Origin: an uncultured Planctomycetia bacterium
GTDB taxonomy: Bacteria > Omnitrophota > Gorgyraeia > 1-14-0-20-64-10
DNA: 64,000 bases
Reading direction: 5' to 3'
NCBI GenBank assembly: GCA_964373805.1
Contig: CAYJWF010000001.1
Coordinates: forward strand, 47,181 to 111,180
In this document: in pieces, positions 1-64,000 of the stretch
How positions within the stretch are numbered: the first letter of the stretch is position 1
Layout of the letters: each line of letters opens with the position of its first letter
The notes under the pieces: model-generated
The model's database searches: none
Seen by the model: only the letters and a program-made list of their open reading frames with translations
Told to the model about the DNA's origin: nothing
Translations under genes and position numbers: made by a program

Positions 1-978
1 TGGTCCGTAAAGGGTCAACCCCTCGACCTCTTTAAGCCGATGGAGCGCTTCCTGGGTTAAAGCCACCTCGTGCCGGCGAATCTCCGACATCCCGATCTCA
101 TCCAGGTAATCCACCGCCTCCCCAAAGGCGATGACGTCGGCGATATTGGGAGTGCCGGCCTCGAATTTCCAGGGAAGGTCGTTCCAGATGGCCCGGTCCA
201 GCCAGACGTCCCGGATCATGTCCCCTCCGCCTAAGAAGGGATCCATCTGCTCGAGGATTGCTTCTTTCGCGTAGAGAACCCCCACTCCCGTGGGTCCCAG
301 CATCTTATGCGAGGAGAAGGCCAGGAAATCGCAGTTTAACTCCAGGACATTCAACGGAAGGTGCGCCACCCCTTGGGCGCCATCCACCAACACCGGAATT
401 CCCTTGGCGTGCGCGGCCTCAACGATCTCCTTAACCGGGTTGATCGTTCCCAATACGTTGGACATCCAGGTCAAACTCACCAGTTTGGTCTTTCCCTCCA
501 AAAGTCGGGGAAGTCCTTCCAGGGCGAGTCGACCGTCCTGGGTGACCGGGATAAACTTTAAGGTGGCCCCTTTTTCCTGAGCCAACAGTTGCCAGGGAAC
601 CAGATTCGAGTGATGTTCCATCTCGGTCAGGAGAATCTCGTCCCCCTCTTCCAGATGTTTTCGGCCCCAGGCGTGCGCCACCAGATTGATCGCCTCGGTC
701 GTGTTGCGCGTGAAGATGACCGTCGTCGGCTTTGGCGCCCCGATGAAGCCGGCGATCCGTTCTCGGGCTCCCTCGTACTGGGCGGTCGCCTCCTCGCTTA
801 AGGCGTGGATTCCCCTGTGGATGTTGGCGTTGGTTTGGGTGTAATACTGAACCAACGCGTCGATCACTCTCTTCGGTTTCTGAGAGGTGGCGGCGTTATC
901 CAGGTAGACGAGCGGCTTACCGTGCACCCGTCGTTCCAGGATAGGGAAATCCTTTCTAATCCGGTGAACGTCAAGCAT
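1..978 (-). CDS. sufS: cysteine desulfurase SufS-like (3' end runs off window start)
   Basis: Minus-strand translation from ATG at 978: MLDVHRIRKDFPILERRVHGKPLVYLDNAAT..., class-V aminotransferase/SufS N-terminus; missing from ORF track because it is truncated by the window edge; last gene of the suf cluster. Confidence 0.8.
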   Translation of the reverse strand, partial: MLDVHRIRKDFPILERRVHGKPLVYLDNAATSQKPKRVIDALVQYYTQTNANIHRGIHALSEEATAQYEGARERIAGFIGAPKPTTVIFTRNTTEAINLVAHAWGRKHLEEGDEILLTEMEHHSNLVPWQLLAQEKGATLKFIPVTQDGRLALEGLPRLLEGKTKLVSLTWMSNVLGTINPVKEIVEAAHAKGIPVLVDGAQGVAHLPLNVLELNCDFLAFSSHKMLGPTGVGVLYAKEAILEQMDPFLGGGDMIRDVWLDRAIWNDLPWKFEAGTPNIADVIAFGEAVDYLDEIGMSEIRRHEVALTQEALHRLKEVEGLTLYGP

Positions 979-1000
979 GAACCCCCCTTGTCATGACACC

Positions 1001-1324
1001 CTAGACACTAAACGAGTGTCCGCAGCCGCAGGAACCCTTGGCGTTGGGATTCTGAATGGTAAAACCAGCCCCGGTCAAGCCATCGGCCCAGTCCACCTGA
1101 GCGTTATCGATCATCGGCAACGACTTTGGGTCGACGAACAGCTTCACTCCATGGTCCTCAAAAACGGAGTCGTCGGTCGTCGGCTCCTGGTCGAAATCCA
1201 TCTGGTAGGAGTAGCCGGAGCATCCCCCTCCCACGACGCGCAGGCGCAGGCCGTAGCCCGGCTTTCCCTCCTGCTGTTGCAGCAGACGCACCTTCTCAAC
1301 TGCCTTATCGGTTAACGTGATCAT
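1001..1324 (-). CDS. sufA: Fe-S cluster insertion protein, HesB/IscA/SufA family
   Basis: 107 aa, C-terminal CGCGHSF motif and GxxL core typical of A-type carriers. Confidence 0.8.
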   Translation of the reverse strand: MITLTDKAVEKVRLLQQQEGKPGYGLRLRVVGGGCSGYSYQMDFDQEPTTDDSVFEDHGVKLFVDPKSLPMIDNAQVDWADGLTGAGFTIQNPNAKGSCGCGHSFSV

Positions 1325-1342
1325 CTTTTCTGTTCCTCCTTT

Positions 1343-1651
1343 CTACAACTCGACGAATACCTCGCTACCGGTTACCTTCACCGGGAAGATCTTGACCGGC
1401 AACACCGCCGGCAACGTGAGGGCCTGCCCGGTTTTCACATCGAAACGAGCCCCATGACGGGGACACTCGATCTGTCCCCCCAACAGCTCCCCTTCCCCCA
1501 ACGGCCCATCGTCGTGGGTGCAGAGGTCCTGAATGGCGAAGAGATCTCCCTGGATGTTGGCCACGACCACCCTCTGGCCGCCGGCCTCTAGGGCCTTCAC
1601 CCGTCCTTGCGGGATCTCTCCAACCTCAGCGACCTTGACCCAATTCGACAT
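1343..1651 (-). CDS. Rieske [2Fe-2S] ferredoxin-like protein
   Basis: 102 aa with CTHDDGPL ... CPRHGARF Rieske motifs; embedded in suf operon. Confidence 0.75.
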   Translation of the reverse strand: MSNWVKVAEVGEIPQGRVKALEAGGQRVVVANIQGDLFAIQDLCTHDDGPLGEGELLGGQIECPRHGARFDVKTGQALTLPAVLPVKIFPVKVTGSEVFVEL

Positions 1652-1652
1652 C

Positions 1653-3095
1653 TCACGCCCTTCCGTTCAGACGATGGCTGACCTCTTTCATGAGCTGCTC
1701 CTGCAGATCTCCCAGGGGAACCCTTTTGAACACCTGCTCAAAGAATCCTTCCACGATGAGCCGTTCCGCCTCTGGCCGAGGGAGTCCTCGACTCATCAGG
1801 TAAAAGCTCTGCTCCTCATCCACAGGCCCGACGGCCACCCCATGGGTGCAGCGCACGTCGTCCGCCTCGATCTCCAACATAGGAACCGAGTCGGCTTTCG
1901 CTCCTTGGCTTAACAGGAGGTTCCGATTGGCCTGGTAGGCATCCGATTTCTGCGCCTCTTTTCGAATCCGAATCAGTCCCGTGTAGATCGATTGGGATCG
2001 ATCTTTGAGGGCGCTCTTGTACAGGAGGTCGCTTGTCGTGTGGGGGGCCCGATGGTCTTGAAGCGTGTGGAAGTCAAAATGTTGATCGGCTTGTTCAAAG
2101 AAGACTCCCAGCAGATCGGACCGACTCCCAGGTTCCGACAATTCCGTTTCCACCTGGGCTTTGGTCAGGCAACTTCCTAGGCCGACCAAGAGGTTGAAGA
2201 ATTGGGCATCCCGTTTCAAGACCGCCCGCTGGGTGTAAAGTTGCGTGGTGGCGAGGTTCCATCGTTGAAGGTGGAGGTACCGGAGGCTGGCCCCTTCTTG
2301 GATAACGATCTCCACCATCTCATCGGCAAAAAGCGGTTGTGCACCTACCCCTACGTTTTTGGCTGCGCCAGCGGCCAGTTCAGGGAAGTGCCGCACATCA
2401 GCGCGGCCTACCCCTACGTTTTTGGCTGCGCTGGGGCGCGTGGTGGCGCTTCCGACAGCGCCAGCCGCTGCGCTGGGGCGCGTGGTGGCGCTTCCGACAG
2501 CGCCAGCCGCCGCGCTAGCGGCCAATCTAGAAAAGTCCCGCGCATCAGCGCGGGGCTCCCCATCGGATCTCCTCTCATCGATCACGGTCACCTCAGCGCC
2601 GGCTCCCACGACCAAAAGGGTGTGGGGAAAGATCGGTCCGTTTCCCCCCTGGGCCTCCACCCAGCACCTGATAGGAAGTCTCACCCGGACTCCTTCCGGG
2701 ATGTAACAGAAGATCCCGGGATGGAAGAGGGCCTGATGCAGGGCGATGAATTTTGAGAGTCCCTGAGGGGTTCCGGTGCGAAAGAGATGCTCCTCGACCA
2801 GCTCCGGAAACTGTCGGAGGGCCGTGTCAAGGTCCGTTACGATGACCCCGTCCCGGACCGATTCCGAGGGGAGTTCCTCCCAGCCTGCCTGGAAGGCAGG
2901 AACGTCCTGCTCACCCTCGATCGAGGTTCTCGCTTTCGCGAGGATGGGTAAACTCCCGCGAGAATCAAACTCTCCCTCTGAGAGGTGAAGCTGGGCCGGG
3001 TCGGTCCGGCGCCACTCCTCGTCGGTCTTGGTCGGCCAGGGAAGGGCTTCGAACCGTTTCCAGGCCTCCTGCCGGAACTCCTTGACGTTAACCAA
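1653..3095 (-). CDS. sufD: Fe-S cluster assembly protein SufD carrying an in-frame repeat-element insertion
   Basis: SufD-like C-terminal half (LYTGLIRI..., SRGL...EAERLIVEGFF); ORF-track 5' extension to 3176 is Arg/Ser-rich and judged spurious, likely TTG start at 3095 overlapping sufB stop; contains ~70-aa Ala/Gly-rich insert encoded by palindromic repeat at 2345-2557. Confidence 0.7.
   Translation of the reverse strand: MVNVKEFRQEAWKRFEALPWPTKTDEEWRRTDPAQLHLSEGEFDSRGSLPILAKARTSIEGEQDVPAFQAGWEELPSESVRDGVIVTDLDTALRQFPELVEEHLFRTGTPQGLSKFIALHQALFHPGIFCYIPEGVRVRLPIRCWVEAQGGNGPIFPHTLLVVGAGAEVTVIDERRSDGEPRADARDFSRLAASAAAGAVGSATTRPSAAAGAVGSATTRPSAAKNVGVGRADVRHFPELAAGAAKNVGVGAQPLFADEMVEIVIQEGASLRYLHLQRWNLATTQLYTQRAVLKRDAQFFNLLVGLGSCLTKAQVETELSEPGSRSDLLGVFFEQADQHFDFHTLQDHRAPHTTSDLLYKSALKDRSQSIYTGLIRIRKEAQKSDAYQANRNLLLSQGAKADSVPMLEIEADDVRCTHGVAVGPVDEEQSFYLMSRGLPRPEAERLIVEGFFEQVFKRVPLGDLQEQLMKEVSHRLNGRA
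2345..2557. repeat. rearranged double copy of ~105-bp GC-rich palindromic element, in-frame inside sufD
   Basis: Units L (ctacccctacgtttttggctgcgc, x2), B (tggggcgcgtggtggcgcttccgacagcgccagccgc, perfect x2) and C (gcgctagcggccaatctagaaaagtcccgcgcatcagcgcggggctc); reverse complement of the copy at 28866-28972. Confidence 0.8.
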
Positions 3096-5574
3096 CCGAT
3101 CCCTCCATCTCCAATTGGATGAGCCGGTTGAGTTCCACCGCGTACTCGAGCGGCAGCTCCTTGGCGAATGCCTCAAAGAAGCCGTTCACAATCATCGTGG
3201 TCGCCTCCTGCTCTTTAAGTCCTCGGCTCATCAGGTAGAACAGCTGCTCCTCCCCCACCTTGCTCACCGTCGCCTCGTGTTCGATCCGCACCTGTTCGGC
3301 ATCAATCTCCATGGTGGGATAGGTATCCGATCGGGAGATTTCGTCCATCAGCAACGCATCGCAGCGAACCGAAGATTTCACATGCTCGGCCTGAGGATAG
3401 ACCTTCACCAACCCTCGGTAGCTGGTGCGGCCGCCGTCTTTGGAGATCGACTTTGACAGGATCGTGGAGCTGGTTTCTGAAGCGGCATGAACCATCTTGG
3501 CTCCGGCGTCTTGGTGCTGGCCCTTGCCAGAAAACGCCACCGAAACGACTTCCCCTCGGGCCTTGCGCCCCATCAAATAAACCCCGGGGTACTTCATGGT
3601 CAGCTTTGAGCCCAAATTTCCATCGAGCCATTCAACGATCGCATTCTCATAGGCGATGGCCCGTTTTGTGACCAGGTTGTACACGTTCTTTGACCAGTTC
3701 TGGATTGTCGTGTATCGGATGTGCGCGTGGGGCATGGCCACGAGCTCCACCACCGCCGAGTGAAGGCTGTCGGACGAATAGGTAGGAGCCGTGCAGTTGT
3801 GGACGGCAAAACCACGAGCCAGGTAAGCGTTCGGCGCACGGTCCATCTCGATGTTAAAGACCGGTCCTTCATAAGGAGCACGTCGAATTTCTTTCACCGG
3901 TACAAGGAAGGAATCTCCTTGGCGGCGGACTTCACCCATCTGCCTATTGGGGGAATAATAAATGATGTACTGATCCTGCCGAGTTATGGGTCGCCCCAGG
4001 ATCGTATCCTTTCCTCCTTTACGTAAGGAGATGGTTGCGTAATGGCCTTGACGTGCCAGAAGCTCCTGGAGCTGTCGAGCCAAGTTCAAAGAAACAGTCG
4101 AAGCGCGGAGCATGGTATGGGCTCGCCGATACCAACTCCCATCCCCCAGAAAGTACGTCTCCAACAGATGAGCCTGTTTCTCTGGTGGAAGCTCCATGAT
4201 CGTCTTGCTCAGCTGCTTCGTCGATGCCCCTTTGCCGCAGCTTTCAAGGCAAAGCTCCCTGAGAGGGCGGGAGTAGACTACCACGTTAATTCCATGTTTC
4301 TTGCGGTCTACGACTTCCATAGCCCGCTTGCCCGTCACCTCGCGAATAAGTTTCTTGGCCTCTTCCACCAGGGCCCGGTCTGTGGAGCCGAATGAGAGTG
4401 CGACAACCGGCATCCGCAGGGTCTTGTGGACAAACGTAGATCCTTCGGCCAGGTAGTAGCCTAGGAGGCGCAGAGCAGGTACGGTGTACCGAGGATCATC
4501 TTGGGTCTTCTTTGGGATTGGGAAGACGATGAAATCTCCTCGCTGAAGTTTGCCCGCTTCTATGAAATGGGGTTCCGTTGTAAGAAGCTTGGAGGTGCTC
4601 ACCTCTCCAAGCCAGTGGCCGCGCGCTTTCCGGGCGACGCGAACATCCTCTCGCTGGACACCCAGCACAGGGTGCTCCGGTGTGAGGCGAAAGCTGTTTC
4701 CAGAAGACAGTGGCTGGATCGTGATCAGCTCGCCACGGTAGGGACGCACGCGACTGGCCGCAACCTTTGCCTCCTCACCGTTACTGTTCAAAACGCTGTC
4801 GCCTGGCTGGATCGATTCGATGTTTACCCAGCGTTGGCCGGTAGAAACCTGTTCGCCTGCAGGCAGGCATCCCTCTATGTAATGCACGCTGGATCCCTCG
4901 TCGGCGATGATCAAGGTCCGTTCGAACTGGCCCATGTTCTCCGCGTTGATTCGGAAATAGGCCTGCAAGGGAATGGCTACCTTCACCCCTTTCGGAACGT
5001 AGATAAAGCTTCCTCCCGACCAGACCGCGGAGTTTAAAGCGGAAAACTTGTTGTCCGCTGAGGGGATCACCGTGCCAAAGTACTTTTTCACCAACTCCGG
5101 ATATTTCTTGAGGCCATCGTCCATCCCAAGGAAGATGACCCCTTGTTTCTCGAGATCTTCTCGAAGAGAGTGGTACACGACCTCAGACTCGTATTGGGCG
5201 GTGACCCCCGCGAGGAACTTCCGTTCCGCCTCTGGGATTCCCAATTTTTCAAAGGTGTTCTTGATATCCTCGGGAACCTCCTCCCAGCTTTTCTCCTGTT
5301 TATCCACCGGCTTCAGGTAGTAATGGATGTTGTCGAAGTGGATCTGGGAAAGGAGCGTCAAATCGGCCCAGGCCGGTAAGGGCTTCCGGTTGAAATGTTC
5401 CAGCGCCTTTAATCGAAGTTCCCGCATCCAATCCGGTTCCGACTTCATCCAGGAGATCTCCTCCACCACTTCCTTGGAGAGGCCCTTCTTGGCCTTGAAG
5501 AGGTAATGCTCCGGATCGTGGAATCCGTACTTCTCTTCGTAGTCTTTCCCGATATTGAGCGGTTTATCCGTCAT
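3088..5574 (-). CDS. sufB: Fe-S cluster assembly protein SufB interrupted by an intein (extein 470 aa + intein 358 aa)
   Basis: 828 aa instead of ~470; SufB N- and C-terminal halves; conserved EGC|TAP site split by insert beginning CLPAG and ending VHN followed by CTAPTYSS. Confidence 0.9.
3796..4869 (-). mobile_element. intein with LAGLIDADG homing-endonuclease domain inside sufB
   Basis: Insert residues 236-593: N-terminal Cys (codon 4867-4869), C-terminal His-Asn (3796-3801) followed by +1 Cys (3793-3795); two LAGLIDADG motifs [10 protein letters not shown] and [10 protein letters not shown]; exteins rejoin to canonical SufB ...[13 protein letters not shown]... Confidence 0.85.
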
Positions 5575-6332
5575 GGGGTAACCATCTCCTTTTTCGGTTC
5601 GTACGGCGCGTAGCCGTGTTTCTCCAGCTCGTGGGCCAGCTCCTTGCCGCCGGAACGGATGATCTGGCCGTTGATCAAAACGTGAACGAAATCCGGCTGC
5701 ACGTAATTTAAAATCCGCTGGTAATGGGTGATTACCAAAACTCCCAGCTCCGGCCCTTTCAGGCGATTGATTCCATCGGCCACGGTGCGCAGGGCATCGA
5801 TGTCGAGTCCGGAGTCGGTCTCATCCAGGATGGCCAGCTCCGGTTTGAGGAGCGCCATCTGGAGAATCTCGTGCCGCTTCTTCTCCCCTCCGGAGAAGCC
5901 GTCGTTGACGTATCGGGTGGCAAAGCTCTCATCGATCTCGAGATGGGCCATGGCCGCTTTAAGCTGCTTGCGAAACTCCTTTGACGCGAAGCCCTCCCCA
6001 AACCGGGCCTTCATTGCGGTCCGTAAGAAGTTGGCCACGCTCACCCCCGGGATGGCGGTGGGATACTGGAAGGCCAAGAAGATTCCAGCTCGGGCTCGCC
6101 CATCGATTTTGAGAGTCGTCAAGTCCCCTCCCTTGTAGAGGATCCGACCCTGGGTTACCTGGTACTTCGGGTGTCCCATTAAGGAATTGGAGAGGGTCGA
6201 CTTCCCAGAGCCGTTTGGGCCCATCAAGGCATGGACCTCCCCCTTCTGCACGGTAAGGGAAATCCCTTTCAGGATCTCCTTCCCATCGATCTCTGCGTGG
6301 AGATTCTCGATTTGAAGCAAAGGGGCGCTCAT
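5571..6332 (-). CDS. sufC: Fe-S cluster assembly ATPase SufC
   Basis: 253 aa ABC ATPase with Walker [10 protein letters not shown], signature FSGGEKKR, Walker [11 protein letters not shown]. Confidence 0.9.
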
Positions 6333-6338
6333 CGCGGA

Positions 6339-6815
6339 TCAGCTCTTTAAAGGCGGGGTGAGCCAGGTCATCCGTTGGCCTAAGGTCTGACGGATCTTGG
6401 CCTCCGACCCCATTAAATCCGACAGGAAAGTTCCATCCAGAAAGGCCTGAATGGCCATGGTCAGCGTCTCCCACGCGGATCGGATGCAGCACTCATCGAT
6501 GTGGATACAACTGGAACGATTTCCCGTGAACTGATGGCAGATCTCCTCGGTGTTGGGGACTTTTCCTAGGGCCCGAACCACGTTGCCCAGGCTGATCTCC
6601 TGGGCGTGGCGATTGAGGAGATACCCCCCTCTCATCCCTCGGACCGAGTGGATCAAGCCCGCTCGGCCGAGCAGGCGAAGCAGCTTCTCCACGTAGGCTG
6701 GGGAGAGGCCTTCCTTCAAGGCGATCGCCTTGACGGTTAACCCCCCCTTCTCCTCGGCCTGGGCCAGCTGCAACAAGCACCTTAAGCCATACTCTTCTTG
6801 CGCCGTGATCTTCAT
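6339..6815 (-). CDS. Rrf2-family transcriptional regulator (IscR/SufR-like)
   Basis: Rrf2 N-terminus MKITAQEEYGLRCLLQLA and three Cys in C-terminal half; start moved to ATG 6815 (ORF-track start 6941 reads through a palindromic repeat). Confidence 0.75.
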   Translation of the reverse strand: MKITAQEEYGLRCLLQLAQAEEKGGLTVKAIALKEGLSPAYVEKLLRLLGRAGLIHSVRGMRGGYLLNRHAQEISLGNVVRALGKVPNTEEICHQFTGNRSSCIHIDECCIRSAWETLTMAIQAFLDGTFLSDLMGSEAKIRQTLGQRMTWLTPPLKS

Positions 6816-6920
6816 CCTATAATCTAGGATACCAGGAAACATGACTCTTTTGTCAACTATTTTCATGGGGTCTGACCCCATGGGGTTGCAGGGCGTTTTA
6901 CAATTTGATACAGTACGTCT

Positions 6921-7454
6921 ATGATCCTTAAAGTAACCCAATTAGGACACCCAATTCTTCGCCTGAAGGCGAAACCAGTTCCAGTCGGGAGAATTACCAC
7001 TTCCCCCTTTCAGGCTTTCCTGGAGGATTTGGGTTCGACCCTGCACGAATACAATGGGGTAGGGATCGCTGCTCCTCAGGTTCATGTCTCCCTCCAGGTG
7101 GCGGTGATCGAGGTCGACCGGAACCCCCGATACCCGAAGGCCCCCAGGATCTCACGGACGATCCTCATCAATCCCCGCGTCAAACCGATCGGAAAACTCA
7201 AGGCATTCGACTGGGAAGGATGCCTTTCGGTCGACGGCTTTCGCGGACGCGTTCCACGCTGGCGTTCGGTAGAGGTTCAGGCGTATAATGCCCGCGGTGA
7301 ACCAATTCGGATCAAGGCGCACGGTTTTTTTGCCCGGGTGATTCAACACGAATGGGATCACCTGCAAGGAAAGGTGTATCTGGATCGGATGGAGGATCTT
7401 TTGACCCTGACGCATCTTACCGAATATACGCGCTATTGGCAGAGCCATGGTTAA
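6921..7454 (+). CDS. def: peptide deformylase
   Basis: GVGIAAPQV, EGCLS and HEWDHLQG motifs. Confidence 0.85.
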   Translation: MILKVTQLGHPILRLKAKPVPVGRITTSPFQAFLEDLGSTLHEYNGVGIAAPQVHVSLQVAVIEVDRNPRYPKAPRISRTILINPRVKPIGKLKAFDWEGCLSVDGFRGRVPRWRSVEVQAYNARGEPIRIKAHGFFARVIQHEWDHLQGKVYLDRMEDLLTLTHLTEYTRYWQSHG

Positions 7455-7845
7455 GGTAGAGAAGCAGCTTTCAATTTTTCTGGAGAATCGGCCCGGCGGA
7501 TTGGCCAAGATCTGCGGCACCTTGGCCGAGGCTGGGATCAACGTCTTGGCCTTGTCGATCCACGACACCGTGGACCATGCCATCATTCGGCTCCTGGCCG
7601 ATCGGCCGGTCAAAGCGCTGCTCATCCTGGAGCAGTTGGGGCTTTACATCCTGGAGTCGGATGTCGTCGTCGTGGAGTTGGACAACCGATCCGGGGCGTT
7701 GGCCGATGTGGCCCGGAAGCTGGCCCGGGCCGATATCAACATCGAGTACGCCTACTGCTCGGCCACCGAGCATCAACCCATGGGGAGCCTCATCCTCCGG
7801 ACCGATGAGGCGGACCGAACCCTGGAACTTTTGAGCGAGACGTAG
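7447..7845 (+). CDS. ACT-domain protein
   Basis: 132 aa, two ACT-like beta-alpha-beta-beta-alpha-beta units (LENRPGGLAKI..., VELDNRSGALADV...). Confidence 0.6.
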   Translation: MVKVEKQLSIFLENRPGGLAKICGTLAEAGINVLALSIHDTVDHAIIRLLADRPVKALLILEQLGLYILESDVVVVELDNRSGALADVARKLARADINIEYAYCSATEHQPMGSLILRTDEADRTLELLSET

Positions 7846-7851
7846 GTTTTA

Positions 7852-7890
7852 GGGTCAGACCCCGGCACTTGGGGGTCTGACCCTTTAGAT
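7852..7890 (+). terminator. rho-independent terminator-like hairpin built from two inverted GGGTCAGACCCC units
   Basis: gggtcagacccc ggcacttg ggggtctgaccc followed by tttagatttt, directly after the ACT gene stop. Confidence 0.6.
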
Positions 7891-7905
7891 TTTCAGGAGG
7901 AAACC

Positions 7906-8460
7906 ATGGCTCTTCAATTGATGGATGCGATTCCTTCCTTTAACCTGCCTGCCACCGATGGGAAGACCTATTCTCTGGACTCCTTTTCGTCCGCCAAACT
8001 CCTCGTGGTGATCTTCAGTTGCAACCACTGTCCCTATGTTCAGGCGTACGAGGATCGGATGATCGCCCTCCAACGGGATTACGGCCCCAAAGGGGTTCAG
8101 TTGGTGGCGATCAATTCCAATGAGACAGGGAACCATCCAGAGGATGATTTTCCTCACATGGTGGAGCGCTCCAAGGCGAAGGGATTTAACTTCCCGTATC
8201 TGCGGGACGAAACCCAGGAAGTGGCCCGTGCCTACGGGGCGGAGCGAACCCCGCACATCTTCCTCTTCGAAAAGGTGCCTGGCACCATTTCAGAAGGTGC
8301 CAGGCACCGACTCCGCTACACCGGCCGGATCGACGACAACTGGCAGAACCCATCCGCGGTCAAGTCCCATGATCTGAGAAACGCCCTCGATGCCCTCCTC
8401 GCCGGCAAGGAACCCCCCTCGAACACCCCCGCCATCGGCTGCACCGTCAAGTGGAAGTAG
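7906..8460 (+). CDS. thioredoxin-family thiol-disulfide oxidoreductase with 12-aa in-frame hairpin-encoded insert
   Basis: CNHCP active site, C-terminal GCTVKWK; insert VPGTISEGARHR encoded by palindrome 8274-8308. Confidence 0.7.
   Translation: MALQLMDAIPSFNLPATDGKTYSLDSFSSAKLLVVIFSCNHCPYVQAYEDRMIALQRDYGPKGVQLVAINSNETGNHPEDDFPHMVERSKAKGFNFPYLRDETQEVARAYGAERTPHIFLFEKVPGTISEGARHRLRYTGRIDDNWQNPSAVKSHDLRNALDALLAGKEPPSNTPAIGCTVKWK
8274..8308. repeat. hairpin of two 13-mers GGTGCCTGGCACC / GGTGCCAGGCACC inside CDS
   Basis: ggtgcctggcacc atttcagaa ggtgccaggcacc. Confidence 0.8.
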
Positions 8461-8615
8461 TCCATCGTGAGAGCAGTAGCGATAAGGGAGAAGGAAGAAC
8501 TCTTCCGATTGTTGGATAAATTTGAGCGTCGATCCAGAGCCCTTGGACTGACAGAGGCCGATGTTGCCCAAGGGGTGAAGGTCTATCGAAAGGAGCGGAA
8601 GCTTTCGCGGAAAAC

Positions 8616-8843
8616 CTGAAGTTCCTGGAATGCGCCGTCGCCGGCCACGCCCAATTTCCAGTTACCGATGGGCAGGTTCGTCAAACGGCGCTCTACCCTG
8701 AGCGAACCATGGCTGGGTATAGGGGTCGTAAGATTGCAGAAAAGGCGATGGATGCCGAGCATGCTTTGCGAGTAGTTTACGAAGAGCGACCAGGAGAACT
8801 TGAGGTGATCACTTTTTATCCGGTACGGAGGAAACGCTTATGA
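8616..8843 (+). pseudogene. DUF4258-like toxin gene remnant (no convincing start codon)
   Basis: Frame ending TGA 8841-8843 encodes ...HALRVVYEERPGELEVITFYPVRRKRL typical of DUF4258 C-termini; only in-frame ATG (8709) would give 44 aa; stop overlaps ATG of the DUF2283 gene. Confidence 0.3.
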
Positions 8844-9052
8844 GAATCGGCTATGATCGTGAAAAAGACATTCTTTTAATCGAAGTTTCCAGGAAGCCAA
8901 TTGATCATGCAGAGGAACTCGGGCCACTCATCGTCCACTTCTCTCGGCAGGGCCATCCGGTACTTCTTGAAGTCTTGGATGCGAGCGACTTTTTGTCGGC
9001 GGCAACCAAGGTGACGGCGAGAGCAAAGACGGAACAGCTTGTTCCTCTCTGA
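8840..9052 (+). CDS. DUF2283-family small protein (usual partner of DUF4258)
   Basis: MRIGYDREKDILLIEV...LLEVLDAS pattern of DUF2283. Confidence 0.6.
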   Translation: MRIGYDREKDILLIEVSRKPIDHAEELGPLIVHFSRQGHPVLLEVLDASDFLSAATKVTARAKTEQLVPL

Positions 9053-9118
9053 GATTTCTACGGGAAAGCTGCGTAATTTCGCCATCCCTTTCTACTGAGC
9101 GTGGTAAACTACTGCTCG

Positions 9119-9550
9119 ATGTTCACCCTCGAGAAATCTCTCGAAAAACTGGCCAAGGCGCACCGGGAGATCGTGGCCCTTTATCTGTTTGGATCTCAGG
9201 CCACGGCGAAGAAGGGGCCTTTGAGTGATGTAGACGTCGCTCTGTTACTGGATGAGGGACGGGTCCAGCCTCGGAAACGATTCGATCTTCAGCTTGAGCT
9301 GCTCGGCGAGGCGATGCACCGTTGTAGGCGATCCGATGTCGACCTGGTGTTGTTGAACGAGGCAACCCCCTTGTTGGCCTACGAAGTGATCCGATCCGGT
9401 CGGCTCCTTTACGAGCGGGACCACGATGCCCGCGTTTCCTTTGAGGCCAAGGCACTTCAACATTACCTGGATCTAGAGCCGTTCTACCGGGTTGGTCGCC
9501 AGTACCTCAGGCACCAGCTTCTTCATGCAAAGGGGCATGGTCAATCCTGA
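9119..9550 (+). CDS. nucleotidyltransferase (MntA-like antitoxin)
   Basis: LFGSQATAKKGPLSDVDVALL minimal NTase motif; start moved to ATG 9119. Confidence 0.7.
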   Translation: MFTLEKSLEKLAKAHREIVALYLFGSQATAKKGPLSDVDVALLLDEGRVQPRKRFDLQLELLGEAMHRCRRSDVDLVLLNEATPLLAYEVIRSGRLLYERDHDARVSFEAKALQHYLDLEPFYRVGRQYLRHQLLHAKGHGQS

Positions 9551-9950
9551 GGTCGTTGCCAATCGGCTGAGTAGACTTAAGGAGTACCTGGGCTATCTGC
9601 GCAGCCTCCGGCGCTATCCTTACAAGCGGTTTTCCAGTGATCCCTTTATTCGAGGCAGTGCCGAGCGGTACCTTCATTTGGCCATTGAGTGCTGCCTGGA
9701 CATGGGCAACCACCTGATCGCGGACCGGGAGCTTCGCAAGGCCCAGGATTACCGAGAGGTATTTCTCATCCTGGGGGAAGTCAAGATCCTTCCTCCCGCG
9801 TTTGCCAAGCGGATCGCTCCCATGGGAAGCTTCAGGAACATCCTCGTTCACGATTATCTGCGAGTAGATCCGAAGAAGGTGTACGAGTTCCTGCACAAGC
9901 ACCTTGCCGATTTCACCCGGTTCGCCACGGCCATGGCGAAGTTCCTTTAG
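9537..9950 (+). CDS. HEPN-domain toxin (HepT/DUF86)
   Basis: FRNILVHDY (Rx4-6H HEPN motif); overlaps upstream NTase gene; start moved to ATG 9537. Confidence 0.7.
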   Translation: MVNPEVVANRLSRLKEYLGYLRSLRRYPYKRFSSDPFIRGSAERYLHLAIECCLDMGNHLIADRELRKAQDYREVFLILGEVKILPPAFAKRIAPMGSFRNILVHDYLRVDPKKVYEFLHKHLADFTRFATAMAKFL

Positions 9951-10874
9951 GTGAAGGGTGGCCTTCTTTTCTTGCCGCGGTACCTAGAGCATGAGGCGGG
10001 CAAAGGGCATCCGGAGTCGCCGGAGCGGCTGAAGGCGGTCTGGGAACATCTCCAAGCGGTCGGCCTGACAAAGCAGCTTGAGCTTATCGAGCCGAGCCTC
10101 CACGATCTGAACTGGATCGAGACGATCCACGATCCTGCCTATATCCGAAGGGTAAAGGAATCCTGTGAACGAGGAGATTCCCATATCGATTCGCCGGATG
10201 TTGGAATTTGTCGGGCCTCCTTCGAGATCGCGAAACTGGCGGTGGATGGGGCCTTGACCTTGGTGGATTGGGTGACGGACGGAGAAGTTCGACGGGGGTT
10301 TGGGTTGATCCGGCCGCCGGGGCATCACGCGGAGAGGGATCGAGCCTTAGGGTTTTGCCTGTTCAACAACATCGCCATCGCGGCGCGGTACGCCCAGAAG
10401 CAGTACGGCCTCAAGAAGGTCCTGATCCTCGATTGGGACGTCCACCATGGCAACGGCACCCAACACGCCTTCGAGAAGGACCCTTCTGTTCTTTATGTCA
10501 GTACCCACCAGTGGCCCCTTTACCCAGGGACCGGCCGCCGCGAAGAGAAGGGAACGGGGAATATCCTGAACATTCCGTTACCACCGGAATCTGGGGATTC
10601 CGAGCATCTCAAGGCCTTTCAGGAAGAAATCCATCCGGCCGTCGAGGCGTTTCGGCCGGAGCTCATCTTGATCTCTGCCGGGTTTGACGCCCACGTCAAC
10701 GACCCTCTGGCCAACATGTCGGTAACCGAGATGGGATACCGCCGCATGACCGGGTTTGCGGTTCGGTGGGCCGAGGATTACGCGCAAGGACGGATCGTTT
10801 CTCTCCTCGAAGGGGGATACCATCTGCCCTCCTTGGCCCGTTCGGTCCAGGCTCACTTAGAGGCGATGTTTTGA
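9951..10874 (+). CDS. histone deacetylase-family protein (AcuC/HDAC-like)
   Basis: PPGHHA, DWDVHHGNGTQ, ISAGFDAH motifs; GTG start. Confidence 0.8.
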   Translation: MKGGLLFLPRYLEHEAGKGHPESPERLKAVWEHLQAVGLTKQLELIEPSLHDLNWIETIHDPAYIRRVKESCERGDSHIDSPDVGICRASFEIAKLAVDGALTLVDWVTDGEVRRGFGLIRPPGHHAERDRALGFCLFNNIAIAARYAQKQYGLKKVLILDWDVHHGNGTQHAFEKDPSVLYVSTHQWPLYPGTGRREEKGTGNILNIPLPPESGDSEHLKAFQEEIHPAVEAFRPELILISAGFDAHVNDPLANMSVTEMGYRRMTGFAVRWAEDYAQGRIVSLLEGGYHLPSLARSVQAHLEAMF

Positions 10875-10875
10875 C

Positions 10876-10947
10876 GGGGTCAGACCTGTACCAGGTACAA
10901 AATCGGCTCAACTTTTAAAAAGTTAGGCCCAAATTGTACCTGGTACC
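10876..10947. repeat. MITE-like palindromic element (GGGGTCAGACC + GTACCAGGTAC ... AACTTTTAAAAAGTT ... GTACCTGGTAC)
   Basis: Terminal inverted 12-13-mers around AT-rich central palindrome; near-identical copy at 48459-48521. Confidence 0.7.
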
Positions 10948-10963
10948 ATATAATGTCTCCTCG

Positions 10964-12634
10964 ATGTCGCTGACCCTCGTTGCGGGAATCGTTCTGATCC
11001 TCTTCGGACTGGCCTACTTGGGTTACAGCCGGCTGTTGGCCAGGAAAGTGGGCTTAGACGACGCCCAGCCGACCCCAGCCTGCACGATGACCGATGGAAT
11101 CGACTTTGTCCCGGCCAAGGCTCCCTTCCTGTTGGGCCAGCATTTCTCGGCCATCGCCGCGGCCGGCCCGATTGTGGGACCGATCCTGGCGGGGCTCTCC
11201 TTTGGATGGCTGCCCACCTTGCTCTGGATCGTTTTGGGGGCAATCTTTATCGGGGCGGTTCACGATTTCTCCAGTTTGATCGGATCGGTTCGTCATCAAG
11301 CACAGTCGGTGGCCGAGATCGTTCAGCGGCACATCGGCCAGCGGGCCTACCTTTTGTTCCTCGGCTTCATCTGGCTCTCCTTGGTCTACGTGATCACCGC
11401 GTTCGCGGATCTCACCTCCAGCTCCTTCGCCGAACCGGTCTACGGGGGCGGGGTAGCCACCTCTTCGGTCCTCTATCTCGGATTAGCGATTTTAATGGGA
11501 ATCCTCGTCACTCGACTCGGAATGCCGTTAAGAATCGCCACCTTGATCTTTATCCCGGTTCTGGCCGTGGTGATCTGGATGGGGCAGGCGGTTCCGATCC
11601 GATTGCCGGCCCTACCCGGGATCCGACCGGTTCTGGTCTGGGATGGGATTCTGTTGGGATACTGTTTCTTGGCCTCGGTGCTGCCGGTTTGGCTGCTCCT
11701 TCAGCCCCGAGGCTATTTGGGTGGAGTCTTCCTCTATACAGCGCTGGGTGCTGGTTTGGTGGGGTTGGCCTTAGGCGGGATGCGGGTCAACTACCCGGCC
11801 TTTATCGGGTGGTCGGGATCAAGCGGTTGGCCCTTGTTTCCAATGCTGTTCGTCACCGTGGCCTGTGGAGCCTGTTCCGGTTTCCATGGATTGGTCTCCT
11901 CGGGGACCACCTCCAAGCAGATCGCCAGGGAGAGCGATTGCCGGTCGATCGGTTACGGAGGAATGTTGCTGGAAGGGTTGGTGGCCCTCATTGCTCTGGC
12001 CACGGTGATGATGTTGGCCCCAGCCGATGCCGCGACCAAACTTTCGCCCGACCGGATCTACGCGCAAGGGTTGGCCACCTTCGTGGAGCAGTTTGGGATC
12101 AATCCCCAATTCGCGATGGCCTTTGTCCTGCTCGGCTTTGCCACCTTTATCTTCGACACCCTGGATGTGGCCACCCGTCTAGGAAGGTACATCCTTCAGG
12201 AGCTGTTTGGATGGAAAGGTTCCTGGGGTCGGATCTGGGCGACTCTGGTGACGCTCGCCCTTCCGGCCTGGTGCGTCACCGCTACCGTGACCGACGCCAG
12301 CGGGAAGCTCCTCCCGGCCTGGAAGGTATACTGGACGGTGTTCGGGACCTCGAATCAGTTGCTGGCCGCCCTTACCCTGCTGGGGTTGACAGCGTGGTTG
12401 AAGAAAAGTGGAAAGCCATGGGGATTCGCTGCGGTCCCATGCGCCTTCATGATGGGAATGACCGTCTGGGCATTGGGGATTCTGATTCAAAGTTGGTGGA
12501 CCAAAGGGATGGCCGGCCAAGGGGCCCTTTTGGATCCGGTGGGGATGGCTTGTCTGCTGCTTATGGCGCTGGCTCTCATTCTCTTTAAGGAAGGGATCGA
12601 GGCCCTTCGAAAAAGCGGATGCGTAAAGCCGTAA
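10964..12634 (+). CDS. cstA: carbon starvation protein A
   Basis: Polytopic membrane protein with CstA N-terminal signature; start moved to ATG 10964 downstream of the repeat element. Confidence 0.8.
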   Translation: MSLTLVAGIVLILFGLAYLGYSRLLARKVGLDDAQPTPACTMTDGIDFVPAKAPFLLGQHFSAIAAAGPIVGPILAGLSFGWLPTLLWIVLGAIFIGAVHDFSSLIGSVRHQAQSVAEIVQRHIGQRAYLLFLGFIWLSLVYVITAFADLTSSSFAEPVYGGGVATSSVLYLGLAILMGILVTRLGMPLRIATLIFIPVLAVVIWMGQAVPIRLPALPGIRPVLVWDGILLGYCFLASVLPVWLLLQPRGYLGGVFLYTALGAGLVGLALGGMRVNYPAFIGWSGSSGWPLFPMLFVTVACGACSGFHGLVSSGTTSKQIARESDCRSIGYGGMLLEGLVALIALATVMMLAPADAATKLSPDRIYAQGLATFVEQFGINPQFAMAFVLLGFATFIFDTLDVATRLGRYILQELFGWKGSWGRIWATLVTLALPAWCVTATVTDASGKLLPAWKVYWTVFGTSNQLLAALTLLGLTAWLKKSGKPWGFAAVPCAFMMGMTVWALGILIQSWWTKGMAGQGALLDPVGMACLLLMALALILFKEGIEALRKSGCVKP

Positions 12635-13950
12635 GCGTCAAGAGAACCGCGAGATACCGTTACGCGGTAGATCTCGTCAAGAGCTTAAGGGCCGCTGGCG
12701 AAGAGGCGTTCCTCGTTGGGGGATGCGTCCGGGACCTGTTGATGAGGCGCATCCCAAAGGATTACGACATCGCCACCTCGGCCCGGCCCGAGAAGGTGGC
12801 GAAGCTTTTCCCCAAGACGATCCCCGTGGGAGTCCAATTTGGGGTGCTCTTGGTGCTCAAAGGGGGTTACCCCTACGAGGTGGCCACCTTTCGGACCGAC
12901 CAAGGTTACCGCGACGGCCGGCATCCGGTCGGGGTGGTCTTTTCCTCTGCCAAAGAGGACGCCTTGCGCCGCGACTTCACCATCAATGGTCTCTTCCTGG
13001 ACCCCCTGAAGAACCGCGTGATCGATTACGTCGGTGGAGAGAGGGACCTAAAGTCCAAGGTCATCCGGGCCATTGGAGATCCGGCCCAGCGATTTGAAGA
13101 GGACAAGTTGCGGGTGCTTCGGGCGGTCCGCTTCGCGGCGAACCTGACGTTTCCCATTGATCCCACCACCTTTCAGGCGATTCAAAAAGCGGCTCCCCAG
13201 ATCCTTCAGGTCAGCGCCGAGCGGATTCGGGACGAGCTGGTCAAACTGTTCACCGGTCCCCACCCAGGAAAAGGACTGGCTCTATTAGAGGAAAGCGGAT
13301 TGTTAAAGGTGATCCTTCCCGAGGTGGACCGGATGAAAGGGGTCCTGCAGCCGCCGGAGTTTCACCCGGAAGGGGACGTTTTCACGCACACCCAGTTGGT
13401 GTTGGATCGTCTTAAAAATTCCTCCACCGTCCTGGGTTTCGGCGCCCTTTTGCACGACGTCGGCAAGCCCCCCACCTTTAAGGTAGCCGATCGGATCCGA
13501 TTCGACGGCCACGATAGGGTCGGCGCCGACATGGCCCGAACCATCTTAAGGCGCCTTCGTTTCTCCAATGTGGAGACGGACGTCATCGTGACCCTGGTGA
13601 GGAACCACATGAAGTTCAAGGATGTCCGCAAGATGCGGTTGTCCACCTTAAAGAGGTTCGTCCGGACCGCCACCTTTTCGGAGGAGCTCAAACTCCATCG
13701 GGCCGACTGCCTCGCCTCCCATGGGGATCTCTCCAACTGGCGCTTTTTGAAGCGGAAGCTTAAAACGCTGCCGCCGGATGAGCTGAAACCGAAACGGTTA
13801 ATCACCGGGCACGATCTGTTGAAGCTCGGCTACACTCAGGGGCCCTTGATCGGCACCATCTTGAAGGCCCTCGAGGAAAGGCAACTGGAGGGAGAGTTGA
13901 CCTCTAAGGCCCAGGCCTTGACCTGGGTGAAAGAGTCGTTCCCCCAGTGA
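12619..13950 (+). CDS. cca: CCA-adding tRNA nucleotidyltransferase with HD domain
   Basis: FLVGGCVRDLL...DYDIAT head domain, HD motif LHDVGKP. Confidence 0.8.
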   Translation: MRKAVSVKRTARYRYAVDLVKSLRAAGEEAFLVGGCVRDLLMRRIPKDYDIATSARPEKVAKLFPKTIPVGVQFGVLLVLKGGYPYEVATFRTDQGYRDGRHPVGVVFSSAKEDALRRDFTINGLFLDPLKNRVIDYVGGERDLKSKVIRAIGDPAQRFEEDKLRVLRAVRFAANLTFPIDPTTFQAIQKAAPQILQVSAERIRDELVKLFTGPHPGKGLALLEESGLLKVILPEVDRMKGVLQPPEFHPEGDVFTHTQLVLDRLKNSSTVLGFGALLHDVGKPPTFKVADRIRFDGHDRVGADMARTILRRLRFSNVETDVIVTLVRNHMKFKDVRKMRLSTLKRFVRTATFSEELKLHRADCLASHGDLSNWRFLKRKLKTLPPDELKPKRLITGHDLLKLGYTQGPLIGTILKALEERQLEGELTSKAQALTWVKESFPQ

Positions 13951-14705
13951 TTCAGGCTCCCTTTTCCATACTGGCCTGGACGATGGTGGGGATCCTGACA
14001 ATCTTCTCGACCTCACTGATCGCGTTGACCTACCTGATCCACCCGTTGGTCGACCCTCTCTTGCGGATGGCCCATCGAATCGCCTCCTGGTGGGGACGCA
14101 GTCTCGTCGCCCTGGCCCCCGGTTGTCGGGTGCGGGTTTTTGGGGAGGAGCATCTTCCCGACAAAAAGCCGGTGGTTTTTGTGGCAAACCACCAGAGCTA
14201 CGTCGATATCCCGGTTCTCTTTTTTATCCGCCGTCCCTTCAAGTGGGTGGCCGATCAGGATCTTTTTCGGATCCCTTTTTTAGGTTGGGCCATGCGGATG
14301 GCCGGATACATCTCGGTGGATCGAGGCGACCGCCACAGCAGTGCGTCGACCTTAAAGCGGGCTACCCGATGGTTGAGTCGAGGGGTTTCGGTCTTTATTT
14401 TTCCCGAAGGGACCCGCAGCCATACCGGGGCCTTCGGCCGGTTTCATCTGGGAGCCTTTCAATTGGCGGCGCTGACCAAGACCCCCCTCATGCCGATTGT
14501 GGTGGTGGGAACCCGACAACTGCTGCCTCGGGGATCTTGGATTTTACGTTGGGGGGTAAGCCTTGAGATTCACATCTTGCCTCCTGTGGCGCCTTCCTCA
14601 TCGGGATTGAAGGCGATTTATCAACGGGCGGCCCAAGTGCGGGGCGAGATGCGCCAGGTCTATTCTAGGAGACTCCGAGAGTTTCGGAGATCTGGTCGTC
14701 CGTGA
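13947..14705 (+). CDS. plsC: 1-acyl-sn-glycerol-3-phosphate acyltransferase
   Basis: NHQSYVD and FPEGTRS acyltransferase motifs, N-terminal TM helix. Confidence 0.8.
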   Translation: MIQAPFSILAWTMVGILTIFSTSLIALTYLIHPLVDPLLRMAHRIASWWGRSLVALAPGCRVRVFGEEHLPDKKPVVFVANHQSYVDIPVLFFIRRPFKWVADQDLFRIPFLGWAMRMAGYISVDRGDRHSSASTLKRATRWLSRGVSVFIFPEGTRSHTGAFGRFHLGAFQLAALTKTPLMPIVVVGTRQLLPRGSWILRWGVSLEIHILPPVAPSSSGLKAIYQRAAQVRGEMRQVYSRRLREFRRSGRP

Positions 14706-15286
14706 AGGGACGTGCTACACTGAAAACTGTGTCGACCGCAGTGGTACTGATCGGCCACGGCGCTCCAGCCACCGATTGCCCGCCTCAATGGGTTGGAGAG
14801 CTGATGGGCTTACAGTGGCAGGCGGAGGGCCATTCGCATGGGGGTGGTGCGGCCGAAGGCCGAATCGCTGAGTTGGACGCCAAGATCCGGAATTGGCCAC
14901 GGCATGCCGAGAACGATCCTTACAAGGTAGGTCTAGAGCAGTTGGCCGCCGAATTGAAGGCCCTTTTGCCGAACCAGTTATCCGCCGTCGGTTACAACGA
15001 ATTTTGCCGACCGTCCATTCCCGAGGCGGTGGAGCAGGTGATCCGCCAGGGCGCCCAGCGGGTCTTGGTGGTCCCCTCCATGTTGACCCCTGGCGGGGTT
15101 CACTCCGAGGTGGATATCCCAAAGGCCCTGGAAGCGTTACGCCGGAAATATCCAGAAGTTTCGATCGAGTATCTCTGGCCTTTCGATGTGAAAGAGGTCG
15201 CGGGGCTGCTGGCTTCTCAGGTTAAGGCGAAGGGCGCTTTTTTAGACGTCCCCCGACCCACTGGCCAAGAACGGCTGCCCCGATGA
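14702..15286 (+). CDS. cbiX: sirohydrochlorin chelatase CbiX-like
   Basis: VVLIGHGAP ... VVPSMLTPGGVH pattern of short CbiX. Confidence 0.6.
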   Translation: MKGRATLKTVSTAVVLIGHGAPATDCPPQWVGELMGLQWQAEGHSHGGGAAEGRIAELDAKIRNWPRHAENDPYKVGLEQLAAELKALLPNQLSAVGYNEFCRPSIPEAVEQVIRQGAQRVLVVPSMLTPGGVHSEVDIPKALEALRRKYPEVSIEYLWPFDVKEVAGLLASQVKAKGAFLDVPRPTGQERLPR

Positions 15287-15467
15287 CCAGTGGAACGGTG
15301 GCGTAGGGAATTCCGAGGCCGATTCGAAAGGCGATGACCAATGGAATGGGAAGATGGATGGCCAGCCACCAGGGCAGGGAAAACTTCCGGAACCCCTGGC
15401 GCCAAGCCCCGAAGGGGAGATTGAGTACGAAGGTGACGAGTAAAACCAAAAACAGTTTGGTCAGCAT
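15222..15467 (-). CDS. small membrane protein
   Basis: Two hydrophobic helices; start moved to ATG 15467 (ORF-track extension reads into hairpin repeat). Confidence 0.4.
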   Translation of the reverse strand: MLTKLFLVLLVTFVLNLPFGAWRQGFRKFSLPWWLAIHLPIPLVIAFRIGLGIPYATVPLVIGAAVLGQWVGGRLKKRPSP

Positions 15468-15491
15468 CTTGAAGCCGTATGATACCACATT

Positions 15492-15526
15492 GGGTGCCAG
15501 GCACCATTTTCGGATGCCTGGCACCC
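15492..15526. repeat. GGTGCCAGGCACC-type hairpin (12-bp stem) in divergent intergenic region
   Basis: gggtgccaggca ccattttcgga tgcctggcaccc. Confidence 0.7.
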
Positions 15527-15547
15527 AACAGAGGGCCATCTAAAGAA

Positions 15548-16024
15548 ATGGATCTTGAGGCCAAGAAGAAGGCGCTGAGAAAAATCGTCCACGGCGTCTA
15601 CGTGGTCGGGGTCCAGCAGGACGGAAGATTAAACGCCTTTACCGCCACTTGGGTGACGCAGGTCTCCTTTAAGCCGCCGCTCGTGGTGGTGGGGATGGCG
15701 AAGGATTCTCTCTCCTATGCGATGGCGGCGGCGAGCCGGGTGTTTGTCATCAATTTCTTAGGACAGGACCAGAAAATGTTGGCGCAGCATTTCTTGAAAC
15801 CGGCCCACTTAGGCAGCGACAAGCTTGCCGGGATTCTGTATCGACTGGGAAAGGTTGGAGCTCCCATCTTGGAAGAGGCGGCCGCTTTTGTCGAGTGCGA
15901 GGTCCGGGACATTCATCCGGGCGGCGACCACGCCATCGTCATCGGGGAGGTTGTGGAGGCCGGGGTCCATCGGGACGTGGACCCATTGAATTTGAGCCAG
16001 ACCGGTTGGCAATACGGTGGATAA
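15548..16024 (+). CDS. flavin reductase-like FMN-binding protein
   Basis: HGVYVVGV...FTATWVTQVSFKPPLVVVG split-barrel pattern; start moved to ATG 15548. Confidence 0.65.
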   Translation: MDLEAKKKALRKIVHGVYVVGVQQDGRLNAFTATWVTQVSFKPPLVVVGMAKDSLSYAMAAASRVFVINFLGQDQKMLAQHFLKPAHLGSDKLAGILYRLGKVGAPILEEAAAFVECEVRDIHPGGDHAIVIGEVVEAGVHRDVDPLNLSQTGWQYGG

Positions 16025-17144
16025 AACGGCACTTTTAATTGTGGCGGCGAGTGAGCAGGATGCCAACCTCTATTACGCGACCCGATTCTGGGCGCCGGAT
16101 CCGTTCATCTTCGCTCAAATCGATGGCCGCAAGATCCTGGTGATGAGCGATCTCGAGATCGATCGGGCGAAGGCCCAGTCCCAGGTGGAGGAGGTGCTCT
16201 CCTTTTCCAAGCTGCAGCTTAAGGCCAAGAAAAGAAAAGGTTCCACCGGTGGAACCACCGATATCGTGGATCTTCTCTTTAAGGAGCGAAAGGTCGCCCG
16301 CGTTCGTGTGCCGAGCAACTTTTCCGTAGCCTTAGCCGACCGTTTGCGTAAGAAAGGGTACACCTTAGAAGTGGTCCCGGACCCGTTCTTTCCGGAAAGG
16401 ACCGTCAAGCGTAGAGAAGAGGTGGCCGCGATCCAGGAAACTCAGCGTTTAACCGAGGAGGCGGTTCGGTCGGCCATGGATGTGATCCGAGAGTCAGAGA
16501 TCAAAAACGGGGAACTTTGGCTTAAAGGAAAACCGCTCACCTCGGAGCTCATCCGGAAAGTCCTCCACTTGACGTTGATGGGTTCCGACTGTTTGGGCCG
16601 CGAGACGATCGTCGCGGGAGGCACTCAGGCGTGCGATCCCCATTGCATTGGAAGCGGCCCCTTGAAAGCCCATTGGCCGATCGTCTTGGATGTGTTTCCG
16701 GTTTCCTTGAAAACCCGTTACTTTGCCGACATGACCCGGACCGTCGTTAAGGGTAAGCCCTCCAAGAAAGTTAAAAAGATGTACCAGGTGGTTGAGCATG
16801 CCCAAGAGATCGCCTTTGAAAAGCTGAAAGCCGGAGTCGATGGGAAAAGCGTTCACACCGCGATCCTGAAATATTTCCAAGGCCAAGGCTTTCACACCGG
16901 CTGGATCAAAGGCCGGATGCAAGGCTTCTTCCACGGAACCGGCCATGGGGTGGGGCTCGAGATCCACGAGCCTCCTCGGATCAGTTCCACCTCAGACCTT
17001 CTCAAGGAAGGGCAGGTGGTGACCGTGGAACCAGGTCTCTACTACCTCGATGCCGGCGGCATCCGCCTGGAGGACATGGTGGTCATCACCAAAACCGGCT
17101 GTAAAAACCTCACCCCCTTCCCCAAACTCCTCGAACTGAGCTGA
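16017..17144 (+). CDS. M24-family Xaa-Pro aminopeptidase
   Basis: HGTGHGVGLEIHEPP and creatinase-like N-domain. Confidence 0.8.
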   Translation: MDKTALLIVAASEQDANLYYATRFWAPDPFIFAQIDGRKILVMSDLEIDRAKAQSQVEEVLSFSKLQLKAKKRKGSTGGTTDIVDLLFKERKVARVRVPSNFSVALADRLRKKGYTLEVVPDPFFPERTVKRREEVAAIQETQRLTEEAVRSAMDVIRESEIKNGELWLKGKPLTSELIRKVLHLTLMGSDCLGRETIVAGGTQACDPHCIGSGPLKAHWPIVLDVFPVSLKTRYFADMTRTVVKGKPSKKVKKMYQVVEHAQEIAFEKLKAGVDGKSVHTAILKYFQGQGFHTGWIKGRMQGFFHGTGHGVGLEIHEPPRISSTSDLLKEGQVVTVEPGLYYLDAGGIRLEDMVVITKTGCKNLTPFPKLLELS

Positions 17145-17171
17145 AGGTGTCCCATCGCAGGATAACTTATC

Positions 17172-17200
17172 TTGAACATTGGTAATACTTATGTTATACT
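17172..17200 (+). promoter_or_regulatory. sigma70-like promoter TTGAAC-N17-TATACT with overlapping operator palindrome ATACTATAGTAT
   Basis: -35 17172-17177, -10 17195-17200, palindrome 17196-17207, RBS aaaggggg then ATG 17225. Confidence 0.5.
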
Positions 17201-17224
17201 ATAGTATGAAAGGGGGAATACTGA

Positions 17225-17482
17225 ATGGCATCTCAAACAGCGAAGGTAGCGATCAGCATGCCGAAAGAGGTGTTTCGCTCGGTAGAGCAGACCAGGCGGA
17301 AATTGAAGATGGACAGAAGCGAGGCCGTGGTGGAGGCCCTGCAGGCCTGGCTGAAGGAACACGAGGAAAGGGAGCTGGTTCGGCAATACGTAGAAGGGTA
17401 CCGGAAGCACCCCGAATCCAAGAGGGAGGCCAAGGCTTGGACCCATTTGGCCACCGAGGTGTTTCGTAGGAATCCTTGGTGA
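17225..17482 (+). CDS. MazE-like antitoxin
   Basis: 85 aa upstream of and overlapping the mazF-like gene. Confidence 0.55.
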   Translation: MASQTAKVAISMPKEVFRSVEQTRRKLKMDRSEAVVEALQAWLKEHEERELVRQYVEGYRKHPESKREAKAWTHLATEVFRRNPW

Positions 17483-17796
17483 TGAAGAAGGGAGAGGTCT
17501 GGTGGGCTCGTTTGTCTAAGCCTGTGGGAGCACGCCCGGTCTTATTGCTTTCGCGGGATGAAGCCTATCTGATCCGAGAAAGTATCACCATTGCGCCCGT
17601 GACGACACGAAGGCGTGGTTTGTTCACAGAGGTACCTTTGAGCGCCAAGGATGGAATGCCAAGGGAGTGCGTGGTTAATTTGGATTCCATGGCGACGATA
17701 GAGAAAGTTTCTCTCATCGATCGGATTTGCGAGTTGAGTCCTGAGAAGATGAACCAGGTGCACGGGGCGATTCAGTTTGCCCTGGACCTTCCCTGA
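17476..17796 (+). CDS. mazF: MazF/PemK-family mRNA interferase toxin
   Basis: GEVWWARL...RPVLLLSRD PemK signature. Confidence 0.75.
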   Translation: MVMKKGEVWWARLSKPVGARPVLLLSRDEAYLIRESITIAPVTTRRRGLFTEVPLSAKDGMPRECVVNLDSMATIEKVSLIDRICELSPEKMNQVHGAIQFALDLP

Positions 17797-18433
17797 ACAA
17801 TTGTGGATCATGCTGAGCCTCGAACGCAGCGATCTGTCTTTCGTGCTGGAGGGTGAGCCCGATCTCATCCAGGCCGCGGATCAGGTGGTCCTTGATGGAA
17901 GGGTCGACCTCAAAATGGAACGAGATCTCCTCGGGAAGGTGCAAGGTGATCCGCTGCTCTTCTAAGTTGACCGTTGCTTCCAGTCCTTTGTAGCGGCCGA
18001 CCATCTGAAAGATCTCCTCGACCTCCGGTTCCTCCAACTCGACTGTCAACAGCCCATTCTTCGTGGCATTGTTTCGGAGGATGTCGGCAAAGGCCGGAAC
18101 CATGGTGTCTCCTCTTTTTTGTCGAGGGGCGATCACCACCTTGAATCCATACTGCTGAATAGCCCAGACGGCATGTTCCCTGGAAGAGCCGCACCCAAAG
18201 TTGTTCCGAGTCACCAGAATGGAAGCTCCTTTGAATCGCGGCGCATTTAATTCGAACTCTGGGTTCGGACGACCATCGGAGAGATGCCGCCAGTCAAAGA
18301 ATAGGTTCTCCCCAAATCCGGTTCGACCGATCGCCTTCAAAAACTGTTTGGGGATGATCTGGTCGGTATCCACATTCGCCCGATCCAGCGTGGCGATTAA
18401 TCCTCGGTGGTTTTTAAATGGAGTCAGGCCCAT
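17714..18433 (-). CDS. leuD: 3-isopropylmalate dehydratase small subunit
   Basis: [34 protein letters not shown]; start at ATG 18433; carries ~30-aa C-terminal extension overlapping mazF 3' end. Confidence 0.8.
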
Positions 18434-19824
18434 GTTCGGATATCCACAAAGTGACCCGTAACGGCTGCCGCCGCAGCCATCTCGGGGCTGACCAAGTGGG
18501 TGCGGCCTCCTTTTCCTTGACGACCCTCGAAGTTTCTGTTGGAGGTGGAGGCACAGCGTTGACCGGACTTGAGTTGGTCCGGATTCATCCCGAGGCACAT
18601 GCTGCAGCCGGAGTAGCGCCAGTCGCAGCCGGCTTCTTTGAAAACCCGGTCCAATCCCTCGGCGATTGCCTGGGTGCGCACCTGTTCCGACCCTGGGACG
18701 ACGAGCGCCTTAACCCCGGCTGCCACCTTTCGTCCTTTCAAGATTTGGGCGGCGGCCCGGAGATCCTCGATCCGGGCGTTGGTGCAGCTTCCGATAAAAA
18801 CGACATCGATCGGGATCTCAGGTATCGGTGTTCCGGTCTCAAGTCCCATGTAGGCGAGAGCCTGTTCCACATCCCGCCGGCTGTAACCGGGAACCTGATC
18901 GGGTTCAGGGACTTTTCCCGTGACCTCCACCACCATCCCGGGGTTCGTTCCCCAGGTGACCTGCGGGGCGATCTGCGAGGCATCGATCGTGATCGAGCGA
19001 TCGAAGGGGGCGTCCGGGTCGGAGGGCAGAGTTTTCCAGAAGGCGATCGATCGATCCAGATCGCTTCCTTTCGGAGCAAACGGTCGATGGCCGGTGGCGA
19101 TGTACTGGAACGTGGTATCGTCGGGTGCGATCATACCGGCCCGCGCCCCGGCCTCGATCGACATGTTGCAGATCGTCATCCGAGCCTCCAGGGAGAGGGA
19201 TTTCACTGCCGATCCGGTATACTCAAACACGTGTCCGGTCCCACCGGCGGTCCCGATGGTTCCGATTAACTTCAGGATCATGTCCTTGGAGGTGACGTGG
19301 GGTTTGAGCTGTCCCGTAAACTCCACCTGAAACGTTTTTGGCCTCTTCTGGGTGAGACACTGGGTGGCCAGGACATGTTCCAGCTCCGAGGTTCCGATCC
19401 CAAAGGCCAGCGTCCCAAAGGCGCCGTGGGTGGAGGTGTGGGAATCTCCGCAGACGATCGTGGTTCCGGGCAAGGTGAGGCCCAACTCCGGCCCGATGAT
19501 GTGAACGATCCCTTGATGGTCGCTTTTCAAATCGTACAGGGTGATGCCGAACTCAGCGCAGTTCTTCGACAGAGCCTCGATCTGGGCTCGGGAGATCGGA
19601 TCCTGGATGGTCGTCCGGTTATCGGTCGGGACGTTGTGGTCCATGGTGGCGATGGTCAACTCCGGCCGCCGGACCGCTCGAGCCCTCAGGCGCAGCCCCT
19701 CAAAGGCCTGGGGAGAGGTCACTTCATGGATGAGATGCCGGTCGATGTAGAGAAGGGCTGTCCCATCCGGGAACGTGGTGACCAGGTGCCGGTCCCAGAT
19801 CTTCTCAAACAGCGTTTTTCCCAT
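18424..19824 (-). CDS. leuC: 3-isopropylmalate dehydratase large subunit
   Basis: Aconitase-family motifs; alternative upstream ATG at 19851 lies within the GGGGTCAGACCCC repeat (MGSDPSGLA). Confidence 0.85.
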
Positions 19825-19826
19825 AG

Positions 19827-20339
19827 CTAAACCTGAGGGGTCTGACCCCATTTGGTTTTCTTTTCGAGGGTTATAAAACTGAAGGGGTATGGGTTCTCTT
19901 GATCCGGGGAAAAATCCTCCCGAGAGGCTTCCTGCCAGACCGAGCGATCCAAAGAGAATAGAGGTGTATCCCCCGGAAAATCATGGTGGATCAAGGTGAG
20001 GTAGATGCGATTCGCGAACGGCAAGGCCTGCTCAAAGATCTGGCCACCGCCAATGACAAAGACCTCCTCGTCTCTCTCACAGAGGCGAAGCGCTTCCTCC
20101 AAGGAGTGGGCCACCAAGCCGTCTTGAGCTCTGAAATCGCTCTGTCGGGTGACGACCACGTTGGTTCTACCGGGCAAGGCCTTTCCGATCGATTCGTATG
20201 TTTTTCGTCCCACGATGATGGGGTGGTTCATGGTGAGTTGCTTAAAGTGCTTCAGATCCGCGGGCAAGTGCCACGGGAGCCGATTCTTGTTTCCGATGAC
20301 CCCGTTTTGGGAAGCTGCACAAAGGATGGAGATCATCAC
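19827..20339 (-). CDS. folA: dihydrofolate reductase
   Basis: [14 protein letters not shown]...[13 protein letters not shown] signature; last 8 codons plus stop supplied by the 13-mer repeat. Confidence 0.8.
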
Positions 20340-20350
20340 GTCGCACCGAT

Positions 20351-21145
20351 TTAAACTGCCACCTCGGCCCGGATCGGTGGGTGGTGCTGGTAATTCTCCA
20401 GTTGGAAATCCTCATAGGTGAAATCGAAGATCGATCGGACGTTGGGATTTAGTTTCATCCGAGATAAGGGGAATGGCTCTCGGGTGAGCTGCAGCCTGGC
20501 GAGCTCGAGATGACTTAAGTAGAGGTGAACGTCCCCCAAGGTGTGGACGAACTCCCCAGGTTTAAGATCGCACACGGAAGCGACCATGAGCGTCAGAAGC
20601 GCGTAGGAGGCGATGTTGAAGGGGACCCCCAGGAAAAGGTCGGCGCTTCGTTGGTACAACTGGCACGACAGTTTCCCATCGGCTACGTAAAATTGAAACA
20701 AACAGTGACAAGGAGGCAGCCTCATCTTATCGAGATCCGCCACGTTCCAGGCGGAGACGACCAGCCGTCGGGAGTCCGGGTCTTTCTGGATTGCCTCGAC
20801 CAACCGGCTCACCTGATCGATGGCGCCGCCGTCGGGGCAGGGCCAGCTTCGCCACTGATGGCCGTAGACCGGCCCTAAGTCACCTTTGGAATCGGCCCAC
20901 TCATCCCAGATGGTGACCCCGTGGTCCTTGAGGTACTTGACGTTGGTGTCCCCTTTCAGAAACCAGAGCAGTTCATAGATCGCCGATTTCAGGTGAACCT
21001 TCTTCGTGGTGACCAAGGGGAACCCCTGGGCCAGATCGAACCGCATCTGGTAGCCGAAGAGGCTGAGCGTCCCGGTCCCCGTTCGATCCGGTCGCTTCAC
21101 CCCATGGTCCAGGATGCGCTGCATCAGTTCAAGATACTGTTTCAT
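20351..21145 (-). CDS. thyA: thymidylate synthase
   Basis: [16 protein letters not shown]...DRTGTGT ThyA N-terminus, 264 aa. Confidence 0.9.
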
Positions 21146-21194
21146 CGACGGAAAGCCCCCAGATTTTCCTGAGCCCTATTATAGCCATGTTATA

Positions 21195-21566
21195 ATGAAA
21201 GTTCTATCGATGGTTGAGTACGCAGGGATTTTGATTACCTTCCTTCTGGCTGCCTTGGTGGCCGGTGGGTTTCTGATGCTGGCGAGCCTGTTGGGGCCGA
21301 AGAGGCCGTCGCCGGCGAAATTGGAGCCGTTTGAGTGCGGATCAGAACCGTTTCAGCTGCCGGCCGGTCGGTTTTCGATCAAGTTCTATCTCGTGGCGAT
21401 GCTGTTTATCCTGTTCGATGTGGAGTTGGTCTTCCTATTCCCTTGGGCGGTGGTCTACCGGGAGTTGGGGTTTCCGGGATTTCTCGAGATGGCGGTCTTC
21501 CTCGGCATTGTCCTAGTGGGTTTTGTCTACGCTTGGAAGAAAGGGGCCTTGGAGTGGGCGGATTGA
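21195..21566 (+). CDS. nuoA: NADH-quinone oxidoreductase subunit A
   Basis: Three TM helices, ...FLFPWAV motif; start ATG 21195. Confidence 0.8.
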   Translation: MKVLSMVEYAGILITFLLAALVAGGFLMLASLLGPKRPSPAKLEPFECGSEPFQLPAGRFSIKFYLVAMLFILFDVELVFLFPWAVVYRELGFPGFLEMAVFLGIVLVGFVYAWKKGALEWAD

Positions 21567-22057
21567 ATTTCTTTACCAGTAGGTTAGAGGCGGCGGTCGG
21601 GTGGGCGAGGAAGTTCTCCATCTTTCAGTATCCGTTCGTCACCGCCTGCTGTGGGATGGAGTACATGGCCACTGCCTGCTCCCATTACGATGTGGATCGC
21701 TTCGGCGCCGGGTTCCCCCGCTTCTCCCCCCGCCAGGCGGATGTGTTGTTCGTCGTGGGCACGATCAGCCACAAGATGGCCCCCGTCTTAAAGAAGATCT
21801 ACGATCAGATGACGGAACCGAAGTGGGTCGTGGCTTTTGGGGTCTGCACCTGTACCGGAGGATTTTACGACAACTACGCCACGGTGATGGGAATCGACAC
21901 CTTCATTCCGGTGGACATCTACATCCCCGGTTGCCCCCCTCGGCCTGAGAACGTGCTCGATGGGCTGATGAAACTTCAGGAGAAGATCCAGGCGCAGCAC
22001 TCTGGAAAACCGTATCCCCCGGCGCAACAGTACCATGGAGCCTCCTTTACTGTGTGA
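21553..22057 (+). CDS. nuoB: NADH-quinone oxidoreductase subunit B
   Basis: [32 protein letters not shown] motifs; GTG start overlapping nuoA end. Confidence 0.8.
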
Positions 22058-22619
22058 ACAGTTGGCCCGCCGATTTCCCGAGGCGGTATTGGCCACCCAT
22101 ACCTACCGAGGGGAGGCCACCGCGACGATCCGCCGGGAGCGGCTTCTGGAGGTGGCCCGATTCTTGAAAGAGGATCCCCTTTTTAAGATGAACTTCCTCG
22201 TGGATCTGACAGCGGTGGATTACCTGACTTTTGGAAAGCAGCCGCCCGCTCAAGGGGCCTTTGTCAACAGCGGGATAGCCGTTCGGCCCGCGTCAGAGAT
22301 TCCGGATCCGAATCCTTGGCCCGGTCGCGCGACCTCGGATCGGTTTGAGGTGGTTTACCATTTCTTCTCGCTTGCCTTAAGGCATCGGATCCGGATCAAG
22401 GTCCCGGTTTCGGAGGCCGATCCGCAGGTGCAGTCGCTCACCTCTCTTTGGGCAGGAGCCGACTGGTTTGAGCGGGAGATCTGGGACATGTTTGGGATTC
22501 GATTCCGAGGGCATCCCAACTTGAAACGGATCCTGATGTACGAGGAGTTTGTGGGCCATCCGTTGCGGAAGGATTATCCGGTGAATAAACGACAGCCTCT
22601 GATCGGGCCGGTAAATTGA
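22035..22619 (+). CDS. nuoC: NADH-quinone oxidoreductase subunit C
   Basis: 30-kDa subunit family. Confidence 0.75.
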
Positions 22620-22637
22620 CGCGGACCGAAGGACCGC

Positions 22638-22672
22638 GTCATTGCGAGGAACGATGGTGACGAAGCAATCTC
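22638..22672. repeat. REP-like repeat family copy (GTCATTGCGAGGAACGATGGTGACGAAGCAATCTC)
   Basis: Family consensus GTCATTGCGAGGARCGAAGTGACGAAGCAATC; other copies 27483-27560, 44254-44322, 45811-45860, 49228-49263. Confidence 0.75.
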
Positions 22673-24051
22673 CTACAAGCGAGATCGCCACGCCCCCGCT
22701 TAAAGCGGGGGCTCGCGATGACGTACGGTTAGAAACGCGGGAGATGCTCCTTAACGTGGGGCCGGCCCATCCGGCGATGCACGGGATCATCCGGATCGTC
22801 TTGAAACTGGATGGGGAGACGATTCGCTCGAGCGATGTGGAGATCGGGTACCTCCATCGGGGTTTCGAAAAGATGTCGGAAGTGGTCACCTATAACGGGG
22901 TGATCCCTTACGCCGATCGGTTAAACTACGTCTCACCCCTCATCAACAACGTAGGCTACTGCATGGCCGTCGAGAAGCTGCTCGGGATCGAAACCCCGGA
23001 GCGATGCCAATACATCCGGGTGATCGTATCGGAAATCTCTCGGGTCACCGACCATTTGACCTGCATTGGGGCCTCGGCCATGGAACTCGGGGCCTTCACC
23101 GTGTTCCTCTACATGATCAAGGCCCGGGAGTTTCTCTGGGAGTTGGTGGAGGTGGTGACCGGGGCGAGGCTCACCGTTTCCTATTGCCGAGTGGGGGGAA
23201 TCAAGGCCGACCTGCCGGAGGGATTTTCCGATCGGTGCCGGAAGGCGATCGCCGAGACTCGGAAGGTGCTGGTGGAGGTGGACAAGCTCTTGACCCGGAA
23301 TCGGATCTTTGTCGACCGGATGAAAGGGACCGGTCGGATCTCCCAGGAGGAAGCGATCTCCTACGGGATCACCGGTCCTTTCTTAAGAGCGACCGGGGTG
23401 AACTACGACGTTCGCAAGGTTTCACCCTATTTGGTGTACGACCGGCTGCAGTTTGACGTGCCGCTCGGTTCCCATGGGGACAATTTGGACCGATATTACG
23501 TCCGGATGGAGGAGATGGAGCAGTCGATGCGGATCATCGAGATCTGCCTGAAGGGGATTCCCGCCGGGCCTATTGGAGTTGAGCCGGAGACCGGCAAGCC
23601 CATCTCTGCGGCTGAGATGGTTGATAAAGGAAAGATGGGCCGGATCCATGAGATTGCCGACAAGGTGGCGGTGACCGACCCTACTTTGGAAGGAGCCTCC
23701 AAACCGGTTTACGGAGGGATCGCTGCCGGGCAGAAGCGGGTTTTCCTGCCGCCCAAAGAGGATACCTACGGGAACATCGAGGGCCTCATGCAGCATTTCA
23801 AGCTGGTCATGTTTGGGCATGGTATCCGGCCCCCTCAGGGAGAGGTTTATTTCCCGGTCGAAGGGGCCAACGGCGAGTTGGGATTCTACGTGGTGAGCGA
23901 CGGTTCGGACAAGGCGTACCGGGTTCGGGTGCGGCCGCCCTGCTTTACCATTATGTCGGCGTTACCGAGGCTGCTGACAGGCGATATGGTGGCCGATCTG
24001 GTCCCGACCTTTGGGTCGGTCAACATGATCGGCGGTGAGCTCGACCGATGA
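22654..24051 (+). CDS. nuoD: NADH-quinone oxidoreductase subunit D
   Basis: LNVGPAHPAMHG 49-kDa subunit signature; ATG 22654 lies inside REP-like repeat (ATGGTGACGAAGCAATCTCC). Confidence 0.85.
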   Translation: MVTKQSPTSEIATPPLKAGARDDVRLETREMLLNVGPAHPAMHGIIRIVLKLDGETIRSSDVEIGYLHRGFEKMSEVVTYNGVIPYADRLNYVSPLINNVGYCMAVEKLLGIETPERCQYIRVIVSEISRVTDHLTCIGASAMELGAFTVFLYMIKAREFLWELVEVVTGARLTVSYCRVGGIKADLPEGFSDRCRKAIAETRKVLVEVDKLLTRNRIFVDRMKGTGRISQEEAISYGITGPFLRATGVNYDVRKVSPYLVYDRLQFDVPLGSHGDNLDRYYVRMEEMEQSMRIIEICLKGIPAGPIGVEPETGKPISAAEMVDKGKMGRIHEIADKVAVTDPTLEGASKPVYGGIAAGQKRVFLPPKEDTYGNIEGLMQHFKLVMFGHGIRPPQGEVYFPVEGANGELGFYVVSDGSDKAYRVRVRPPCFTIMSALPRLLTGDMVADLVPTFGSVNMIGGELDR

Positions 24052-24077
24052 CTTCTTGAAGAGGATGACGGTTTGAA

Positions 24078-25886
24078 ATGGATTTTAAGCAGCTAGAACC
24101 GAAGGCGGCCGAGATCATCGCGCGGTACGAGCAGAAACAGGCGGCGATGCTGCCACTTTTGTGGCTCCTCCAGGAGAGGATCGGCTACATTCCCGTGGAG
24201 GGGGAGGCCTGGGTTTCGGAGAAGTTGGGCGTCAGCATCGCCCATGTGGATGAGGTTGTCTCCTTCTATACCCTGTTCCATCGAAAGCCGGTTGGTAAAC
24301 ACCACATCCAGGTTTGCACGACGCTCCCCTGCCTCTTAAACGGGGCCAAACAGGTTTTGGCCCAATTGGAGGAACGGCTAGGAATCGGGGTAGGGAAGAC
24401 TTCTTCCGATGGGAAGGTGACCCTTTCCACGGTTGAGTGCCTCTGCGCCTGCGAAGTGGCGCCGGTGGCCCAGGTCAACGACCGATACGTAGGGCCGTTG
24501 ACCCCGGAGTCGGTCCCGTCCTTCCTAAAAACGGTGTCTGACACCTCGCAGTTGCGAGAAGCGGTGTCAGACACCACCTACGTTTCCACCGATGGGCCGG
24601 TTCTCTCCAGGCGATTCAGGAACGCCGAGGGGAACTGGTTTGATGCCTATGTCGCCGATGGAGGGTATCAAGCGGCGAAGAAGGCGCTGACCTCCATGAC
24701 GCCTCAACAGGTGATCGACGTCGTCTCCCGGTCGAACCTTCGTGGACTGGGAGGGGCAGGCTTTCCGACTGGAAAGAAATGGGGGTTTGTCCCCAAGAAC
24801 AGCGCGAAGCCGGTCTATTTGGTGGTCAACGCCGATGAAGGGGAACCAGGCACTTTCAAGGATCGGTACATTCTGGAGCGGGACCCCCATGCCCTGATGG
24901 AAGGGATGATCATCGCTGCTTACGCCATTGGGGCGCACAAGGCGTACGTCTACGTTCGGGGGGAGTACGTCCGGCCGTTCCACCGGTTCTCGCAAGCGGT
25001 CCAAGAAGCTACCCAACACGGATGGCTGGGGAAGAAGATCCAGGGAACCAGTTTTGACCTGGAGGTGGTGGTTCATCGAGGGGCTGGGGCCTACATCTGT
25101 GGGGAAGAGACGGCCCTGTTGACCTCTCTCGAAGGAGGCAAAGGTTTCCCCAAATTAAAGCCGCCGTTTCCGGCGATCTCTGGGCTTTTCAAGTGTCCCA
25201 CCATGGTGAACAACGTGGAGACCCTGGCCTGTGTTCCACCGATCGTTCGAAACGGTCCCGAGTGGTTTGCGAAGCTGGGAACCCTTAAGCAGGGAGGGAC
25301 CCGCCTGTTCAGCCTCTGTGGGCATGTCAACCGTCCTGGCCTATACGAGGCCCCGGTGGGGGTAAGCTTAAGGGAGCTCATCTATCATCATGCCGAAGGG
25401 ATTCGAGGAGGCCGCGAGCTTAAGGCGGTTGTCCCCGGCGGAATCTCGGCCAAGATCTTGACCGCCCAGGAGATCGATGTGGGCATGGACTTCGATTCGC
25501 TTTCGGCGGCCGGGACGATGGCCGGATCGGCCGGGGTGATTGTGATGGATGAGACGACCTGCATGGTGGAGGCCCTGGTGAGCGCGGCCCGCTTTTTTGC
25601 CGATGAGTCCTGCGGGCAATGTTCCCCTTGCCGGGAAGGGACCGGCTGGATCCTGAAGATCCTGACTCGGATGAAGGAGGGCCAGGGCCGTCCGCAAGAT
25701 TTGGAGAGTCTCCTTTCCATTGCGGGGAACATGGAGGGCAAGACGATCTGCGTCTTTGCCGATGCGGCCGCTTGGCCGGTGCAGAGCTACATCACGAAGT
25801 TCCGGGAAGAGTTTGAATACCACGTCCGAGAGGGGCGGTGCGATTTAGAGGATCACCCGTTCGTCCTTAAGCATGTCGAAGGATAA
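24078..25886 (+). CDS. nuoEF: fused NADH-quinone oxidoreductase subunits E and F
   Basis: N-terminal 24-kDa NuoE (CTTLPC...CLCACEVAP) and C-terminal NuoF (GLGGAGFPTG, CGQCSPCREG) in one 602-aa ORF; junction carries a palindromic repeat. Confidence 0.8.
   Translation: MDFKQLEPKAAEIIARYEQKQAAMLPLLWLLQERIGYIPVEGEAWVSEKLGVSIAHVDEVVSFYTLFHRKPVGKHHIQVCTTLPCLLNGAKQVLAQLEERLGIGVGKTSSDGKVTLSTVECLCACEVAPVAQVNDRYVGPLTPESVPSFLKTVSDTSQLREAVSDTTYVSTDGPVLSRRFRNAEGNWFDAYVADGGYQAAKKALTSMTPQQVIDVVSRSNLRGLGGAGFPTGKKWGFVPKNSAKPVYLVVNADEGEPGTFKDRYILERDPHALMEGMIIAAYAIGAHKAYVYVRGEYVRPFHRFSQAVQEATQHGWLGKKIQGTSFDLEVVVHRGAGAYICGEETALLTSLEGGKGFPKLKPPFPAISGLFKCPTMVNNVETLACVPPIVRNGPEWFAKLGTLKQGGTRLFSLCGHVNRPGLYEAPVGVSLRELIYHHAEGIRGGRELKAVVPGGISAKILTAQEIDVGMDFDSLSAAGTMAGSAGVIVMDETTCMVEALVSAARFFADESCGQCSPCREGTGWILKILTRMKEGQGRPQDLESLLSIAGNMEGKTICVFADAAAWPVQSYITKFREEFEYHVREGRCDLEDHPFVLKHVEG
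24533..24575. repeat. hairpin of two 13-mers GGTGTCTGACACC / GGTGTCAGACACC with inner palindrome, at nuoE-nuoF junction
   Basis: ggtgtctgacacc tcgcagttgcgagaagc ggtgtcagacacc; codes KTVSDTSQLREAVSDTT. Confidence 0.75.
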
Positions 25887-25889
25887 CCG

Positions 25890-27503
25890 ATGCCGACACT
25901 AACCATTGACGGCAAGTCGATCACCGTGCCGGAGGGGACGACCGTCATTCAGGCGGCCGAAAGCCAAGGGATCTTCATCCCTCGGTACTGCTACCATCCG
26001 GGGCTTTCCATCGCGGGGAACTGCCGAATCTGTCTCGTGGAGATCGAGAAGAACCCCAAGCTGCAGATCGCCTGCAACACCCCGGTCGTCGAGGGAATGG
26101 TGGTCCGCACAAACTCCCCTCGGGTTTCGCAGGGCCAACAGTCGGTGCTCGAGTTTCTCCTCATCAACCACCCGTTGGACTGCCCGGTCTGCGACCAGTC
26201 CGGCGAGTGCGACCTTCAGAACTTCTACCTCAAGTACGGGCTGTACGATGCTCGGTTTAGGGAGCAAAAGGTCAAGAAGCCGAAGGTCGTTCCCATTGGC
26301 CCGACGGTGATGTTGGACGCCGAGCGTTGCATCCTCTGCTCCCGATGTGTCCGGTTTACCGATGAGATCACGAAGACCGGGGAGCTCGGGATTTTTAACC
26401 GCGGTGATCAGGCCGAGATCGGGCTGGGGCCGGGCAAGGTTCTGGACAACCGATATTCCGGCAACGTGGTGGACATCTGCCCGGTCGGGGCCTTGACCGA
26501 CCGGGATTTCCGGTTCAAGGCACGGGTCTGGTATCTTTCCACCTCGCCATCGATCTGCAACGGTTGTTCCCAAGGATGCAACATCGAACTCCATGATGTG
26601 CTCGATCGGCCGCATTTGAGCGGGGGCGCCCGGGTGATGCGGATAAAACCGCGGTATAACGCCGAGGTCAATCAATGGTGGATCTGCGATGAGGGCCGCT
26701 ACGGTTATAAATTCATCGACCAGGACCGCCTGCGGAAGGTACTTCGCCATGGAGTGGAGAGTTCCTGGGAAAAGGCGTTGTCGGAGTTGGCCGAGGGCTT
26801 AAGACAGGTCCATCTGGAGGCCGCACCGCATCGATTAGGGGTACTTCCATCGGCCCAACTGACCCTGGAGGAGCTGTTCCTCATCCGAAAGCTGTTCAAG
26901 GATCTTCTCGGGGTGCCGTATTGCACAGCGGATGTCCCAGCCCGGCCAGGGTATGCGGACGATTTTCTCATCAAGGCGGATAAGAACCCCAACACCCGAG
27001 GGGCGACTCTTCTGGGTTTAGCGGGCGAGGGGGTTCCTCCGGCTGCCCAGGTGATCGAGGAGATTCAAGCCGGTCGAATCAGAGCCCTCTGGGTCTTTGG
27101 CCACGATCTCGTGGAGCTGTTCGGGGAGGCCCTGGTTAAGGATTTGGCAAAAAGGCTATGCGTATTTATCTTTCAGGGTTCCAACGTGAACGGAACCGCT
27201 CGCTACGCCCATTGGGTCCTGCCCAGCGCCGTGTATGCCGAGAAGGAGGGGACCTTTGTGAACGTCCACGGGCGCCTCCAGCGGATCTTTCAGGCCTTTG
27301 AACCCCTTCCAGAGGCTCGATCCGATAGCGAGATTCTTCTGGATCTGTTCGATCACCTGAACCTGCCGGTTCCGGGCCGGACGGCAGAAGAGATCTTCCA
27401 CGCGGTGGGGGAGGCGGTACCCATCTTCTCGGGGCTCACCTACGAGAAGATCGGATTGCAGGGAACACAACTGGTGAACTCGTCATTGCGAGGAGCGAAG
27501 TGA
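25890..27503 (+). CDS. nuoG: NADH-quinone oxidoreductase subunit G (short form)
   Basis: N-terminal 2Fe-2S and 4Fe-4S Cys clusters (CYHPGLSIAGNCRICLVE, CPVCDQSGEC, CILCSRCVRF). Confidence 0.8.
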   Translation: MPTLTIDGKSITVPEGTTVIQAAESQGIFIPRYCYHPGLSIAGNCRICLVEIEKNPKLQIACNTPVVEGMVVRTNSPRVSQGQQSVLEFLLINHPLDCPVCDQSGECDLQNFYLKYGLYDARFREQKVKKPKVVPIGPTVMLDAERCILCSRCVRFTDEITKTGELGIFNRGDQAEIGLGPGKVLDNRYSGNVVDICPVGALTDRDFRFKARVWYLSTSPSICNGCSQGCNIELHDVLDRPHLSGGARVMRIKPRYNAEVNQWWICDEGRYGYKFIDQDRLRKVLRHGVESSWEKALSELAEGLRQVHLEAAPHRLGVLPSAQLTLEELFLIRKLFKDLLGVPYCTADVPARPGYADDFLIKADKNPNTRGATLLGLAGEGVPPAAQVIEEIQAGRIRALWVFGHDLVELFGEALVKDLAKRLCVFIFQGSNVNGTARYAHWVLPSAVYAEKEGTFVNVHGRLQRIFQAFEPLPEARSDSEILLDLFDHLNLPVPGRTAEEIFHAVGEAVPIFSGLTYEKIGLQGTQLVNSSLRGAK

Positions 27504-27560
27504 CGAAGCAATCCCGTTTTAAGGACGAGATTGCTTCGCCCCTGCGGGGCTCGCAATGAC
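27483..27560. repeat. REP-like repeat, inverted pair between nuoG and nuoH
   Basis: gtcattgcgaggagcgaagtgacgaagcaatc ... gagattgcttcgcccctgcggggctcgcaatgac; supplies nuoG TGA and nuoH ATG. Confidence 0.8.
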
Positions 27561-28638
27561 CGGAATCGACCTTTGCATTAAACTGGCCTTGGCGGGGCTC
27601 GTCTTCTTTGGGGTCCTCAACCTGGCCGGTCTCCACACCTGGGTGGAGCGCAAGCAATCGGCCATCATGCAGGACCGGATCGGCGCGAACCGGGCCTCGA
27701 TCTTTGGCCTGCGCCTCTTTGGCCTGTTTCATCCTTTGGCCGACGCGATCAAGATGTTCACCAAGGAAGATTTTATTCCGGCCCACGCGGATCGGCTTCT
27801 TCACACCCTGGCTCCATTTCTCTCGGTCTTCTTTGCCCTCGTCGCTTTTGCCGGCATCCCGTTTGGAGATCGGCTCTTTCTGGGGGATCGGGTGATTGAT
27901 CTCCAAGTGGCCAAGATCGACGTCGCCCTCCTCTACATCTTTGCCATGCTCTCCTTGGGGGTTTATGGAGTGATCTTGGCCGGTTTCGCCTCCCGGAACA
28001 ACTACGCCCTGTTGGGATCTTTGAGGGCCTCGGCCCAGATGCTCTCCTACGAGGTCACCTTGGGGATCGCCATCGTCGGGGTGGTGATGAGTTTTGGAAC
28101 GCTGGACCTCCAGGAGATGGTCCGAGCTCAGGGGAGATACCTCTTCGGGTGGATTCCGATGTGGGGGATCCTGTTGCAGCCGGTCGCCTTTTTCATCTTC
28201 TTGACCGCCGCCTTGGCGGAGACGAAACGGGTCCCGTTCGATCTGCCGGAAGGGGAGTCGGAGATCATCGGCTACTTTGTCGAGTACAGCGGCATGAAGT
28301 TTGGGATGTTCTTCTTAACCGATTTCATCGAAACGGTGATGGTGGCTTGTCTGGCCACCACCTTATTTTTGGGAGGGTGGCAGGTTCCGTTTCTTTCTCC
28401 GGACGGCTTCCACTTTCCGTGGGGCGGGCTTCTCTCGGTTAAGCCTTTGGGGTACACCCTCTTAGGGGTAGCGAGCTTCACGGTGAAGGTGTTGGTCTTC
28501 TGCTGGCTGTTCATGGCGATTCGCTGGACGCTGCCTCGGTTTCGGTACGATCAGCTGATGCACCTCGGGTGGAAGATCTTGTTCCCCATCTCGGTAGCCA
28601 ACGTGTTGGTGACCGGATTGCTCTTACTGGTGGTGTGA
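27556..28638 (+). CDS. nuoH: NADH-quinone oxidoreductase subunit H
   Basis: Polytopic membrane protein, QDRIGANR motif; ATG within REP-like repeat. Confidence 0.85.
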   Translation: MTGIDLCIKLALAGLVFFGVLNLAGLHTWVERKQSAIMQDRIGANRASIFGLRLFGLFHPLADAIKMFTKEDFIPAHADRLLHTLAPFLSVFFALVAFAGIPFGDRLFLGDRVIDLQVAKIDVALLYIFAMLSLGVYGVILAGFASRNNYALLGSLRASAQMLSYEVTLGIAIVGVVMSFGTLDLQEMVRAQGRYLFGWIPMWGILLQPVAFFIFLTAALAETKRVPFDLPEGESEIIGYFVEYSGMKFGMFFLTDFIETVMVACLATTLFLGGWQVPFLSPDGFHFPWGGLLSVKPLGYTLLGVASFTVKVLVFCWLFMAIRWTLPRFRYDQLMHLGWKILFPISVANVLVTGLLLLVV

Positions 28639-29382
28639 ATGCCGCGTAAACGGGAACTGACGTTCTGGGAACGAATTTACCTACCGGAGATTGTCCGGGG
28701 GGTGTGGATTACCTCTCGTCACTTCTTCGTTAATCTCTTTCTCCACACGGCACATCTCTTTGGGCTGTTCAAGGACCGCGCGGCCTCGGTCACCTTTCAG
28801 TATCCGGAGCAGCCCCGACCGTTGGCTCCCCGTTTAAGGACTCGGCATCGGTTAACGGTTCGGCCAGAGCCCCGCGCTGACGCGCGGGACTTTTCTGGAT
28901 TGGCCGCTGACGCAGCGGCTGGCGCTGTCGGAAGCGCCACCACGCGCTCCGGCGCAGCCAGAAACATAGAGGAAGGGACTCCCCGGTGTGTGGCCTGCAT
29001 GCTCTGCGAGACGGTCTGCCCGGCCAAATGCATCACGATCGTCGCTGGAGAGCACCCGGATCCGAACGTGGAGAAATATCCGATTCGGTTCGACATTGAT
29101 TTAGGGGTCTGCGTCTACTGCGGCTACTGTGTCGAGGCCTGTCCGGAGGATGCCATTCGGATGGACACCGAGATCCTGGACATCGCCGCCTATTCTAGGG
29201 CCCAGATGAAGCTGGACATCCATGAGCTCATGGATCCCAAGCTGCGCAAGCCGGTGAACCAGTGTGAACTAAGGTTTCCACACCAATGCGCCCTGCACGG
29301 TGGTCAGATGAAAGGGAACTGGCAAGACGTCTATGGGAAAACGGAACAGGGACTGTCCCCGCAGGGGACTGTCCCTGGCTAA
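28639..29382 (+). CDS. nuoI: NADH-quinone oxidoreductase subunit I with in-frame ~35-aa repeat-encoded insert and C-terminal extension
   Basis: Two 4Fe-4S motifs CVACMLCETVCP and CVYCGYCVEACP; insert PRADARDFSGLAADAAAGAVGSATTRSGAARN between N-terminal segment and first ferredoxin motif. Confidence 0.8.
   Translation: MPRKRELTFWERIYLPEIVRGVWITSRHFFVNLFLHTAHLFGLFKDRAASVTFQYPEQPRPLAPRLRTRHRLTVRPEPRADARDFSGLAADAAAGAVGSATTRSGAARNIEEGTPRCVACMLCETVCPAKCITIVAGEHPDPNVEKYPIRFDIDLGVCVYCGYCVEACPEDAIRMDTEILDIAAYSRAQMKLDIHELMDPKLRKPVNQCELRFPHQCALHGGQMKGNWQDVYGKTEQGLSPQGTVPG
28866..28972. repeat. single copy of the same ~105-bp palindromic element, in-frame inside nuoI
   Basis: gagccccgcgctgacgcgcgggacttttctggattggccgctgacgcagcggctggcgctgtcggaagcgccaccacgcgctccggcgcagccagaaacatagagg. 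Confidence 0.8.
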
Positions 29383-29385
29383 AAT

Positions 29386-30387
29386 ATGCGTTATCGAGAA
29401 CTTGCCAAGAGTGGTTTAAAACTTTCCGAGATCGGGTTCGGGGTCTGGACCGTCTCCACCACCTGGTGGGGAGTCAAGGAGGAGTCGGTCGGCGTCGATC
29501 TGCTGCGGAAGGCTTTCGATCTGGGGATCACCTTTTTTGATACCGCCGATACCTACGGTAACGGGCTGGGGGAGACGATCCTAGCGAAGGCGCTGGGAGA
29601 CAAAAGAGATCAATTCGTGATCGGCACCAAGGTCGGCTACGATTTCTATCACCACACCGGCCGAAGAGGGCAGGAGGAACTCCCCCAAGATTTCTCGTCC
29701 AACTATCTCGAGTTTGCTTTAGGGGAATCGCTCAAGAGATTGGGGACAGATTGCGTCGACCTGTATCAGCTCCACAACCCGCGGATCGATGTGATTGAGC
29801 GCGACGAGGTGTTCCAGACCCTTGAGCGTTTCAAGCGGGAAGGGAAGATCCGAGCCTATGGGGCCGCCTTGGGGCCGGCCATCGCTCCTCGGCAGATCGA
29901 AGAAGGAAAGGCCGCCATTGCCCGAGGATTCAATTCGGTCCAGATCATCTACAACCTCTTGGAACAGATGTTGGGGGAGGCCTTGTTTCCGGCGGCCCAA
30001 GGGAGGGATTCCAGTTTCTTGGTACGGGTGCCCCATGCCTCCGGCCTTCTCGATGGGACGGTGACGCGCGAGACCACCTTCTCCGAGACCGATCACCGGT
30101 ATCATCGGGTCTCGACCGACGATCGAAAGCGGCTCTGGCAGGAAGAGGGGTTAAAGAAGGTGGAGCAACTGTCATTCCTCACCGAGGGAACCAGCCGGAC
30201 CTTAGGCCAAGCAGCCTTGAGATTCATCTTAAGCGAACCGACCGTGGCTTCGGTCTTGCCCAACCTCTACAACGAACAACTCCTCACCGAATTCGCCGCT
30301 GCAAGCGACGTTGCCGATCTTTCTTCAGAGGAGCTGGCCCGAGCCGTGGCTGCGGCTAGAGGAAGCCGCACCACTTGTAAGCTCTGA
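29386..30387 (+). CDS. aldo/keto reductase family oxidoreductase
   Basis: [11 protein letters not shown], ...GASGLL AKR motifs. Confidence 0.75.
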
Positions 30388-30448
30388 GTCGCCCAGCTTC
30401 AGGCCTCCTAAGCTCGGAGCGGCCACCTCGAAGATTTGTAGAGAAGTA

Positions 30449-30476
30449 TTGACAATTTAAAGTACCACTTTAGAAT
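30449..30476 (+). promoter_or_regulatory. sigma70-like promoter TTGACA-N16-TAGAAT giving a leaderless transcript of the ATPase gene
   Basis: -35 30449-30454, -10 30471-30476, ATG at 30484; AT-rich context unlike surrounding DNA. Confidence 0.5.
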
Positions 30477-30483
30477 AGCATAT

Positions 30484-31704
30484 ATGTATATCCATCGTTT
30501 ACTGGAGAAAACCTTAAAAGAGGCCCTCGCGTCATTTCCTGTCGTCTTCATAGGCGGTCCGCGGCGTTCAGGGAAGACCACGCTGGTGAAGCAGCTTGTC
30601 CCACGGTCCAGGTATGTGCTTTTGGATGAGATGGATGTTCGTGCCTTTGCTTCAGAAGACCCGAAAGGGTTCTTGGACGCGAATCCGCCGCCGGTCATCA
30701 TGGATGAGATTCAAAACGTTCCACAACTCTTGCCCTATATCAAAGCGCGGGCAGACAAAGACAAAAAGCCCGGGCAGTGGGTATTGACCGGCTCACAGCA
30801 GTGGGCGCCTATGAAAGGCATCGGCGAAACTCTGGCCGGTCGAGTCGCTGTGCTGCACCTTTATCCATTCTCTTTGACGGAAATACAGAAAAGAGCCGCG
30901 ACTCAGCCTGAAGGAATTGAAAAGCTCATGGAATATTTTGAGCGGGCGGTGCCTCGGCCGCAAAAAGCGGTTGCGCTGGGTGATTGGATCTTAAAGGGTG
31001 GATATCCGGAAGTCGTGCTTGGCAAAAGTACCTCCCGTAAATTGTGGTTTTCAAGTTACATGCAGACCTACATTGACCGGGATGTTCGCGGAAACATCAA
31101 GGAAATCAACCTCAGGGACTTCGAGCGGTTTGTCCGGCTTCTTGCGGCCAGATCCGCGCAGCAACTTAACGCCTCAACTCTTGCCGGGGACGTCGGAGTA
31201 ACCGTCCCCACCATCAAGGCATGGTTGACTCTTTTGGAGGCCGGCGGCTTGATTTTCTTTTTGATGCCTTATCATAGGAATTTTGGCAAGAGAGTGATCA
31301 AGGCGCCAAAGTGTTATTTCATGGATACCGGTCTTATCTGTTATCTTGTCGGGATCAAAGATGGGCTATCCGCCCTACGGGGTCCGATGGGAGGCGCTCT
31401 TTTTGAGACTGCGTGCGTCTCTCAAATGTATAAACGCCTTGCCGCGATGGGGGAGGAGAGGGCGCTTTATTATTTCCGGAGCCATGACGGTCTGGAGATC
31501 GATATGCTGATTGAACGGCCACAGCGCTGTTATCCCATTGAAATCAAGCTATCTTCGACTATCAGCAGTCAGCAGGCGTGGGGTATCAGGAGATGGATGG
31601 AATTGAGCGGAGACAAAAAACAAACCGGGTTCGTTGTGTCAACGGCTAAGGAATTGGGCATAGTGGCATCAGGGATACGCAATATCCATTACAACCTCTT
31701 ATAA
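30484..31704 (+). CDS. AAA+ ATPase with DUF4143 domain
   Basis: Walker A GGPRRSGKTT, Walker B VIMDEIQ; architecture of the ATPase/DUF4143 family. Confidence 0.65.
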   Translation: MYIHRLLEKTLKEALASFPVVFIGGPRRSGKTTLVKQLVPRSRYVLLDEMDVRAFASEDPKGFLDANPPPVIMDEIQNVPQLLPYIKARADKDKKPGQWVLTGSQQWAPMKGIGETLAGRVAVLHLYPFSLTEIQKRAATQPEGIEKLMEYFERAVPRPQKAVALGDWILKGGYPEVVLGKSTSRKLWFSSYMQTYIDRDVRGNIKEINLRDFERFVRLLAARSAQQLNASTLAGDVGVTVPTIKAWLTLLEAGGLIFFLMPYHRNFGKRVIKAPKCYFMDTGLICYLVGIKDGLSALRGPMGGALFETACVSQMYKRLAAMGEERALYYFRSHDGLEIDMLIERPQRCYPIEIKLSSTISSQQAWGIRRWMELSGDKKQTGFVVSTAKELGIVASGIRNIHYNLL

Positions 31705-31708
31705 GAAT

Positions 31709-31748
31709 CAGGGGGACGCTCCATTTGGGGACACTCTACTGTGGAAAG
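31709..31748. repeat. 40-bp direct repeat copy 1 flanking the AbiE cassette
   Basis: cagggggacgctccatttggggacactctactgtggaaag; ~92% identical to 33075-33115. Confidence 0.7.
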
Positions 31749-31836
31749 AGCCTGCATTTTCCACAAGGGTCTGTCCCTTTTTGATTGAGTTATTTATCAT
31801 ATCAGTATACAATATTGTATACCACTGGTTTAATTT

Positions 31837-32394
31837 ATGAACAATTCAGAGCGGTTAAAAATACTCATGGAATCCGGAAGGTCGATATTTACGCCTCTGG
31901 ACATGCGCCTGTTGTGGCAGATGAATGCCTTGAGCGCCAAGATCAGCGCTGTGCGGATGGTGGAAAATGGGCTCATGATGAGGTTGGCCAATGGCTATTA
32001 TGCTCTGAATGATCGGTATAACCCGTATGAACTCGCCAACCGCCTGGTCTCGCCTTCCTACGTCTCGTTTCAGGCCTCTCTTTTTCACGCGGGGATCAAT
32101 TTTCAAGCGCGTCGGGAGATCGGATCCGTGGCGACTCGAGACCGCCAAAGGAAAGTGGGGGACGTCCTTTATACCTATGCCGCCATGAAGAAGGAGTTGT
32201 TTTTCGGCATGGAAGGTGTGGTGACTCGCGAAGGCGTGTCGATAGCGAGCCCTGAGCGCGCGATCCTGGACAGTTTTTACTTCGGGTATTTACCGGATAT
32301 CGACGATGCCGGAAAATTAAATAAAACCACTTTGGCGAAATTAAGCGCTGGGTACCCTAAGACCGTTCAAAAGAAGGTGAAAAATCTTTTATGA
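31837..32394 (+). CDS. AbiEi-family antitoxin (type IV TA transcriptional regulator)
   Basis: 185 aa, precedes and overlaps an AbiEii-like NTase gene; AbiEi-like N-terminal wHTH region. Confidence 0.5.
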   Translation: MNNSERLKILMESGRSIFTPLDMRLLWQMNALSAKISAVRMVENGLMMRLANGYYALNDRYNPYELANRLVSPSYVSFQASLFHAGINFQARREIGSVATRDRQRKVGDVLYTYAAMKKELFFGMEGVVTREGVSIASPERAILDSFYFGYLPDIDDAGKLNKTTLAKLSAGYPKTVQKKVKNLL

Positions 32395-33140
32395 GCCGCT
32401 TGTTTGAACGGGACACGCATAAAAGGTATCTTGCGCTTTTACTGACAGAGATGGCAAAGGCATTTCCTGAGAAGATCGCGTTTAAAGGCGGCACCTGCGC
32501 TCATTTTTTTTACAACCTTCCGCGATTCTCATTTGATCTGGATTTCGATATGGTCCGAGCCTTTAAGGCCGTCGATGTCGATCGATTCCGTGAGCTTGTG
32601 GAAAAACATGGACAAGCGAAGGATTTTTATGACAAGGCAAACACCTTATTTTGCCTTTTTGATTACGGGAAAGGCTATCCCAATATCAAAATCGAGCTGA
32701 ATAAGCGTGTGTGGACCCATAATGTTTATAAACCCGTCTGGTTGATGGGGGTGCCGATTTCTATTGCGGATGAAACCACGGTTCTTACGAATAAGCTGGT
32801 CGCGCTCACGGATCGAAAGACCGCGGTCGCGAGAGACTTATACGATATCTGGTACTTTTTAAAGGCGGGGTTTCCGGTCCACGATGCCCTTGTCCTCGAG
32901 CGCACCGGCAAGGATGCCCGAACCTATTTGGCATCCATCACCGCGTTTATCAAGAAAACCTATACGCCCCGTAACGTGTTGCACGGGCTGGGTGATGCGC
33001 TCGATGAAAAACAGAAGGCTTGGGCAAAGGATCATCTTGTTTCAGAAACCATACAGGAGATCAATCGGCGTGAGTCGGGGGGACGCTCCATTTTGGGACA
33101 CTCTACTGCGGAAAGAACCGCGTCCCCATCGCCACCCTAA
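32391..33140 (+). CDS. AbiEii/AbiGii-family nucleotidyltransferase toxin (DUF1814)
   Basis: FKGGTCAHFFYNLPRFSFDLDFD NTase core; C-terminal 20 codons read through direct repeat copy 2. Confidence 0.6.
   Translation: MSRLFERDTHKRYLALLLTEMAKAFPEKIAFKGGTCAHFFYNLPRFSFDLDFDMVRAFKAVDVDRFRELVEKHGQAKDFYDKANTLFCLFDYGKGYPNIKIELNKRVWTHNVYKPVWLMGVPISIADETTVLTNKLVALTDRKTAVARDLYDIWYFLKAGFPVHDALVLERTGKDARTYLASITAFIKKTYTPRNVLHGLGDALDEKQKAWAKDHLVSETIQEINRRESGGRSILGHSTAERTASPSPP
33075..33115. repeat. 40-bp direct repeat copy 2
   Basis: tcggggggacgctccattttgggacactctactgcggaaag. Confidence 0.7.
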
Positions 33141-33249
33141 CGACTCCCCCAGCGGCTGCGGCTGAAGGAGGCCGCACCACGGCCCTCGGGCCGGTGGCTT
33201 ATGCGGTTAAGGTGAAAGGGGTCGGGACGACCTGGCACCTTAAGGCGCC

Positions 33250-34692
33250 TTAAAACAGTCCCTTGACGGCGGCGTAGGAAAGCCGGAGGAACGGTTCTTG
33301 CCAGATGCCGATCCCCAACATACCCAGGAGACAGACGTAAAGGGCGATGCGGACCGGTATCGCTACTGGAATCGGGGTAGGATCGTCGGGCGGATCCACG
33401 TACATCCTCTTGACCAACACCAGGTAGTAGTAAAGGGAGATCACCACCGCCGCGGCTCCCACGACCGCTAACCAGAAATACCCTTCTCCCACCGCGCTTA
33501 AAAGGAGCAGGAATTTCCCAAAGAATCCGGAAAGGGGCGGCACCCCGGCCAGGGAAAGCAGCGCCACAAAGAGAGTCGCTGCCAAGAAGGGGGATCGCCG
33601 GGAGAGACCGGCGTAGGAGCGCATCTCGTCGGATCCCACCTGCTTCGAGAAGGCGGCCACGACCAGGAAGACGGCCAGGTTCGTGACCAGGTAGCTTACG
33701 AGATAAAAGACAACCGCGGTGGCGCCGAGACTCGAAGGAGAGGCGATCCCGATCAACAGGTATCCGGCATGCCCGATCGAGGAGTACCCCAAGAACCGCT
33801 TGATGTTCGTCTGAGGGATCGCTCCTAAGTTCCCGTAGAGGATCGTCAAACCGGCCAGCCACGCGATCAGGATCGACCAGTGGCCGCTTGCGGGAAGAAA
33901 CAGCTCATGGAGGACCCGAATGGCGACCAAGAATCCGGCCGCTTTGGAACCGACCGAGAGGAAGGCGGTGACCGGCGTGGGAGCCCCTTCGTAAACGTCC
34001 GGCACCCAGAGATGAAACGGAACCGCCGCCGCCTTGAACGTAATCCCCCCTAAGATCATGAGGAGCCCCAAGAGCATCCCGGCTGGAAGCTGCTCTCGAT
34101 CTCGCAGAACCGCTTGGATTTCGGAGAACCTCGTTGACCCGGTGGCGCCGTACAGATAGGCGATCCCATAGAGGAAAAATGCCGAGGCGATAGAGCCTAA
34201 GATGAGGTACTTAAGACCCGCCTCCAGGGAGCGGGCGTCGGTTTTGAGATAGGCCGTCATCACGTAAAAGGAGATCGTGATCAGCTCCAGAGAGATAAAC
34301 AGCGTCAGGAAATCGCCTGCCGAAGCCACGAACAACATCCCTAAGGTGGCCGCTAAGAGGAGGAGATAAAACTCCGAATGATTCTGCTCCAGGGTGTGGA
34401 CAAGCTCGCGGGTCATGAGGACGACGAGAAGCGCAGTTAAAGCGAAGATCCCTTTGAAGAGGGTCGATAATGGATCGATTCGATACATCCCACCGAGGAG
34501 ATCTTGGACGCCCAACGAACCTTGCCATAGGAGGATCGGTAGTAAAGGAGTGAGCCCCAGCGCCGTGATCGTACCAAGGGTTCGATGGCGCGTAGCCCCA
34601 CGCCACTTAAGGTCGAGCGCCAGGAGCAATCCCATCAGGCCGGCCAGCCAAAATTCTGGCAGCAGAAAACTCCAGCCCGATGGGATGCTCAT
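33250..34692 (-). CDS. nuoN: NADH-quinone oxidoreductase subunit N
   Basis: Complex I antiporter-like subunit; start MSIPSGW overlapping nuoM stop; ORF-track extension to 35550 judged spurious. Confidence 0.8.
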   Translation of the reverse strand: MSIPSGWSFLLPEFWLAGLMGLLLALDLKWRGATRHRTLGTITALGLTPLLPILLWQGSLGVQDLLGGMYRIDPLSTLFKGIFALTALLVVLMTRELVHTLEQNHSEFYLLLLAATLGMLFVASAGDFLTLFISLELITISFYVMTAYLKTDARSLEAGLKYLILGSIASAFFLYGIAYLYGATGSTRFSEIQAVLRDREQLPAGMLLGLLMILGGITFKAAAVPFHLWVPDVYEGAPTPVTAFLSVGSKAAGFLVAIRVLHELFLPASGHWSILIAWLAGLTILYGNLGAIPQTNIKRFLGYSSIGHAGYLLIGIASPSSLGATAVVFYLVSYLVTNLAVFLVVAAFSKQVGSDEMRSYAGLSRRSPFLAATLFVALLSLAGVPPLSGFFGKFLLLLSAVGEGYFWLAVVGAAAVVISLYYYLVLVKRMYVDPPDDPTPIPVAIPVRIALYVCLLGMLGIGIWQEPFLRLSYAAVKGLF

Positions 34693-36182
34693 AATTGGGC
34701 CAGCATCCGTAAGGGGTTCAGGGCCTCCAGGACCGATCCGGTGGAAACCGAGATGAGATCGGTGAGTGTTCTCGGCCAGCAGCCGACGATGAGAAGGCCA
34801 GCAATCAAGATGAGGTACGGGAGCCGTTCGAAAGGGGTGGCGTCCTGCAGGTGGACCCATCGGGGGTTGAGCGGGCCAAAGAAGGCGGTCCGGACGATCC
34901 TCAGCATGTAGAAGGCGGTGATCACAATCCCCAACACCGCGGCCAAGGCGGACCACCGATAGGTTTCCCAGGCGCCGAAGAAGATGAGGAGCTCCGAGGC
35001 AAAATTGGCAAAGCCTGGCAAACCGGCCGAGGCCAACGCGGCCATGATGAACAGAACCGCGATGAAAGGGACCTGCCGAGCCAATCCTCCCCACTCCGAG
35101 AAGATCCGGGTGTGGGTCTGATCGTAGATGTGGCCGACCGCGGCGAAGGCCAGGGCGGTCATGAGGCCGTGGCCAAACATAAGGAGCACCGCTCCGTTTA
35201 ACCCGATCGGATTTAAGCAGGCGATTCCCAACAGCACGTATCCCATGTGGCTGGAGGAGGAGTAGCCGATCAAGAACTTGGCGTCCCGCTGGGCCATGGC
35301 CACCCATCCGCCGTAGAGGATGTTCATCACCACAATCCCTGCCACCCAGGGGAGCCACGTGATCGCCCCTTGGGGGAGGAGTGGAACGGCGATCCGAAGG
35401 ATCGCGTACGACCCCAGCTTCATGAGCACCCCGGCATGCAGCATGCTCACCGCCGAGGGAGCCGCCGCGTGCCCAATGGGGGACCAGGAATGAAACGGCC
35501 ACATCGGGGCAATCACCCCAAACCCAATCAGGAGAAAAGGGAAAAGCCAACGCTGCAAGGGGCCGGGGATCGGATTCTGGGCCAGGTACCGTTTCAGAAA
35601 AAGGAGATCAAAGGTTGGCACTCCACTGACCACGTAGAGGATGAGAAGCCCCACGAGAGCCAAGACCGCCCCGGCAGTCAAGTAGAGGGTGAGCTTCATC
35701 GTGGCGTACTCTTTGTCCCCGGATCCCCAGATCCCAATCAAGGGGAACATCGGGATCGCCGCCATCTCGTAGAAGAAATAGAAGAAGAACAGATCGAGCG
35801 ACGTGAAAACCCCGTACACCCCGCCGATCAACAAGAGATAGAAGAGGTAATACTCCTTGACCCGCTCCCGGATTCGGTAAGAGATGAGCACCCCGGTAAA
35901 GCTGCAGAGGGCGTTGAGCAAGGTCAGCGTGAGACTGATGCCGTCCAGTCCAACCTGATAATGGATCCCTAAATAGGGGATCCACGGGATCCGGTCGACC
36001 CATTGGTAATCCCCAGCGGCCCGGTCGTAACAGGCCACTAAAATCAGAGTGATGATCAAAGGCAGACCGGTGGCCGCTGCCGAAATCCGGCGCACCCAGC
36101 GGACTCGGTCGTTGGGGATAACCAAAAGCAACAAGGCGCCGATCAAGGGGCTCAGGAGAATGACGCTTACCGGTCCCATCAT
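34689..36182 (-). CDS. nuoM: NADH-quinone oxidoreductase subunit M
   Basis: 497-aa antiporter-like subunit. Confidence 0.85.
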   Translation of the reverse strand: MMGPVSVILLSPLIGALLLLVIPNDRVRWVRRISAAATGLPLIITLILVACYDRAAGDYQWVDRIPWIPYLGIHYQVGLDGISLTLTLLNALCSFTGVLISYRIRERVKEYYLFYLLLIGGVYGVFTSLDLFFFYFFYEMAAIPMFPLIGIWGSGDKEYATMKLTLYLTAGAVLALVGLLILYVVSGVPTFDLLFLKRYLAQNPIPGPLQRWLFPFLLIGFGVIAPMWPFHSWSPIGHAAAPSAVSMLHAGVLMKLGSYAILRIAVPLLPQGAITWLPWVAGIVVMNILYGGWVAMAQRDAKFLIGYSSSSHMGYVLLGIACLNPIGLNGAVLLMFGHGLMTALAFAAVGHIYDQTHTRIFSEWGGLARQVPFIAVLFIMAALASAGLPGFANFASELLIFFGAWETYRWSALAAVLGIVITAFYMLRIVRTAFFGPLNPRWVHLQDATPFERLPYLILIAGLLIVGCWPRTLTDLISVSTGSVLEALNPLRMLAQL

Positions 36183-38029
36183 CTGAGGCTGAAGTACAGG
36201 AGAATCGTTAAGCCGCCCAAGAGGGTCAGGGCGTACGCCTGGACCTTACCGGTCTGCGCCCGGCGTACCAAAGATCCGGTTAAGCCGGTGACCTTGGCTA
36301 TGCCGTTGGCCCAGAGCCCGATGATCACGTACCGTTCGAAGAGGCTTAAAAGGATGGCCCATCGCTGCTGGACGTTCTGGTTCAACCAGCGGTACAGATC
36401 GTCCACGAAATATTTTCGACGAAGAACATACGCCATCCAATCGACGGCCGGGACACCGAGCTTGACCGGCCGCCAGTTTCCTCGATACAAGCCGTACGCC
36501 AGACCCAGCCCGCTCAAGGCGACCAGAGTCGAGACCAATGCCACAAAGGGATTAAACTCCGCGTGAGCGCTTTCCATCTCATGGAGTAACCCGGGGATTC
36601 CGTAACCTCCCACGACCGAAAGGACTGCCAGCACGATGAGAGGCCCAGTCATGATCCGGGGAGCTTCATGGTGATGCGCGTGGATCTTAGGTTCGCCCCC
36701 AAAGGCGAGACACCAAACCCGTCCCATGTAGAAGGCGGTCATCCCAGCGGTGATCGTCGCGACGATCCAGAGGAATTGATTCTGGGTAAAAGCCAGGGTC
36801 AGGATCTCATCCTTACTCCAGAACCCGCTTAACGGAAAGATTCCACAGAGGGCCAACGAGGCGATAAAGAAGGTAGCGCTGGTCACCGGCATCGACTTCG
36901 TGAGTCCTCCCATCTGTTTCAAGTCGTTGGTATGGAGGGCATGAATGACGCAGCCGGCTCCGAGGAAGAGGAGCGCTTTAAAAAAGGCGTGGGTCGTTAA
37001 ATGGTACATCCCAACGACTGGACTGCCCAGCCCCAGGGCCATCACCATGTATCCCAGTTGACTCAAGGTGGAGTAGGCGAGTACCCTCTTCAAGTCGTTT
37101 TCCACTATGGCGAGGCTGGCGGCAAAGAAGGCGGTGAAGACCCCTAGGATGGCAATCCCTTGAAGCAGGAAAGGGTTCAAGGAGAAGAGGAAAAAGAGGC
37201 GGGCCATGAGATACACGCCGGCCGCTACCATGGTGGCGGCATGGATTAAAGCGGAAACAGGGGTGGGACCTTCCATCGCATCCGGCAGCCAGACGTGCAG
37301 CGGGAATTGAGCCGATTTGCCGACCACTCCGCAGAAGAGGAGCGCTCCGATCAGACCCAAGAGGCCGACGGAGACGTTGCCATGGAGGACGAATAGATCC
37401 AGACGTTCCTCCAATTTAAGGAAATTGAGCGTCTTGGGCTCCGCCCCCACACCGGATAAGCTCCAGAGCATCAAAATCCCGATTAGGAATCCGAAGTCAG
37501 CGATCCGGTTGACGAGGAACGCTTTCTTCCCGGCCTCGGCCGCTTGCGGCCGCTCAAACCAGTGGCCGATCAAGAGATAGGAGCTCGCCCCCACAAGTTC
37601 CCAGAAGATGAATAAGGTCACAAAGTTGTTGGCGAGGACGATTCCCAACATGGAGAAGGCAAACCCGGCCAGACCAGCGAAGTAGCGGGAGAAGCCGGTA
37701 TCGTCGGCCATGTAGCCGACCGAGTAGATGAAGATCATGAGCCCCACACCGGTGACGACGAGGCTCATGAGGATGGATAGCGGCGTCAGGAGCAGCCCGA
37801 ACTCCAGGTGCAAACCGGGCAGGTTAATCCAGGGGACCGATACCTCGAGCGGCAGTTGGATTTTCCATAGGGTGAAATCCAGGAAGGCCTTGAGCGATGC
37901 GAGGAAACTTACCCCTAAGCCGGCGATCGATAGAATCGCGGCCCACCTTTTGGAGGACCGATTTCCCAACACGATTCCTAAACAGGCCAACGCCGGCGCA
38001 AAGAGGATGATCCAGGGCAAGGCTACCAT
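36179..38029 (-). CDS. nuoL: NADH-quinone oxidoreductase subunit L
   Basis: 616-aa antiporter-like subunit with long C-terminal helix. Confidence 0.85.
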   Translation of the reverse strand: MVALPWIILFAPALACLGIVLGNRSSKRWAAILSIAGLGVSFLASLKAFLDFTLWKIQLPLEVSVPWINLPGLHLEFGLLLTPLSILMSLVVTGVGLMIFIYSVGYMADDTGFSRYFAGLAGFAFSMLGIVLANNFVTLFIFWELVGASSYLLIGHWFERPQAAEAGKKAFLVNRIADFGFLIGILMLWSLSGVGAEPKTLNFLKLEERLDLFVLHGNVSVGLLGLIGALLFCGVVGKSAQFPLHVWLPDAMEGPTPVSALIHAATMVAAGVYLMARLFFLFSLNPFLLQGIAILGVFTAFFAASLAIVENDLKRVLAYSTLSQLGYMVMALGLGSPVVGMYHLTTHAFFKALLFLGAGCVIHALHTNDLKQMGGLTKSMPVTSATFFIASLALCGIFPLSGFWSKDEILTLAFTQNQFLWIVATITAGMTAFYMGRVWCLAFGGEPKIHAHHHEAPRIMTGPLIVLAVLSVVGGYGIPGLLHEMESAHAEFNPFVALVSTLVALSGLGLAYGLYRGNWRPVKLGVPAVDWMAYVLRRKYFVDDLYRWLNQNVQQRWAILLSLFERYVIIGLWANGIAKVTGLTGSLVRRAQTGKVQAYALTLLGGLTILLYFSLR

Positions 38030-38325
38030 TTCAGCTCCCGCATTTCATCGGCATCACCCTTGCCGGTGGTTCGGACCAAAACCACAGCGATGGCGAGCCC
38101 AACGGTCACCTCAGCCGCCGCCACGAGGATCACGAAGAAGACCATGAGCTGTCCGTTTAAGTTTCCCAATGCCCGGGAGAAGGCTACAAAGGTGAGATTC
38201 ACCGCGTTGAGCAGGATCTCCAGGCTGAGCAGAATCATGATGACGTTTCGGCGGGTGATGACTCCTACCAGCCCAATGGTAAATAGGATCCCGCTTAAGA
38301 TGAGGTAATGCGTCAGGGTGACCAT
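38023..38325 (-). CDS. nuoK: NADH-quinone oxidoreductase subunit K
   Basis: ~100 aa MVTLTHYLILSGILFTIGL...; ORF-track 5' extension reads through repeat. Confidence 0.8.
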   Translation of the reverse strand: MVTLTHYLILSGILFTIGLVGVITRRNVIMILLSLEILLNAVNLTFVAFSRALGNLNGQLMVFFVILVAAAEVTVGLAIAVVLVRTTGKGDADEMRELKW

Positions 38326-38326
38326 T

Positions 38327-38848
38327 TTAAAGGGGTCGGGTCGACCTGGTACCTTTGGCCAGCACGATTGCCCCGATGATCCCAACGAGGAGGAGCCCGG
38401 AGGCCACCTCAAACGGCAGTGCGTAGGTGGTAAACAGCAGCTTCCCAACCGCCGCGGTGGTTCCAGGAACTGGAGGACCTTGACCAGTCCACGGCACAAG
38501 CGGGATCCAGCCCATCTTGGCGACGAGGATCAGCTCTCCGAGGAAGAGGAGTCCTACCAAGGTTCCGGTCCCCCTCAAGGTTCCCCCTTTCATCCGGAAC
38601 ACCCTTTCCGGGGCCAGGTCGAGCAGCATCACGACAAAGAGGAACAGGACCAGGATTGCCCCCGCATACACCAGGATCTGGACGATCGCCACGAAGTAAG
38701 CCTGAAGCAGAACGAAGAGACCGGAGAGGGCCAGAAAGGTCCCCACCAGGCTCAACACCCCATAGACCGGGTGCCGGGCCAAGATCACCCCCAAGGCACT
38801 GGCCACCATCACGGTGGCTAGACCGTAGAACACAGTAGGATGCCCCAT
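38327..38848 (-). CDS. nuoJ: NADH-quinone oxidoreductase subunit J
   Basis: NuoJ-like TM helices (…LVYAGAILVLFLFVVML); start moved to ATG 38848. Confidence 0.75.
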   Translation of the reverse strand: MGHPTVFYGLATVMVASALGVILARHPVYGVLSLVGTFLALSGLFVLLQAYFVAIVQILVYAGAILVLFLFVVMLLDLAPERVFRMKGGTLRGTGTLVGLLFLGELILVAKMGWIPLVPWTGQGPPVPGTTAAVGKLLFTTYALPFEVASGLLLVGIIGAIVLAKGTRSTRPL

Positions 38849-38905
38849 CGGACAAAACCGAAGAATCCGCATTATATCATCAAATCCCCTGACCACTCGG
38901 AGAAC

Positions 38906-38935
38906 TTGACAAACCGTTAAAAGGTAAGGTAAATT
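38906..38935 (+). promoter_or_regulatory. sigma70-like promoter TTGACA-N17-GTAAAT for the small secreted AGLEE protein genes
   Basis: -35 38906-38911, -10 38929-38935, RBS aaggaga 38944-38950, GTG 38961. Confidence 0.5.
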
Positions 38936-38960
38936 GCTCTTAAAAGGAGACCCCATCCCG

Positions 38961-39443
38961 GTGAAAAACCGAACTCCCCGATTCGTCGCTATTTTTCTTA
39001 TCTATGCCCTGCTTCTGCCAAGCCCTGCCTTTGCCATGAGGACACAGAGTGCCGATTCCAAAACAGTCGAATCCGGCCTGGAAGAAGCCCTTCGATCCGG
39101 AAAGCCGGATGCCCTTTTCAAATTCGGCACCGCCCGCCTCGCCGGCGCCCTGGGGATATCTCCGGCTGTTCCCTCTTCGAGAGCACCTGCCGTCGTTCCT
39201 CCGCGCTCCTCGACTGTCGCCGCCGGCCTGGAGGAGAGGGCTGTGGTGCAGGAGCGGGTGCGCCGGTTCTTAGCGGGGTTGGAGGAGCAAGCCCCGCAGG
39301 GGATGACCCCTATTCTGATTGGCCGGGCTCTACAAGGGCAGGATGCCCGGTTCCGAGCCTTAGCTGGGTTGGAGCAATTCAGCATTTATCTGGATCCTGG
39401 AGCCAGGGACAGAGACTCTCTCTTTTTACTCAATTTGTCATGA
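38961..39443 (+). CDS. small secreted protein with four [AS]GLE[EQ] motifs
   Basis: GTG start after good RBS; signal peptide (M)KNRTPRFVAIFLIYALLLPSPAFA|MRTQ; mature ~135 aa Ala/Arg/Leu-rich with SGLEE, AAGLEE, LAGLEE, LAGLEQ. Confidence 0.55.
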   Translation: MKNRTPRFVAIFLIYALLLPSPAFAMRTQSADSKTVESGLEEALRSGKPDALFKFGTARLAGALGISPAVPSSRAPAVVPPRSSTVAAGLEERAVVQERVRRFLAGLEEQAPQGMTPILIGRALQGQDARFRALAGLEQFSIYLDPGARDRDSLFLLNLS

Positions 39444-39673
39444 AAGGCTACCGGCATTTCCTTTTTGCCGGTTTGGAGGAGGCACAGGCTCTGCGTCCCT
39501 TAGCGGGTCTAGCCGGTATGACCCTTGACGTGGTTCCTCCGCAGCGATTCGAGGAGCTCATGCCATCCCTTTTGGCCAAGGCCACTGGATTGGAACAGGA
39601 GGCCCTTCGGGCCTGGGAAGGCTTCGGCCAGGTCATGGCCGGTTTGGAAGAGCTCGCCGCCCTCGGCGTGTAA
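39440..39673 (+). CDS. small protein with three xGLE[EQ] motifs, translationally coupled (ATGA) to upstream gene
   Basis: 77 aa MKGYRHFLFAGLEEAQ...ATGLEQEA...MAGLEELAALGV. Confidence 0.5.
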   Translation: MKGYRHFLFAGLEEAQALRPLAGLAGMTLDVVPPQRFEELMPSLLAKATGLEQEALRAWEGFGQVMAGLEELAALGV

Positions 39674-39736
39674 GCCTGCTCGAAGAGGTACCGGGACTGT
39701 ACAGTTTAGGTCAAAGGCGTTGACCCACCTCGTATC

Positions 39737-40084
39737 TTGCGTTATTCTAGCTGCACGGTGACTCCTGTGGGACTTCATAGAGAGCTTAATCGTGTAGTCG
39801 ATCTGATTAAGAAGCGGTACCATCCGAAGGAGATTATTCTCTTTGGATCTCTGGCAAGAGGACGCAGTCGTTCCGGCAGCGATATTGATCTCGTTGTGAT
39901 CAAATCTACTCGAAAATCCTTTGTAGATCGCTTGCGGGAAGTGGCCTTGCTCCACCACGCCCGTGTCGGGGTCGACATTCTAGTCTACACGCCTAAAGAG
40001 TGGGAACGATTGCAGCACGAGAAGCGTTGGTTTATCCTGGACGAGGTCTTAAAGAAGGGGCGAATCCTCTATCGTGCCGCCTGA
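39737..40084 (+). CDS. nucleotidyltransferase (MNT antitoxin-like)
   Basis: LFGSLARGRSRSGSDIDLVV minimal NTase motif. Confidence 0.7.
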   Translation: MRYSSCTVTPVGLHRELNRVVDLIKKRYHPKEIILFGSLARGRSRSGSDIDLVVIKSTRKSFVDRLREVALLHHARVGVDILVYTPKEWERLQHEKRWFILDEVLKKGRILYRAA

Positions 40085-40499
40085 TACAGGAGCCGTTGGC
40101 CACTGGTTACGATTTGCGGCAGATGATTTAAAAGCTGCTCGGTCGGTCCTGCGAGAAGGTCTTTACCACGTGACCTGTTTCCACGCCCAGCAAGCGGTTG
40201 AAAAAGGTCTAAAGGCGTATCTGGTGGCGAGAGGGAAAGCGTTGCCGCGTGAGCATCACCTGATTAACCTTTTACAGCACTGTGTCCGTTCAAAACTAAG
40301 CGGTAGTAGAGGAGTAGAGCATGCTTGTAAGATCTTGGATCAGTACTATCTACCTACTCGGTATCCAGATGCCCTAGTGGGAAGCCTCCCTCAAGGATTA
40401 CCCACTCGTTCCCACGCAACAGAGGCCATCGACCTGGCCGAGACGGCTTTGCGAGCCGTTCGGCGATCCATCAGAAGAAAATCTGTTTTCCCCGGGTAA
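40074..40499 (+). CDS. HEPN-domain protein
   Basis: FHAQQAVEKGLKAYL and YYLPTRYPD HEPN features; overlaps NTase gene. Confidence 0.7.
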   Translation: MPPDTGAVGHWLRFAADDLKAARSVLREGLYHVTCFHAQQAVEKGLKAYLVARGKALPREHHLINLLQHCVRSKLSGSRGVEHACKILDQYYLPTRYPDALVGSLPQGLPTRSHATEAIDLAETALRAVRRSIRRKSVFPG

Positions 40500-40544
40500 G
40501 CTCCTATGGTTCCCATGGGGCCGGCGTGCTATGCTTAAAGTGAG

Positions 40545-40866
40545 ATGGATGGCCGGATAAGAATTTTGCTGGCGGAGTTGAAAAAAAGAACTCCAGGCGA
40601 TTTACGGAGGCCGTTTGATAAGGGTCCACCTGTACGGTTCCTATGCCAGAGGCGAGGCGGATCCGGAGTCGGATGTCGATGTGTTGGTCGTGTTGGACGA
40701 ATACGACCGGTATTCTGTAGAGATAAGGCGGACCAGTCAACGGATCTCCTCCCTATGCCTCAAGTACAGTGTCAGCGTTAGTCGTGTGTTCATTTCTGAA
40801 GAGAAATGGTTAAGGGACGATTCGCCCTTTCTCCGGAACACGCGATCTGAAGCCATTGCCGCATGA
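40545..40866 (+). pseudogene. nucleotidyltransferase gene disrupted by +1 frameshift in an A7 tract (40581-40587)
   Basis: ATG 40545 frame gives MDGRIRILLAELKK then, with A6, would continue ELQAIYGGRLIRVHLYGSYARGEADPESDVDVLVV (the 40615..40866 ORF). Confidence 0.6.
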
Positions 40867-40991
40867 AGCCAGAGACTGAGAAACTGCTGGAGAAGGCGGC
40901 ACCTGGCAGGCCAACAGTAAGATTCCCTGTTCCGCAAGATGTCCGGCATTTCCTTTTTGCCGGTCTGGAACAGCTCGGCTCCAGCGCGTAG
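40863..40991 (+). CDS. 42-aa peptide ending RHFLFAGLEQLGSSA
   Basis: ATG overlaps NTase stop (ATGA); shares 30-nt identity (ccggcatttcctttttgccggt...tgga) with start of gene 39440..39673; below ORF-track size cutoff. Confidence 0.3.
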   Translation: MKPETEKLLEKAAPGRPTVRFPVPQDVRHFLFAGLEQLGSSA

Positions 40992-41136
40992 GCCCATCCC
41001 AACTTCCTCTGCGGGTGCATCCCAAGTTTGTCGGTAAAGGGTTAAAATAAGAGGAACTCCCCGAAGAAAGGAGTTCCTCTACCGTCGGGTTGATTCTCCC
41101 TTTTCGCTGTGGTAAAGTCGTTTTAAGGAGATACCC

Positions 41137-41358
41137 ATGCGGCTCAGTGAGGCAAAAAGGAAATATCGAGGCCAGTGGTTGGCGTTCTCTATCCGACGGG
41201 AGAAAGACGCAGATCCGGAAGGGACTCTGGTGGCCCACGCGAAGAGTCGCCATGAGCTGCATCGAAGGCTTCAAAAGCGACACATCTGGCGCGTGTATCT
41301 AACCTTTGCAGGTCCTCCTGTAAGGCCAGGCTACGCCGTCGTTTTTGTTCTGACTTAA
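41137..41358 (+). CDS. DUF5678-like small protein
   Basis: 73 aa; recollection of DUF5678 pattern, low certainty. Confidence 0.35.
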   Translation: MRLSEAKRKYRGQWLAFSIRREKDADPEGTLVAHAKSRHELHRRLQKRHIWRVYLTFAGPPVRPGYAVVFVLT

Positions 41359-41751
41359 GTGGAGCTTCCCCTCGTATTTGGAAAACCAATCCTCGTTCCG
41401 AGAGTCCGCGTCACTGGGCCAAAGGCCATCCGCGAGGTGGACCTATTCCTCGATACGGGGGCCCTTTATACCCTCCTCGCCGTTGATGTGTTACGTGAAG
41501 TTGGATGTGACCCGCTGGCTGCTCGTCGTCGCATTCCTATGGTGACTGCCAAGGGCGTCCTTACGGTTCCTGTTGTTCGAGTCCCATCCGTAGAGGTTGC
41601 CGGCTTTCGACTGAGGAACGTTTCTGTGCTTTGTCACGATATCCCTGAACTGGCCGAAGCGGCCGGATTACTTGGGCTTAACGTGTTGGAGTCGTTCATC
41701 ACTACGTTGGATTATGAGAAAAGGAAACTTCTCTTCCAGTTGTGGCGCTAA
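41359..41751 (+). CDS. retropepsin-like (clan AA) aspartic protease
   Basis: FLDTGALYT catalytic DTG motif in ~130-aa protein, GTG start abutting upstream gene. Confidence 0.6.
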   Translation: MELPLVFGKPILVPRVRVTGPKAIREVDLFLDTGALYTLLAVDVLREVGCDPLAARRRIPMVTAKGVLTVPVVRVPSVEVAGFRLRNVSVLCHDIPELAEAAGLLGLNVLESFITTLDYEKRKLLFQLWR

Positions 41752-42623
41752 AGATCCCTCTTTCTGAACTTCCCGCCGTTGCCAGAGAGATTCGTAAAGA
41801 AGTGGTCCGGATGCTGGGGGTGGCCGGTTCCGGGCATCCCGGCGGCTCTCTATCGGCGGCGGATATCGTGGCCACCCTGTTTTTCCACGTGATGCGGTAC
41901 GATCCGAAGAATCCCGATTGGGAAGACCGGGACCGGTTCGTCTTGAGTAAGGGGCACGGTTGTCCGGTCGTTTACGCGGCCATGGCGTTGGCCGGGTATT
42001 TTCCGCGAGAGCAGTTGATGACCTTACGAAAACTCGGCTCCCCGTTACAGGGGCATCCGGATCGGAAGCGCCTACCCGGTCTGGAGGCCTCTACCGGCTC
42101 CTTGGGGCAGGGGCTCTCCATTGCCAATGGGATCGCCTTGAGCGGCGCCATGGACCGAAAGGATTATTGGACCTTTTGCCTGATGAGCGACGGGGAGCTC
42201 CAGGAGGGGCAGAGCTGGGAAGCGGCCGCTTTCGCCGGGTTCCATCGGTTGGAGCGGCTCATCGCCATCGTCGATTACAATAAGTTCCAGTTGGATGGAG
42301 CGGTGGCCCAGATCAACGATCCGGAGCCCCTGCGGGCGAAGTGGGAAGCCTTCCGGTGGCACGTGCAGGAGATCGATGGGCACGATATCCCAAGGATCGT
42401 TCAGGCGATCGAGGCGGCGAAAGCGGTCAAGAAACAACCTCATATGATCATCGCCCATACGATCAAGGGAAAGGGGGTATCCTTCATGGAGAACAACAAC
42501 TATTTCCATGGGGTGGCTCCGAACGCCGAGGAGGCGCAAGCGGCTCTGAAAGAGCTGGAGGGTGACCCCTCTCTTTCGCAGGCGCTCATCGCCGCCGGCA
42601 AGGTGAAGACGGGCAACAAGTGA
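41742..42623 (+). CDS. transketolase, N-terminal (thiamine diphosphate-binding) subunit
   Basis: GHPGGSLS, GSLGQGLS TPP-binding motifs; split-transketolase arrangement. Confidence 0.8.
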   Translation: MALKIPLSELPAVAREIRKEVVRMLGVAGSGHPGGSLSAADIVATLFFHVMRYDPKNPDWEDRDRFVLSKGHGCPVVYAAMALAGYFPREQLMTLRKLGSPLQGHPDRKRLPGLEASTGSLGQGLSIANGIALSGAMDRKDYWTFCLMSDGELQEGQSWEAAAFAGFHRLERLIAIVDYNKFQLDGAVAQINDPEPLRAKWEAFRWHVQEIDGHDIPRIVQAIEAAKAVKKQPHMIIAHTIKGKGVSFMENNNYFHGVAPNAEEAQAALKELEGDPSLSQALIAAGKVKTGNK

Positions 42624-43609
42624 CGGTTATAGAAACCATGGAACGAAAACTGGGATGTGCCACCCGAGACGCGTACGGCCAGACCCTGGTCGAGTTGGGA
42701 AGAAACAATCCCCAGATCGTGGTGTTGGACGCGGATCTCGCCTCCTCCACGAGAACCCGGCTATTTGCCAAGGAGTTCCCGGACCGATTCTTTAATGTGG
42801 GGATCTCAGAGGCCAACATGGTGGGGATGGCCGGTGGGTTAGCTTCCTCTGGGAAAATCCCCTTTATCTCCAGCTTTGCCTGCTTCATGACCTGCAAGGC
42901 GTACGATCAGCTCCGGATGGCGGTGGCGTATCCCCATTTGAACGTCAAGGTGGTCGTTTCCCATGGTGGGATCAGCGTAGGAGAAGATGGAGTCTCCCAG
43001 CAGTCGATCGAAGACGTGGCCCTGATGACGTCGCTTGCCCATTTTACCGTGATCGTCCCGGCCGATGAGCATGCCACGCGGGCGCTGGTGAAGGAGGCCG
43101 CGTCAACGGTGGGGCCCATCTACCTTCGAACCGGAAGGCCCAAGGCCCCTTTGATCTATCAACAGTCGTCGGCCTTTTCCATGGGGAAAGGGAATCTGCT
43201 TCGCCAGGGAAAGGATGTCACCGTGATGGCCAACGGCCTATTGGTCTTTGAAGCGCTGGTGGCGGCCGAGGAGTTGGAGAAGGCAGGGATTTCCGCCGCC
43301 GTGGCGGATCTCCACACGGTTAAGCCGCTGGATGAGTCGCTGATTCTCTCTCAGGCGAAGGCCACCGGGGCGATTGTCACCGCCGAGGAGCACCAGATCT
43401 GGGGCGGCTTAGGTTCGGCGGTAGCCCGCATGGTAGCCCGGACGCATCCCGTTCCGATGGAGTTCGTGGCCATCCAAGACACCTATGCCGAATCGGGCAA
43501 GCCGGAAGAGCTGTTCGAAAAGTACGGGCTTACCTCCCAGCACGTCGTCGAGGCGGTCCGGCGGGTGTTGGAGAGAAAATCTAAAGGGGTCAGACCCCAT
43601 CAGCAATGA
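42620..43609 (+). CDS. transketolase, C-terminal (pyrimidine-binding) subunit
   Basis: Transketolase Pyr and C-terminal domains; last codons KGVRPHQQ encoded by GGGGTCAGACCCC repeat. Confidence 0.8.
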   Translation: MTVIETMERKLGCATRDAYGQTLVELGRNNPQIVVLDADLASSTRTRLFAKEFPDRFFNVGISEANMVGMAGGLASSGKIPFISSFACFMTCKAYDQLRMAVAYPHLNVKVVVSHGGISVGEDGVSQQSIEDVALMTSLAHFTVIVPADEHATRALVKEAASTVGPIYLRTGRPKAPLIYQQSSAFSMGKGNLLRQGKDVTVMANGLLVFEALVAAEELEKAGISAAVADLHTVKPLDESLILSQAKATGAIVTAEEHQIWGGLGSAVARMVARTHPVPMEFVAIQDTYAESGKPEELFEKYGLTSQHVVEAVRRVLERKSKGVRPHQQ

Positions 43610-44250
43610 AACTTTATCTTAAATCTCTCGAGTTAGGGCCCCTTCAAAACCTTGTCTATTTAATCGGCTGCCTCGAGACCCGAGAATCGGCCGTGGTCGA
43701 TCCGGCCTGGAATGTTCCCAAAATCTTGGAGACCGCCGTCCAGGATGAGATGCGGGTGACGACCGCGATCATCACCCACACCCATTTCGATCATGTGAAT
43801 GGCCTGTCGGATCTCTTGAAAGCGGTGGATCCCAAAGTGATCGTCCATAAAAAGGAGGCGGCTCAGCTTGCCATCGAGCGATCCAGCGTCCAGGCCGTCG
43901 AGGGAGGGCAAGAGATCCCCCTAGGAAACTTAAAGCTCTCATTCCTCCATACCCCAGGGCATACGCCCGGCTCTCAGTGCATCACCGTGGCCGATCGGTT
44001 GATCGCCGGGGATACCCTCTTCGTTGGGGGCTGCGGTCGTTGCGACCTTGCCGGCGGGGACCCCGAGGCGCTGTACCAGAGTTTGGTTCGATTGAACCAA
44101 CTCGACGATCGAACGATTCTCCACCCCGGCCATAACTACGCCGCTTCCCCTACCTCGACCTTGAGGGAGGAGAAGTCGTACAATCCGTTCTTGAAGGCCC
44201 CGAGCGTGGAGGGCTTCCTTCAGCTCGTTGGCGCCGTCCGAAAGCGGTAA
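43606..44250 (+). CDS. MBL-fold metallo-hydrolase
   Basis: THTHFDHVNG HxHxDH motif. Confidence 0.75.
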   Translation: MKLYLKSLELGPLQNLVYLIGCLETRESAVVDPAWNVPKILETAVQDEMRVTTAIITHTHFDHVNGLSDLLKAVDPKVIVHKKEAAQLAIERSSVQAVEGGQEIPLGNLKLSFLHTPGHTPGSQCITVADRLIAGDTLFVGGCGRCDLAGGDPEALYQSLVRLNQLDDRTILHPGHNYAASPTSTLREEKSYNPFLKAPSVEGFLQLVGAVRKR

Positions 44251-44253
44251 GGC

Positions 44254-44322
44254 GAGATTGCTTCGTTCCCATTGCGGAGTTTACCCTGAGAGCCATCGAA
44301 GGGCTCTGGGTCCTCGCAATGA
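44254..44322. repeat. REP-like repeat, degenerate inverted pair between MBL-hydrolase gene and folB
   Basis: gagattgcttcgttcccattgcggag ... gggtcctcgcaatgac. Confidence 0.6.
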
Positions 44323-44335
44323 CGGTGGTGGATGA

Positions 44336-44734
44336 ATGGACCGGATCCTGATGGAAGGGCTCAAAGCCGATGCCCATGTCGGGGTTCTCTTAAAGGAACG
44401 AGAGAAACGCCAGCGGATCTTGATCGATCTGGAGTTGGGGTTGGATTTAAAGCTGGCCGGTGAGAGGGACCGCGTGCAGGCGACGATCGATTACGTCGCG
44501 GTGGCTAAGGAAGTGAAGGATCTTGTGGAGGGCCGGTCTTTCCACTTGGTGGAGGCGATGGCCGAGGCGGTCGGAAAGCTGGTTTTAGAGCGGTTCAAAC
44601 CGGCTCAGGTTCGGGTCAGGATCCGGAAGTTTTCGGTTCCGGCAACGAGCTGGGTGGGTGTAGAGATGATCCGGCCTACGAGTTCCGGTAACTCGCGAAA
44701 GAGGTCGACGTCTCCCAGAGTCGGACCTCGGTGA
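44336..44734 (+). CDS. folB: dihydroneopterin aldolase
   Basis: FolB-like core ...TIDYVAVAKEV...VGVEMIRP; C-terminal tail overlaps queD on opposite strand. Confidence 0.6.
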   Translation: MDRILMEGLKADAHVGVLLKEREKRQRILIDLELGLDLKLAGERDRVQATIDYVAVAKEVKDLVEGRSFHLVEAMAEAVGKLVLERFKPAQVRVRIRKFSVPATSWVGVEMIRPTSSGNSRKRSTSPRVGPR

Positions 44735-45080
44735 CCGGAAAGCCTTTGGATTGGGCGTAGGTGAAGATCATCCGAGCCAGCGCCTCGGCGGTGGGATTCT
44801 CCTCGATTATGACGATGGGTTCCTTCAGGCTGTTTAAGTGCGGGATGATGAGATCCGCTCGGTTCAGGATCATCTTGTGATCCAGGGCGGTGTCGATCCA
44901 AGCCTGGATGCCCTGTTTAATCTCCTCGAAATCCATCACCATCCCCCGGTGGTCCAGTGTATTGCGGCTGAGCTCAATCTCCACCTTGGCGTTGTGCCCG
45001 TGGAGGAACCGACACTTCCCCTCGTAGTTCAACAGCCGATGGCCGTAGCAGAAATGAATCTCTTTGGTCACCTTGTACAA
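44676..45080 (-). CDS. queD: 6-carboxy-5,6,7,8-tetrahydropterin synthase
   Basis: CYGHRLLNYEGKCRFLHGHN motif. Confidence 0.8.
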   Translation of the reverse strand: MYKVTKEIHFCYGHRLLNYEGKCRFLHGHNAKVEIELSRNTLDHRGMVMDFEEIKQGIQAWIDTALDHKMILNRADLIIPHLNSLKEPIVIIEENPTAEALARMIFTYAQSKGFPVTEVRLWETSTSFASYRNS

Positions 45081-45142
45081 GAACGCTTCTCCTAGGGACA
45101 GTTCTCTTAAAGAGAACCGTCCCTGACTCGCCCCATGATACG

Positions 45143-45859
45143 ATGAAGCGACCGAAGGATCAAGCCACGGCCGTGGGCGTTTTGACCAGCGGCGGGGTGG
45201 AGTCGGCGGCTCTCTTGACCGAGGCCGTTCAACGATACGAGCGGGTTTACCCGATCTATGTCCAGAAGGGGTTCCAGTGGGAAAGGGTAGAGCTTTCCTA
45301 TTTAAAGAGACTTCTCAGTACCTTGGCCTGCGACGGGATGGCCCGGTTGACGATTCTCCGTCTGCCGGTAAAATCGATCTACGGATCTCATTGGAGCTTA
45401 GGGAGATTGAGGACGCCCGGTTCTAGAGCGCCGGATCAGGCGGTCTATCTGCCGGGGCGGAACCTCTTGTTGTTAAGCGGCGCGGCCCTTTTCTGTTGTT
45501 TGAGGAAGATCCCGGTGCTTTGGATCGGGATCTTGAGGGGAAACCCCTTCCGCGACGCCCGATACAACTTCTTGGAGGGGATCGGGAGATTAATTCAGGA
45601 GGCGCTGGAGGAGCCGATTCGGATTGTGGCTCCTTTGAGAGAGTTGAATAAGGCTGAGGTCATTCGGCGTTGGTCTGAGGTTCCATGGGGAAAGACCTTT
45701 TCCTGTCTCAATCCTTTCGGGCAGATCCACTGCGGCCGGTGTCAGAAGTGCGCGGAGCGAAAGGGCGGCTTCCGAGCGGTCGGGATTCCGGATCCAACCA
45801 CCTACGCACGCGCGTCATTACTTCGCTCCTCTCGCCTTCGCTCGGGGTCCTCGCAATGA
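45143..45859 (+). CDS. queC: 7-cyano-7-deazaguanine synthase-like PP-loop ATPase
   Basis: VGVLTSGGVESAAL PP-loop, C-terminal CLNPFGQIHCGRCQKC zinc site. Confidence 0.65.
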   Translation: MKRPKDQATAVGVLTSGGVESAALLTEAVQRYERVYPIYVQKGFQWERVELSYLKRLLSTLACDGMARLTILRLPVKSIYGSHWSLGRLRTPGSRAPDQAVYLPGRNLLLLSGAALFCCLRKIPVLWIGILRGNPFRDARYNFLEGIGRLIQEALEEPIRIVAPLRELNKAEVIRRWSEVPWGKTFSCLNPFGQIHCGRCQKCAERKGGFRAVGIPDPTTYARASLLRSSRLRSGSSQ

Positions 45860-45860
45860 C
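45811..45860. repeat. REP-like repeat, degenerate copy between queC and sdhC
   Basis: gcgtcattacttcgctcctctcgccttcgctcggggtcctcgcaatgac; contains queC stop. Confidence 0.6.
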
Positions 45861-45881
45861 GATGATAGGAGAATTTACACC

Positions 45882-46244
45882 ATGATTTACCGCGGCGGTA
45901 TCGGCCAGTGGTCTTGGGCTCTGCACCGCGTGACCGGCATCGGGGTGCTCCTGTTCCTTTTTACCCACATCTTGGATACGGCCCTCATCATGCTGGGTCC
46001 CCAATGGTACAACCGGGTGATCGGGATCTATCGGATGCCGATCTTTGGGCTCCTGGAGATCGGCCTATTTGCCGCGGTCCTGTACCACGCCTTAAACGGT
46101 GTGCGGATCGTTCTGTTCGATTTCTGGCCGGGGCTGACGGTCCATTACAAAACGATGTTCATGATTCAGATGGTCTTGTTCATGGTCGTCTTCCTTCCGG
46201 TCGCCTGGATCATGCTGGGGCACATCCTTCCTGGGGGGGCCTAA
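45882..46244 (+). CDS. sdhC: succinate dehydrogenase cytochrome b subunit
   Basis: 120 aa, three TM helices with His ligand. Confidence 0.7.
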   Translation: MIYRGGIGQWSWALHRVTGIGVLLFLFTHILDTALIMLGPQWYNRVIGIYRMPIFGLLEIGLFAAVLYHALNGVRIVLFDFWPGLTVHYKTMFMIQMVLFMVVFLPVAWIMLGHILPGGA

Positions 46245-46679
46245 ATGACCCGCCCTCCGGTGTTCATGAAAGGAAATCCTGATCTTGGGTATGGACATCC
46301 TAGGCCCTCCGGTGGGACGGAGTTGTACGCCTGGCTCTTCATGCGGCTCTCCGGGATTCTGCTGTTGGTGTTGGCCCTCGGGCATTTCTTCATCATGCAT
46401 CTTTTTAACAGCGTTCACACCATCGACTACGATTTTGTCGCGGCCCGGTACCTGGGACTTTTCTGGCGTGGCTATGATCTCGCCCTGCTGTGGCTGGCGA
46501 TGATCCACGGGATCAATGGAGCCCGCATGCTGGCCGACGATTACCTGCGTCCACCGGTTCGAGGGTGGGTGGTGAAGGGGCTGTATCTCGTGGGAATTTT
46601 GTTTCTGGTGTTGGGCACTTGGGTGATTGTAGCGTTCCAACCGATGGTGCCAGGCACCAAAACCCTGAAACTTTTATAA
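46245..46679 (+). CDS. sdhD: succinate dehydrogenase membrane anchor subunit
   Basis: 144 aa hydrophobic; position between sdhC and sdhA; last codons read into repeat. Confidence 0.65.
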   Translation: MTRPPVFMKGNPDLGYGHPRPSGGTELYAWLFMRLSGILLLVLALGHFFIMHLFNSVHTIDYDFVAARYLGLFWRGYDLALLWLAMIHGINGARMLADDYLRPPVRGWVVKGLYLVGILFLVLGTWVIVAFQPMVPGTKTLKLL

Positions 46680-46691
46680 AGTTAAGCCAAA

Positions 46692-46705
<14 letters not shown>
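46646..46705. repeat. MITE-like element: GGTGCCAGGCACC ... AACTTTTATAAAGTT ... GGTGCCAGGCAC
   Basis: Spans sdhD stop and sdhA start; supplies ATGGTGCCAGGCAC = MVPGT. Confidence 0.7.
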
Positions 46706-48458
<1,753 letters not shown>

Positions 48459-48521
48459 ATGGTACCAGGTACAATTTCGGCTCAACTTTTTAAAAGTTAT
48501 ACCGATTTTGTACCTGGTACC
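48459..48521. repeat. MITE-like element (GGTACCAGGTACA ... AACTTTTTAAAAGTT ... TGTACCTGGTACC)
   Basis: Between sdhA stop and sdhB; near-identical to 10887-10947. Confidence 0.75.
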
Positions 48522-48540
48522 GTTTTCGTACCGTTTTCCG

Positions 48541-49239
48541 ATGCAAGTAACCTTTAAGATTCTACGGTTCAATCCCGAGCAGGACCCCAAGCCGCACTGG
48601 GAGACCTACCCGGTGGAGTTGGAGCCGACCGATCGGGTGTTGGACGGCCTGGAGGCGATCAAGGGACGGCTGGATGGGACCTTGGCCTTGCGGCGCTCCT
48701 GCGCCCACGGGATCTGCGGCTCCGATGCCATGCTGGTGAATGGCCGGAATCGGTTGGCCTGCAAGGTATTGGTTAAAAATTTAAAGCAGCCGATCGCCAT
48801 TGAACCGATGCGGGGTTTTAAGGTTTTGAAGGACCTGATCGTTGACATGGAAGGTTTCTTTGCCAAGTACCGATCGATGAAGCCGTATCTGATCGAGGCC
48901 GGCCCAGCCCCAGAAAAGGAACGGCTTCAGTCGCCGGCCGAACGGGAACGGTTCGACGACACCACCAAGTGTATCCTCTGTGGGGCCTGCACGACCAGTT
49001 GCCCCTCTTTCTGGTCCAATCCGGATTATGTGGGACCGGCGGCGATCGTCCAGGCCCATCGGTTTCTTTTCGACAGCCGTGACGAGGGGAAGGAAGAGCG
49101 CCTGAAGGTTTTAAATACCTCGGATGGCGTCTGGCGCTGCCGAACGGTCTTTAATTGTGTGGAAGCCTGCCCGCGCGGCATCAACGTGACCCGCGCCATC
49201 GGCGAAGTGAAACTCGCGCTCATGAGTGCGTCATTGTGA
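48541..49239 (+). CDS. sdhB: succinate dehydrogenase iron-sulfur subunit
   Basis: CAHGICGSDAMLVNG, CILCGACTTSCP, CVEACP clusters; start ATG 48541; stop inside REP-like repeat. Confidence 0.85.
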   Translation: MQVTFKILRFNPEQDPKPHWETYPVELEPTDRVLDGLEAIKGRLDGTLALRRSCAHGICGSDAMLVNGRNRLACKVLVKNLKQPIAIEPMRGFKVLKDLIVDMEGFFAKYRSMKPYLIEAGPAPEKERLQSPAERERFDDTTKCILCGACTTSCPSFWSNPDYVGPAAIVQAHRFLFDSRDEGKEERLKVLNTSDGVWRCRTVFNCVEACPRGINVTRAIGEVKLALMSASL

Positions 49240-49263
49240 GGAACGAAGTGACGAAGCAATCTC
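49228..49263. repeat. REP-like repeat copy at sdhB stop
   Basis: gcgtcattgtgaggaacgaagtgacgaagcaatctc. Confidence 0.75.
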
Positions 49264-49478
49264 GGTTTAAGGGATCGCCCGCCCCGGCCCCTGGTTCCCA
49301 AGCCGGGCCGGGGAGTCGGCCTGGCACCTTTGGGCCAGAGGCCTTCCCTCCGGCGTCTCCCCCCGACAACACGCAGCGTCACCTCTACTGCCCCACGTGC
49401 GGCCAGCGTCTCACCAATCGCTCGTGCAAATGGTGGTGCCCGACCTGCGGCTACCACGAATCCTGCGCCGATGGCTAA
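49249..49478 (+). CDS. small zinc-ribbon protein (uncertain)
   Basis: C-terminal CPTCGQRLTNRSCKWWCPTCGYHESC; possible GTG start inside repeat; mostly low-complexity. Confidence 0.3.
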
Positions 49479-49486
49479 TCGGCCGG

Positions 49487-49564
49487 CCCCCCACGTTTTG
49501 TTTTGTTTCGTTTGCCCTGAGGAATCGCGCGAAGCAAAACGAAACTTAGGGGGGCTGGGCAACG
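49487..49564 (+). terminator. long GC-clamped imperfect stem-loop after sdh operon
   Basis: cccccc acgttttgttttgtttcgtttgc ... gcgaagcaaaacgaaac ttagggggg; no U-tract. Confidence 0.3.
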
Positions 49565-49596
49565 GTGAAGTAAAAATTAGATAAACCCAGTTATCC

Positions 49597-49625
49597 TTGA
49601 CAATTTCCGGCCGATCGGCCATACT
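49597..49625 (+). promoter_or_regulatory. candidate promoter of giant gene: TTGACA, 12-bp palindrome GGCCGATCGGCC in spacer, weak -10, near-leaderless
   Basis: TTGACA 49597-49602; CATACT/ATACTT 49620-49626; ATG 49638 with no Shine-Dalgarno. Confidence 0.35.
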
Positions 49626-49637
49626 TAATACATCCCT

Positions 49638-52600
49638 ATGCGAAATCGAATCGTAGCTGGTTTAACCGTTCTAGCATTCCTGCTTGGCCAAACGCCCGCC
49701 TACCCCTTTGACCACGGGGAAGGAGGGAAGCGTCCCGGCTTTGGGTCAGCCGTTCTTCGCCCTCTCAGCCCGGATCAGTCGGATTGGATGAGGCAGGCCA
49801 TTGAAGCCGGTTTGGAGGAGCCCGCCGGAGAAGAAACGCGCTCGTTTGAGGAGCTGCTTTTAGAGATTCTGGACGAGGAGAAAGCCAGAAACCGCTCCAG
49901 CCGGGATTCAAAGAGACTGTTGAATCGGTTTGTGGAGTTTTTTGAAGAGGATGCAAGGAGCGGTTCTTCGGTGCCCGAGACTGTGACTGTGGAGGCAAGG
50001 GCCAGGAGGATCTTATTAAGGCAGACCCCCGGAGTAACCGTGGCTAAATTACGCCAAGAGACAGACAACCCCAGTAAGAGGTTTTCCCTTCGGAACCTTC
50101 CGGGAAGGAAAGGGGAAATGGCCTTGCCTAACGTATGGGTCTTGCGGGAACAGGTAGCAAGGACTGCTCGGATTCTCGAGGGGTTAAAGATTACCCAAGA
50201 CAAGGGGCCTATCTCCGAGCCTCCTACTTTAGAATCAACCCTGACACCTACAGAGTACTTAGCTAGGTTAAGAACGCACCTGTTCTATTCCAACCAACAG
50301 CAACAGTACCTTTCGGTCCCGACGTACGGGGTCGTTGGTTTTTTTGATCCGGAGGAATACCGCCGCGCGGGAGAAGAAACACCCTATGCGGTTTTACCTG
50401 TCTTGGCCGTCCGACAAATCGGCCTTCAGCCTTCCCTCCGAGCCTTTGACTTGGCCATCGGAATGGTGGACAACGGGCTCAAGAAGGTCGAAATGCGAGA
50501 ATCGGGAACCGACCATCCGCCTTTTCTTCTTCTCCACTTTGCAAGGCCACTGATCGATGCCGAAAGCGGCCGGAGAGGTCTGGACCGGCTGGCCGTTTTT
50601 CTGCTCAAGACACCCTGGCCTGAGCTTCCCAAGTTGGCGGGGGATAGACCGCTTGAGACTCTTCCCGATGAGGAATTTCTTAACGCGGTTCTGCAATCTT
50701 TACTGGCGGAGAGAGAACATCTCGAGCAGGACGCGGGACGGCTTCGGCAGATTGCCTTTGAGGAAGGGGAACCGGTTTCTATTCAGATAGAGAAACGGGA
50801 ATCCCTTCTCCGGTTAGCCCTAGCGGAGAGGCTTGTTCCTCGGTCAGGCTATCAACCTTACACGGCAGCCAGCGCCGTGAGACTCGCTCGGTGGATGGGC
50901 CGAACCGTGAGGGAGAGGCAGTTCATCCGACAGCATATGGAGTTGTTGATAGAGGAGGCGAACCTGATCGAGGCCTCCGGAGCTGTGACGTGGAGTCGTT
51001 CGTCTAAAACGGAGAAAGCCATAGAGGCACTTTGGGAGAGGTTTCACCGGTGGAAGAGGCGCACAGGGATTTTGCAAGAGCTTGGGACCTTGGATCTGGC
51101 TGAGATCCCGGGGGCTGCAGAAAGGGTTGAGCAGCTCGACAAGAAGCTTCTGATTCCTAAAAAGGACGTTTCGATGGAAGCTTGGCGGCTGTATCTGCCG
51201 TTGCTTCGGCTGGTTCTTGCCAGAGATTCCCTGGGCCAATGGGTGCTCAACGACCAGGAGGCTACCTACCTGCTCAATCGCATGGAAAAATTCCGTCAGG
51301 AGTTGCTGAATGGGGTTCTCGTGATGGAGAGAACGTTAGCCTCGATGACCCCGGGAGAGGCTCAGGCGATCCTATCTTTTGAACTTAACCAGGCACTTCT
51401 TGACCCGCTGATTCAGAAACCGCTGAAAACCCCTCGGGTGACGCTGCAAAAGGCCCTGCTGAAGGAATGTGAGCGGTTGTTCCAGGTTTCTTTGGGCAGG
51501 TCCCCCACGGCTTTGGCCCTGTTAAGAGACGAGCGAGAGGCTTTATTCAAAGAGGTTCGCCAGGTTCAGGGCAGATTCTGGGCCAGCCTTCTGGGGAACT
51601 TGTCGGAAGCAGAGAAGGCTCTGACGGAGTTCGAGCGACTGGATGAGCGTTTGAGGGCGTTCGGTCCGCGGCTTGCAGGCAGGGACGTAGGGGTGGCTTC
51701 GGAGGGCGGCGGCGTGCCACCCCTACCACTGTCTCAAGAAGGAATTTTGTCTTTCCTAGACAGGATGAAGGAAAAGATAACAACACCAGCGAATTTGGGA
51801 CGACTGGAAAATCCTTCTGGGCTTGATCTGTACCGATCCCTTTTGGATATCGCCCGGCTCGTCCCAGAAGGCCGTGTGAGAGAGGCTTTCGAAAGGAGCC
51901 GGTTGGATGCAGCGATCTCGCTGGAGGAATGGGAGCGGCCCTTTTTGGGTTCGTTCCGGCGGAGACTGGCTGAGCGGATTGCCCAAGAGGTCCTGGAGGA
52001 TGCCCAGACCGCTCCGCCAACACAGCAGAAGGCAGCCGAACAGCGGATCTTAGAGGCAGCGGAACTGGTAGGGGAGTTTCCACAGATCGCAGGGAAACTT
52101 TTAACCACCGATCGGGCCAAGGCGAAGGCTTTACTCTCGGCTTTTACCACGGAATTGTCGGATAAGGGAAACCGGCTCCTTCGAGAATTTGTAGTGGCTA
52201 AGGCCAGCCGGGAACCTTTCCCAGAAGCCAAGGAGGATAAGCTCAGAAAACGTTACCGCAGTCTCCATTCCGGTAGAGGAGTCCCAACGCTGTACGAACG
52301 GGTAGCCTTGGATCTGGATCCCTCCCTTCTTCCCAACCGACCCATTCCTTCCGGATCGGTTTCGCCAACGATTGTAAGGAAGGAAGATTCCACCGCCGGC
52401 CTGGAGGAGAAAAAGGGCGGTTCCATTTTGGATAGGGAAGGGGAGAAGCAGATCCGCGAGGCCACTCAGGCATTAGACGGAGCCCTCCACCCCATTGGGA
52501 ACCCGGTCGTTTTTTTCTCCAAGGTCGAAGCTGCGGTCGTTTTTTTCTCCAAGGTCGAAGCTGCGCTGAAGGCCATTGGAGAAGTGCCTTCTTCTCGATG

Positions 52601-55600
52601 GCCTAACCTTTTTCAAGAGGAGTTTAAACGACTTAGGGATCAATTGAGAATTGCCGAGAGGCATCCTGACCAGAAGGAGTTTGCCCAGAGGATGCGGCAC
52701 TCCCTCTCTGATTTTCGGGACCGGTGGAACAGGTCTCTTGCCCAAGAGGGAATTTCGTCTGGCCGGGAACAAAAGCCCGCCAGTGAGAAAAAGGTCGATG
52801 GGGGAATTATCCCTCAACAGAGGCCTTTGCCTAAGCGACCATCGAAACGGCAGCGGATCATTGAGGAGCTGTCGCGGTTGCCGGATGAGAGAAAACGTCT
52901 CAAATCCCTTCGCCTGGCGGCTGGATTTCGGTCTCCCCATGAGTTAGAAAAAGCAGCCGGGGTGGCCTGGGCGACGGTATCCCGAATGGAATCCGGCAAG
53001 CGAGGAATCGGTCCCCACGTCAGGCGAAAGGTGAAAGGGCTATTGGAAAAGGAGTTGGGTCTACGACTGACGTTTCACTTCCGTTTGATAGAGTTTCCTT
53101 TAGAGCGCAGTGTCAATGTCTTGCCGACGACCGAGGATCGGTTTACTTTCCTCAAGGACGAACTTCTGGGATGGACCAAGCAAGAACTCGCTCAGCGAGC
53201 GAACGCCATCAGGAGTCTCCCTTCTCCTGCTTTGGACACGCGCTACCGCCATGCGCCGATGGATCAAACCCATTTCTGGATTCGGCGTTCCATCCGGGAT
53301 GCTCTGGAACGTGGTTTATCGGAGGAGTTTCAACGCCCTGTACGGCTTGACGGACGTCTTCGGATTGTTACGAATTCGGTTGCCGGGCATCTCAGAGCTT
53401 TGCCCAATGCCGAGGCGCGTCTGACCTGGTTGTTGGAGGAGGAACTTGTCTGGTATCGGAGCGAATTTCTTAGAGAAGCGGGGTTCAAAGAGCATGGGAA
53501 GGTACAGCCCCCTCCGAATCAGCAATCCCAGGCGTTGCAGAGGTGGGAGAAACTCCGTCGCGCGCTCGAGCGAGGTTTGGCCAAGCGGGGAGAGCAGATT
53601 TCTCTTGATGCCAACTTGCTCCCTCAGACCGGCCTGGAGGAACGGAACCAGAGCAGACCCAGTGGGTTGGACCTAGGGCAACAGGTGAGGCGGCTGGTGG
53701 ATACGGCGAAGGGGTTAGCCTCCTCCGGACAGGAAGGGGATGCCCTAGGGGTGCTGGATGAGGCGCTTCGGTTAGATCCTGAGAATGCCCATACCTTGGT
53801 GGAGAAGGCGAGCCTGTTGGACCGACGGCGGAGCTTAAGAAAAGCCCTTCAGGCCATTAATCGAGCCCTCTTGATCGATCGCCGTCGCATCCGTGAACTT
53901 GGGATCGGCCCGATTCGTGGTCGAGATAAATCTGGACGTATTTATCTGGTCATCCGAACGATTCGGGCAAGGATCCTGTTTCACTTAAGTCAACAAGAAA
54001 GGGATCCGACGCAGCGTCTTCATTTCCATCGAGGAGCAGAGAATTCGGTTAAGCAGGCCCTCCAGTGGGATCCGACGGATCCTTGGGCGGTGAAACAAGC
54101 GGTTCAGATCATTCATAGGCGTCCAGTGGAGCACGAGAGCTATGAACAAAGGTGGGAGGATGCCCAGGAAGTGGCGGCTCCCCTCTTGGCCAGAGTGGGC
54201 AGAGGGGAGTTTCGAGAGGAAGATGACCGACTTTCTATTGCACAGATACTTCATGATCTCAAGTGGACCGAGAGAATGGTTACGTTTCTTGAGGAAACGG
54301 TGTTACCCCAGAACCCCGGGTGGCCTCCAGCGTTAAAACTCTTGAGTGAGGGAAAGCGCGATTTAAATAAACCCACCGCTGGTTTGGAGGAGCGGTGGGT
54401 GCGTGTGATTGCCGACGATGCCACGGGTGGCGCGGAGTTGGTGTTGGAGCTCGCCAAGAGAGGTAAGAGGGCCCTTCTCGTCTCTCTGGACACCCCGGAT
54501 AAGCTTCTCAAGCGGTATCGGGTTATTGTGTACAACACCCTGGCTCGGAATCTGTCTCCCCGAGAGACGCGCCTTCGCACAGGCCAGGTCAAGGGTTCCA
54601 TTCTTCAACCGGGAGAGTGGGCCTACCTTAAGATCGATTCGACCCTCCGTGGGAATTGGCTGGATGGGATCATCGCCTGGACCAAGAGGCTTCAACCGGA
54701 GGTGATCTTGGTGGCGCCGGCCATTGTTTCACAGGGAAGAGCGACCCGACAGGGAGTCCATGAACTCCTCGAGGGAGGGAGTTGGATCCCCCTGCATCAA
54801 ACCATGTACCGTGACCTGATTGATCCGGGACTGGTTCAATCAGAATCCAATCTTCAGGAATATCTGCGGCAGCGGGTCTCGGCGAAGGTGGAGCTCCTCA
54901 ACCGAGAGGTCATTGAGCAAGGGTCTGAAGAGGTTCGCAAACGGCTCGCCGGTGTGGAAAAAGGGACTTACCTCGTGGCGGATGCCACCGAGAGCCGACA
55001 CCTTGAATCCATAGCTGAAGCTGTCCATGAGCTTCCCCGACCGATCCTTTGTTCCGGTTCTGCCGGCCTCTTCGGCACCCTGGTCAAGGAAGAGAAATCG
55101 GTTGAATTAGTGCCCTGGGTGGAACAGCTCATCAAAAAGACTTCACGGGGCAGAGGGAAGGTGTTGGTACTGGCCGGCTCTCGTCACCCAAGATCAGACG
55201 AACAGGTCAGAAGAGCTCTCGAGAGTCTTCCGGGTCGCGTGGCCCTGCTGAAGATTTCCACGGAAGGCTTCCAAAGAAGGCAGACTCGAGCTGCTGGGAT
55301 TCGGCGTGCCCAGCGGAAGATCCATCGAGCTTGGCAGCAGGCCCAAGGTGTCATCCTCCAGTTCGAGCCGCCGCGTCTTAAGAAACGGAGCCACCAAACA
55401 CAGCGTGCCATGGCGGAATTTTACCGTGAACTGTTCGGCACAAGGGAGATTCAAGGTCAGCTCGGCCTTCTCGTTGTTTTTGGGGGAGACACCTTGGGTA
55501 CAGTTCTAACGGGCTTCCAAGCCGGGTTTACCGCTACAGGAGAAGTGGCTCCTCAGATCTCTTACGGGCAGCTCATCACCATGGATCGACCGCCTTTGCC

Positions 55601-58145
55601 TCTCATCAGCAAAGCCGGCGGATTTGGGGATCGGGACTTGCTCGTCGATATCCTGACCCAAGCGCGTGCCATCGCCCCTGCCCGCCTGGGGATTACCATG
55701 GGGGATCCGGCGGGGAGCGGGCCGGAGCTGCTCCTTCGGGCTCTCGTCCAAGAACCCACCTTCCTGGAAAAGGCGGAGCTTCTCGTCATTGGCGATGCCA
55801 AGGTCCTCAGGCAAGCGCGGGATTACTTTAAAATTCGAGGGGCTCCTCAAATTCGGGCGATTGCTCGGGTGGAAGAGGCCCGATTTGTTCCAGGGGTTCT
55901 CAATGTGATGGATCTTGAGAATGTCAATTCGGAGATCCTCAAGAAAAGTTTTGGCCCGGTCGGTGTGGATTTGGACGAGGAAACCCGCCGTCATTTTGGC
56001 CAAGCAGCCCTGCAGTCTATCGATGGGGGAATGGAGTTGGCTTCGGCAGGGAAGGTGGATGGCCTGGTCACCCTGCCGGTTACCAAGGAGGATATCGATC
56101 TGGTTTCTCCAGGTTTCCGAGGCCATACCGACCATCTGGCCAAGGGGTTAGGCACCCTCACCGGCTCTGGGGTGGTCACCATCGCCTTGATTTACGGAAA
56201 GCTCCGGGTCCTTCACGTGACGACGCACCTGTCGCTTAAAAAGGTGGTGGAGGAGTTCCAGAAGCCGGAGATTACCGATAAGATTCTAGAGCTCATTCGG
56301 ATAGCAGACCAGATGGGACGTCGCTACTTCGGTTTTAGCCTGGCGAAACGACCTCGCATTGGGGTATTGGGACTCAACCCTCATGCCGGAGAAGGGGGAC
56401 TGCTGGGCACGGAGGATCAAGAACGGATTCAGCCGGCTATTGATCAGGCTTTGGAAGAAGGATTGAACGTTGCGCCACACCCGGTCCCTGCCGACACGGC
56501 CTTTACCAGAGAGGTCCGCAATGGCTACGATTTCATCATCGCCATGTCCCACGATCAGGGCCACGGACCCTTTAAGGCGCTGGCCGGGTTTGAGGGGGTG
56601 AACGTAACCGGGAATCTACCGATTGTTCGTACCAGCCCAGACCACGGAACCGCTCGGCAGGAGGCCTGGAACAGAGATCGGGATGTCTCCCTTACCACGA
56701 GAGGGCTCATCGCCTCCATCCGCTCCGCCATCAAGATGGTCCACGCCGCCCCCCGCTCTGCCTTGATGTCGAAGGAGACTACCGCCGGCCTGGAGGAGAC
56801 CGCCAAGGAAAAAGCGAAAAGGGTCAAGGGGTTGCTAGAGGTGGCTTCCCACTTGGCTTCTGCAGAGAGATTTGAGGATGCCTTGGAGAAAGCTCGGGAG
56901 GCTTTTCGGTTGGATTCCGGCAACACGGCGGTCGTAGTGCAGTTAGCAAGTCACTTGGATCGGATCGGATATCGGGATCAGGATTCTGAGAAAGTCCATA
57001 ATGCGCTAAGCGCTATTGAGGTGGTTCTTGGGAAACTCCCGAAGAATCCGGGCGCGCTAACGGTCAAAGCCAGAATTCTGTTTCATCTCAGTAAACTGGA
57101 GAAGGACGAGAAGAGCCCAGAACGCCACATCGAGGCAGAGAGAATCCTTTGGCGCGTTCTCAGGGAAAATTTCCCAGACCACCGGGCAACGCTTACGCTC
57201 GTCCACGTTATCCATGGTCGTTCTCACGAAGACGCCCGGTTTCAAGGTAAGCATGTCGATGCCCTGCGGGTTGCGTTGCGAATTTTGGAAAGAGGTGAGC
57301 CCCGTCGAATGAAATACCGAGAATGGTTTGCCCAGCTCTTATTCGACTTAGGAGACCTGGGATGGGCAGACCATGTTGCCAGTAAAATGGTTCAACAGGG
57401 TCGTAAGGGACCCCCTTCTTTCCGCCGCCTTGTTGAGAATATCCCAGCCAGGCGCAAGGAGTTCGGTGATATGAAACTCATGTTGCGTGCGGCCTTGAAG
57501 GGGCTCAGCGATTGGGACAGAACGGTTTTCTACCGGGCGCGGAATCGCAGTTTGGGATCCCTCGCTGGCCCTTCGGTTCGTGCTCCGGACTCGCTCGGAG
57601 CCGGTTTGGAGGAGTTGCCGGAGCCGGTGGCGGAGGCGTTGAGGGCGGAGCCGGAGGCGGCGGTGACGAGGGCGGTGGTACTGGATGCGGATGGGATTCC
57701 GCAGGTGGTGGTGACACTTCGGGTACCGGTTGATGTTCCGTCGGCTCCCAAGATTTTGGTGAAGCCGGTGGTGTTGGCGCAGTTGGGGTTGTTGCCAGAT
57801 CAGGTCGTGGGACGATTCCAATCCTGGGGATGGTCGGTGACGTTCATGCCGGCCGATTTAACGGGGAAACGGCTTCTGGGGGAAGTCGACGCTGGCCTTG
57901 AAGAATGGGAGGGCCCCCTTTTCGTGATCGTCGATGAAAAGTGGGAGGAAACGGTTAAGCAACTACCGGCCTACTCCCGTGTGACGGCGGTTGCCTTGGA
58001 TCGATCGTTGGCGCATGCCCTGGATCCTGACCTGCTGGTTTTGTCTCTCTTGCAGGCTTTCAAGAACCTTCCCGGCCGGTTCCTCAGGCCGGAATATTTC
58101 CTTCAGACCGGCTTGGAAGAGATCGTCGTCGCTACCCAGTTGTAG
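49638..58145 (+). CDS. giant (2835-aa) signal-peptide helical/TPR protein with embedded DUF1537 kinase-PdxA dehydrogenase module
   Basis: Single stop-free ORF; N-terminal hydrophobic signal/anchor; Leu/Glu/Arg-rich helical and TPR-like sequence; residues ~1588-2375 carry IADDATGG, VVFGGDTLG (four-carbon acid sugar kinase) and ITMGDPAGSGPEL, NPHAGEGG, MSHDQGHGP (PdxA family); eight xGLEE motifs. Confidence 0.7.
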   Translation: MRNRIVAGLTVLAFLLGQTPAYPFDHGEGGKRPGFGSAVLRPLSPDQSDWMRQAIEAGLEEPAGEETRSFEELLLEILDEEKARNRSSRDSKRLLNRFVEFFEEDARSGSSVPETVTVEARARRILLRQTPGVTVAKLRQETDNPSKRFSLRNLPGRKGEMALPNVWVLREQVARTARILEGLKITQDKGPISEPPTLESTLTPTEYLARLRTHLFYSNQQQQYLSVPTYGVVGFFDPEEYRRAGEETPYAVLPVLAVRQIGLQPSLRAFDLAIGMVDNGLKKVEMRESGTDHPPFLLLHFARPLIDAESGRRGLDRLAVFLLKTPWPELPKLAGDRPLETLPDEEFLNAVLQSLLAEREHLEQDAGRLRQIAFEEGEPVSIQIEKRESLLRLALAERLVPRSGYQPYTAASAVRLARWMGRTVRERQFIRQHMELLIEEANLIEASGAVTWSRSSKTEKAIEALWERFHRWKRRTGILQELGTLDLAEIPGAAERVEQLDKKLLIPKKDVSMEAWRLYLPLLRLVLARDSLGQWVLNDQEATYLLNRMEKFRQELLNGVLVMERTLASMTPGEAQAILSFELNQALLDPLIQKPLKTPRVTLQKALLKECERLFQVSLGRSPTALALLRDEREALFKEVRQVQGRFWASLLGNLSEAEKALTEFERLDERLRAFGPRLAGRDVGVASEGGGVPPLPLSQEGILSFLDRMKEKITTPANLGRLENPSGLDLYRSLLDIARLVPEGRVREAFERSRLDAAISLEEWERPFLGSFRRRLAERIAQEVLEDAQTAPPTQQKAAEQRILEAAELVGEFPQIAGKLLTTDRAKAKALLSAFTTELSDKGNRLLREFVVAKASREPFPEAKEDKLRKRYRSLHSGRGVPTLYERVALDLDPSLLPNRPIPSGSVSPTIVRKEDSTAGLEEKKGGSILDREGEKQIREATQALDGALHPIGNPVVFFSKVEAAVVFFSKVEAALKAIGEVPSSRWPNLFQEEFKRLRDQLRIAERHPDQKEFAQRMRHSLSDFRDRWNRSLAQEGISSGREQKPASEKKVDGGIIPQQRPLPKRPSKRQRIIEELSRLPDERKRLKSLRLAAGFRSPHELEKAAGVAWATVSRMESGKRGIGPHVRRKVKGLLEKELGLRLTFHFRLIEFPLERSVNVLPTTEDRFTFLKDELLGWTKQELAQRANAIRSLPSPALDTRYRHAPMDQTHFWIRRSIRDALERGLSEEFQRPVRLDGRLRIVTNSVAGHLRALPNAEARLTWLLEEELVWYRSEFLREAGFKEHGKVQPPPNQQSQALQRWEKLRRALERGLAKRGEQISLDANLLPQTGLEERNQSRPSGLDLGQQVRRLVDTAKGLASSGQEGDALGVLDEALRLDPENAHTLVEKASLLDRRRSLRKALQAINRALLIDRRRIRELGIGPIRGRDKSGRIYLVIRTIRARILFHLSQQERDPTQRLHFHRGAENSVKQALQWDPTDPWAVKQAVQIIHRRPVEHESYEQRWEDAQEVAAPLLARVGRGEFREEDDRLSIAQILHDLKWTERMVTFLEETVLPQNPGWPPALKLLSEGKRDLNKPTAGLEERWVRVIADDATGGAELVLELAKRGKRALLVSLDTPDKLLKRYRVIVYNTLARNLSPRETRLRTGQVKGSILQPGEWAYLKIDSTLRGNWLDGIIAWTKRLQPEVILVAPAIVSQGRATRQGVHELLEGGSWIPLHQTMYRDLIDPGLVQSESNLQEYLRQRVSAKVELLNREVIEQGSEEVRKRLAGVEKGTYLVADATESRHLESIAEAVHELPRPILCSGSAGLFGTLVKEEKSVELVPWVEQLIKKTSRGRGKVLVLAGSRHPRSDEQVRRALESLPGRVALLKISTEGFQRRQTRAAGIRRAQRKIHRAWQQAQGVILQFEPPRLKKRSHQTQRAMAEFYRELFGTREIQGQLGLLVVFGGDTLGTVLTGFQAGFTATGEVAPQISYGQLITMDRPPLPLISKAGGFGDRDLLVDILTQARAIAPARLGITMGDPAGSGPELLLRALVQEPTFLEKAELLVIGDAKVLRQARDYFKIRGAPQIRAIARVEEARFVPGVLNVMDLENVNSEILKKSFGPVGVDLDEETRRHFGQAALQSIDGGMELASAGKVDGLVTLPVTKEDIDLVSPGFRGHTDHLAKGLGTLTGSGVVTIALIYGKLRVLHVTTHLSLKKVVEEFQKPEITDKILELIRIADQMGRRYFGFSLAKRPRIGVLGLNPHAGEGGLLGTEDQERIQPAIDQALEEGLNVAPHPVPADTAFTREVRNGYDFIIAMSHDQGHGPFKALAGFEGVNVTGNLPIVRTSPDHGTARQEAWNRDRDVSLTTRGLIASIRSAIKMVHAAPRSALMSKETTAGLEETAKEKAKRVKGLLEVASHLASAERFEDALEKAREAFRLDSGNTAVVVQLASHLDRIGYRDQDSEKVHNALSAIEVVLGKLPKNPGALTVKARILFHLSKLEKDEKSPERHIEAERILWRVLRENFPDHRATLTLVHVIHGRSHEDARFQGKHVDALRVALRILERGEPRRMKYREWFAQLLFDLGDLGWADHVASKMVQQGRKGPPSFRRLVENIPARRKEFGDMKLMLRAALKGLSDWDRTVFYRARNRSLGSLAGPSVRAPDSLGAGLEELPEPVAEALRAEPEAAVTRAVVLDADGIPQVVVTLRVPVDVPSAPKILVKPVVLAQLGLLPDQVVGRFQSWGWSVTFMPADLTGKRLLGEVDAGLEEWEGPLFVIVDEKWEETVKQLPAYSRVTAVALDRSLAHALDPDLLVLSLLQAFKNLPGRFLRPEYFLQTGLEEIVVATQL
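52505..52564 (+). repeat. perfect 30-bp in-frame tandem duplication (2 x ggtcgtttttttctccaaggtcgaagctgc) inside giant ORF
   Basis: Encodes VVFFSKVEAA twice; each unit contains a T7 homopolymer (52510-52516, 52540-52546). Confidence 0.9.
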
Positions 58146-58256
58146 TACAATTCACACCGGTATTTCGACTGCTCTGCTATTGAAGGAACGGCGAAAGGGA
58201 AGGCTTCTCGAAGAACGCAAGATAAAGAGACCATTTAGGGCTGACCCTATGATAGT

Positions 58257-58613
58257 ATGCATGGGGTAATTGTTATGGAAATTTCATGGGCGGTTACTCG
58301 AGAAAAGATTGAGCAGGCTGTTAAGAGGATCATCCGTTTTGAGCAGCCAAGGAGGGTTGTTTTGTTTGGTTCCGCGGCGCATGGCAATGCCACACTTCAC
58401 AGCGACGCGGATATTCTCGTGGTAACCAAGAAGGAAGTGGACAGCTCTCGTAAGGAGAGTGTTCGGATCCGTCGGCAACTACGTGGTATTTCCATGCCAA
58501 TGGACATCCTGGTGATTTCAGAAAATCGCCTAAAGGCATTGGCCGACCATCCCGGACTCATCTATCGGGAGGCCCTGCGGCATGGAAAAGTCCTCTATGA
58601 GGCCGCAGCCTGA
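58257..58613 (+). CDS. nucleotidyltransferase (MNT antitoxin-like)
   Basis: LFGSAAHGNATLHSDADILVV. Confidence 0.7.
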   Translation: MHGVIVMEISWAVTREKIEQAVKRIIRFEQPRRVVLFGSAAHGNATLHSDADILVVTKKEVDSSRKESVRIRRQLRGISMPMDILVISENRLKALADHPGLIYREALRHGKVLYEAAA

Positions 58614-59007
58614 AAAGGGGATTCCGGGATCGCCAAGAGAATGGCTGATCCACGCTGAAAGTGATCTAAAACTGGCCTGCTTGGCCAGAGATTCCGAAGG
58701 TGTTTTACCGGAACAGAGCTGTTTTCACTCCCAGCAGACGGCTGAGAAAGCCTTGAAAGCTGTTCTCCTTTTCAATAAGATCGATTTCCCCCTTACCCAT
58801 GATATCGAAGAGCTACTTGAACTCGGTAAACAAGGAGGTTTAACGCTGCCCTCCCAGATAGAGGAGGTAGGTAGCCTTACTCCCGATGCCGTGGAGGCCC
58901 GCTACCCTGGTCATTTTGAAGAAATTACATCTCCCGACGTTGATGAGGCAATCCGCGTAGCTGAAGTAGTTCTTCAGTGGGCTAGGGAGATCGTTGGAGA
59001 GTCGTAA
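58582..59007 (+). CDS. HEPN-domain protein
   Basis: FHSQQTAEKALKAVL, EARYPGHF HEPN features; overlaps NTase gene. Confidence 0.7.
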   Translation: MEKSSMRPQPEKGIPGSPREWLIHAESDLKLACLARDSEGVLPEQSCFHSQQTAEKALKAVLLFNKIDFPLTHDIEELLELGKQGGLTLPSQIEEVGSLTPDAVEARYPGHFEEITSPDVDEAIRVAEVVLQWAREIVGES

Positions 59008-59025
59008 CCCCGTTAAATCTAAGCT

Positions 59026-60000
59026 ATGGTTTCCAGCCGGTCGCCGTACATCAGGCATCTGTTTGTCTGCGTGAATCAGCGGGATCCCGGTGTGACCTGC
59101 TGTTCTCACACTGGCGGGGAGGCGATCCTGGAGGAGCTTAAAGGCTACGTGAAGGCCAACGGATTACAGGGAAAGGTGCGGGTGAGCAAGTCCGGCTGCA
59201 TGGACCTTTGCGCGCAGGGGCCGAACGTGATGGTGGAGCCGGACCACCGGTGGTACCGCCATGTGATGCTGGAGGATGTGGAGAAGATTATTGAGAAAGA
59301 GCTTAAACCGCTCATGCAAAAGGGGTCAGACCCCTTCTGGTCTCTATCGGTGCCAGGTCTTAGACCTGGCACCGATTTCCCATCTGCCCAGCCGATCCGC
59401 GCCTTTCTCTTTGATCTGGGCAACGTCTTGGTTCAGTTTGACCACCTGCGGGCGGCCGAGCGGATCGCGGCCAACGCGAAGGTAACCCCAGAAGAGCTGT
59501 ACCGGCTGTTCTTTGAGTCTCCCCTGATCATCGAGCACGATGAAGGCAAGATCTCGACCGCCACCTTTTTCGAACGGTTGAAGGCCCAGATTGGGTTATC
59601 CCTGTCTTTTGGAGAATTCTTGGAAATCTGGAATGGGATCTTCACCGAGAATCGGCCGGTCGCCCAATTGGTCCGACGGTTGCTCGCCCAGTACCCCTGT
59701 TATCTCATCTCGAATACCAACCGGCCCCATTTCGAACATTGCGTTGAACGTTATCCGGTGCTCAAGGAGCTCACCGGGCGGATCTTATCCTATGAAGTGG
59801 GGGTGTTGAAGCCGCATCCGAAGATTTATCGCCGGGCATTGGAGCTGGCCCAGATACCGCCTTCCCAGATCTTCTACGTGGACGATCGAGCCGATCTCAT
59901 TGAGGCCGGTCGGTCGATCGGGTTCCAGGTGCATCGGTTTACCGACACCGAGGGACTTCTTTCCGAGTTGAAGGCCAAGGGGATCAACCACGGAGTTTAG
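59026..60000 (+). CDS. fusion ORF: thioredoxin-like [2Fe-2S] ferredoxin domain + HAD-family hydrolase, joined through palindromic repeats
   Basis: N-terminal CxxC...C...C ferredoxin-like (CCSHTGGE...SGCMDLCAQGPNV); C-terminal FLFDLGNVLV...DD HAD motifs; linker KGSDPFWSLSVPGLRPGT encoded by GGGGTCAGACCCC and GGTGCCAGGTC-tta-GACCTGGCACC; possible internal GTG start at 59350. Confidence 0.55.
   Translation: MVSSRSPYIRHLFVCVNQRDPGVTCCSHTGGEAILEELKGYVKANGLQGKVRVSKSGCMDLCAQGPNVMVEPDHRWYRHVMLEDVEKIIEKELKPLMQKGSDPFWSLSVPGLRPGTDFPSAQPIRAFLFDLGNVLVQFDHLRAAERIAANAKVTPEELYRLFFESPLIIEHDEGKISTATFFERLKAQIGLSLSFGEFLEIWNGIFTENRPVAQLVRRLLAQYPCYLISNTNRPHFEHCVERYPVLKELTGRILSYEVGVLKPHPKIYRRALELAQIPPSQIFYVDDRADLIEAGRSIGFQVHRFTDTEGLLSELKAKGINHGV
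59322..59373. repeat. GGGGTCAGACCCC 13-mer plus GGTGCCAGGTC-tta-GACCTGGCACC hairpin inside fusion ORF linker
   Basis: Seen directly at 59322-59334 and 59349-59373. Confidence 0.75.
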
Positions 60001-60009
60001 AGCCGGCTC

Positions 60010-60921
60010 TTAGTACCGTTCGATCTGGTTGAGCAGGATGTAGCTTAGGTAATCCTTTTGGGCGATCAAGCGTAAGGCCCCCTTGCGCCGGCGCCAAAAG
60101 GCGTACAGGCTGATCCGCAGGTTCAAGGCGGCCGCCTCCTCCTTGTAAAAGCGGAGGTAGTAAAGTTCCACCGCCTGACGCTGGGAAGGCGGCAACCCCT
60201 TCACCGTTCCATGGACCCGTTCGTGATGGTAAGGGTTGAGGAACTGGTACGGGACGCATCGAAGATACGAGTAGCCGGTGAGCTTGCGCTGAGCGGGATC
60301 CGGAGGATTCTCCAGGGTCCGGTAGTTTTTCAAAAGGGTGGGCCAAAAGGTCTGCTTGAAAACCCAGCGGAATCCGGTGGTCTCGAAGGGAGGGATCGCG
60401 GCGTAGTTCAAGCCCCGCCGATGCGGGACTCTTCTCGACGGGCCGCTATCGCAGCCAGAAACGTAGAGGAAGAGGCACTCTTTAAAGGTTCGGTAAACAA
60501 TTCTCTGAAAATCGTTCTGGGAGAAGGCGCGGTAGTCTCCTCGGCAGTAAAGCTTCTCCTCCATGGACCGCAGGACAAAACGGCATCCCTCGGTCGAAAG
60601 GAGAAATTCCCAACAGGAAAGGGCCCATTGGATGGCCGGCTGAAACTCGGCCAGCAGCTCTCCATAGGCCTGGCCGAAGCCGGAGCTGTCTTGGGATTGA
60701 TGGGCTTTCGCGGCCTGGGCGACCAGTTTTTGAATGGGGGCTTTTCCCCGCTGAAAGCAGGGAGCCTTCGGCCGCCGAAAGAGCTGAGGCAACCATAGGT
60801 CTAGAGGGGGCGCTTCCTCCTCGACAAAGGAAAAAGGATCCTTCAACAGAATCATTGGACGCCTCGGCGATAACCGCGCATCTTGAAGTAAGTATAGCAC
60901 AGGACCTCCCCTCGTTGACAA
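60010..60921 (-). CDS. protein with sigma-70 region-4-like C-terminal HTH
   Basis: LPPSQRQAVELYYLRFYKEEAAALNLRISLYAFWRRRKGALRL resembles sigma70 r4. Confidence 0.35.
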   Translation of the reverse strand: MSTRGGPVLYLLQDARLSPRRPMILLKDPFSFVEEEAPPLDLWLPQLFRRPKAPCFQRGKAPIQKLVAQAAKAHQSQDSSGFGQAYGELLAEFQPAIQWALSCWEFLLSTEGCRFVLRSMEEKLYCRGDYRAFSQNDFQRIVYRTFKECLFLYVSGCDSGPSRRVPHRRGLNYAAIPPFETTGFRWVFKQTFWPTLLKNYRTLENPPDPAQRKLTGYSYLRCVPYQFLNPYHHERVHGTVKGLPPSQRQAVELYYLRFYKEEAAALNLRISLYAFWRRRKGALRLIAQKDYLSYILLNQIERY

Positions 60922-60958
60922 AAGGCCCGGACCTTCGATAAGCTAGTGAAAACAACCC

Positions 60959-61828
60959 ATGTCGTTGACGAATCCCAATTGGTTTGCCCTCATTAAACTT
61001 CTGGGAGACGACCATCCCCAGGTGGTGGAGACGGTCCACGCCAAGCTTCAGGAGCTGGCCCCCGCCGTGGTTCCCCTTCTGAAACAGGCGGCCGAGTCGA
61101 ACGAGGATCCGAAGGTCCGGTTAGGAGCTCGGGCGGTCTTGGAGAGGATTCGTCTGGCCCAGATCCACCGGGAGTGGGATCGGTTCTCCGGTCTGCCGGA
61201 TGCCCAGCTCAATTTGGAAAAAGGGGTCTTCCTTCTCGCCGGGATTTCCTATCCGGATCTCGACCCGAAGCCTTACCAACTTCGGCTGGACGAGTTGGCC
61301 GATCGGATCCGCCCGGCTTTGAAGGCGGTGATCAAACCGCTGGATCGGCTGAAGGTGATGAACCGCGCCCTGTTCAAAACCGAGAAGTTTCGAGGGAATT
61401 GGGCCGACTATTTTGATCCGGAGAATTGTTATCTTCATCGCGTGCTTGAGCGGAAACTCGGAATTCCGATCAGCCTTTCGGTCCTGTACCTGTTGGTGGC
61501 GGGGAGGCTGGATCTGCCGATCGAGGGGGCCGGCATCCCGGGCCACTTCATGGTGAAGTACAGGGACGGCGAGACCGAGTGTTACGTGGACGTCTTTAAC
61601 GAAGGAAGATTCCTCTCCCGATCGGAATGCGTCCAGTTTATTGTTGAGGCGGGGTATCCGTATCAGGTGGCTTTCCTAGAGGGGATCAACGCCCGGGAGA
61701 TCTTAGCCCGCATGATTCGTAACCTCATCCTGATTTACATGGATCGCCAGGAGAAGTCGTTGGAGCAGACCTTCACTGGATTTCTGAGGATCCTCTATCC
61801 TATCTACAGAACCGAAGCGGAGTCGTAA
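60959..61828 (+). CDS. transglutaminase-like/SirB1 (UPF0162) family protein
   Basis: DYFDPENCYLHRVLERKLGIPISLSVLYLLVAGRLDLPIEGAGIPGHFMV matches SirB1-family core. Confidence 0.6.
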   Translation: MSLTNPNWFALIKLLGDDHPQVVETVHAKLQELAPAVVPLLKQAAESNEDPKVRLGARAVLERIRLAQIHREWDRFSGLPDAQLNLEKGVFLLAGISYPDLDPKPYQLRLDELADRIRPALKAVIKPLDRLKVMNRALFKTEKFRGNWADYFDPENCYLHRVLERKLGIPISLSVLYLLVAGRLDLPIEGAGIPGHFMVKYRDGETECYVDVFNEGRFLSRSECVQFIVEAGYPYQVAFLEGINAREILARMIRNLILIYMDRQEKSLEQTFTGFLRILYPIYRTEAES

Positions 61829-61837
61829 AGGGTAACC

Positions 61838-62671
61838 TTGGGCGCCATCCCCATTCGCATTGGGCATAGCCCGGATCCGGACGATGCCTTTCTCTTTTAC
61901 GCCCTGACCCACGGAAAGCTGGACCTGCCCGGTTTTAGGATGACTCACCTGCTGGAAGGGATCGAGCAACTCAACCAACGGGCCTTGAGTGGGGAACTGG
62001 AGATGACGGCCATCTCCTTGGCCGCCTACCCGTATTGTGCCGATCGGTATCTGCTTCTGACGACCGGAGCCAGCGTCGGGGACCGGGTGGGCCCGATGGT
62101 GGTGGCGAAGGAGGAGCTCTCCCTCGAGACTCTTCAAAAGGTTCCGGTCGCGGTGCCGGGTCGGTTGACCACCGCGACCCTCCTGCTCCAGTTGGCCGTG
62201 GGGCAAATTCAACAGGAAGTTCTCCCTTTCGATCAAATCCTCCCGGCGGTCAAAGAAGGCCGCGCGGCCGCCGGGGTCCTCATCCATGAAGGACAACTGA
62301 CGTACCCCGAGTGGGGATTAAAGAAGGTTCTGGATTTAGGCCAGTGGTGGTGGCAGAAGACCGGGCTTCCGGTTCCTTTAGGGGTGAACGTGATCCGGCG
62401 GGATCTGGGAGCCGCGGTCATCGATCGGCTGAACCGAGCCTTTCGAGAGAGCCTCGGGTACGCCTTCGCCCATCGCGAGGAGGCTTTTTCATACGCCTTG
62501 AAATTTGGACGGGGGCTCGATCGGGATCGAGCCAACTTATTTATCGGGAGGTACGTCAACCGCTTCAGCCTCGATGCCCGATCGGAGGCGGCGGCCGCCA
62601 TGCAGCGGCTCTTGGATTGGGGTGCCGAGGCCGGATTCGTTCCCCATCGGGTCCCGATCGAATTCGTTTGA
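61838..62671 (+). CDS. mqnD: 1,4-dihydroxy-6-naphthoate synthase (futalosine pathway)
   Basis: IGHSPDPDDAFLFYAL N-terminus and overall MqnA/MqnD-family pattern. Confidence 0.6.
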   Translation: MGAIPIRIGHSPDPDDAFLFYALTHGKLDLPGFRMTHLLEGIEQLNQRALSGELEMTAISLAAYPYCADRYLLLTTGASVGDRVGPMVVAKEELSLETLQKVPVAVPGRLTTATLLLQLAVGQIQQEVLPFDQILPAVKEGRAAAGVLIHEGQLTYPEWGLKKVLDLGQWWWQKTGLPVPLGVNVIRRDLGAAVIDRLNRAFRESLGYAFAHREEAFSYALKFGRGLDRDRANLFIGRYVNRFSLDARSEAAAAMQRLLDWGAEAGFVPHRVPIEFV

Positions 62672-62686
62672 AACGGATATCACGCC

Positions 62687-63421
62687 ATGAGACTTAAAGG
62701 AAAGGTGGCGCTGGTCACTGGCGGGGCGAAGCGGGTCGGTCGAGCCATTGCCCTGGGGTTGGCTGGTCGGGGTTGCCGGGTCGCCATCACCTATCGGACG
62801 TCCGAAAAGGAGGCCTGGGCCACGGTCCGGTCGATCCGCCGTCATGGGGCAAAGGGACTGGCCCTCCCGGTCGATCAGCGGGAACCTTTGCAGGTCCGGG
62901 CCGCGGTGAAACAGGTTCTGAAAACCTGGGGGCGAATCGACGTCTTGATCAACAACGCCTCCTCCTTTTATCCGACCCCTTGGGCCGAGGTGACTGAGAC
63001 CCAATGGGAGGATCTGGTATCGACGAATCTCACCGGTCCCTGGCGTTTTGCACAGGCGGTGGCTCCGTTGATGATCCGTGAGCGGGCAGGCAAGATCGTC
63101 AACATCGTGGATACCGCTGCCTTCTCTCCATGGACCGACTATCTTCCCTATTGTGCGGCGAAAGGGGGTCTTGTGACTCTGACGAAAGGATTGGCCAAGG
63201 CGTTGGCGCCGCATGTGCAGGTCAACGCGATCGCCCCTGGGCCCATCCTATTTCCTCCAAAGATGACCAGCCAGGAGAGAGAGCGGGCGATCCGTCGAAC
63301 GCTGCTCAAACGGGTGGGCCATCCAGAGGACATCGTCCAGGCGGTTCTTTTCTTTTTGGAAGGTTCCGATTTCGTGACCGGGACGATCCTCCCCGTGGAC
63401 GGTGGGAGGCTCCTTGCCTGA
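62687..63421 (+). CDS. SDR-family NAD(P)-dependent oxidoreductase
   Basis: [16 protein letters not shown] Rossmann motif, YCAAKGG catalytic YxxxK. Confidence 0.8.
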
Positions 63422-63812
63422 TCCGATTCCTCTCGATGTGGTTGTTGCTGTCATTGAGCGGGAGAGCCGCTACCTCATCACCCAACGTCTGGAAAATGAC
63501 TCCTTCGGTGGATGGTGGGAATTCCCGGGAGGAAAGGTGAATCCTGGAGAATCCCTGGAGGCCGCTGTGGTGCGTGAGATCCAGGAAGAGTTGGGATTAA
63601 CGATTGAAGTGGGTATCCTGTTTCAGGTGATTGAGCACCGCTATCCCGAACGGTTCCTTCGACTCCACTGTTTCGCCTGTCGGATCACGGCAGGAGAGCC
63701 GAAAGCGGTGGAGTGCGCCGCCTGGCGATGGGTGAATCCCGATGAGTTTCGCCAATTCAAATTTCCGCCGGCCAGTGAATCGCTCCTGCGAAAGTTGGAA
63801 AACGGCCGGTGA
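63402..63812 (+). CDS. NUDIX hydrolase (MutT-like)
   Basis: [24 protein letters not shown] Nudix box. Confidence 0.8.
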
Positions 63813-64000
63813 CGAAGCGCAAAGGTTCTTCTCGGGATTCGGAGCGCTATCTTAAAGTAGCGATACGGGCCGCCAGGAAGGCGGGCAAAATTCTCCTGGG
63901 GTCTTTGGGCCGGCTCAAGCGGTCCGATGTGAGCCGAAAGGGAGAATCCGATTGGGTGACCACCATCGATCGCTCCTCGGAAGAGGCGATCATCCGTGTT
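63809..64000 (+). CDS. inositol monophosphatase-family protein (5' part; continues beyond window)
   Basis: GTG start overlapping NUDIX stop; ...[10 protein letters not shown]...[16 protein letters not shown]-terminal IMPase pattern. Confidence 0.6.

Follow-up and report, generated by a model that had tools for sequence, protein, structure and literature searches.

Repeat units in the window

One repeat family is present at five loci of the window (the whole 64-kb stretch of DNA that was analysed), which span 22.6 to 49.3 kb and lie among genes of the nuo and sdh operons, folB and queC; the gene identities around the repeats are backed by Pfam. The copies are placed at gene ends, all of them between co-directional genes and overlapping stop and start codons, and are mostly arranged as head-to-head pairs. 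Their common formula is (C/T)GTC-ATTGC-GAG-[centre]-CGAA-GCAAT-C.

22637..22673, + strand: REP unit U1, CGTC-ATTGC-GAG-GAACGATGGTGA-CGAA-GCAAT-C-TCC; nuoC stop 18 nt upstream (nuoC and nuoD by Pfam); contains GAGGA-N3-ATG, with ATG 22654 in the nuoD frame (checked by hand)
22681..22723, - strand: REP unit U2, CGTC-ATCGC-GAG-CCCCCGCTTTAAGCGGGGG-CGTG-GCGAT-C-TCG, head-to-head with U1; variant subfamily with the compensated outer helix ATCGC/GCGAT, the same variant as at L207 5792-5831
27481..27516, + strand: REP unit U3, canonical, GA-rich centre GAGCGAAGTGA; contains the last 7 codons of nuoG and its TGA (27501-27503)
27526..27561, - strand: REP unit U4, canonical ends, GC-hairpin centre CCCCGCAGGGG, head-to-head with U3; its head holds the nuoH ATG (27556)
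44253..44324, - strand: REP unit U5, head and tail exact, 47-nt centre partly rearranged; between a metallo-beta-lactamase-fold gene and folB
45813..45861, no strand: U6, collapsed head-to-head dimer, heads CGTCATTAC... and ...CTCGCAATGACG at its two ends, interior degenerate; queC TGA (45857-45859) inside, sdhC ATG 20 nt downstream
49229..49264, + strand: REP unit U7, differing at one position from the 32-mer discussed below
about 49265..49336, - strand: probable decayed partner of U7 (low confidence), with spacer GGTTTAAGG, ATCGC-type tail GATCGCC and a GC hairpin

The original prediction of a five-locus family, built around a 32-mer, is borne out. With up to three mismatches, this 32-mer matches only 27482-27513 and 49230-49261 (0.00 matches expected by chance), while the 10-nt head TCATTGCGAG, allowing one mismatch, is found seven times and the exact tail CGAAGCAATC five times, in each case exclusively inside the five loci. 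U2, the partner of U1, is an addition to the units listed originally. The proposed long hairpin between nuoG and nuoH corresponds to U3 and U4, which are 81% complementary and, as had been stated, supply the stop codon of nuoG and the start codon of nuoH; a 360-aa database protein (P0001) is identical to the translation from ATG 27556. The sdhB stop was also correctly placed in a repeat: a C-to-T change in the head of U7 creates the TGA at 49237-49239. The claimed supply of the nuoD start holds in so far as ATG 22654 is located in the repeat and in frame; as the actual start codon it is putative.

The inverted repeat at 49487-49564, which had been considered a relative of the family, was rejected as a member. 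It is a strong hairpin, unique in the sequence, with neither a CGTC head nor the tail. A search of Rfam with the repeat matched no family. The window seems to hold GTAG-type repeats as well.

As DNA, the U3/U4 pair folds at -25.3/-28.7 kcal/mol (z = -5.9/-7.1). For the U1/U2 pair, z is -4.8 when it is folded as DNA and -5.8 for the RNA. The probable partner of U7, for which U2 and L207 5792-5831 served as comparison, has lost its head and shows no significant fold (z = -0.2). Single units give weak, non-significant DNA folds of -2.7 to -8 kcal/mol in a nearest-neighbour model that includes neither sheared G.A pairs nor GNA triloop bonuses.

Architecture of the unit

On its CGTC strand, the unit would open with an unpaired (C/T)GTC tag. 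ATTGC and GCAAT would pair as a helix of 5 bp, beyond which come a tandem G.A/A.G internal loop that includes an extra A, and a G-C pair. The top is predicted to be a GNA triloop with C-G closure (C-GNA-G) or else an arbitrary GC hairpin, and a conserved C followed by a C-rich tail of a few bases would form the 3' end. In 174 family units, position -1 of the tag is mostly occupied by C (111 units) or T (55), and the tail reads C/T at +1, A/C at +2 and G at +3. The helix is 95-99% Watson-Crick. Among 108 short units, positions 9.19 are G.A in 97 and positions 10.18 are A.G in 100, with an inner pair that is G-C in 88, A-T in 15 and G.T in 2; the corresponding pair of the long units (n = 78) is G-C in 48, A-T in 19 and C-G in 4. 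Variants compensated over the whole helix also exist, namely ATCGC/GCGAT (U2) and ATCCC/GGGAT (L207). In 63 units with a 5-nt centre, the commonest centres are CGAAG (29), CGCAG (12), CGTAG (6) and CGGAG (4). In DNA, d(GNA) triloops with C-G closure are described as very stable (PMC3201870).

When two units are paired, head-to-head geometry predominates (32 pairs, versus 5 divergent and 5 tandem), mostly with spacers of 20-32 nt that often have the form CAG...CTG. Heterodimers make up 25 of the 32 head-to-head pairs, and Di Nocera et al. (PMC3733652) likewise report heterodimers for CGTC-2 and CGTC-3.

Distribution and possible roles in mRNA

The 21 conserved bases of the unit recur well beyond this genome: over 12 bacterial phyla and many viral contigs have them. 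The original prediction gave the repeats a role in the mRNA of respiratory operons. The hairpin pairs in the nuo and sdh mRNAs would then be 3'-exonuclease barriers, RNase processing sites or translation-coupling modules for subunit stoichiometry, a role that we consider unlikely. Some classical E. coli REPs do have such RNA-level roles. Modelled as RNA, the dimers give strong folds (-42.7 and -48.3 kcal/mol, with z of -5.4 and -5.8), and the placement of all window copies over stop and start codons of co-directional genes, with the GAGGA-N3-ATG of U1 in the nuoD frame, points in the same direction. So does the relative GCA_016177405.1, with REP dimers at the nuoC/nuoD, nuoG/nuoH and sdhA/sdhB junctions; the recurrence of dimers at the nuoC/nuoD and nuoG/nuoH junctions in a relative of 83% NuoH identity could mean local hairpin selection. 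Some hairpin is present at nuoG/nuoH in four of the five genomes compared. An RNA role is also argued for, from repeat location and G.T pairs, by Di Nocera et al. (PMC3733652).

Several observations stand against it. A REP at nuoG/nuoH is absent from the 93%-identical relative L202 and from L206, and none of 120 other, randomly retrieved genome loci has a nuo or sdh homologue near the repeat. The 81 classified genome elements comprise 43 in unidirectional, 22 in convergent and as many as 16 in divergent contexts. Single units are not oriented with respect to transcription, with 15 in the same and 8 in the opposite direction in genomes, 27 and 33 in viral contigs (p = 0.52), and 42 and 41 for both together. 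Of the two mixed ATTGC/ATCGC dimers seen, the one in the window has its T.G wobble on the sense strand, and that in L207 has it on the antisense strand. The family is closely tied to a GIY-YIG nuclease gene (see below), whose characterised homologue, the known protein partner in this superfamily, acts on single-stranded DNA and shows no RNA binding (PMC11893778), and 21 bases invariant across phyla are hard to reconcile with a generic hairpin function. No result marks the repeats as an RNA signal dedicated to respiratory operons, and such a role, unsupported by the tests run, is not favoured; the "REP-like" label of the original prediction stands, as tag, hairpin, tail, pairing and intergenic position fit CGTC-tagged REPs. 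Because the dimers of the relative occur at the same junctions and the mRNA hairpins are strong, RNA-level effects may exist as secondary, co-opted ones, compatible with the explanation preferred below.

Association with a GIY-YIG nuclease gene

L061 contains a 96-aa GIY-YIG open reading frame (Pfam PF01541, E = 5.9e-18) with two flanking units. The association was tested on 80 metagenome loci, retrieved solely by similarity to this protein. A unit is located within 200 bp of the GIY-YIG gene in 77 of the 80 loci, and on both sides of it in 52. Close to the gene there are 6.09 units per kb, versus 0.27 elsewhere in the same loci, a 22-fold local enrichment. The nearest upstream unit is in + orientation in 54 of 65 cases and the nearest downstream unit in - orientation in 43 of 64, starting within 10 nt of the stop codon in 37 of these 64; the CGTC ends of the units beside the gene point outward.

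The L061-type protein is 44% identical to the GIY-YIG gene product of L206, the gene of which is flanked by NTS-like units, and its Y9/Y20/E67 spacing equals that of Y6/Y17/E64 in SsnA (PMC11893778). SsnA, a 94-aa GIY-YIG nuclease, binds and cuts the Neisseria NTS/dRS3 repeat only as single-stranded DNA, not as RNA or double-stranded DNA, with GTC 5' and C 3' of the palindrome as key bases (PMC11893778); both are conserved in the window family. Because N. meningitidis SsnA needs its own palindrome, being inactive once that sequence is changed (PMC11893778), the suggested specificity of the L061-clade nuclease for the ATTGC...GCAAT stem rests on co-location. Among relatives, ssn-like genes and CGTC units are present within the same operons, and in two of them the GIY-YIG (ssn-like) gene is inside the nuo operon. 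The two ssn-like genes detected in close relatives have units of different CGTC subtypes beside them, none of the window family. The 64-kb window does not contain a GIY-YIG gene, and a cognate nuclease in this genome is therefore a prediction.

Proposed explanation

We estimate a probability of about 70% that the window repeats are CGTC-tagged REPs, sites of a cognate Ssn-type nuclease and passengers between genes. By its defining features the family belongs to the CGTC-tagged REP superfamily, probably as "CGTC-2" type, and the link to the nuclease is suggested by the strong gene-repeat association described above together with the published biochemistry of the homologue. The unit would be the recognition site of a small single-domain Ssn-type GIY-YIG endonuclease, predicted to be encoded elsewhere in the genome. 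This enzyme would bind the folded hairpin only in single-stranded DNA, as it arises in replication, repair, transformation or conjugation, and would place a nick a few bases to the 5' side of the tag, and its gene would normally be located between two units, heads outward. The window units would be passengers at permissive intergenic spots; as there is so little space between the genes, the units extend into gene ends and have been co-opted to provide the stops of nuoG, queC and sdhB, the start of nuoH and perhaps that of nuoD. Their transcription and folding in mRNA would be a side effect rather than the defining function. As members of a known, widespread repeat class, they are an ordinary feature of the genome.

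It is very improbable that the repeats are classical REPINs, moved by a REP-associated tyrosine transposase (RAYT, HUH/Y1) acting on single-stranded DNA hairpins. The spacer-separated inverted doublets resemble REPINs, RAYT-REP systems are common, and the apparent GTAG-type repeats of the window would fit; however, the tag is CGTC/TGTC, not GTAG, the co-localising gene encodes a GIY-YIG nuclease, and no protein family is shared by, or enriched among, the neighbours of the repeat in 120 loci. Di Nocera et al. found no CGTC-flanked tyrosine transposase gene (PMC3733652). MITEs have even less to recommend them: the dimer of about 80 nt would be an IS deletion derivative with 11-13-nt terminal inverted repeats recognised by a DDE transposase, which suits the dimer size (75-110 nt), the terminal inverted repeats (C)GTCATTGCGAG/CTCGCAATGAC(G) and the variable presence of dimers among relatives, but target-site duplications are absent in 82 dimers at any offset or length, single units equal dimers in frequency, dimer halves usually differ in the centre, no transposase is linked, and conservation over more than 12 phyla is unlike any known IS end.

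Comparison with known systems

The CGTC-tagged REPs form a superfamily of families CGTC-1 to CGTC-4, with dRS3 of Neisseria and RPE-4/RPE-6 of Rickettsia among its members (Di Nocera, De Gregorio & Rocco 2013, PMC3733652). Shared with the window family are the unpaired 5' CGTC/TGTC tag, the hairpin with a stem opening A-T, T-A, the short C-rich 3' tail, the mostly head-to-head dimers with 20-100-nt spacers with complementary ends, frequent heterodimers, the intergenic location near ORF ends, sometimes giving codons, and the lack of a dedicated transposase. If both G.A pairs are counted as stem, the geometry is the 8 + 5 + 8(+1) of CGTC-2, and N. aromaticivorans, a listed CGTC-2 host (PMC3733652), carries a window-family unit; the probable CGTC-2 assignment is drawn from this stated geometry and host. 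Unlike the CGTC-tagged REPs as described there, the window family has a stem interrupted by non-Watson-Crick positions, in which 5 bp are followed by tandem G.A plus a bulged A and then by 1-2 bp, and a modular centre of 5 nt to more than 40 nt. Five phyla were reported for CGTC-tagged REPs (PMC3733652), and many more were found here.

NTS, the Ssn-related motifs (SRM) and the SsnA GIY-YIG single-stranded DNA endonuclease family cd10448 were described by Chenal et al. (2025, PMC11893778). The NTS (CGTCATTCCCGCGMAVGCGGGAATCYRG) has flanks identical to those of the window family, CGTCAT...ATC(Y)NG, around a hairpin core. As in the SsnA system, a gene coding for a single-domain GIY-YIG protein of about 95 aa has the repeat on both sides, with equal Tyr/Tyr/Glu spacing. 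The family stem TGCGAG...CGAAGCA departs from the published SRM search pattern in its YYVSBR...VSBRG section, so that none of 447 units matches, and the window differs from the SsnA system in having no ssn gene. A role in natural transformation is shown for N. meningitidis only (PMC11893778).

With the classical GTAG REP/BIME/REPIN elements of E. coli and Pseudomonas, the family shares short imperfect palindromes, inverted doublets and intergenic location. As for GTAG REPs and RAYT, a single-stranded DNA hairpin would be recognised by a small nuclease-type enzyme, here predicted, with a repeat-flanked gene. Side effects on mRNA stability are documented for classical GTAG REPs in some cases. 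The tag (CGTC versus GTAG) and the enzyme (GIY-YIG versus HUH/Y1 tyrosine transposase) are different, and classical REP sequences are lineage-specific, whereas the window-family unit is nearly invariant across phyla.

Repeat units of the window

The repeats reported at five loci of the window are real and belong to one family, the ends of which can be written as GTCATTGCGAG...CGAAGCAATC. The head TCATTGCGAG, with at most one mismatch, occurs seven times in the window and the tail CGAAGCAATC five times exactly, in both cases only inside the five loci. The 32-mer put forward in the original prediction, with up to three mismatches allowed, matches at 27482 and 49230 only (chance expectation 0.00), and the two conserved ends are the better descriptor of the family. 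The label "REP-like" given there is correct, with a CGTC tag, a hairpin, a tail, head-to-head pairs and an intergenic position. The following units were assigned by reading the sequence:

22637-22673, plus strand: unit
22681-22723, minus strand: unit with the compensated helix ATCGC/GCGAT, a partner not included in the original prediction
27481-27516, plus strand: unit
27526-27561, minus strand: unit
44253-44324, minus strand: unit with a long, partly rearranged centre and no identifiable partner
45813-45861: collapsed pair, both heads kept
49229-49264, plus strand: unit, followed by a decayed partner

Three of the five loci are clear head-to-head dimers, while the fourth is the collapsed dimer. 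The tag reads CGTC at 22637, 27481, 45813 and 49229 and in the minus-strand units ending at 22723 and 44324, and GGTC at 27561; the tails are C-TCC, C-CCG and C-TCG. The pairs in the window fold as long hairpins, with DNA z-scores of -4.8 to -7.1. A generic scan of the window for other CGTC subtypes revealed none besides the listed units, and the whole window contained no Rfam family at gathering thresholds. Around 27.5 kb, only chance matches to Rfam were obtained, such as mir-3158 (33 bits against a cut-off of 97).

The genes beside the units, confirmed with Pfam, are nuoC, nuoD, a fused nuoEF, nuoG, nuoH and nuoI, and further on a metallo-beta-lactamase-fold gene, folB, queC, sdhC, sdhD, sdhA and sdhB. 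NuoE and NuoF are fused into a single open reading frame of 602 amino acids (24078-25886). As predicted, the stop codon of nuoG (TGA, 27501-03) and the start codon of nuoH (ATG, 27556) are located inside units, and so is the TGA of queC (45857-59), all by direct inspection of the sequence. The sdhB stop also lies in a unit, the TGA (49237-39) arising from a C-to-T change in the head. The proposal that the repeat supplies the start of nuoD is partly borne out: the ATG at 22654 is in frame and preceded by GAGGA, but it is a candidate start, the next in-frame ATG being at 22744. The gene ends of nuoG, queC, sdhB, nuoH and perhaps nuoD are thus built from repeat sequence, and the annotation of starts, stops and short "hypothetical" reading frames in the window needs care. 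Downstream of sdhB, the reading frame 49155-49478 has a zinc-ribbon-like YCPTCG...WWCPTCGYHESCADG ending and no Pfam match; its start is probably further downstream, because its 5' part overlaps the repeat unit and the decayed partner.

Other repeats and hairpins

The inverted repeat at 49487-49564, which the original prediction regarded as related, does not belong to the family, as it has neither the head nor the tail. It is a unique, strong hairpin with a CCCCCC/GGGGGG clamp (-25.3 kcal/mol as DNA and -48.0 kcal/mol as RNA, z = -4.4 and -5.5), without a T-run or another copy in the window, located between a small reading frame and the 2835-residue reading frame that follows the sdh region (49638-58145). 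A second, unrelated palindromic repeat of 60 nt, GTACCAGGTAC...AAAAGTT...GTACCTGGTAC, is found at 10888-10947, 46647-46706 and 48462-48521, the copies being 72-87% identical; two are located at sdhD|sdhA and sdhA|sdhB and the third at one other site. Apart from that between sdhC and sdhD, which abut, every sdh boundary therefore bears a palindromic repeat of some kind. The core of this palindrome is absent from all retrieved loci.

A GC-rich repeat cluster lies in frame in two essential genes, at 28867-28976 in nuoI and at 2344-2558 on the minus strand in a SufB/D-like reading frame (1653-3176). The copies share 92 nt at 92% identity, and 2425-2508 is a 42-nt tandem duplication. The cluster adds the sequence EPRADARDFSxLAAxAAAGAVGSATTR... 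to both proteins, NuoI being 247 residues long; it forms small hairpins, contains ACGTAGGGGTAGGCCGCGC... and resembles GTAG-tagged REPs. Another short repeat family is the palindrome GGGGTC(A/T)GACCCC, present with conserved flanks in four copies (6867-6892, 7872-7897, 19837-19862 and 43574-43598). Finally, a 48-nt direct repeat, GAATCAGGGGGACGCTCCATTTGGGGACACTCTACTG..., is found at 31705-31752 and 33072-33119, with 90% identity.

Structure of the unit

Base pairs were counted over 108 short and 78 long distinct units, and centres, tags and tails over 174 units. The stem opens with an A-T and a T-A pair and consists of a five-base-pair Watson-Crick helix, ATTGC/GCAAT, with its positions paired in 95-99% of units. 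This helix is followed by two non-Watson-Crick positions (G.A in 97 and A.G in 100 of the 108 short units), one bulged A and one or two further base pairs. The inner pair covaries, being G-C in 88 and A-T in 15 short units and G-C in 48, A-T in 19 and C-G in 4 long ones. Whole-helix variants with compensating changes also exist: the ATCGC/GCGAT of the window and ATCCC/GGGAT in L207, a locus of a relative. Readings of the GA/GAA loop as a kink-turn and as a hammerhead were ruled out by hand, the bulge being on the wrong side for the former and the CUGA core missing for the latter.

The centre between head and tail has 5 nt in 63 of the 174 units, most commonly CGAAG (29), CGCAG (12), CGTAG (6) or CGGAG (4), that is, C-GNA-G. 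A further 56 units have 11-13 nt there, typically of the form GA-GC-GNA-GC-GA or as a GC hairpin. The GC-GNA-GC apex is a type of DNA mini-hairpin known for its unusual stability with C-G closure (PMC3201870 and PMC4686876). Single units fold weakly in silico, since the nearest-neighbour model gives no credit for this stability. GTC is preceded by C in 111 and by T in 55 of the 174 units; 3' of GCAAT comes a C (fixed by the search pattern), then C or T, A or C, and G. Pairs are predominantly head-to-head, 32 against five divergent and five tandem, with spacers of mostly 20-32 nt that frequently start with CAG and end with CTG. In 25 of the 32 head-to-head pairs, the two halves differ in centre length.

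Distribution and genomic position

A scan that took one genome per species gave at least 120 loci. Hosts among the matches listed include Bradyrhizobium, Sphingomonas, Novosphingobium, Chloroflexota, Patescibacteria, Bacteroidota, Cyanobacteria, Planctomycetota, Zixibacteria, Desulfobacterota, Sporomusa and Helicobacter. The unit is also found on plasmids or chromids of Novosphingobium, Methylosinus, Methylocystis, Halomonas and Legionella, no annotation lying under these matches, and on many IMG/VR viral contigs. In all, the family spreads over more than 12 phyla and many viral contigs. Literature queries with sequence strings returned primers and unrelated papers only, a query combining GCGAAGC with repeat mostly irrelevant papers, and the unit sequence is in neither of the supplements of PMC3733652 and PMC11893778.

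By crude ORF calls, 112 of 143 elements are intergenic, in DNA of which 86% is coding. The original prediction ascribed to the repeats a role in the mRNA of the nuo and sdh operons, and the pairs would indeed be strong hairpins in mRNA, for which reason a minor RNA effect is possible. However, single units are oriented 15 with and eight against transcription in genomes and 27 with and 33 against on viral contigs, 16 of the 81 classified genome elements are located between divergent genes, and no nuo or sdh gene lies near the repeat in the 120 genome loci listed. An RNA-level element is thus not favoured, and the repeats should not be taken as operon-specific regulators. Viral contigs with at least three single units show strong one-strand polarity: nine of 14 have all of them on one strand, where our own arithmetic predicts about 2.7, with strand counts of 10:0, 0:7 and 0:4 on three loci (L328, L223 and L244). 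This polarity, unlinked to gene direction, hints at a constraint related to replication or to single-stranded DNA.

A miniature transposable element mobilised by a DDE-type transposase would have terminal inverted repeats, as the pairs do, but is unlikely: direct repeats at the edges of 82 dimers are at chance level (k = 2-6, offsets 0-2), indicating that there is no target-site duplication, and no transposase is linked. Clustering of the neighbouring reading frames of at least 100 amino acids among the 120 loci listed likewise gave no repeat-linked protein family and no recurring transposase-like family.

Association with a GIY-YIG nuclease gene

The CGTC repeat of Neisseria, NTS (CGTCATTCCCGCGMAVGCGGGAATCYRG), is the substrate of SsnA, a single-domain GIY-YIG nuclease of 94 amino acids that binds and cuts it (Chenal et al. 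2025, PMC11893778). SsnA uses only single-stranded DNA of the CGTC strand, not double-stranded DNA or RNA, and cuts strand-specifically a few nucleotides 5' of the tag; the palindrome is preceded by GTC and followed by C, and these are the critical bases (PMC11893778). Both are conserved in the present family. Homologues of ssnA across bacteria typically have such repeats next to them, at one side or at both (71% and 42%), and an Ssn homologue is encoded in 81% of the genomes that have over 200 Ssn-related motifs (SRMs) (PMC11893778).

A motif scan of the 120 loci listed revealed one GIY-YIG reading frame, of 96 amino acids, in a Planctomycetota metagenome-assembled genome (L061), with units on both sides. 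It matches Pfam PF01541 (E = 5.9e-18), with the GIY-YIG domain spanning residues 6-78, and its Tyr-Tyr-Glu spacing is that of SsnA; the sole PDB match is a weak one, to the UPF0213 GIY-YIG protein 1ZG2. The protein is 44% identical (E = 2e-26) to the product of a GIY-YIG gene that has NTS-like units at its flanks. When 80 metagenome loci were retrieved by protein similarity to this reading frame alone (59-73% identity), a unit was located within 200 bp of the gene in 77 and on both sides in 52. Beside the gene there are 6.09 units per kb, against 0.27 per kb in the rest of these loci, a 22-fold local enrichment, while NTS-type units gave a single match in the 80 loci. Upstream, the nearest unit shares the strand of the gene in 54 of 65 cases; downstream, the nearest one is on the other strand in 43 of 64 and begins within 10 nt after the stop codon in 37 of 64. 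The CGTC ends therefore face outward. This association of gene and repeat is shown at the level of the family, and the 64-kb window contains no GIY-YIG gene. No close relatives of the L061 nuclease were found on viral contigs, though the repeat is common there. A RAYT-REPIN system, in which GTAG-tagged repeats flank a single-copy Y1 (HUH) transposase gene, is unlikely, as the tag here is CGTC or TGTC and the flanked gene encodes a GIY-YIG protein.

The structure and distribution of the repeat and its association with the gene are direct results of the analysis. The best-supported reading is that this subfamily of CGTC-tagged REPs provides the site, a single-stranded DNA hairpin, for a cognate GIY-YIG nuclease of the Ssn type whose gene is located elsewhere in the genome. 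The enzyme would be specific for this stem and would be present in this genome, and may have a cellular role. The window copies are best explained as tolerated passengers, co-opted for stop and start codons, and their importance for the window is mainly one of annotation. The 96-residue enzyme and a 26-nt site with the GCGAAGC mini-hairpin make up a candidate nuclease-site pair for single-stranded DNA tools.

Related nuo and sdh operons

The nearest named relatives are "Candidatus Omnitrophica/Omnitrophota" metagenome-assembled genomes, with 83-86% identity, and an identical NuoH is present in the databases. Loci of relatives were selected via nuoH and sdhB. At the nuoG-nuoH junction, the nuo locus L202 (93% identical) differs in sequence from the window, L206 is essentially empty and L203 has another hairpin. 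In a fourth locus, L204 (83% identical), the same NuoG codons are followed by a head-to-head dimer of another CGTC subtype; its nuoC|nuoD boundary contains a dimer with one unit of the present family, and sdhA|sdhB in the same genome contains five CGTC units, two of them of the present family. Between nuoD and nuoE/F, L203 (2034-2330; GCA_016201735.1) and L206 (1375-1659; GCA_016196465.1) contain an Ssn-like gene for a GIY-YIG protein of 94-98 amino acids together with a reading frame of unknown function, an insert that is absent in the window and in L204. These GIY-YIG genes are flanked by CGTC units of other subtypes than the present one, ATCCTCGC and ATTCCCGC (NTS-like); the stem types distinguished among CGTC repeats are ATTGCGAG, ATCGCGAG, ATCCCGAG and these two.

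With GIY-YIG genes and CGTC units in the operons of its relatives, the source lineage carries the whole system, and among these loci, picked via nuoH and sdhB, the nuo and sdh operons are recurrent landing places. Junction dimers that differ in subtype, empty sites, ssn-like cassettes and the viral strand polarity are leads towards a homing-like process, driven by a nuclease and coupled to replication, that would copy or replace the hairpin pairs in situ. We consider this improbable; if true, it would provide a propagation mechanism for a class of repeats without a transposase.

Comparison with known CGTC repeats

The CGTC-tagged REPs of Di Nocera et al. (2013; PMC3733652) are palindromes with an unpaired CGTC or TGTC tag (CCTC being allowed) at one end, a stem of 8-9 bp of which the first residues are complementary A-T, a loop of 4-5 nt and a short, unpaired 3' tail with the consensus CCA. 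According to the same paper, they mostly form head-to-head dimers with structured spacers, tail-to-tail dimers being rare and head-to-tail ones negligible, and are intergenic near ORF ends, with occasional donation of codons and without a dedicated transposase. The units described here have the same tag, tail, head-to-head dimers and intergenic position at ORF ends without a transposase link; their sole departure is the two G.A pairs and the bulge in the stem. When the G.A pairs are counted as stem, the unit has a stem of 8 and a 5-nt loop (CGNAG), the geometry of family CGTC-2; the variants with a long centre exceed the stated loop length. Novosphingobium aromaticivorans, a CGTC-2 host in PMC3733652, carries the present unit; from this shared host and the 8 + 5 geometry, the unit is probably of the CGTC-2 type. 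By that paper's own remark, bulged forms may have escaped its survey.

When the published SRM pattern, HGTCWYN(0-2)YYVSBRHN(0-5)WNVSBRGN(0-2)RNCYNB (PMC11893778), is applied to the present family, none of 447 units matches, nor does any in the window, while the NTS control does. The flanks HGTCWY and RNCYNB fit the units and the stem does not, so that the published repeat counts would have missed the family. Published counts of such repeats are thus probably underestimates, and a GA-rich, modular subfamily is added to the Ssn/SRM picture.

Follow-up and report, generated by a model that had tools for sequence, protein, structure and literature searches.

Short dispersed palindromic repeats in the interdomain linker of a fused NuoE-NuoF gene

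The gene at 24078..25886 on the forward strand of the 64-kb stretch of DNA analyzed here (hereafter, the window) encodes NuoE and NuoF as a single 602-aa ORF, and both the ORF list and the Pfam domains agree with the preliminary description on this point. Pfam places PF01257 at aa 11–152, PF01512 at aa 216–387, an SLBB domain, and PF10589 at aa 501–582, with the thioredoxin-like 2Fe-2S domain of NuoE and the FMN/4Fe-4S domains of NuoF in one reading frame. The NuoE domain (24108..24533, forward strand) is delimited by Pfam and AlphaFold2, and the NuoF-homologous part (aa 168–602; 24579..25883, forward strand) by alignment to solved NuoF chains. Stand-alone solved chains align from query residue 168; residues 11–419 of 6hl2_B, for example, correspond to query residues 168–584. 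The same architecture (PF01257 plus PF01512/PF10589 in one chain) and linker length are found in more than 120 clusters of fused NuoEF proteins, from which the window protein differs only in the repeat-encoded linker residues 153–167.

Those residues are encoded by a perfect inverted repeat at 24533–24575, recovered by a repeat search, which bears out the palindromic 13-mer pair described earlier at this junction. Arm 1 (GGTGTCTGACACC, 24533..24545) encodes V153-S-D-T156, and arm 2 (GGTGTCAGACACC, 24563..24575), its exact reverse complement, encodes V163-S-D-T166; the 13-nt arms are 100% complementary, with 17 nt between them. Apart from its center base, each arm also complements itself, and the two centers (T, then A) complement each other. 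The spacer had likewise been called palindromic, which is only partly true: its first 12 nt (TCGCAgtTGCGA, 24546..24557) form a mini-palindrome that the predicted fold stacks onto the main stem, but the remaining GAAGC is not palindromic. Given the Pfam limits and the start of the NuoF alignment, the hairpin structure therefore encodes the interdomain junction, V153–T166. In the AlphaFold2 model the last NuoE helix spans aa 146–153 and is followed directly by a coil at aa 154–167, and the 43-nt inverted repeat is the coding stretch for exactly this 14-residue NuoE/NuoF coil. The pLDDT averages 67 over residues 151–160 and 61 over residues 161–170, with values below 50 at 164–166; the repeat-encoded linker peptide is a predicted coil of low confidence.

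At the RNA level, the 71-nt stretch around the junction folds at -29.7 kcal/mol against a shuffle mean of -14.3 (z = -5.7; 0 of 200 shuffles as low). A scan of the whole window with Rfam 15 returned no matches at the gathering score, and a scan of 24450–24650 returned only chance-level matches (E > 1). The arm sequence is not confined to this locus: the pattern GGTGTCWGACACC, with up to two mismatches allowed, has 11 matches in the window vs. 0.97 expected, a number reached by none of 100 shuffles.

These matches belong to a repeat family that we characterized in the 64-kb window and in fragments of related genomes. Its 13-nt unit is self-complementary around a central W and follows the pattern GG-N-R-N-C-W-G-N-Y-N-CC, with at least five variants (GGTGTC-, GGGGTC-, GGTGCC-, GGTACC-, and GGGGAC-W-) that carry compensating changes on both half-sites. 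The 11-nt cores of the five variants, which were chosen after inspection of the data, occur 19 times in the window vs. 0.27 expected (maximum of 3 in 100 shuffles). Counting perfect palindromes that are centered on W and have arms of 6 nt or more, a measure independent of the chosen cores, gives 22 vs. 8.9 ± 2.9 (maximum 17). The 19 cores are spread over 12 sites, about seven of which are intergenic or at gene boundaries. Two unit copies typically lie 15–50 nt apart, and in 14 of the 18 pairs from the window and relatives the center bases are complementary, so that the pair forms a perfect hairpin. We conclude that the nuoEF hairpin is built from a 13-mer of a palindromic repeat family whose short, dispersed copies are specific to this lineage. 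Full-text literature searches with six of the 13-mers retrieved only unrelated eukaryotic papers, and a search for the repeat-encoded peptides had no match.

Several of the other copies support the earlier view of the nuoEF hairpin as an intergenic-type element that is read through in frame, with the same or sister 13-mer pairs standing in spacers of the window. An intergenic pair, GGGTCAGACCCC-N8-GGGGTCTGACCC, lies at 7852..7883, and 60-nt long forms occupy the spacer between an HDAC-like gene and cstA (GTACCAGGTAC...AACTTTTAAAAAGTT...GTACCTGGTAC, 10887..10946), the region upstream of sdhA (GGTGCCAGGCACC arms, 46645..46705), and the sdhA-sdhB spacer (GTACCWGGTAC arms, 48462..48520). We considered the long forms as regulators of sdh and rejected this, as one of them is the HDAC-cstA copy. 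A further pair, GGTGCCAGGCACC-N9-GCCTGGCACCC, lies upstream of where a flavin reductase gene most likely begins (15493..15525). Single units include CATGGGGTCTGACCCCATG between the divergent Rrf2 and def genes (6864..6882), GGGGTCTGACCCC at the boundary of the DHFR and aconitase-family genes (19837..19849), and GGGGTCAGACCCC in the last codons of an E1-beta-like gene, just before the start of the next gene (43586..43598).

The remaining copies lie within genes. A sister pair, GGTGCCTGGCACC-N9-GGTGCCAGGCACC (8274..8308), lies in the reading frame of a thioredoxin-like gene (7906..8460), whose protein has a 9-residue insertion, VPGTISEGA, relative to all three PDB homologues (2cvb, 2ywi, and 3u5r). 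The linker of a ferredoxin-HAD fusion (59026..60000) contains, in frame, a GGGGTCAGACCCC unit together with a 31-nt perfect palindrome, ATCGGTGCCAGGTCTTAGACCTGGCACCGAT (59320..59376). Two GGGACTGTCCC units encode part of the C-terminal tail of NuoI (29349..29375) and are also found in relative L081. Stop codons arise in only 2 of the 30 variant/frame combinations, and frame 2 encodes VSDT, GSDP, VPGT, or GTVP irrespective of the center base; because stops are nearly absent and the peptides are small and polar in either orientation, the units are tolerated in frame where the protein is unconstrained.

Family units are present in close relatives of the window genome (5 in 20.8 kb of L001, 4 in 7.5 kb of L081, 6 in 16.8 kb of L083, and 2 in 2.6 kb of L082). 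Only a handful turned up in about 1.2 Mb of loci from more distant genomes, and apart from L083 the metagenome loci (968 kb) contain none; the family is confined to close relatives. The variants differ by genome: L083 has only the GGTACC type and L001 only the GGGGTC type, while the window has all five. The same is true of the NuoEF linkers, of which those in L082 and L083 have two GGTACCWGGTACC each, and that in L001 has three GGGGTCWGACCCC with a 15-nt period. The GGTGTC pair of the window recurs in the L081 linker, where an unrelated spacer of 26 nt puts the arms 39 nt apart. In L083, NuoG contains a pair as well, and the nuoH-nuoI spacer has an identical one, a further agreement with the intergenic-type description.

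These observations bear on whether the nuoEF structure could have arisen locally, by tandem duplication of a 30-nt linker segment (10 codons, ...TVSDTSQ / ...AVSDTTY) that is palindromic by chance. There is indeed a 24-nt direct repeat of 79% identity here, and its 30-nt spacing is a multiple of three. Duplication predicts identical centers, however, and those found are complementary, as in most family pairs; the 13-mer is itself a member of a dispersed family; and the L081 arms have another spacing and another spacer. We consider a local duplication highly unlikely.

The preliminary description went further and proposed that the hairpin had created the gene fusion, i.e., that an element in an intercistronic spacer happened to be readable in frame and did away with the stop and start codons in this lineage. 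Some evidence fits, since the elements are of intergenic type and nearly stop-free, and the nearest relatives with separate nuoE and nuoF (L007 and L094, 68% NuoF identity) have unusually long spacers. The distribution of the fusion argues otherwise. The best 120 protein matches (67–79% identity) are all fused, with 591–635 aa and both Pfam domains, and all 22 loci with at least 69% NuoF identity and a readable state are fused as well. Most have a linker as long as that of the window but without the repeat; eighteen of the fused relatives have a 26–29-aa linker with a canonical "...EPxxF/H-I/V-STDGP" pattern and no palindrome. A widespread fused NuoEF with a comparable linker lacking palindromes is what the description itself had named as evidence against its proposal. 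Nor is the element present in the spacers of L007 and L094, a comparison that the description had suggested; the L007 spacer contains a hairpin with a 17-bp stem, but its sequence is unrelated to the 13-mer family. In most loci at or below 68% NuoF identity nuoE and nuoF are separate and adjacent, judged by frames and stop codons. The same evidence led us to reject apparent fusions in Legionella, Lysobacter, and similar genomes, in which the genes are separate neighbors; beyond the clade at 69% NuoF identity or more there are a few independent fusions (L008, L095, L100, and L012-type).

Elements in the linker are present only in the closest relatives of the window genome, as differing variants, nested within the fused clade. 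In a neighbor-joining tree, which is rough and has short internal branches, linkers with elements appear among the canonical ones at least three to four times, and their lineages look separate. Element-bearing linkers have 28–30 aa vs. 26–29 aa for element-free ones; as they are no longer, replacement fits better than simple insertion. The fusion thus predates the element: nuoE and nuoF were already one gene when the 13-mer copy entered their linker in frame. Creation of the fusion by the hairpin is, on this evidence, extremely improbable.

A hairpin this strong might instead be a structure of the nuo mRNA that evolved in place under selection, e.g., a ribosome pause aiding folding or Fe-S/FMN loading, or a site for stability or processing. 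The fold at the junction is perfect and well below the shuffle mean, the linker-coding stretch is structured in five close relatives (z of -3.0 to -6.8), and the window and L081 have identical arms despite their different spacers. Against this, the 18 fused relatives with canonical linkers have no excess structure at the same place (z of -2.0 to +1.6), and the structures differ in kind, with three tandem palindromes in L001 and pairs elsewhere. Identical 13-mers also recur in unrelated contexts, among them spacers and other genes, and the stem pairs are all Watson-Crick with no G-U, as expected of a repeat at the DNA level. Selection for such an mRNA structure is quite unlikely, and the mRNA hairpin probably has no dedicated role in nuo expression.

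The dyad symmetry of the units would also suit binding sites of a dimeric protein, or sequences like uptake signals that accumulate by molecular drive and are not mobile. Uptake sequences are known to have "dialects," which the dominance of a single variant in individual relatives recalls, and they are also found in poorly constrained parts of proteins. However, five variants, distinguished by three compensated positions, coexist within 64 kb, which is hard to square with a single recognition protein, and the complementary centers of the pairs point to hairpin logic. We regard binding or uptake sites as very unlikely.

Relative L166 (83% identity) is empty at two sites that are otherwise filled, the spacer upstream of Sod_Ni and the HAD linker. 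In the single clean filled/empty comparison, L163 vs. L166, 9 nt are replaced by 48 nt, and no target-site duplication is seen. At another locus, an unrelated palindromic repeat lies exactly where the ferredoxin and HAD genes are fused or split. In L167 this repeat supplies a TGA stop and an overlapping ATG start, and elements of this kind can therefore toggle the fusion state, a point in favor of the proposal that a repeat created the nuoEF fusion.

Taken together, we interpret the 43-nt structure, with a probability of roughly 75%, as a hairpin-pair copy from this lineage-specific family of repeats, one that overwrote the linker of an older fusion. Family membership, in-frame tolerance, and presence or absence between relatives are shown, as is the greater age of the fusion. 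The fusion would have arisen on the stem of a large clade, and an ancestral linker of about 28 aa would later have been overwritten in the closest relatives of this genome, apparently more than once. The NuoE-NuoF linker is probably an unconstrained site of the protein, and would for this reason tolerate in-frame elements. We infer a mobile or selfish character for these elements; as single-strand hairpins they could plausibly be moved by a tyrosine transposase of the IS200/IS605 type (RAYT/TIRYT), or spread by gene conversion. Pfam identified no transposase among 24 otherwise unannotated ORFs of the window, and phmmer identified no IS200-type transposase in the 12,406 ORFs of all loci analyzed, using an approximate query that makes this a weak probe. 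No GTAG/CGTC tag is present in 42 units aligned with their 12-nt flanks, where conservation is limited to the ends of the 13-mer itself (G at -1, C at +1). With neither a tag nor a target-site duplication, transposition is at most a tentative reading.

A bolder reading is that the W-centered 13-mers are an undescribed class of micro-repeats: tagless, without target duplication, self-complementary, co-varying in "dialects," and copied by templated replacement, through gene conversion or template switching, instead of transposition. Interdomain linkers, surface loops, and the borders of genes would be the sites that they overwrite most readily, and in the phylum they would regularly drive linker turnover and occasional fusion or fission. 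If so, L167, with its ferredoxin/HAD junction split inside a repeat, would be a case of such fusion or fission. We think this broader proposal unlikely.

The view of complex I is unchanged by these results, as the clade has long had a fused NuoEF and the repeat merely re-encodes a flexible tether. In this lineage, probably Omnitrophota, interdomain linkers appear to act as intergenic DNA within an ORF: in two fusion proteins of independent origin, NuoEF and ferredoxin-HAD, several families of palindromic repeats appear to have overwritten the linker repeatedly, and such repeats can provide not just open frames but also stop and start codons. The result is a concrete system for asking how selfish hairpin repeats remodel proteins and fuse or split neighboring genes. 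It also calls for caution in annotation, as VSDT, GSDP, VPGT, and GTVP peptides in proteins from MAGs are repeat-encoded and not functional motifs.

Palindromic repeats residing in frame are already known, from the RPEs of Rickettsia and from intragenic REPs. Like the family described here, which is high-copy and mostly intergenic within the 64-kb sample and often forms inverted dimers, REPs are small dispersed palindromes, mostly intergenic, with close inverted dimers and some copies in frame in genes; more than half of intragenic REP inserts are dimers or groups that encode 20–30 aa (Di Nocera et al., 2013, PMC3733652). Our units differ from REPs in being just 13 nt long and fully self-complementary, in lacking at the palindrome end the GTAG/CGTC tetranucleotide of the REP superfamily in all 42 aligned units, and in having no RAYT gene in the sequence examined. 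TIR families associated with TIRYT tyrosine transposases share a GGGGWSAS motif (PMC3733652, section 16). The variants GGGGTCAG(ACCCC) and GGGGACAG(TCCCC) match this motif, whereas the GGTGTC, GGTGCC, and GGTACC variants do not, with departures at positions 3–5 in GGTGTCAG (the nuoEF copy), GGTGCCAG, and GGTACCAG. MITEs, defined by TIRs with a target-site duplication and a size of 70–300 bp, differ from these elements of 13–60 nt, for which the one clean comparison has no duplication.

In REPINs, the hairpin is the replicating unit and is mobilized by RAYTs; their arms are not themselves palindromic, and they are described as extragenic. The arms here are each palindromic. The arrangement is otherwise alike: REPINs consist of two short inverted repeats and a short spacer that form one hairpin (Bertels and Rainey, 2011, PMC3116915), and the nuoEF copy has 13/13 complementary arm positions, a 17-nt spacer, and the fold energy given above. 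RPEs, according to PMC10969869, are about 100–150 bp long, encode a conserved peptide of at least 30 aa, and are likewise palindromic, selfish, and in frame in housekeeping genes that are left intact. The units of our family are shorter (13 nt, with pairs of 30–60 nt), encode 4-aa motifs, come from an unrelated lineage, and have no sequence similarity to RPEs; what the two have in common is not the family but the behavior, residence in frame within genes.

A 13-nt palindrome pair had been placed at the NuoE–NuoF junction of a single 602-aa ORF, and the sequence itself, an inverted-repeat search, Pfam and PDB alignment all confirmed this. The two arms, GGTGTCTGACACC (24533–24545) and GGTGTCAGACACC (24563–24575), are reverse complements at all 13 positions and are separated by 17 nt, and each is also self-complementary except for its centre base. 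The spacer, likewise described as palindromic, is so for its first 12 nt (TCGCAgtTGCGA), which stack on the main stem in the predicted fold; the remaining GAAGC plays no part in the palindrome. The predicted fold of the 71-nt stretch has an energy of −29.7 kcal/mol, compared to −14.3 ± 2.7 for shuffled sequences (z = −5.7; 0 of 200 as stable). Within the uninterrupted frame (24078..25886), the NuoE domain (PF01257) covers aa 11–152, the Pfam NuoF domains begin at aa 216, and alignment with solved stand-alone NuoF chains begins at aa 168. Since the palindromic structure encodes V153–T166, it fills the junction exactly. In an AlphaFold2 model (42 homologues, pTM 0.87), the final helix of NuoE (146–153) is followed by coil, with a mean pLDDT of 61–67 that drops below 50 at 164–166. 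Separately, a 21-nt perfect palindrome (GCCCCCGCTTAAAGCGGGGGC, 22692–22712) separates nuoC from the conserved part of nuoD; the listed nuoD ORF includes it within an N-terminal extension, so this is probably an intercistronic hairpin.

The preliminary description further proposed that this element might have created the gene fusion, a suggestion that the relatives contradict. Both Pfam domains occur in all 120 best database matches (67–79% identity, 591–635 aa), and nuoEF is fused in 22 of 22 fetched loci whose NuoF part is at least 69% identical and whose gene arrangement was readable; below 69%, most loci have separate, adjacent nuoE and nuoF. Linkers in the fused clade are 26–29 aa long with a recurrent ending, ...EPxxF/H-I/V-STDGP, and that of the window, at 28 aa, is no longer than this canonical form. 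The linker-coding RNA of 18 relatives in the clade is no more structured than expected (z between −2.0 and +1.6), and only five sequences are outliers: the window (z = −3.0 with flanks) and the relatives' loci L001 (−6.8), L083 (−5.8), L082 (−3.9) and L081 (−3.9). The fusion is thus widespread, in most cases with a linker of similar length that lacks palindromic structure, and it predates the element; this is the outcome that the preliminary description had itself specified as contradicting its proposal. The hairpin may conceivably have a role in the mRNA, for example as a ribosome pause between the domains, although its structure is not conserved across fused nuoEF genes. A few other fusions (L008, L095, L100 and L012-type loci) have unrelated linkers and are probably of independent origin. 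Spacers are unusually long, at 120–165 nt, in the nearest relatives whose nuoE and nuoF are separate (L007, 330–470; L094, 10450–10575); the L007 spacer contains a hairpin (CTCGCCAAGATGCCGA...TCGGCATCTTGGCGAG, 17-bp stem) not related to the 13-mer family.

What most deserves attention is that the same linker appears to have been overwritten repeatedly, and in parallel, by co-varying palindrome variants. In L001 (77% identity), three tandem copies of GGGGTCWGACCCC with a 15-nt period encode GSDPVGSDPTGSDP; L082 and L083 carry GGTACCAGGTACC-N5-GGTACCTGGTACC, encoding VPGTGxVPGT, to which L083 adds a decayed GSDP unit; and L081 shares the GGTGTCTGACACC...GGTGTCAGACACC pair of the window but has an unrelated spacer of 26 nt. 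In a DNA alignment of the linkers, the units fall into two or three shared “slots.” A rough neighbor-joining tree built with the linker excluded puts element-bearing sequences in at least three to four separate places among canonical-linker relatives, with short internal branches that leave the number of events uncertain. The order of events is nonetheless clear: the fusion came first, an unconstrained linker followed, and repeats colonised it last. Templated replacement would account for the spread at least as well as transposition, given that linker length is unchanged and that both arms switch together between variants.

The arms belong to a larger repeat family. Allowing up to two mismatches, the 13-mer pattern has 11 sites in the window (0.97 expected), and the additional matches are all perfect palindromes with compensating changes (GGGGTCWGACCCC, GGTGCCWGGCACC); a listing of every perfect palindrome in the window adds GTACCWGGTAC and GGGACWGTCCC, and shows units mainly paired, 15–50 nt apart. 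The five 11-nt cores, which were picked after seeing the data, occur 19 times (0.27 expected from 100 dinucleotide shuffles), and a core-independent count of perfect palindromes that are centred on W and have arms of 6 nt or more gives 22, compared to 8.9 ± 2.9 (shuffle maximum 17). Centre bases are complementary in 14 of 18 pairs from the window and relatives (binomial p = 0.015, with some pairs homologous), which indicates that a pair is a true hairpin, not a direct duplication. Across 42 aligned units, no base beyond the 13-mer is conserved. Three 60-nt long forms, homologous to one another, have a central AACTTTTWAAAAGTT and 13-mer outer arms, and are intergenic, just upstream of cstA (10887–10946), sdhA (46645–46705) and sdhB (48462–48520). 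An Rfam scan found no matching RNA family, and a literature search found no mention of these 13-mers or their peptides.

The description of an intergenic-type element that is open in frame is supported. About seven of 12 window sites are intergenic or at gene boundaries (including the HDAC–cstA, sdhA–sdhB and divergent Rrf2/def spacers, upstream of sdhA and of a thioredoxin-like gene, and the DHFR/aconitase-family boundary), and the others are translated in frame. In the thioredoxin-like ORF (7906..8460), the pair GGTGCCTGGCACC-N9-GGTGCCAGGCACC at 8274–8308 forms a clean in-frame insertion of nine residues, VPGTISEGA, not present in any of the three solved homologues (2cvb, 2ywi, 3u5r) and apparently located in a beta-hairpin turn. 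The NuoI ORF runs about 60 aa past its Fer4 domains, and this tail contains two GGGGACTGTCCCC units with equal centre bases (T/T), spaced 16 nt apart in the window (29349–29375) and 40 nt in L081 (6731–6783); an E1-beta-like gene has a single unit within its final codons. A stop codon occurs in only two of the 30 variant/frame combinations, and one frame of the unit reads VSDT, GSDP, VPGT or GTVP in either orientation, as the W centre is a synonymous third codon position; residence in frame is therefore easily explained. Repeats of another kind occur in the SufD-like ORF (1653..3176, minus strand), where perfect direct repeats (two copies of 42 nt and two of 25 nt) and a 45-nt pair at 80% are nested at 2344–2553. 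The block separates the SufBD N-terminal region from the core domain, is in frame, and encodes AAAGAVGSATTRPSA twice.

A second fusion, of a 2Fe-2S ferredoxin-like domain with a HAD hydrolase (59026–60000), is widespread among Omnitrophota-labelled sequences. Its linker in the window holds, in frame, one GGGGTCAGACCCC unit together with a perfect palindrome of 31 nt (59320–59376), and in relatives it is a hypervariable mosaic of repeat-encoded peptides: VPGTGAVPGT, RYQVP (a different frame of GGTACCAGGTACC), GTVP, TVSDT and VPGLRPGT. Two unrelated families, ...(A)HPEPVEGER...PSTSSGRTE and ...IASEAKQSQ...EIASS...PRNDG, occur in many of these linkers, the former also in the NuoEF linkers of two protein relatives (P0013, P0014). 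Both types, which the literature search did not find mentioned, appear to be translated from palindromic, GC-rich repeats that are common in these MAGs. In two loci, L167 (2961–3025) and L168, ferredoxin and HAD are separate genes split inside a palindromic repeat of another family (CCTTCGACAGGCTCAGGATGAGCGGCGTGTCGAAGG), which provides a TGA stop and an overlapping ATG start (ATGA). This is possibly repeat-mediated gene fission, and shows that repeats of this general kind can accompany fused and split states, so the proposed fusion mechanism is plausible in principle for this group, though not for nuoEF. Elsewhere in the window are a giant 2835-aa ORF (49638–58145) and toxin-antitoxin-like modules recognized by Pfam (9101–9950, 58257–59007, 31837–33140, 40074–40499), comprising two nucleotidyltransferase/HEPN pairs, one AbiEii-type toxin and one lone HEPN gene.

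Among the sampled loci, the 13-mer family is restricted to the nearest relatives. Within its 16.8 kb, L083 contains three pairs (NuoEF linker, inside NuoG, nuoH–nuoI spacer); the remaining 968 kb of metagenome loci have no family elements, and few matches, single or paired, come from the roughly 1.2 Mb of distant genome loci. Comparison with L166 also suggests that elements are gained and lost. This relative, with an 83% identical ferredoxin-HAD protein, is without the elements in that linker and without the pair found upstream of the Ni-SOD gene, where near-identical flanks enclose 48 nt in the window organism in place of 9 nt in L166. L166 has its own pair, GGGGTCTGACCCC-AA-GGGGTCAGACCCC (7657–7684), and the pyridine-nucleotide-disulphide oxidoreductase gene upstream of it uses the TGA in the first unit as its stop codon.

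We put at about 75% the probability that the nuoEF structure is a passenger, one copy of a hairpin repeat that is itself selfish or neutral; its product, a short polar coil within a tether, would explain why it is tolerated. The closest known model for its spread would be transposition, either of REP/REPIN type or of TIR type via a tyrosine transposase. REP dimers are also found within genes, and TIR repeats are self-complementary and closely spaced, with a GGGGWSAS motif (Di Nocera et al., 2013; PMC3733652) that two of the five 13-mer variants fit. However, REPs carry a GTAG/CGTC tag, which is absent from the 42 aligned units; comparison with L166 revealed no target duplication at the Ni-SOD site; and no transposase was detected in the available sequence (Pfam on 24 window ORFs, and a weak IS200 probe against ORFs of the relatives' loci). 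In-frame residence of palindromic repeats is itself already established, both for the Rickettsia RPEs, as summarized in PMC10969869, and for intragenic REPs (PMC3733652).

Follow-up and report, generated by a model that had tools for sequence, protein, structure and literature searches.

The window, i.e., the whole 64,000-nt stretch of DNA analyzed here, comes from a metagenome-assembled genome of an Omnitrophota-like lineage and contains at least three genes with in-frame copies of a hairpin-rich repeat. The host genes and the copies of the element are located as follows:

28639..29382, forward strand: nuoI (NADH-quinone oxidoreductase subunit I), host gene 1; 247 aa, with Pfam 4Fe-4S dicluster domains and homologs named NuoI
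28864..28975, forward strand: element copy 1, long form A-B-C; net insertion of 105 nt (35 codons)
1653..3095, reverse strand: sufD (Fe-S cluster assembly protein SufD), host gene 2; 480 aa, orthologs ~390-415 aa
2408..2555, reverse strand: element copy 2a, form A-B-B-C; 147/148 nt, including two B modules of 42 nt each that are identical and in tandem (2425-2466 and 2467-2508)
2345..2407, reverse strand: element copy 2b, short form A'-C; 63 nt, immediately next to copy 2a
60010..60921, reverse strand: conserved hypothetical gene, host gene 3; 303 aa, no Pfam family
60413..60472, forward strand: element copy 3, short form A-C; 60 nt, hairpin CCCGC-CGAT-GCGGG, found with BLAST and nhmmer (E = 5e-19)

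Insertions in the host genes

The nuoI open reading frame reads exactly as quoted in the initial annotation. The segment between RHRLTVR and GTPRC comprises exactly two residues in 119 of 119 other NuoI homologs and 37 residues here; in the ortholog alignment that the annotation had proposed, the insert was found in 0 of these 119 homologs, its flanks are near-invariant, and the polarity of the change is that of an insertion. The interval originally given for it, 28866-28972, is right within a few bases, the boundaries being ambiguous by a few nucleotides (28864-28968 from the BLAST gap, 28870-28974 if consistency with the orthologs is preferred). Empty sites were seen at the DNA level in four relatives (L003, L005, L007 and L008); relatives' empty nuoI sites read CGG-GAGGA(A/G)GG, and the native empty site reads GAGGAAGG, which resembles the tail of the element. 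Once 105 nt are taken out of nuoI, or 210 nt out of sufD, the length matches that of the orthologs and the conserved Gly/Pro positions are restored. Both CxxCxxCxxxCP motifs of NuoI are intact, as is every column that is invariant across 120 homologs. The insertion site lies four residues before the first cluster-ligating Cys and is length-invariant elsewhere, so it is not a generally permissive loop, and the tolerance of an insert at this site is therefore an assumption. The AF2 model of NuoI (20-sequence alignment, pLDDT 49) was unusable for placing the site structurally.

The initial annotation compared the 247 residues to a typical length of ~160-180; the former number holds, and the latter should be replaced by 190-247 aa, mostly 200-220, for NuoI of this clade. 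The view that tandem palindromes encode a C-terminal extension of ~45 aa is largely incorrect: the stretch of residues ~199-235 (P200, R203, C209, F213-P214-H215, C217, G226, W228) is conserved across 120 homologs, and the lineage-variable part is limited to the last 13 residues (TEQGLSPQGTVPG). Two palindromes do exist at the 3' end of the gene, at other positions than the 29353-29380 given originally:

29349-29359 and 29365-29375, forward strand: two GGGACTGTCCC palindromes, encoding GLSP and GTVP; 2 matches versus 0.08 expected

Only ~9 residues of the tail derive from these palindromes, which are a separate repeat type and not part of the element; the nuoI tail of the nearest relative carries the same pair (L007:6731, 6771).

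In sufD, copies 2a and 2b together amount to 210 nt (2346-2555), i.e., 70 codons without a counterpart in 113 of 113 SufD homologs, and all conserved SufD residues are intact. An HMMER alignment to the E. coli SufD paired the insert wrongly with native residues, and the AF2 model was used for mapping instead. In this model (pLDDT 87, core above 90), the insert is the sole long low-confidence stretch, and it is placed as an excursion between the beta-helix strands 168-176 and 255-265. The loop that holds it has been independently expanded in 15 of 114 homologs. The neighbouring sufB gene holds a genuine intein (SufB intein, 3088-5574).

Copy 3 corresponds to a ~20-aa insertion that is missing from 14 of 14 homologs of host gene 3. 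This gene has 34 homologs in the representative library, most of which match as two stretches, split at residues ~160-180.

Modular structure of the element

The initial annotation had described a single palindromic element lying in-frame in two unrelated housekeeping genes. The sharing of a repeat is supported, and extended by the third copy and by relatives in other genomes; the unity of the element is not, since the sequence shared by nuoI, sufD and the third gene is a modular string of short hairpins rather than one long palindrome, and the sufD copy is a composite, A-B-B-C followed by A'-C. Nor is the element unique to these two sites, a possibility that had been raised against the repeat interpretation: copy 3 lies at 60413-60472, and relatives of module B occur elsewhere.

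The core of the element is the 63-nt unit A-C, in which a GC hairpin of 7 bp is separated by a spacer from a tail that is rich in purines and contains GTAG. A and C are separated by no, one or two copies of module B (a double hairpin of 42 nt), bracketed by GCGCAGC repeats. The forms (60/63, 105 and 147 nt) and module B each have a length divisible by three, and stop codons are absent from four of the six frames. The GC content of the element is 65-70%, compared to 58-59% for the host genes. In nuoI, the modules are located as follows:

28871..28888, forward strand: hairpin A1, CCCGCGC-TGAC-GCGCGGG, 7-bp stem and 4-nt loop, followed by ACTTTTCT (folding)
28917..28958, forward strand: module B, 42 nt (14 codons), GGCGCT-GTCGGA-AGCGCC and GCGC-TCCG-GCGC, with flanking GCGCAGC direct repeats
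28959..28975, forward strand: module C tail, CAGAAACATAGAGGAAG (alignment of four units)

There are four A-C units at three unlinked loci within 64 kb, in both orientations, and divergence between copies falls into two levels, 92% versus ~73-80%. The closest pair is nuoI/sufD: the 105-nt nuoI insert is the reverse complement of part of the 210-nt sufD insert, so the claim that the central 35 residues of NuoI are encoded in this way is correct, the inverted match covering 92 nt at 92% identity (2467-2558 versus 28867-28958). For example, the 33-mer GCGGCTGGCGCTGTCGGAAGCGCCACCACGCGC is present at 28915-28947 on the forward strand, and at 2436-2468 and 2478-2510 on the reverse strand (0 matches in 100 shuffles).

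Hairpin A1 is kept in all four units, with predicted stems of 7, 7, 7 and 5 bp. The nuoI hairpin differs from its sufD counterpart by one loop base; in the second sufD unit (copy 2b, hairpin GCCGCGC-TGAT-GTGCGGC, immediately preceded by GTAG) the outer pair is swapped from C-G to G-C, with one additional G.T. Changes among the units thus include a compensatory replacement of the outer pair and a symmetric shortening of the stem. The units begin with CCCCGCG… and end with …GRGGWAG; the consensus of module C is C-A-R-A-A-A-C-R-TAG-R-GG-W-AG, and GTAG is present in the three units other than that of nuoI, 7-11 nt from the end of the tail. A hairpin followed by a T-tract was flagged as terminator-like on the sense strand of nuoI and sufD; this feature is not conserved in the short units, and a terminator function was therefore not adopted. 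Searches of Rfam for the element, of Pfam for the inserted peptides and of plasmids (BLAST) for the element returned no matches.

The reading frame of the inserts

The strand and the frame in which the element is read are shared by nuoI and sufD and give PRADARDFS(G/R)LAA(D/S)AAAGAVGSATTR; the near-identity of the two peptides noticed in the initial annotation is confirmed. It should be noted that only one frame is stop-free on the strand used by these genes. This frame constraint forces the shared peptide, which is therefore not evidence for a function of the peptide. Copy 3, in turn, is read from the opposite strand of the element (…LYVSGCDSGPSRRVPHRRGL…), as are the module-B copies of the relatives, and the resulting peptides are unrelated to the NuoI/SufD insert. 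Most nucleotide differences that separate the nuoI copy from the sufD copy alter the amino acid (four changes versus two silent ones), and the stems are spared or re-registered; this points to an absence of purifying selection at the peptide level. Comparison of the 72-aa insert peptide, a short and low-complexity query, to a collection of 5.8 billion proteins produced no matches at E <= 0.01.

Relatives of module B in other genomes

Two related Omnitrophota-like genomes contain in-frame relatives of module B, in sufD, cbiX, nuoL and nuoN. They coincide exactly with lineage-specific insertions of 14-16 codons in SufD (L002) and in CbiX, NuoL and NuoN (L005/L003), i.e., they are independent in-frame insertions in other genes. 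Complex I is thus affected through NuoI in the window and through NuoL, NuoN and NuoG in a relative. The profile scores of the L003/L005 copies are weak (E = 0.011-0.39), and these scores, taken together with the architecture, the covariation and the coincidence with indels, tentatively suggest that these copies belong to module B. Across six copies from three genomes, hairpin 1 of module B is 100% paired and the stems overall are 97-100% paired; two stem positions of hairpin 1 covary (GC/CG/UA and CG/GC), with a covariation score that was reached in 0 of 500 shuffles. All seven independent sites (three in the window, one in L002 and three in L003/L005) are intragenic and in-frame.

Several further candidates were discarded. 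The second SufD insert of L002, located in the same loop as that of the window, is not related to the element (z = 0-2), a weak similarity in SufD of L008 was judged compositional, and a match of the degenerate module A pattern (L001) is a chance match in an unrelated gene of an Actinomycetota MAG. An exact-pattern scan of 185,579 species genomes with the module A pattern yielded no true further copy. JGI metagenomes (exact core of module B and gapped module A pattern) and IMG/VR (degenerate module B pattern) yielded 0 matches. Such scans need exact matches and let diverged copies escape; the known L002 variant was missed, and absence here thus means absence of near-identical copies only.

Origin of the insertions

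The segment in nuoI is likely to be a copy of a REP/RPE-like, non-autonomous, hairpin-rich repeat family that is tolerated in the form of extra protein loops. The family would have spread, or would have been copied, within an Omnitrophota-like genome. All forms are multiples of three and four frames are stop-free, so a copy borne by a gene does not truncate the protein; it would be read through as 20-70 additional residues, rich in Ala, Gly, Ser and Thr, that protrude from the fold as a loop. Survival of copies would be expected where such a loop is tolerated, as in a turn of the SufD beta-helix, the turn preceding the first 4Fe-4S motif of NuoI, or an inter-segment position in the hypothetical protein. 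The inserts are presumably translated and tolerated rather than removed, and the host proteins that carry them probably still work. The copies appear to have arisen by mobility or copying at the DNA level; the mechanism may possibly be single-strand, hairpin-guided and RAYT/IS200-like. A more far-reaching proposal, which we advance tentatively and with considerable doubt, is that the Omnitrophota-like clade harbors "coding-adapted" palindromic elements, with 3n modules, mostly stop-free frames and compensated stems, that colonize genes preferentially or exclusively (seven of seven sites) and systematically generate new surface loops, driven by a mechanism directed at hairpins or at single-stranded DNA within transcribed regions; the hosts would include several subunits of complex I as well as proteins of Fe-S assembly.

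A one-off ectopic duplication or gene conversion, in which a piece of sufD reached nuoI and an older piece reached the third gene by illegitimate or microhomology recombination, with no mobility and no genome-wide family, would account for the presence of just three sites in 64 kb, for the empty exact-pattern scans of public collections and for the lack of a transposase nearby. The purine-rich similarities between flanks and tails (GGGGAG/GGGGTAG, AGAG/AGAG and CGTAGTTCAAG/CGTAGAGGAAG) are compatible with microhomology, as is the tail-like sequence native to the nuoI empty site. However, four units at three unlinked loci, found in both orientations and at two levels of divergence, the occurrence of module-B relatives in different genes of two other genomes, and the compensatory conservation of stems, which is typical of propagating REP-like families, make this explanation unlikely. 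Selection for the inserted peptide, recruited into Fe-S proteins as a linker, interaction motif or regulatory loop with the palindromes being secondary, is very unlikely. Near-identical peptides in the same frame of two Fe-S-related proteins and the retention of inserts in-frame in essential genes would fit it; however, the shared frame is the sole stop-free one on that strand, the third copy and the relatives' module B yield unrelated opposite-strand peptides, most nuoI/sufD substitutions alter amino acids with stems kept, and the insert has no Pfam match and is predicted to be disordered in SufD.

That the insertions are artefacts of assembly (chimeras at repeats), or that nuoI and sufD are turning into pseudogenes, is suggested by the metagenome-assembled nature of the contig and by the otherwise invariant length of the NuoI site, but we find it highly improbable: there are three independent in-frame insertions of exact multiples of three with perfectly conserved flanks, chimeric joins are not expected to restore the frame every time, NuoI and SufD retain every conserved residue, and the locus is syntenic with the single nuo and suf operons of a relative. 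Removal of the inserts, either as a new small intervening sequence in mRNA or by protein splicing, such that mature NuoI and SufD are canonical, is hardly credible. The inserts are hairpin-rich and precisely bounded and their deletion restores the canonical ortholog sequence, which would fit this reading, and the intein in sufB next door indicates that splicing elements exist in this genome; however, group I/II introns and inteins are much larger than 60-210 nt, there is neither Cys/Ser/Thr at the downstream junction nor a terminal His-Asn nor an Rfam match, and 3n lengths and stop-free frames would be needless if the inserts were excised from RNA.

If the insertions represent a tolerated repeat family, they constitute a natural experiment on how an extra loop is tolerated by a conserved Fe-S subunit, four residues from a cluster ligand. 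In-frame palindromic colonization of housekeeping genes is best documented in Rickettsia and a few REP-rich bacteria, and its presence in an uncultured free-living Omnitrophota-like lineage suggests a wider distribution than the textbook cases imply; the targets here are complex I and the Suf machinery, and the element is modular with all parts 3n long. Should the coding-adapted family be real, a phenomenon like that of the RPEs would have had a separate origin in free-living bacteria, and it would extend even to a turn of invariant length beside a 4Fe-4S ligand of NuoI. In annotation, inserts of this kind make proteins look longer, split HMM matches and may pass for novel domains.

Comparison with known systems

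Inteins have at least ~130 aa, conserved splicing blocks and a +1 nucleophile, and are excised from the protein. Like an intein, the element interrupts a conserved housekeeping (suf) gene in-frame and is missing from the orthologs, but its 20-70 low-complexity residues contain no splicing blocks or +1 nucleophile; an intein or self-splicing intron was rejected, given the 20-70 codons and the lack of Pfam or Rfam matches. The BIMEs (bacterial interspersed mosaic elements) of enterobacteria are extragenic and act on mRNA stability and on binding of DNA gyrase and IHF. Like them, the element is a mosaic of REP-type hairpins and conserved linker motifs with a variable number of tandem modules; unlike them, its mosaics lie in coding sequence and are predicted to be translated.

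Terminal inverted repeats and target-site duplications are the defining features of MITEs, and the element has neither. Folding gives three local hairpins with unpaired termini, and the four junctions show no clean target-site duplication, only short, unequal purine-rich similarities; the spacing of AG…AG at the junctions is 3n+1, which is inconsistent with the net 3n insertion under a target-site duplication model. A MITE was thus rejected, there being no terminal inverted repeats and no duplication of fixed length. The element nevertheless shares with MITEs the state of a small non-autonomous repeat within open reading frames that contributes coding sequence, as in the in-frame-fusing Coxiella QMITE1, ERIC, Anabaena MITEs and Correia elements (PMC10969869, PMC5896051).

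Intragenic REPs with GTAG or CGTC tags have been described in Opitutus terrae, Thauera and Stenotrophomonas (Di Nocera et al. 2013, PMC3733652). They are stem-loops of 5-13 bp with 2-4 nt loops, the sub-families of which differ by complementary stem changes, and they are found singly, as tandem (HT) dimers and in clusters, with intragenic copies encoding 20-30 aa and clusters encoding 43-82 aa; their abundance is highest in O. terrae, a bacterium of the PVC superphylum (PMC3733652). The stems of the element fall within this class (A1, 7 bp with a 4-nt loop, 5 bp in copy 3; hairpin 1 of module B, 6 bp with NN/N'N' covariation), and stem and loop sizes and stem sub-families are similar. GTAG directly abuts the 7-bp GC hairpin in the second sufD unit only (GTAG-GCCGCGC…, one of four units; the others have AGAG-C, GGAG-C and CAAG), and module B contains no GTAG or CGTC tag. 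Unlike classical REPs, which are mainly intergenic, all seven sites found here are intragenic, and no transposase, RAYT (an IS200/IS605-like Y1 transposase) or other mobility gene was detected with Pfam among the scanned open reading frames of the 64-kb window.

RPEs (Rickettsia palindromic elements) are palindromic repeats of ~100-150 bp that are always in-frame in unrelated housekeeping genes (Ogata et al. 2000; PMC10969869, PMC3733652) and that lie in-frame in many Rickettsia genes (PMC10969869). They are translated as an extra peptide judged to be compatible with the fold, several families exist per genome, and no transposase is encoded (PMC10969869, PMC3733652). The element does not belong to the Rickettsia families RPE-1 to -10 proper, as its host is Omnitrophota-like and it is GC-rich, the dissimilarity being inferred from composition and taxonomy rather than from alignment. 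It differs from RPEs in its phylum and lifestyle (a free-living groundwater Omnitrophota-like lineage versus obligate intracellular Alphaproteobacteria), in its GC-rich rather than AT-rich composition, in its explicit modularity (a 63-nt unit with a nested/tandem 42-nt module) and in the GTAG of its tail, compared to the CGTC tag of RPE-4 and RPE-6. Conversely, it shares with RPEs the state of a short hairpin-forming repeat, without an encoded transposase, that is present at several unlinked loci in-frame in unrelated housekeeping genes, is absent from the orthologs and has conserved hairpins. In-frame palindromic repeats that add protein loops are rarely documented but already known, and the family described here is a new case.

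In-frame insertions in nuoI, sufD, and a third gene

The initial annotation proposed that one palindromic repeat is inserted in-frame in two host genes, nuoI and sufD. This interpretation is supported by insertion polarity and repeat evidence, and a further copy, in a third gene, was found by sensitive BLAST and profile search; therefore, the element is not unique to nuoI and sufD.

Element sites in the window and their module composition
28639-29382 (+): nuoI, encoding a 247-aa NuoI; form A-B-C, 105 nt
1653-3095 (-): sufD, encoding a 480-aa SufD; form A-B-B-C, 147 nt, with identical B copies, followed directly by A'-C, 63 nt
60010-60921 (-): 303-aa ORF hosting the third copy, 60413-60472 (+); form A-C, 60 nt

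The nuoI ORF translation agrees exactly with the NuoI sequence first reported. In the alignment of 120 NuoI sequences, including that of the window, the segment from RHRLTVR to GTPRC has 37 residues in the window protein and exactly 2 (EE, DE, ED, DD…) in 119/119 others; conservation of the insert in NuoI of distant taxa was not observed (0/119 homologs). The insertion site, length-invariant in other homologs, is 4 residues ahead of the first cluster-ligating cysteine. Empty nuoI sites in the DNA of relatives (L003 and L007) read CGG|GAGGA(A/G)GG, and excision of 105 nt (28870-28974 or, equivalently in BLAST gap placement, 28864-28968) yields …VR(PE/EE)GTPRC….

The SufD loop between DERR and DEMVEI has 81 residues in the window and 8-12 in 98 sequences of the 114-sequence alignment; excision of 210 nt gives DERRSDGEGAQPLFADEMVEI. 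Without the inserts, both genes have ortholog length with matching conserved Gly and Pro positions, and the family-invariant residues, including both CxxCxxCxxxCP motifs, are all intact. Homologs of the two proteins, where named, are from ‘Candidatus Omnitrophica/Omnitrophota’. As the initial annotation stated, the nuoI insert matches the sufD element in reverse complement; the match covers 92 nt at 92% identity (28867-28958 versus 2467-2558). The 33-mer GCGGCTGGCGCTGTCGGAAGCGCCACCACGCGC occurs once in nuoI (28915-28947), and the opposite strand has two occurrences (2436-2468 and 2478-2510), with none expected by chance.

In the AF2 model of SufD (pLDDT 87, pTM 0.86, beta-helix core >90), the insert (about residues 178-250) is the sole long low-confidence stretch, located between strands 168-176 and 255-265. 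This beta-helix turn, a recurrent permissive loop, is independently expanded in 15/114 homologs from several phyla by unrelated sequences of 15-47 aa (homologs P0144, P0146, P0168, P0192, P0212, P0224, P0225, P0237, and P0238 among them). A further window-specific insertion of ~18 aa, EGEFDSRGSLPILAKART (2925-2978, -), lies in the variable N-terminal part of SufD; its DNA contains small hairpins, e.g., CTCGC-GAAA-GCGAG, and is unrelated to the element. In the adjoining SufB gene (3088-5574, -), the SUFBD core is split by an intein that includes a LAGLIDADG homing-endonuclease domain (Pfam LAGLIDADG_3 and Intein_splicing); SufB has 828 aa, versus 470 aa in the syntenic relative.

The third-site ORF matched no Pfam family; however, it is a real conserved gene with 34 homologs, most of which align as two segments, with the break exactly at the element. 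Its insertion of ~20 aa is missing from 14 homologs in the alignment, and the element is translated there from the opposite strand (…LYVSGCDSGPSRRVPHRRGL…).

It should be noted that the NuoI length first taken as typical (~160-180 aa) does not hold for this clade, where 200-220 aa is typical. The claim of a ~45-aa palindrome-encoded C-terminal extension is largely incorrect: clade conservation extends over the ~35 residues that follow the ferredoxin domain (P200, R203, C209, FPH213-215, C217, G226, W228), and only the last 13 residues are variable. The tail is palindrome-encoded in part, in that two GGGACTGTCCC palindromes (29349-29359 and 29365-29375) code for GLSP and GTVP only; the same pair is found in the nuoI tail of the nearest relative.

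Modular organization and reading frame

Modules of the element
Module A: ~47 nt, begins with hairpin A1, CCCGCGC-TGAY-GCGCGGG
Module B: 42 nt, between A and C, double hairpin GGCGCT-GTCGGA-AGCGCC and GCGC-NNNN-GCGC
Module C: purine-rich tail, CARAAACRTAGRGGWAG

All forms have lengths that are multiples of three, and module B is flanked on both sides by GCGCAGC repeats. The GC content of the element is 65-70%, compared to 58-59% for the host genes. Hairpin A1 is formed in each of the four units (7, 7, 7, and 5 bp); in the second sufD unit, the outer pair is swapped from C-G to G-C and one G.T pair is present, and in the third copy the stem is shortened symmetrically. Neither terminal inverted repeats nor a clean target-site duplication was found at the element junctions, where the only similarities are short, unequal, and purine-rich (AGAG/AGAG; GGGGAG/GGGGTAG; CGTAGTTCAAG/CGTAGAGGAAG). 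The native nuoI empty site resembles the element tail; therefore, the ends are placed only to a few bases.

Both nuoI and sufD read the same element strand in the same frame, and the translations contain the near-identical peptides reported initially, PRADARDFS(G/R)LAA(D/S)AAAGAVGSATTR. This frame is forced, because the other two on that strand contain stops (TGA in hairpin loops, TAG in the tail). In the nuoI copy, the other strand has no stop in any frame, and one of these frames is the one translated at the third site. Between nuoI and sufD, the element copies show 7 nucleotide differences, 2 silent and 5 altering four residues, with stems kept or re-registered. This pattern is the signature of a DNA/RNA-level element rather than of a selected peptide.

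Module-B copies in other genomes

Module-B copies, all in-frame 42-48-nt double hairpins
L002:2166-2207: sufD of another lineage, in a different loop
L005:2219-2262: cbiX of the syntenic relative
L003:12818-12866: nuoN of the syntenic relative
L003:15157-15202: nuoL of the syntenic relative

The L002 copy has ~86% identity (local-alignment z = 11-12). The three copies of the relative, a groundwater metagenome contig (L003/L005), are read from the opposite strand (SAE(T/A)PG(A/V)AS…), and their positions are exactly those of lineage-specific insertions of 15 (NuoL), 15 (NuoN), and 16 (CbiX) codons; all four insertions are lineage-specific relative to the window orthologs. Six module-B copies retain GGCYG-NN-GCT-loop-AGC-N'N'-CWCCA, in which the NN positions vary yet stay complementary (GC/CG/UA; CG/GC). 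Hairpin 1 is 100% paired, and the covariation score was reached by 0/500 shuffles. Each of the 7 independent sites found for the A-C/B family lies in-frame within a gene; other palindromic repeat families of the window are mostly between genes or at gene ends.

The relative's NuoG has an 18-aa lineage-specific insertion (L003:8393-8446), and the DNA that encodes it, CCGTTCACCCT…AGGGTGAACGG, is a perfect 12-bp hairpin without sequence relationship to the element (z = -3.5).

Other repeats and loci in the window

Repeats and loci
10888-10947, 46647-46706, 48462-48521: intergenic near-perfect palindromes of ~60 nt (GTACCAGGTAC…AAAAGTT…GTACCTGGTAC), upstream of cstA and on either side of the fumarate reductase/succinate dehydrogenase flavoprotein gene
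22632-22654, 27476-27560, 49224-49272: repeat beginning CGTC-ATTGCGAGGAGCGAAGTGACGAAGCAAT, at gene ends
6867, 7851, 7872, 19837, 43586, 59322: 13-nt palindrome GGGGTCWGACCCC, 6 copies versus 0.27 expected
31705-31752 and 33072-33119: 48-nt direct repeats, 90% identical, bracketing a two-gene cassette with an AbiEii-type toxin (32391-33140)
49638-58145 (+): single 2835-aa ORF with TPR repeats, four-carbon acid sugar kinase domains (SBD_N, NBD_C), and PdxA

In the nuoG-nuoH interval (27482-27560), the CGTC-ATTGCGAGGAGCGAAGTGACGAAGCAAT repeat, which looks like a CGTC-tagged REP family, is arranged as an inverted dimer and supplies the last residues of NuoG (SSLRGAK) and its stop codon. Both GGGGTCWGACCCC and GGGACTGTCCC (29349, 29365) fit the motif GGGGWSAS, a lead only; this motif was reported from the inverted repeats that border RAYT-like (TIRYT) transposase genes (PMC3733652). 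Between nuoI and nuoJ-N, which have the opposite orientation, lie the AbiEii cassette, an aldo-keto reductase, and an AAA/DUF4143 ATPase; the relative has a glycosyltransferase gene there instead. For the 2835-aa ORF, the alternatives are an unusual giant fusion and read-through of several genes.

Comparison with known systems

The best-supported reading is that the element is a REP/RPE-like non-autonomous repeat family, the 3n-long, largely stop-free modules of which would be translated as extra loops where tolerated. Near-identical copies were not found in plasmids, viral contigs, JGI metagenomes, or GTDB species genomes (a single GTDB match was rejected as a chance match); no Rfam family matched the element and no Pfam family the inserted peptides. 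On the sense strand, the hairpin plus ACTTTTCT was flagged as resembling a terminator; the short units do not conserve it.

GTAG directly abuts the hairpin at the sufD tandem junction, and three of four units have a GTAG-containing tail (ATAG in nuoI), an arrangement that would fit the GTAG-tagged, RAYT-mobilised REP super-family. The remaining units, however, have only degenerate forms of the tag, module B is untagged, and the window ORFs scanned encode no RAYT or other transposase; therefore, a mobilising activity is only inferred.

Many Rickettsia genes are known to contain RPEs integrated in-frame (review PMC10969869). In their catalogue of intragenic GTAG/CGTC REPs, Di Nocera et al. listed single copies, dimers, and clusters, with coding lengths of 20-82 aa; the largest numbers are those of Opitutus terrae, a PVC bacterium, and sub-families differ by complementary stem changes (PMC3733652). 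Functionally, the element falls in this RPE/intragenic REP class; its sequence family is new, and so is the lineage for the class.
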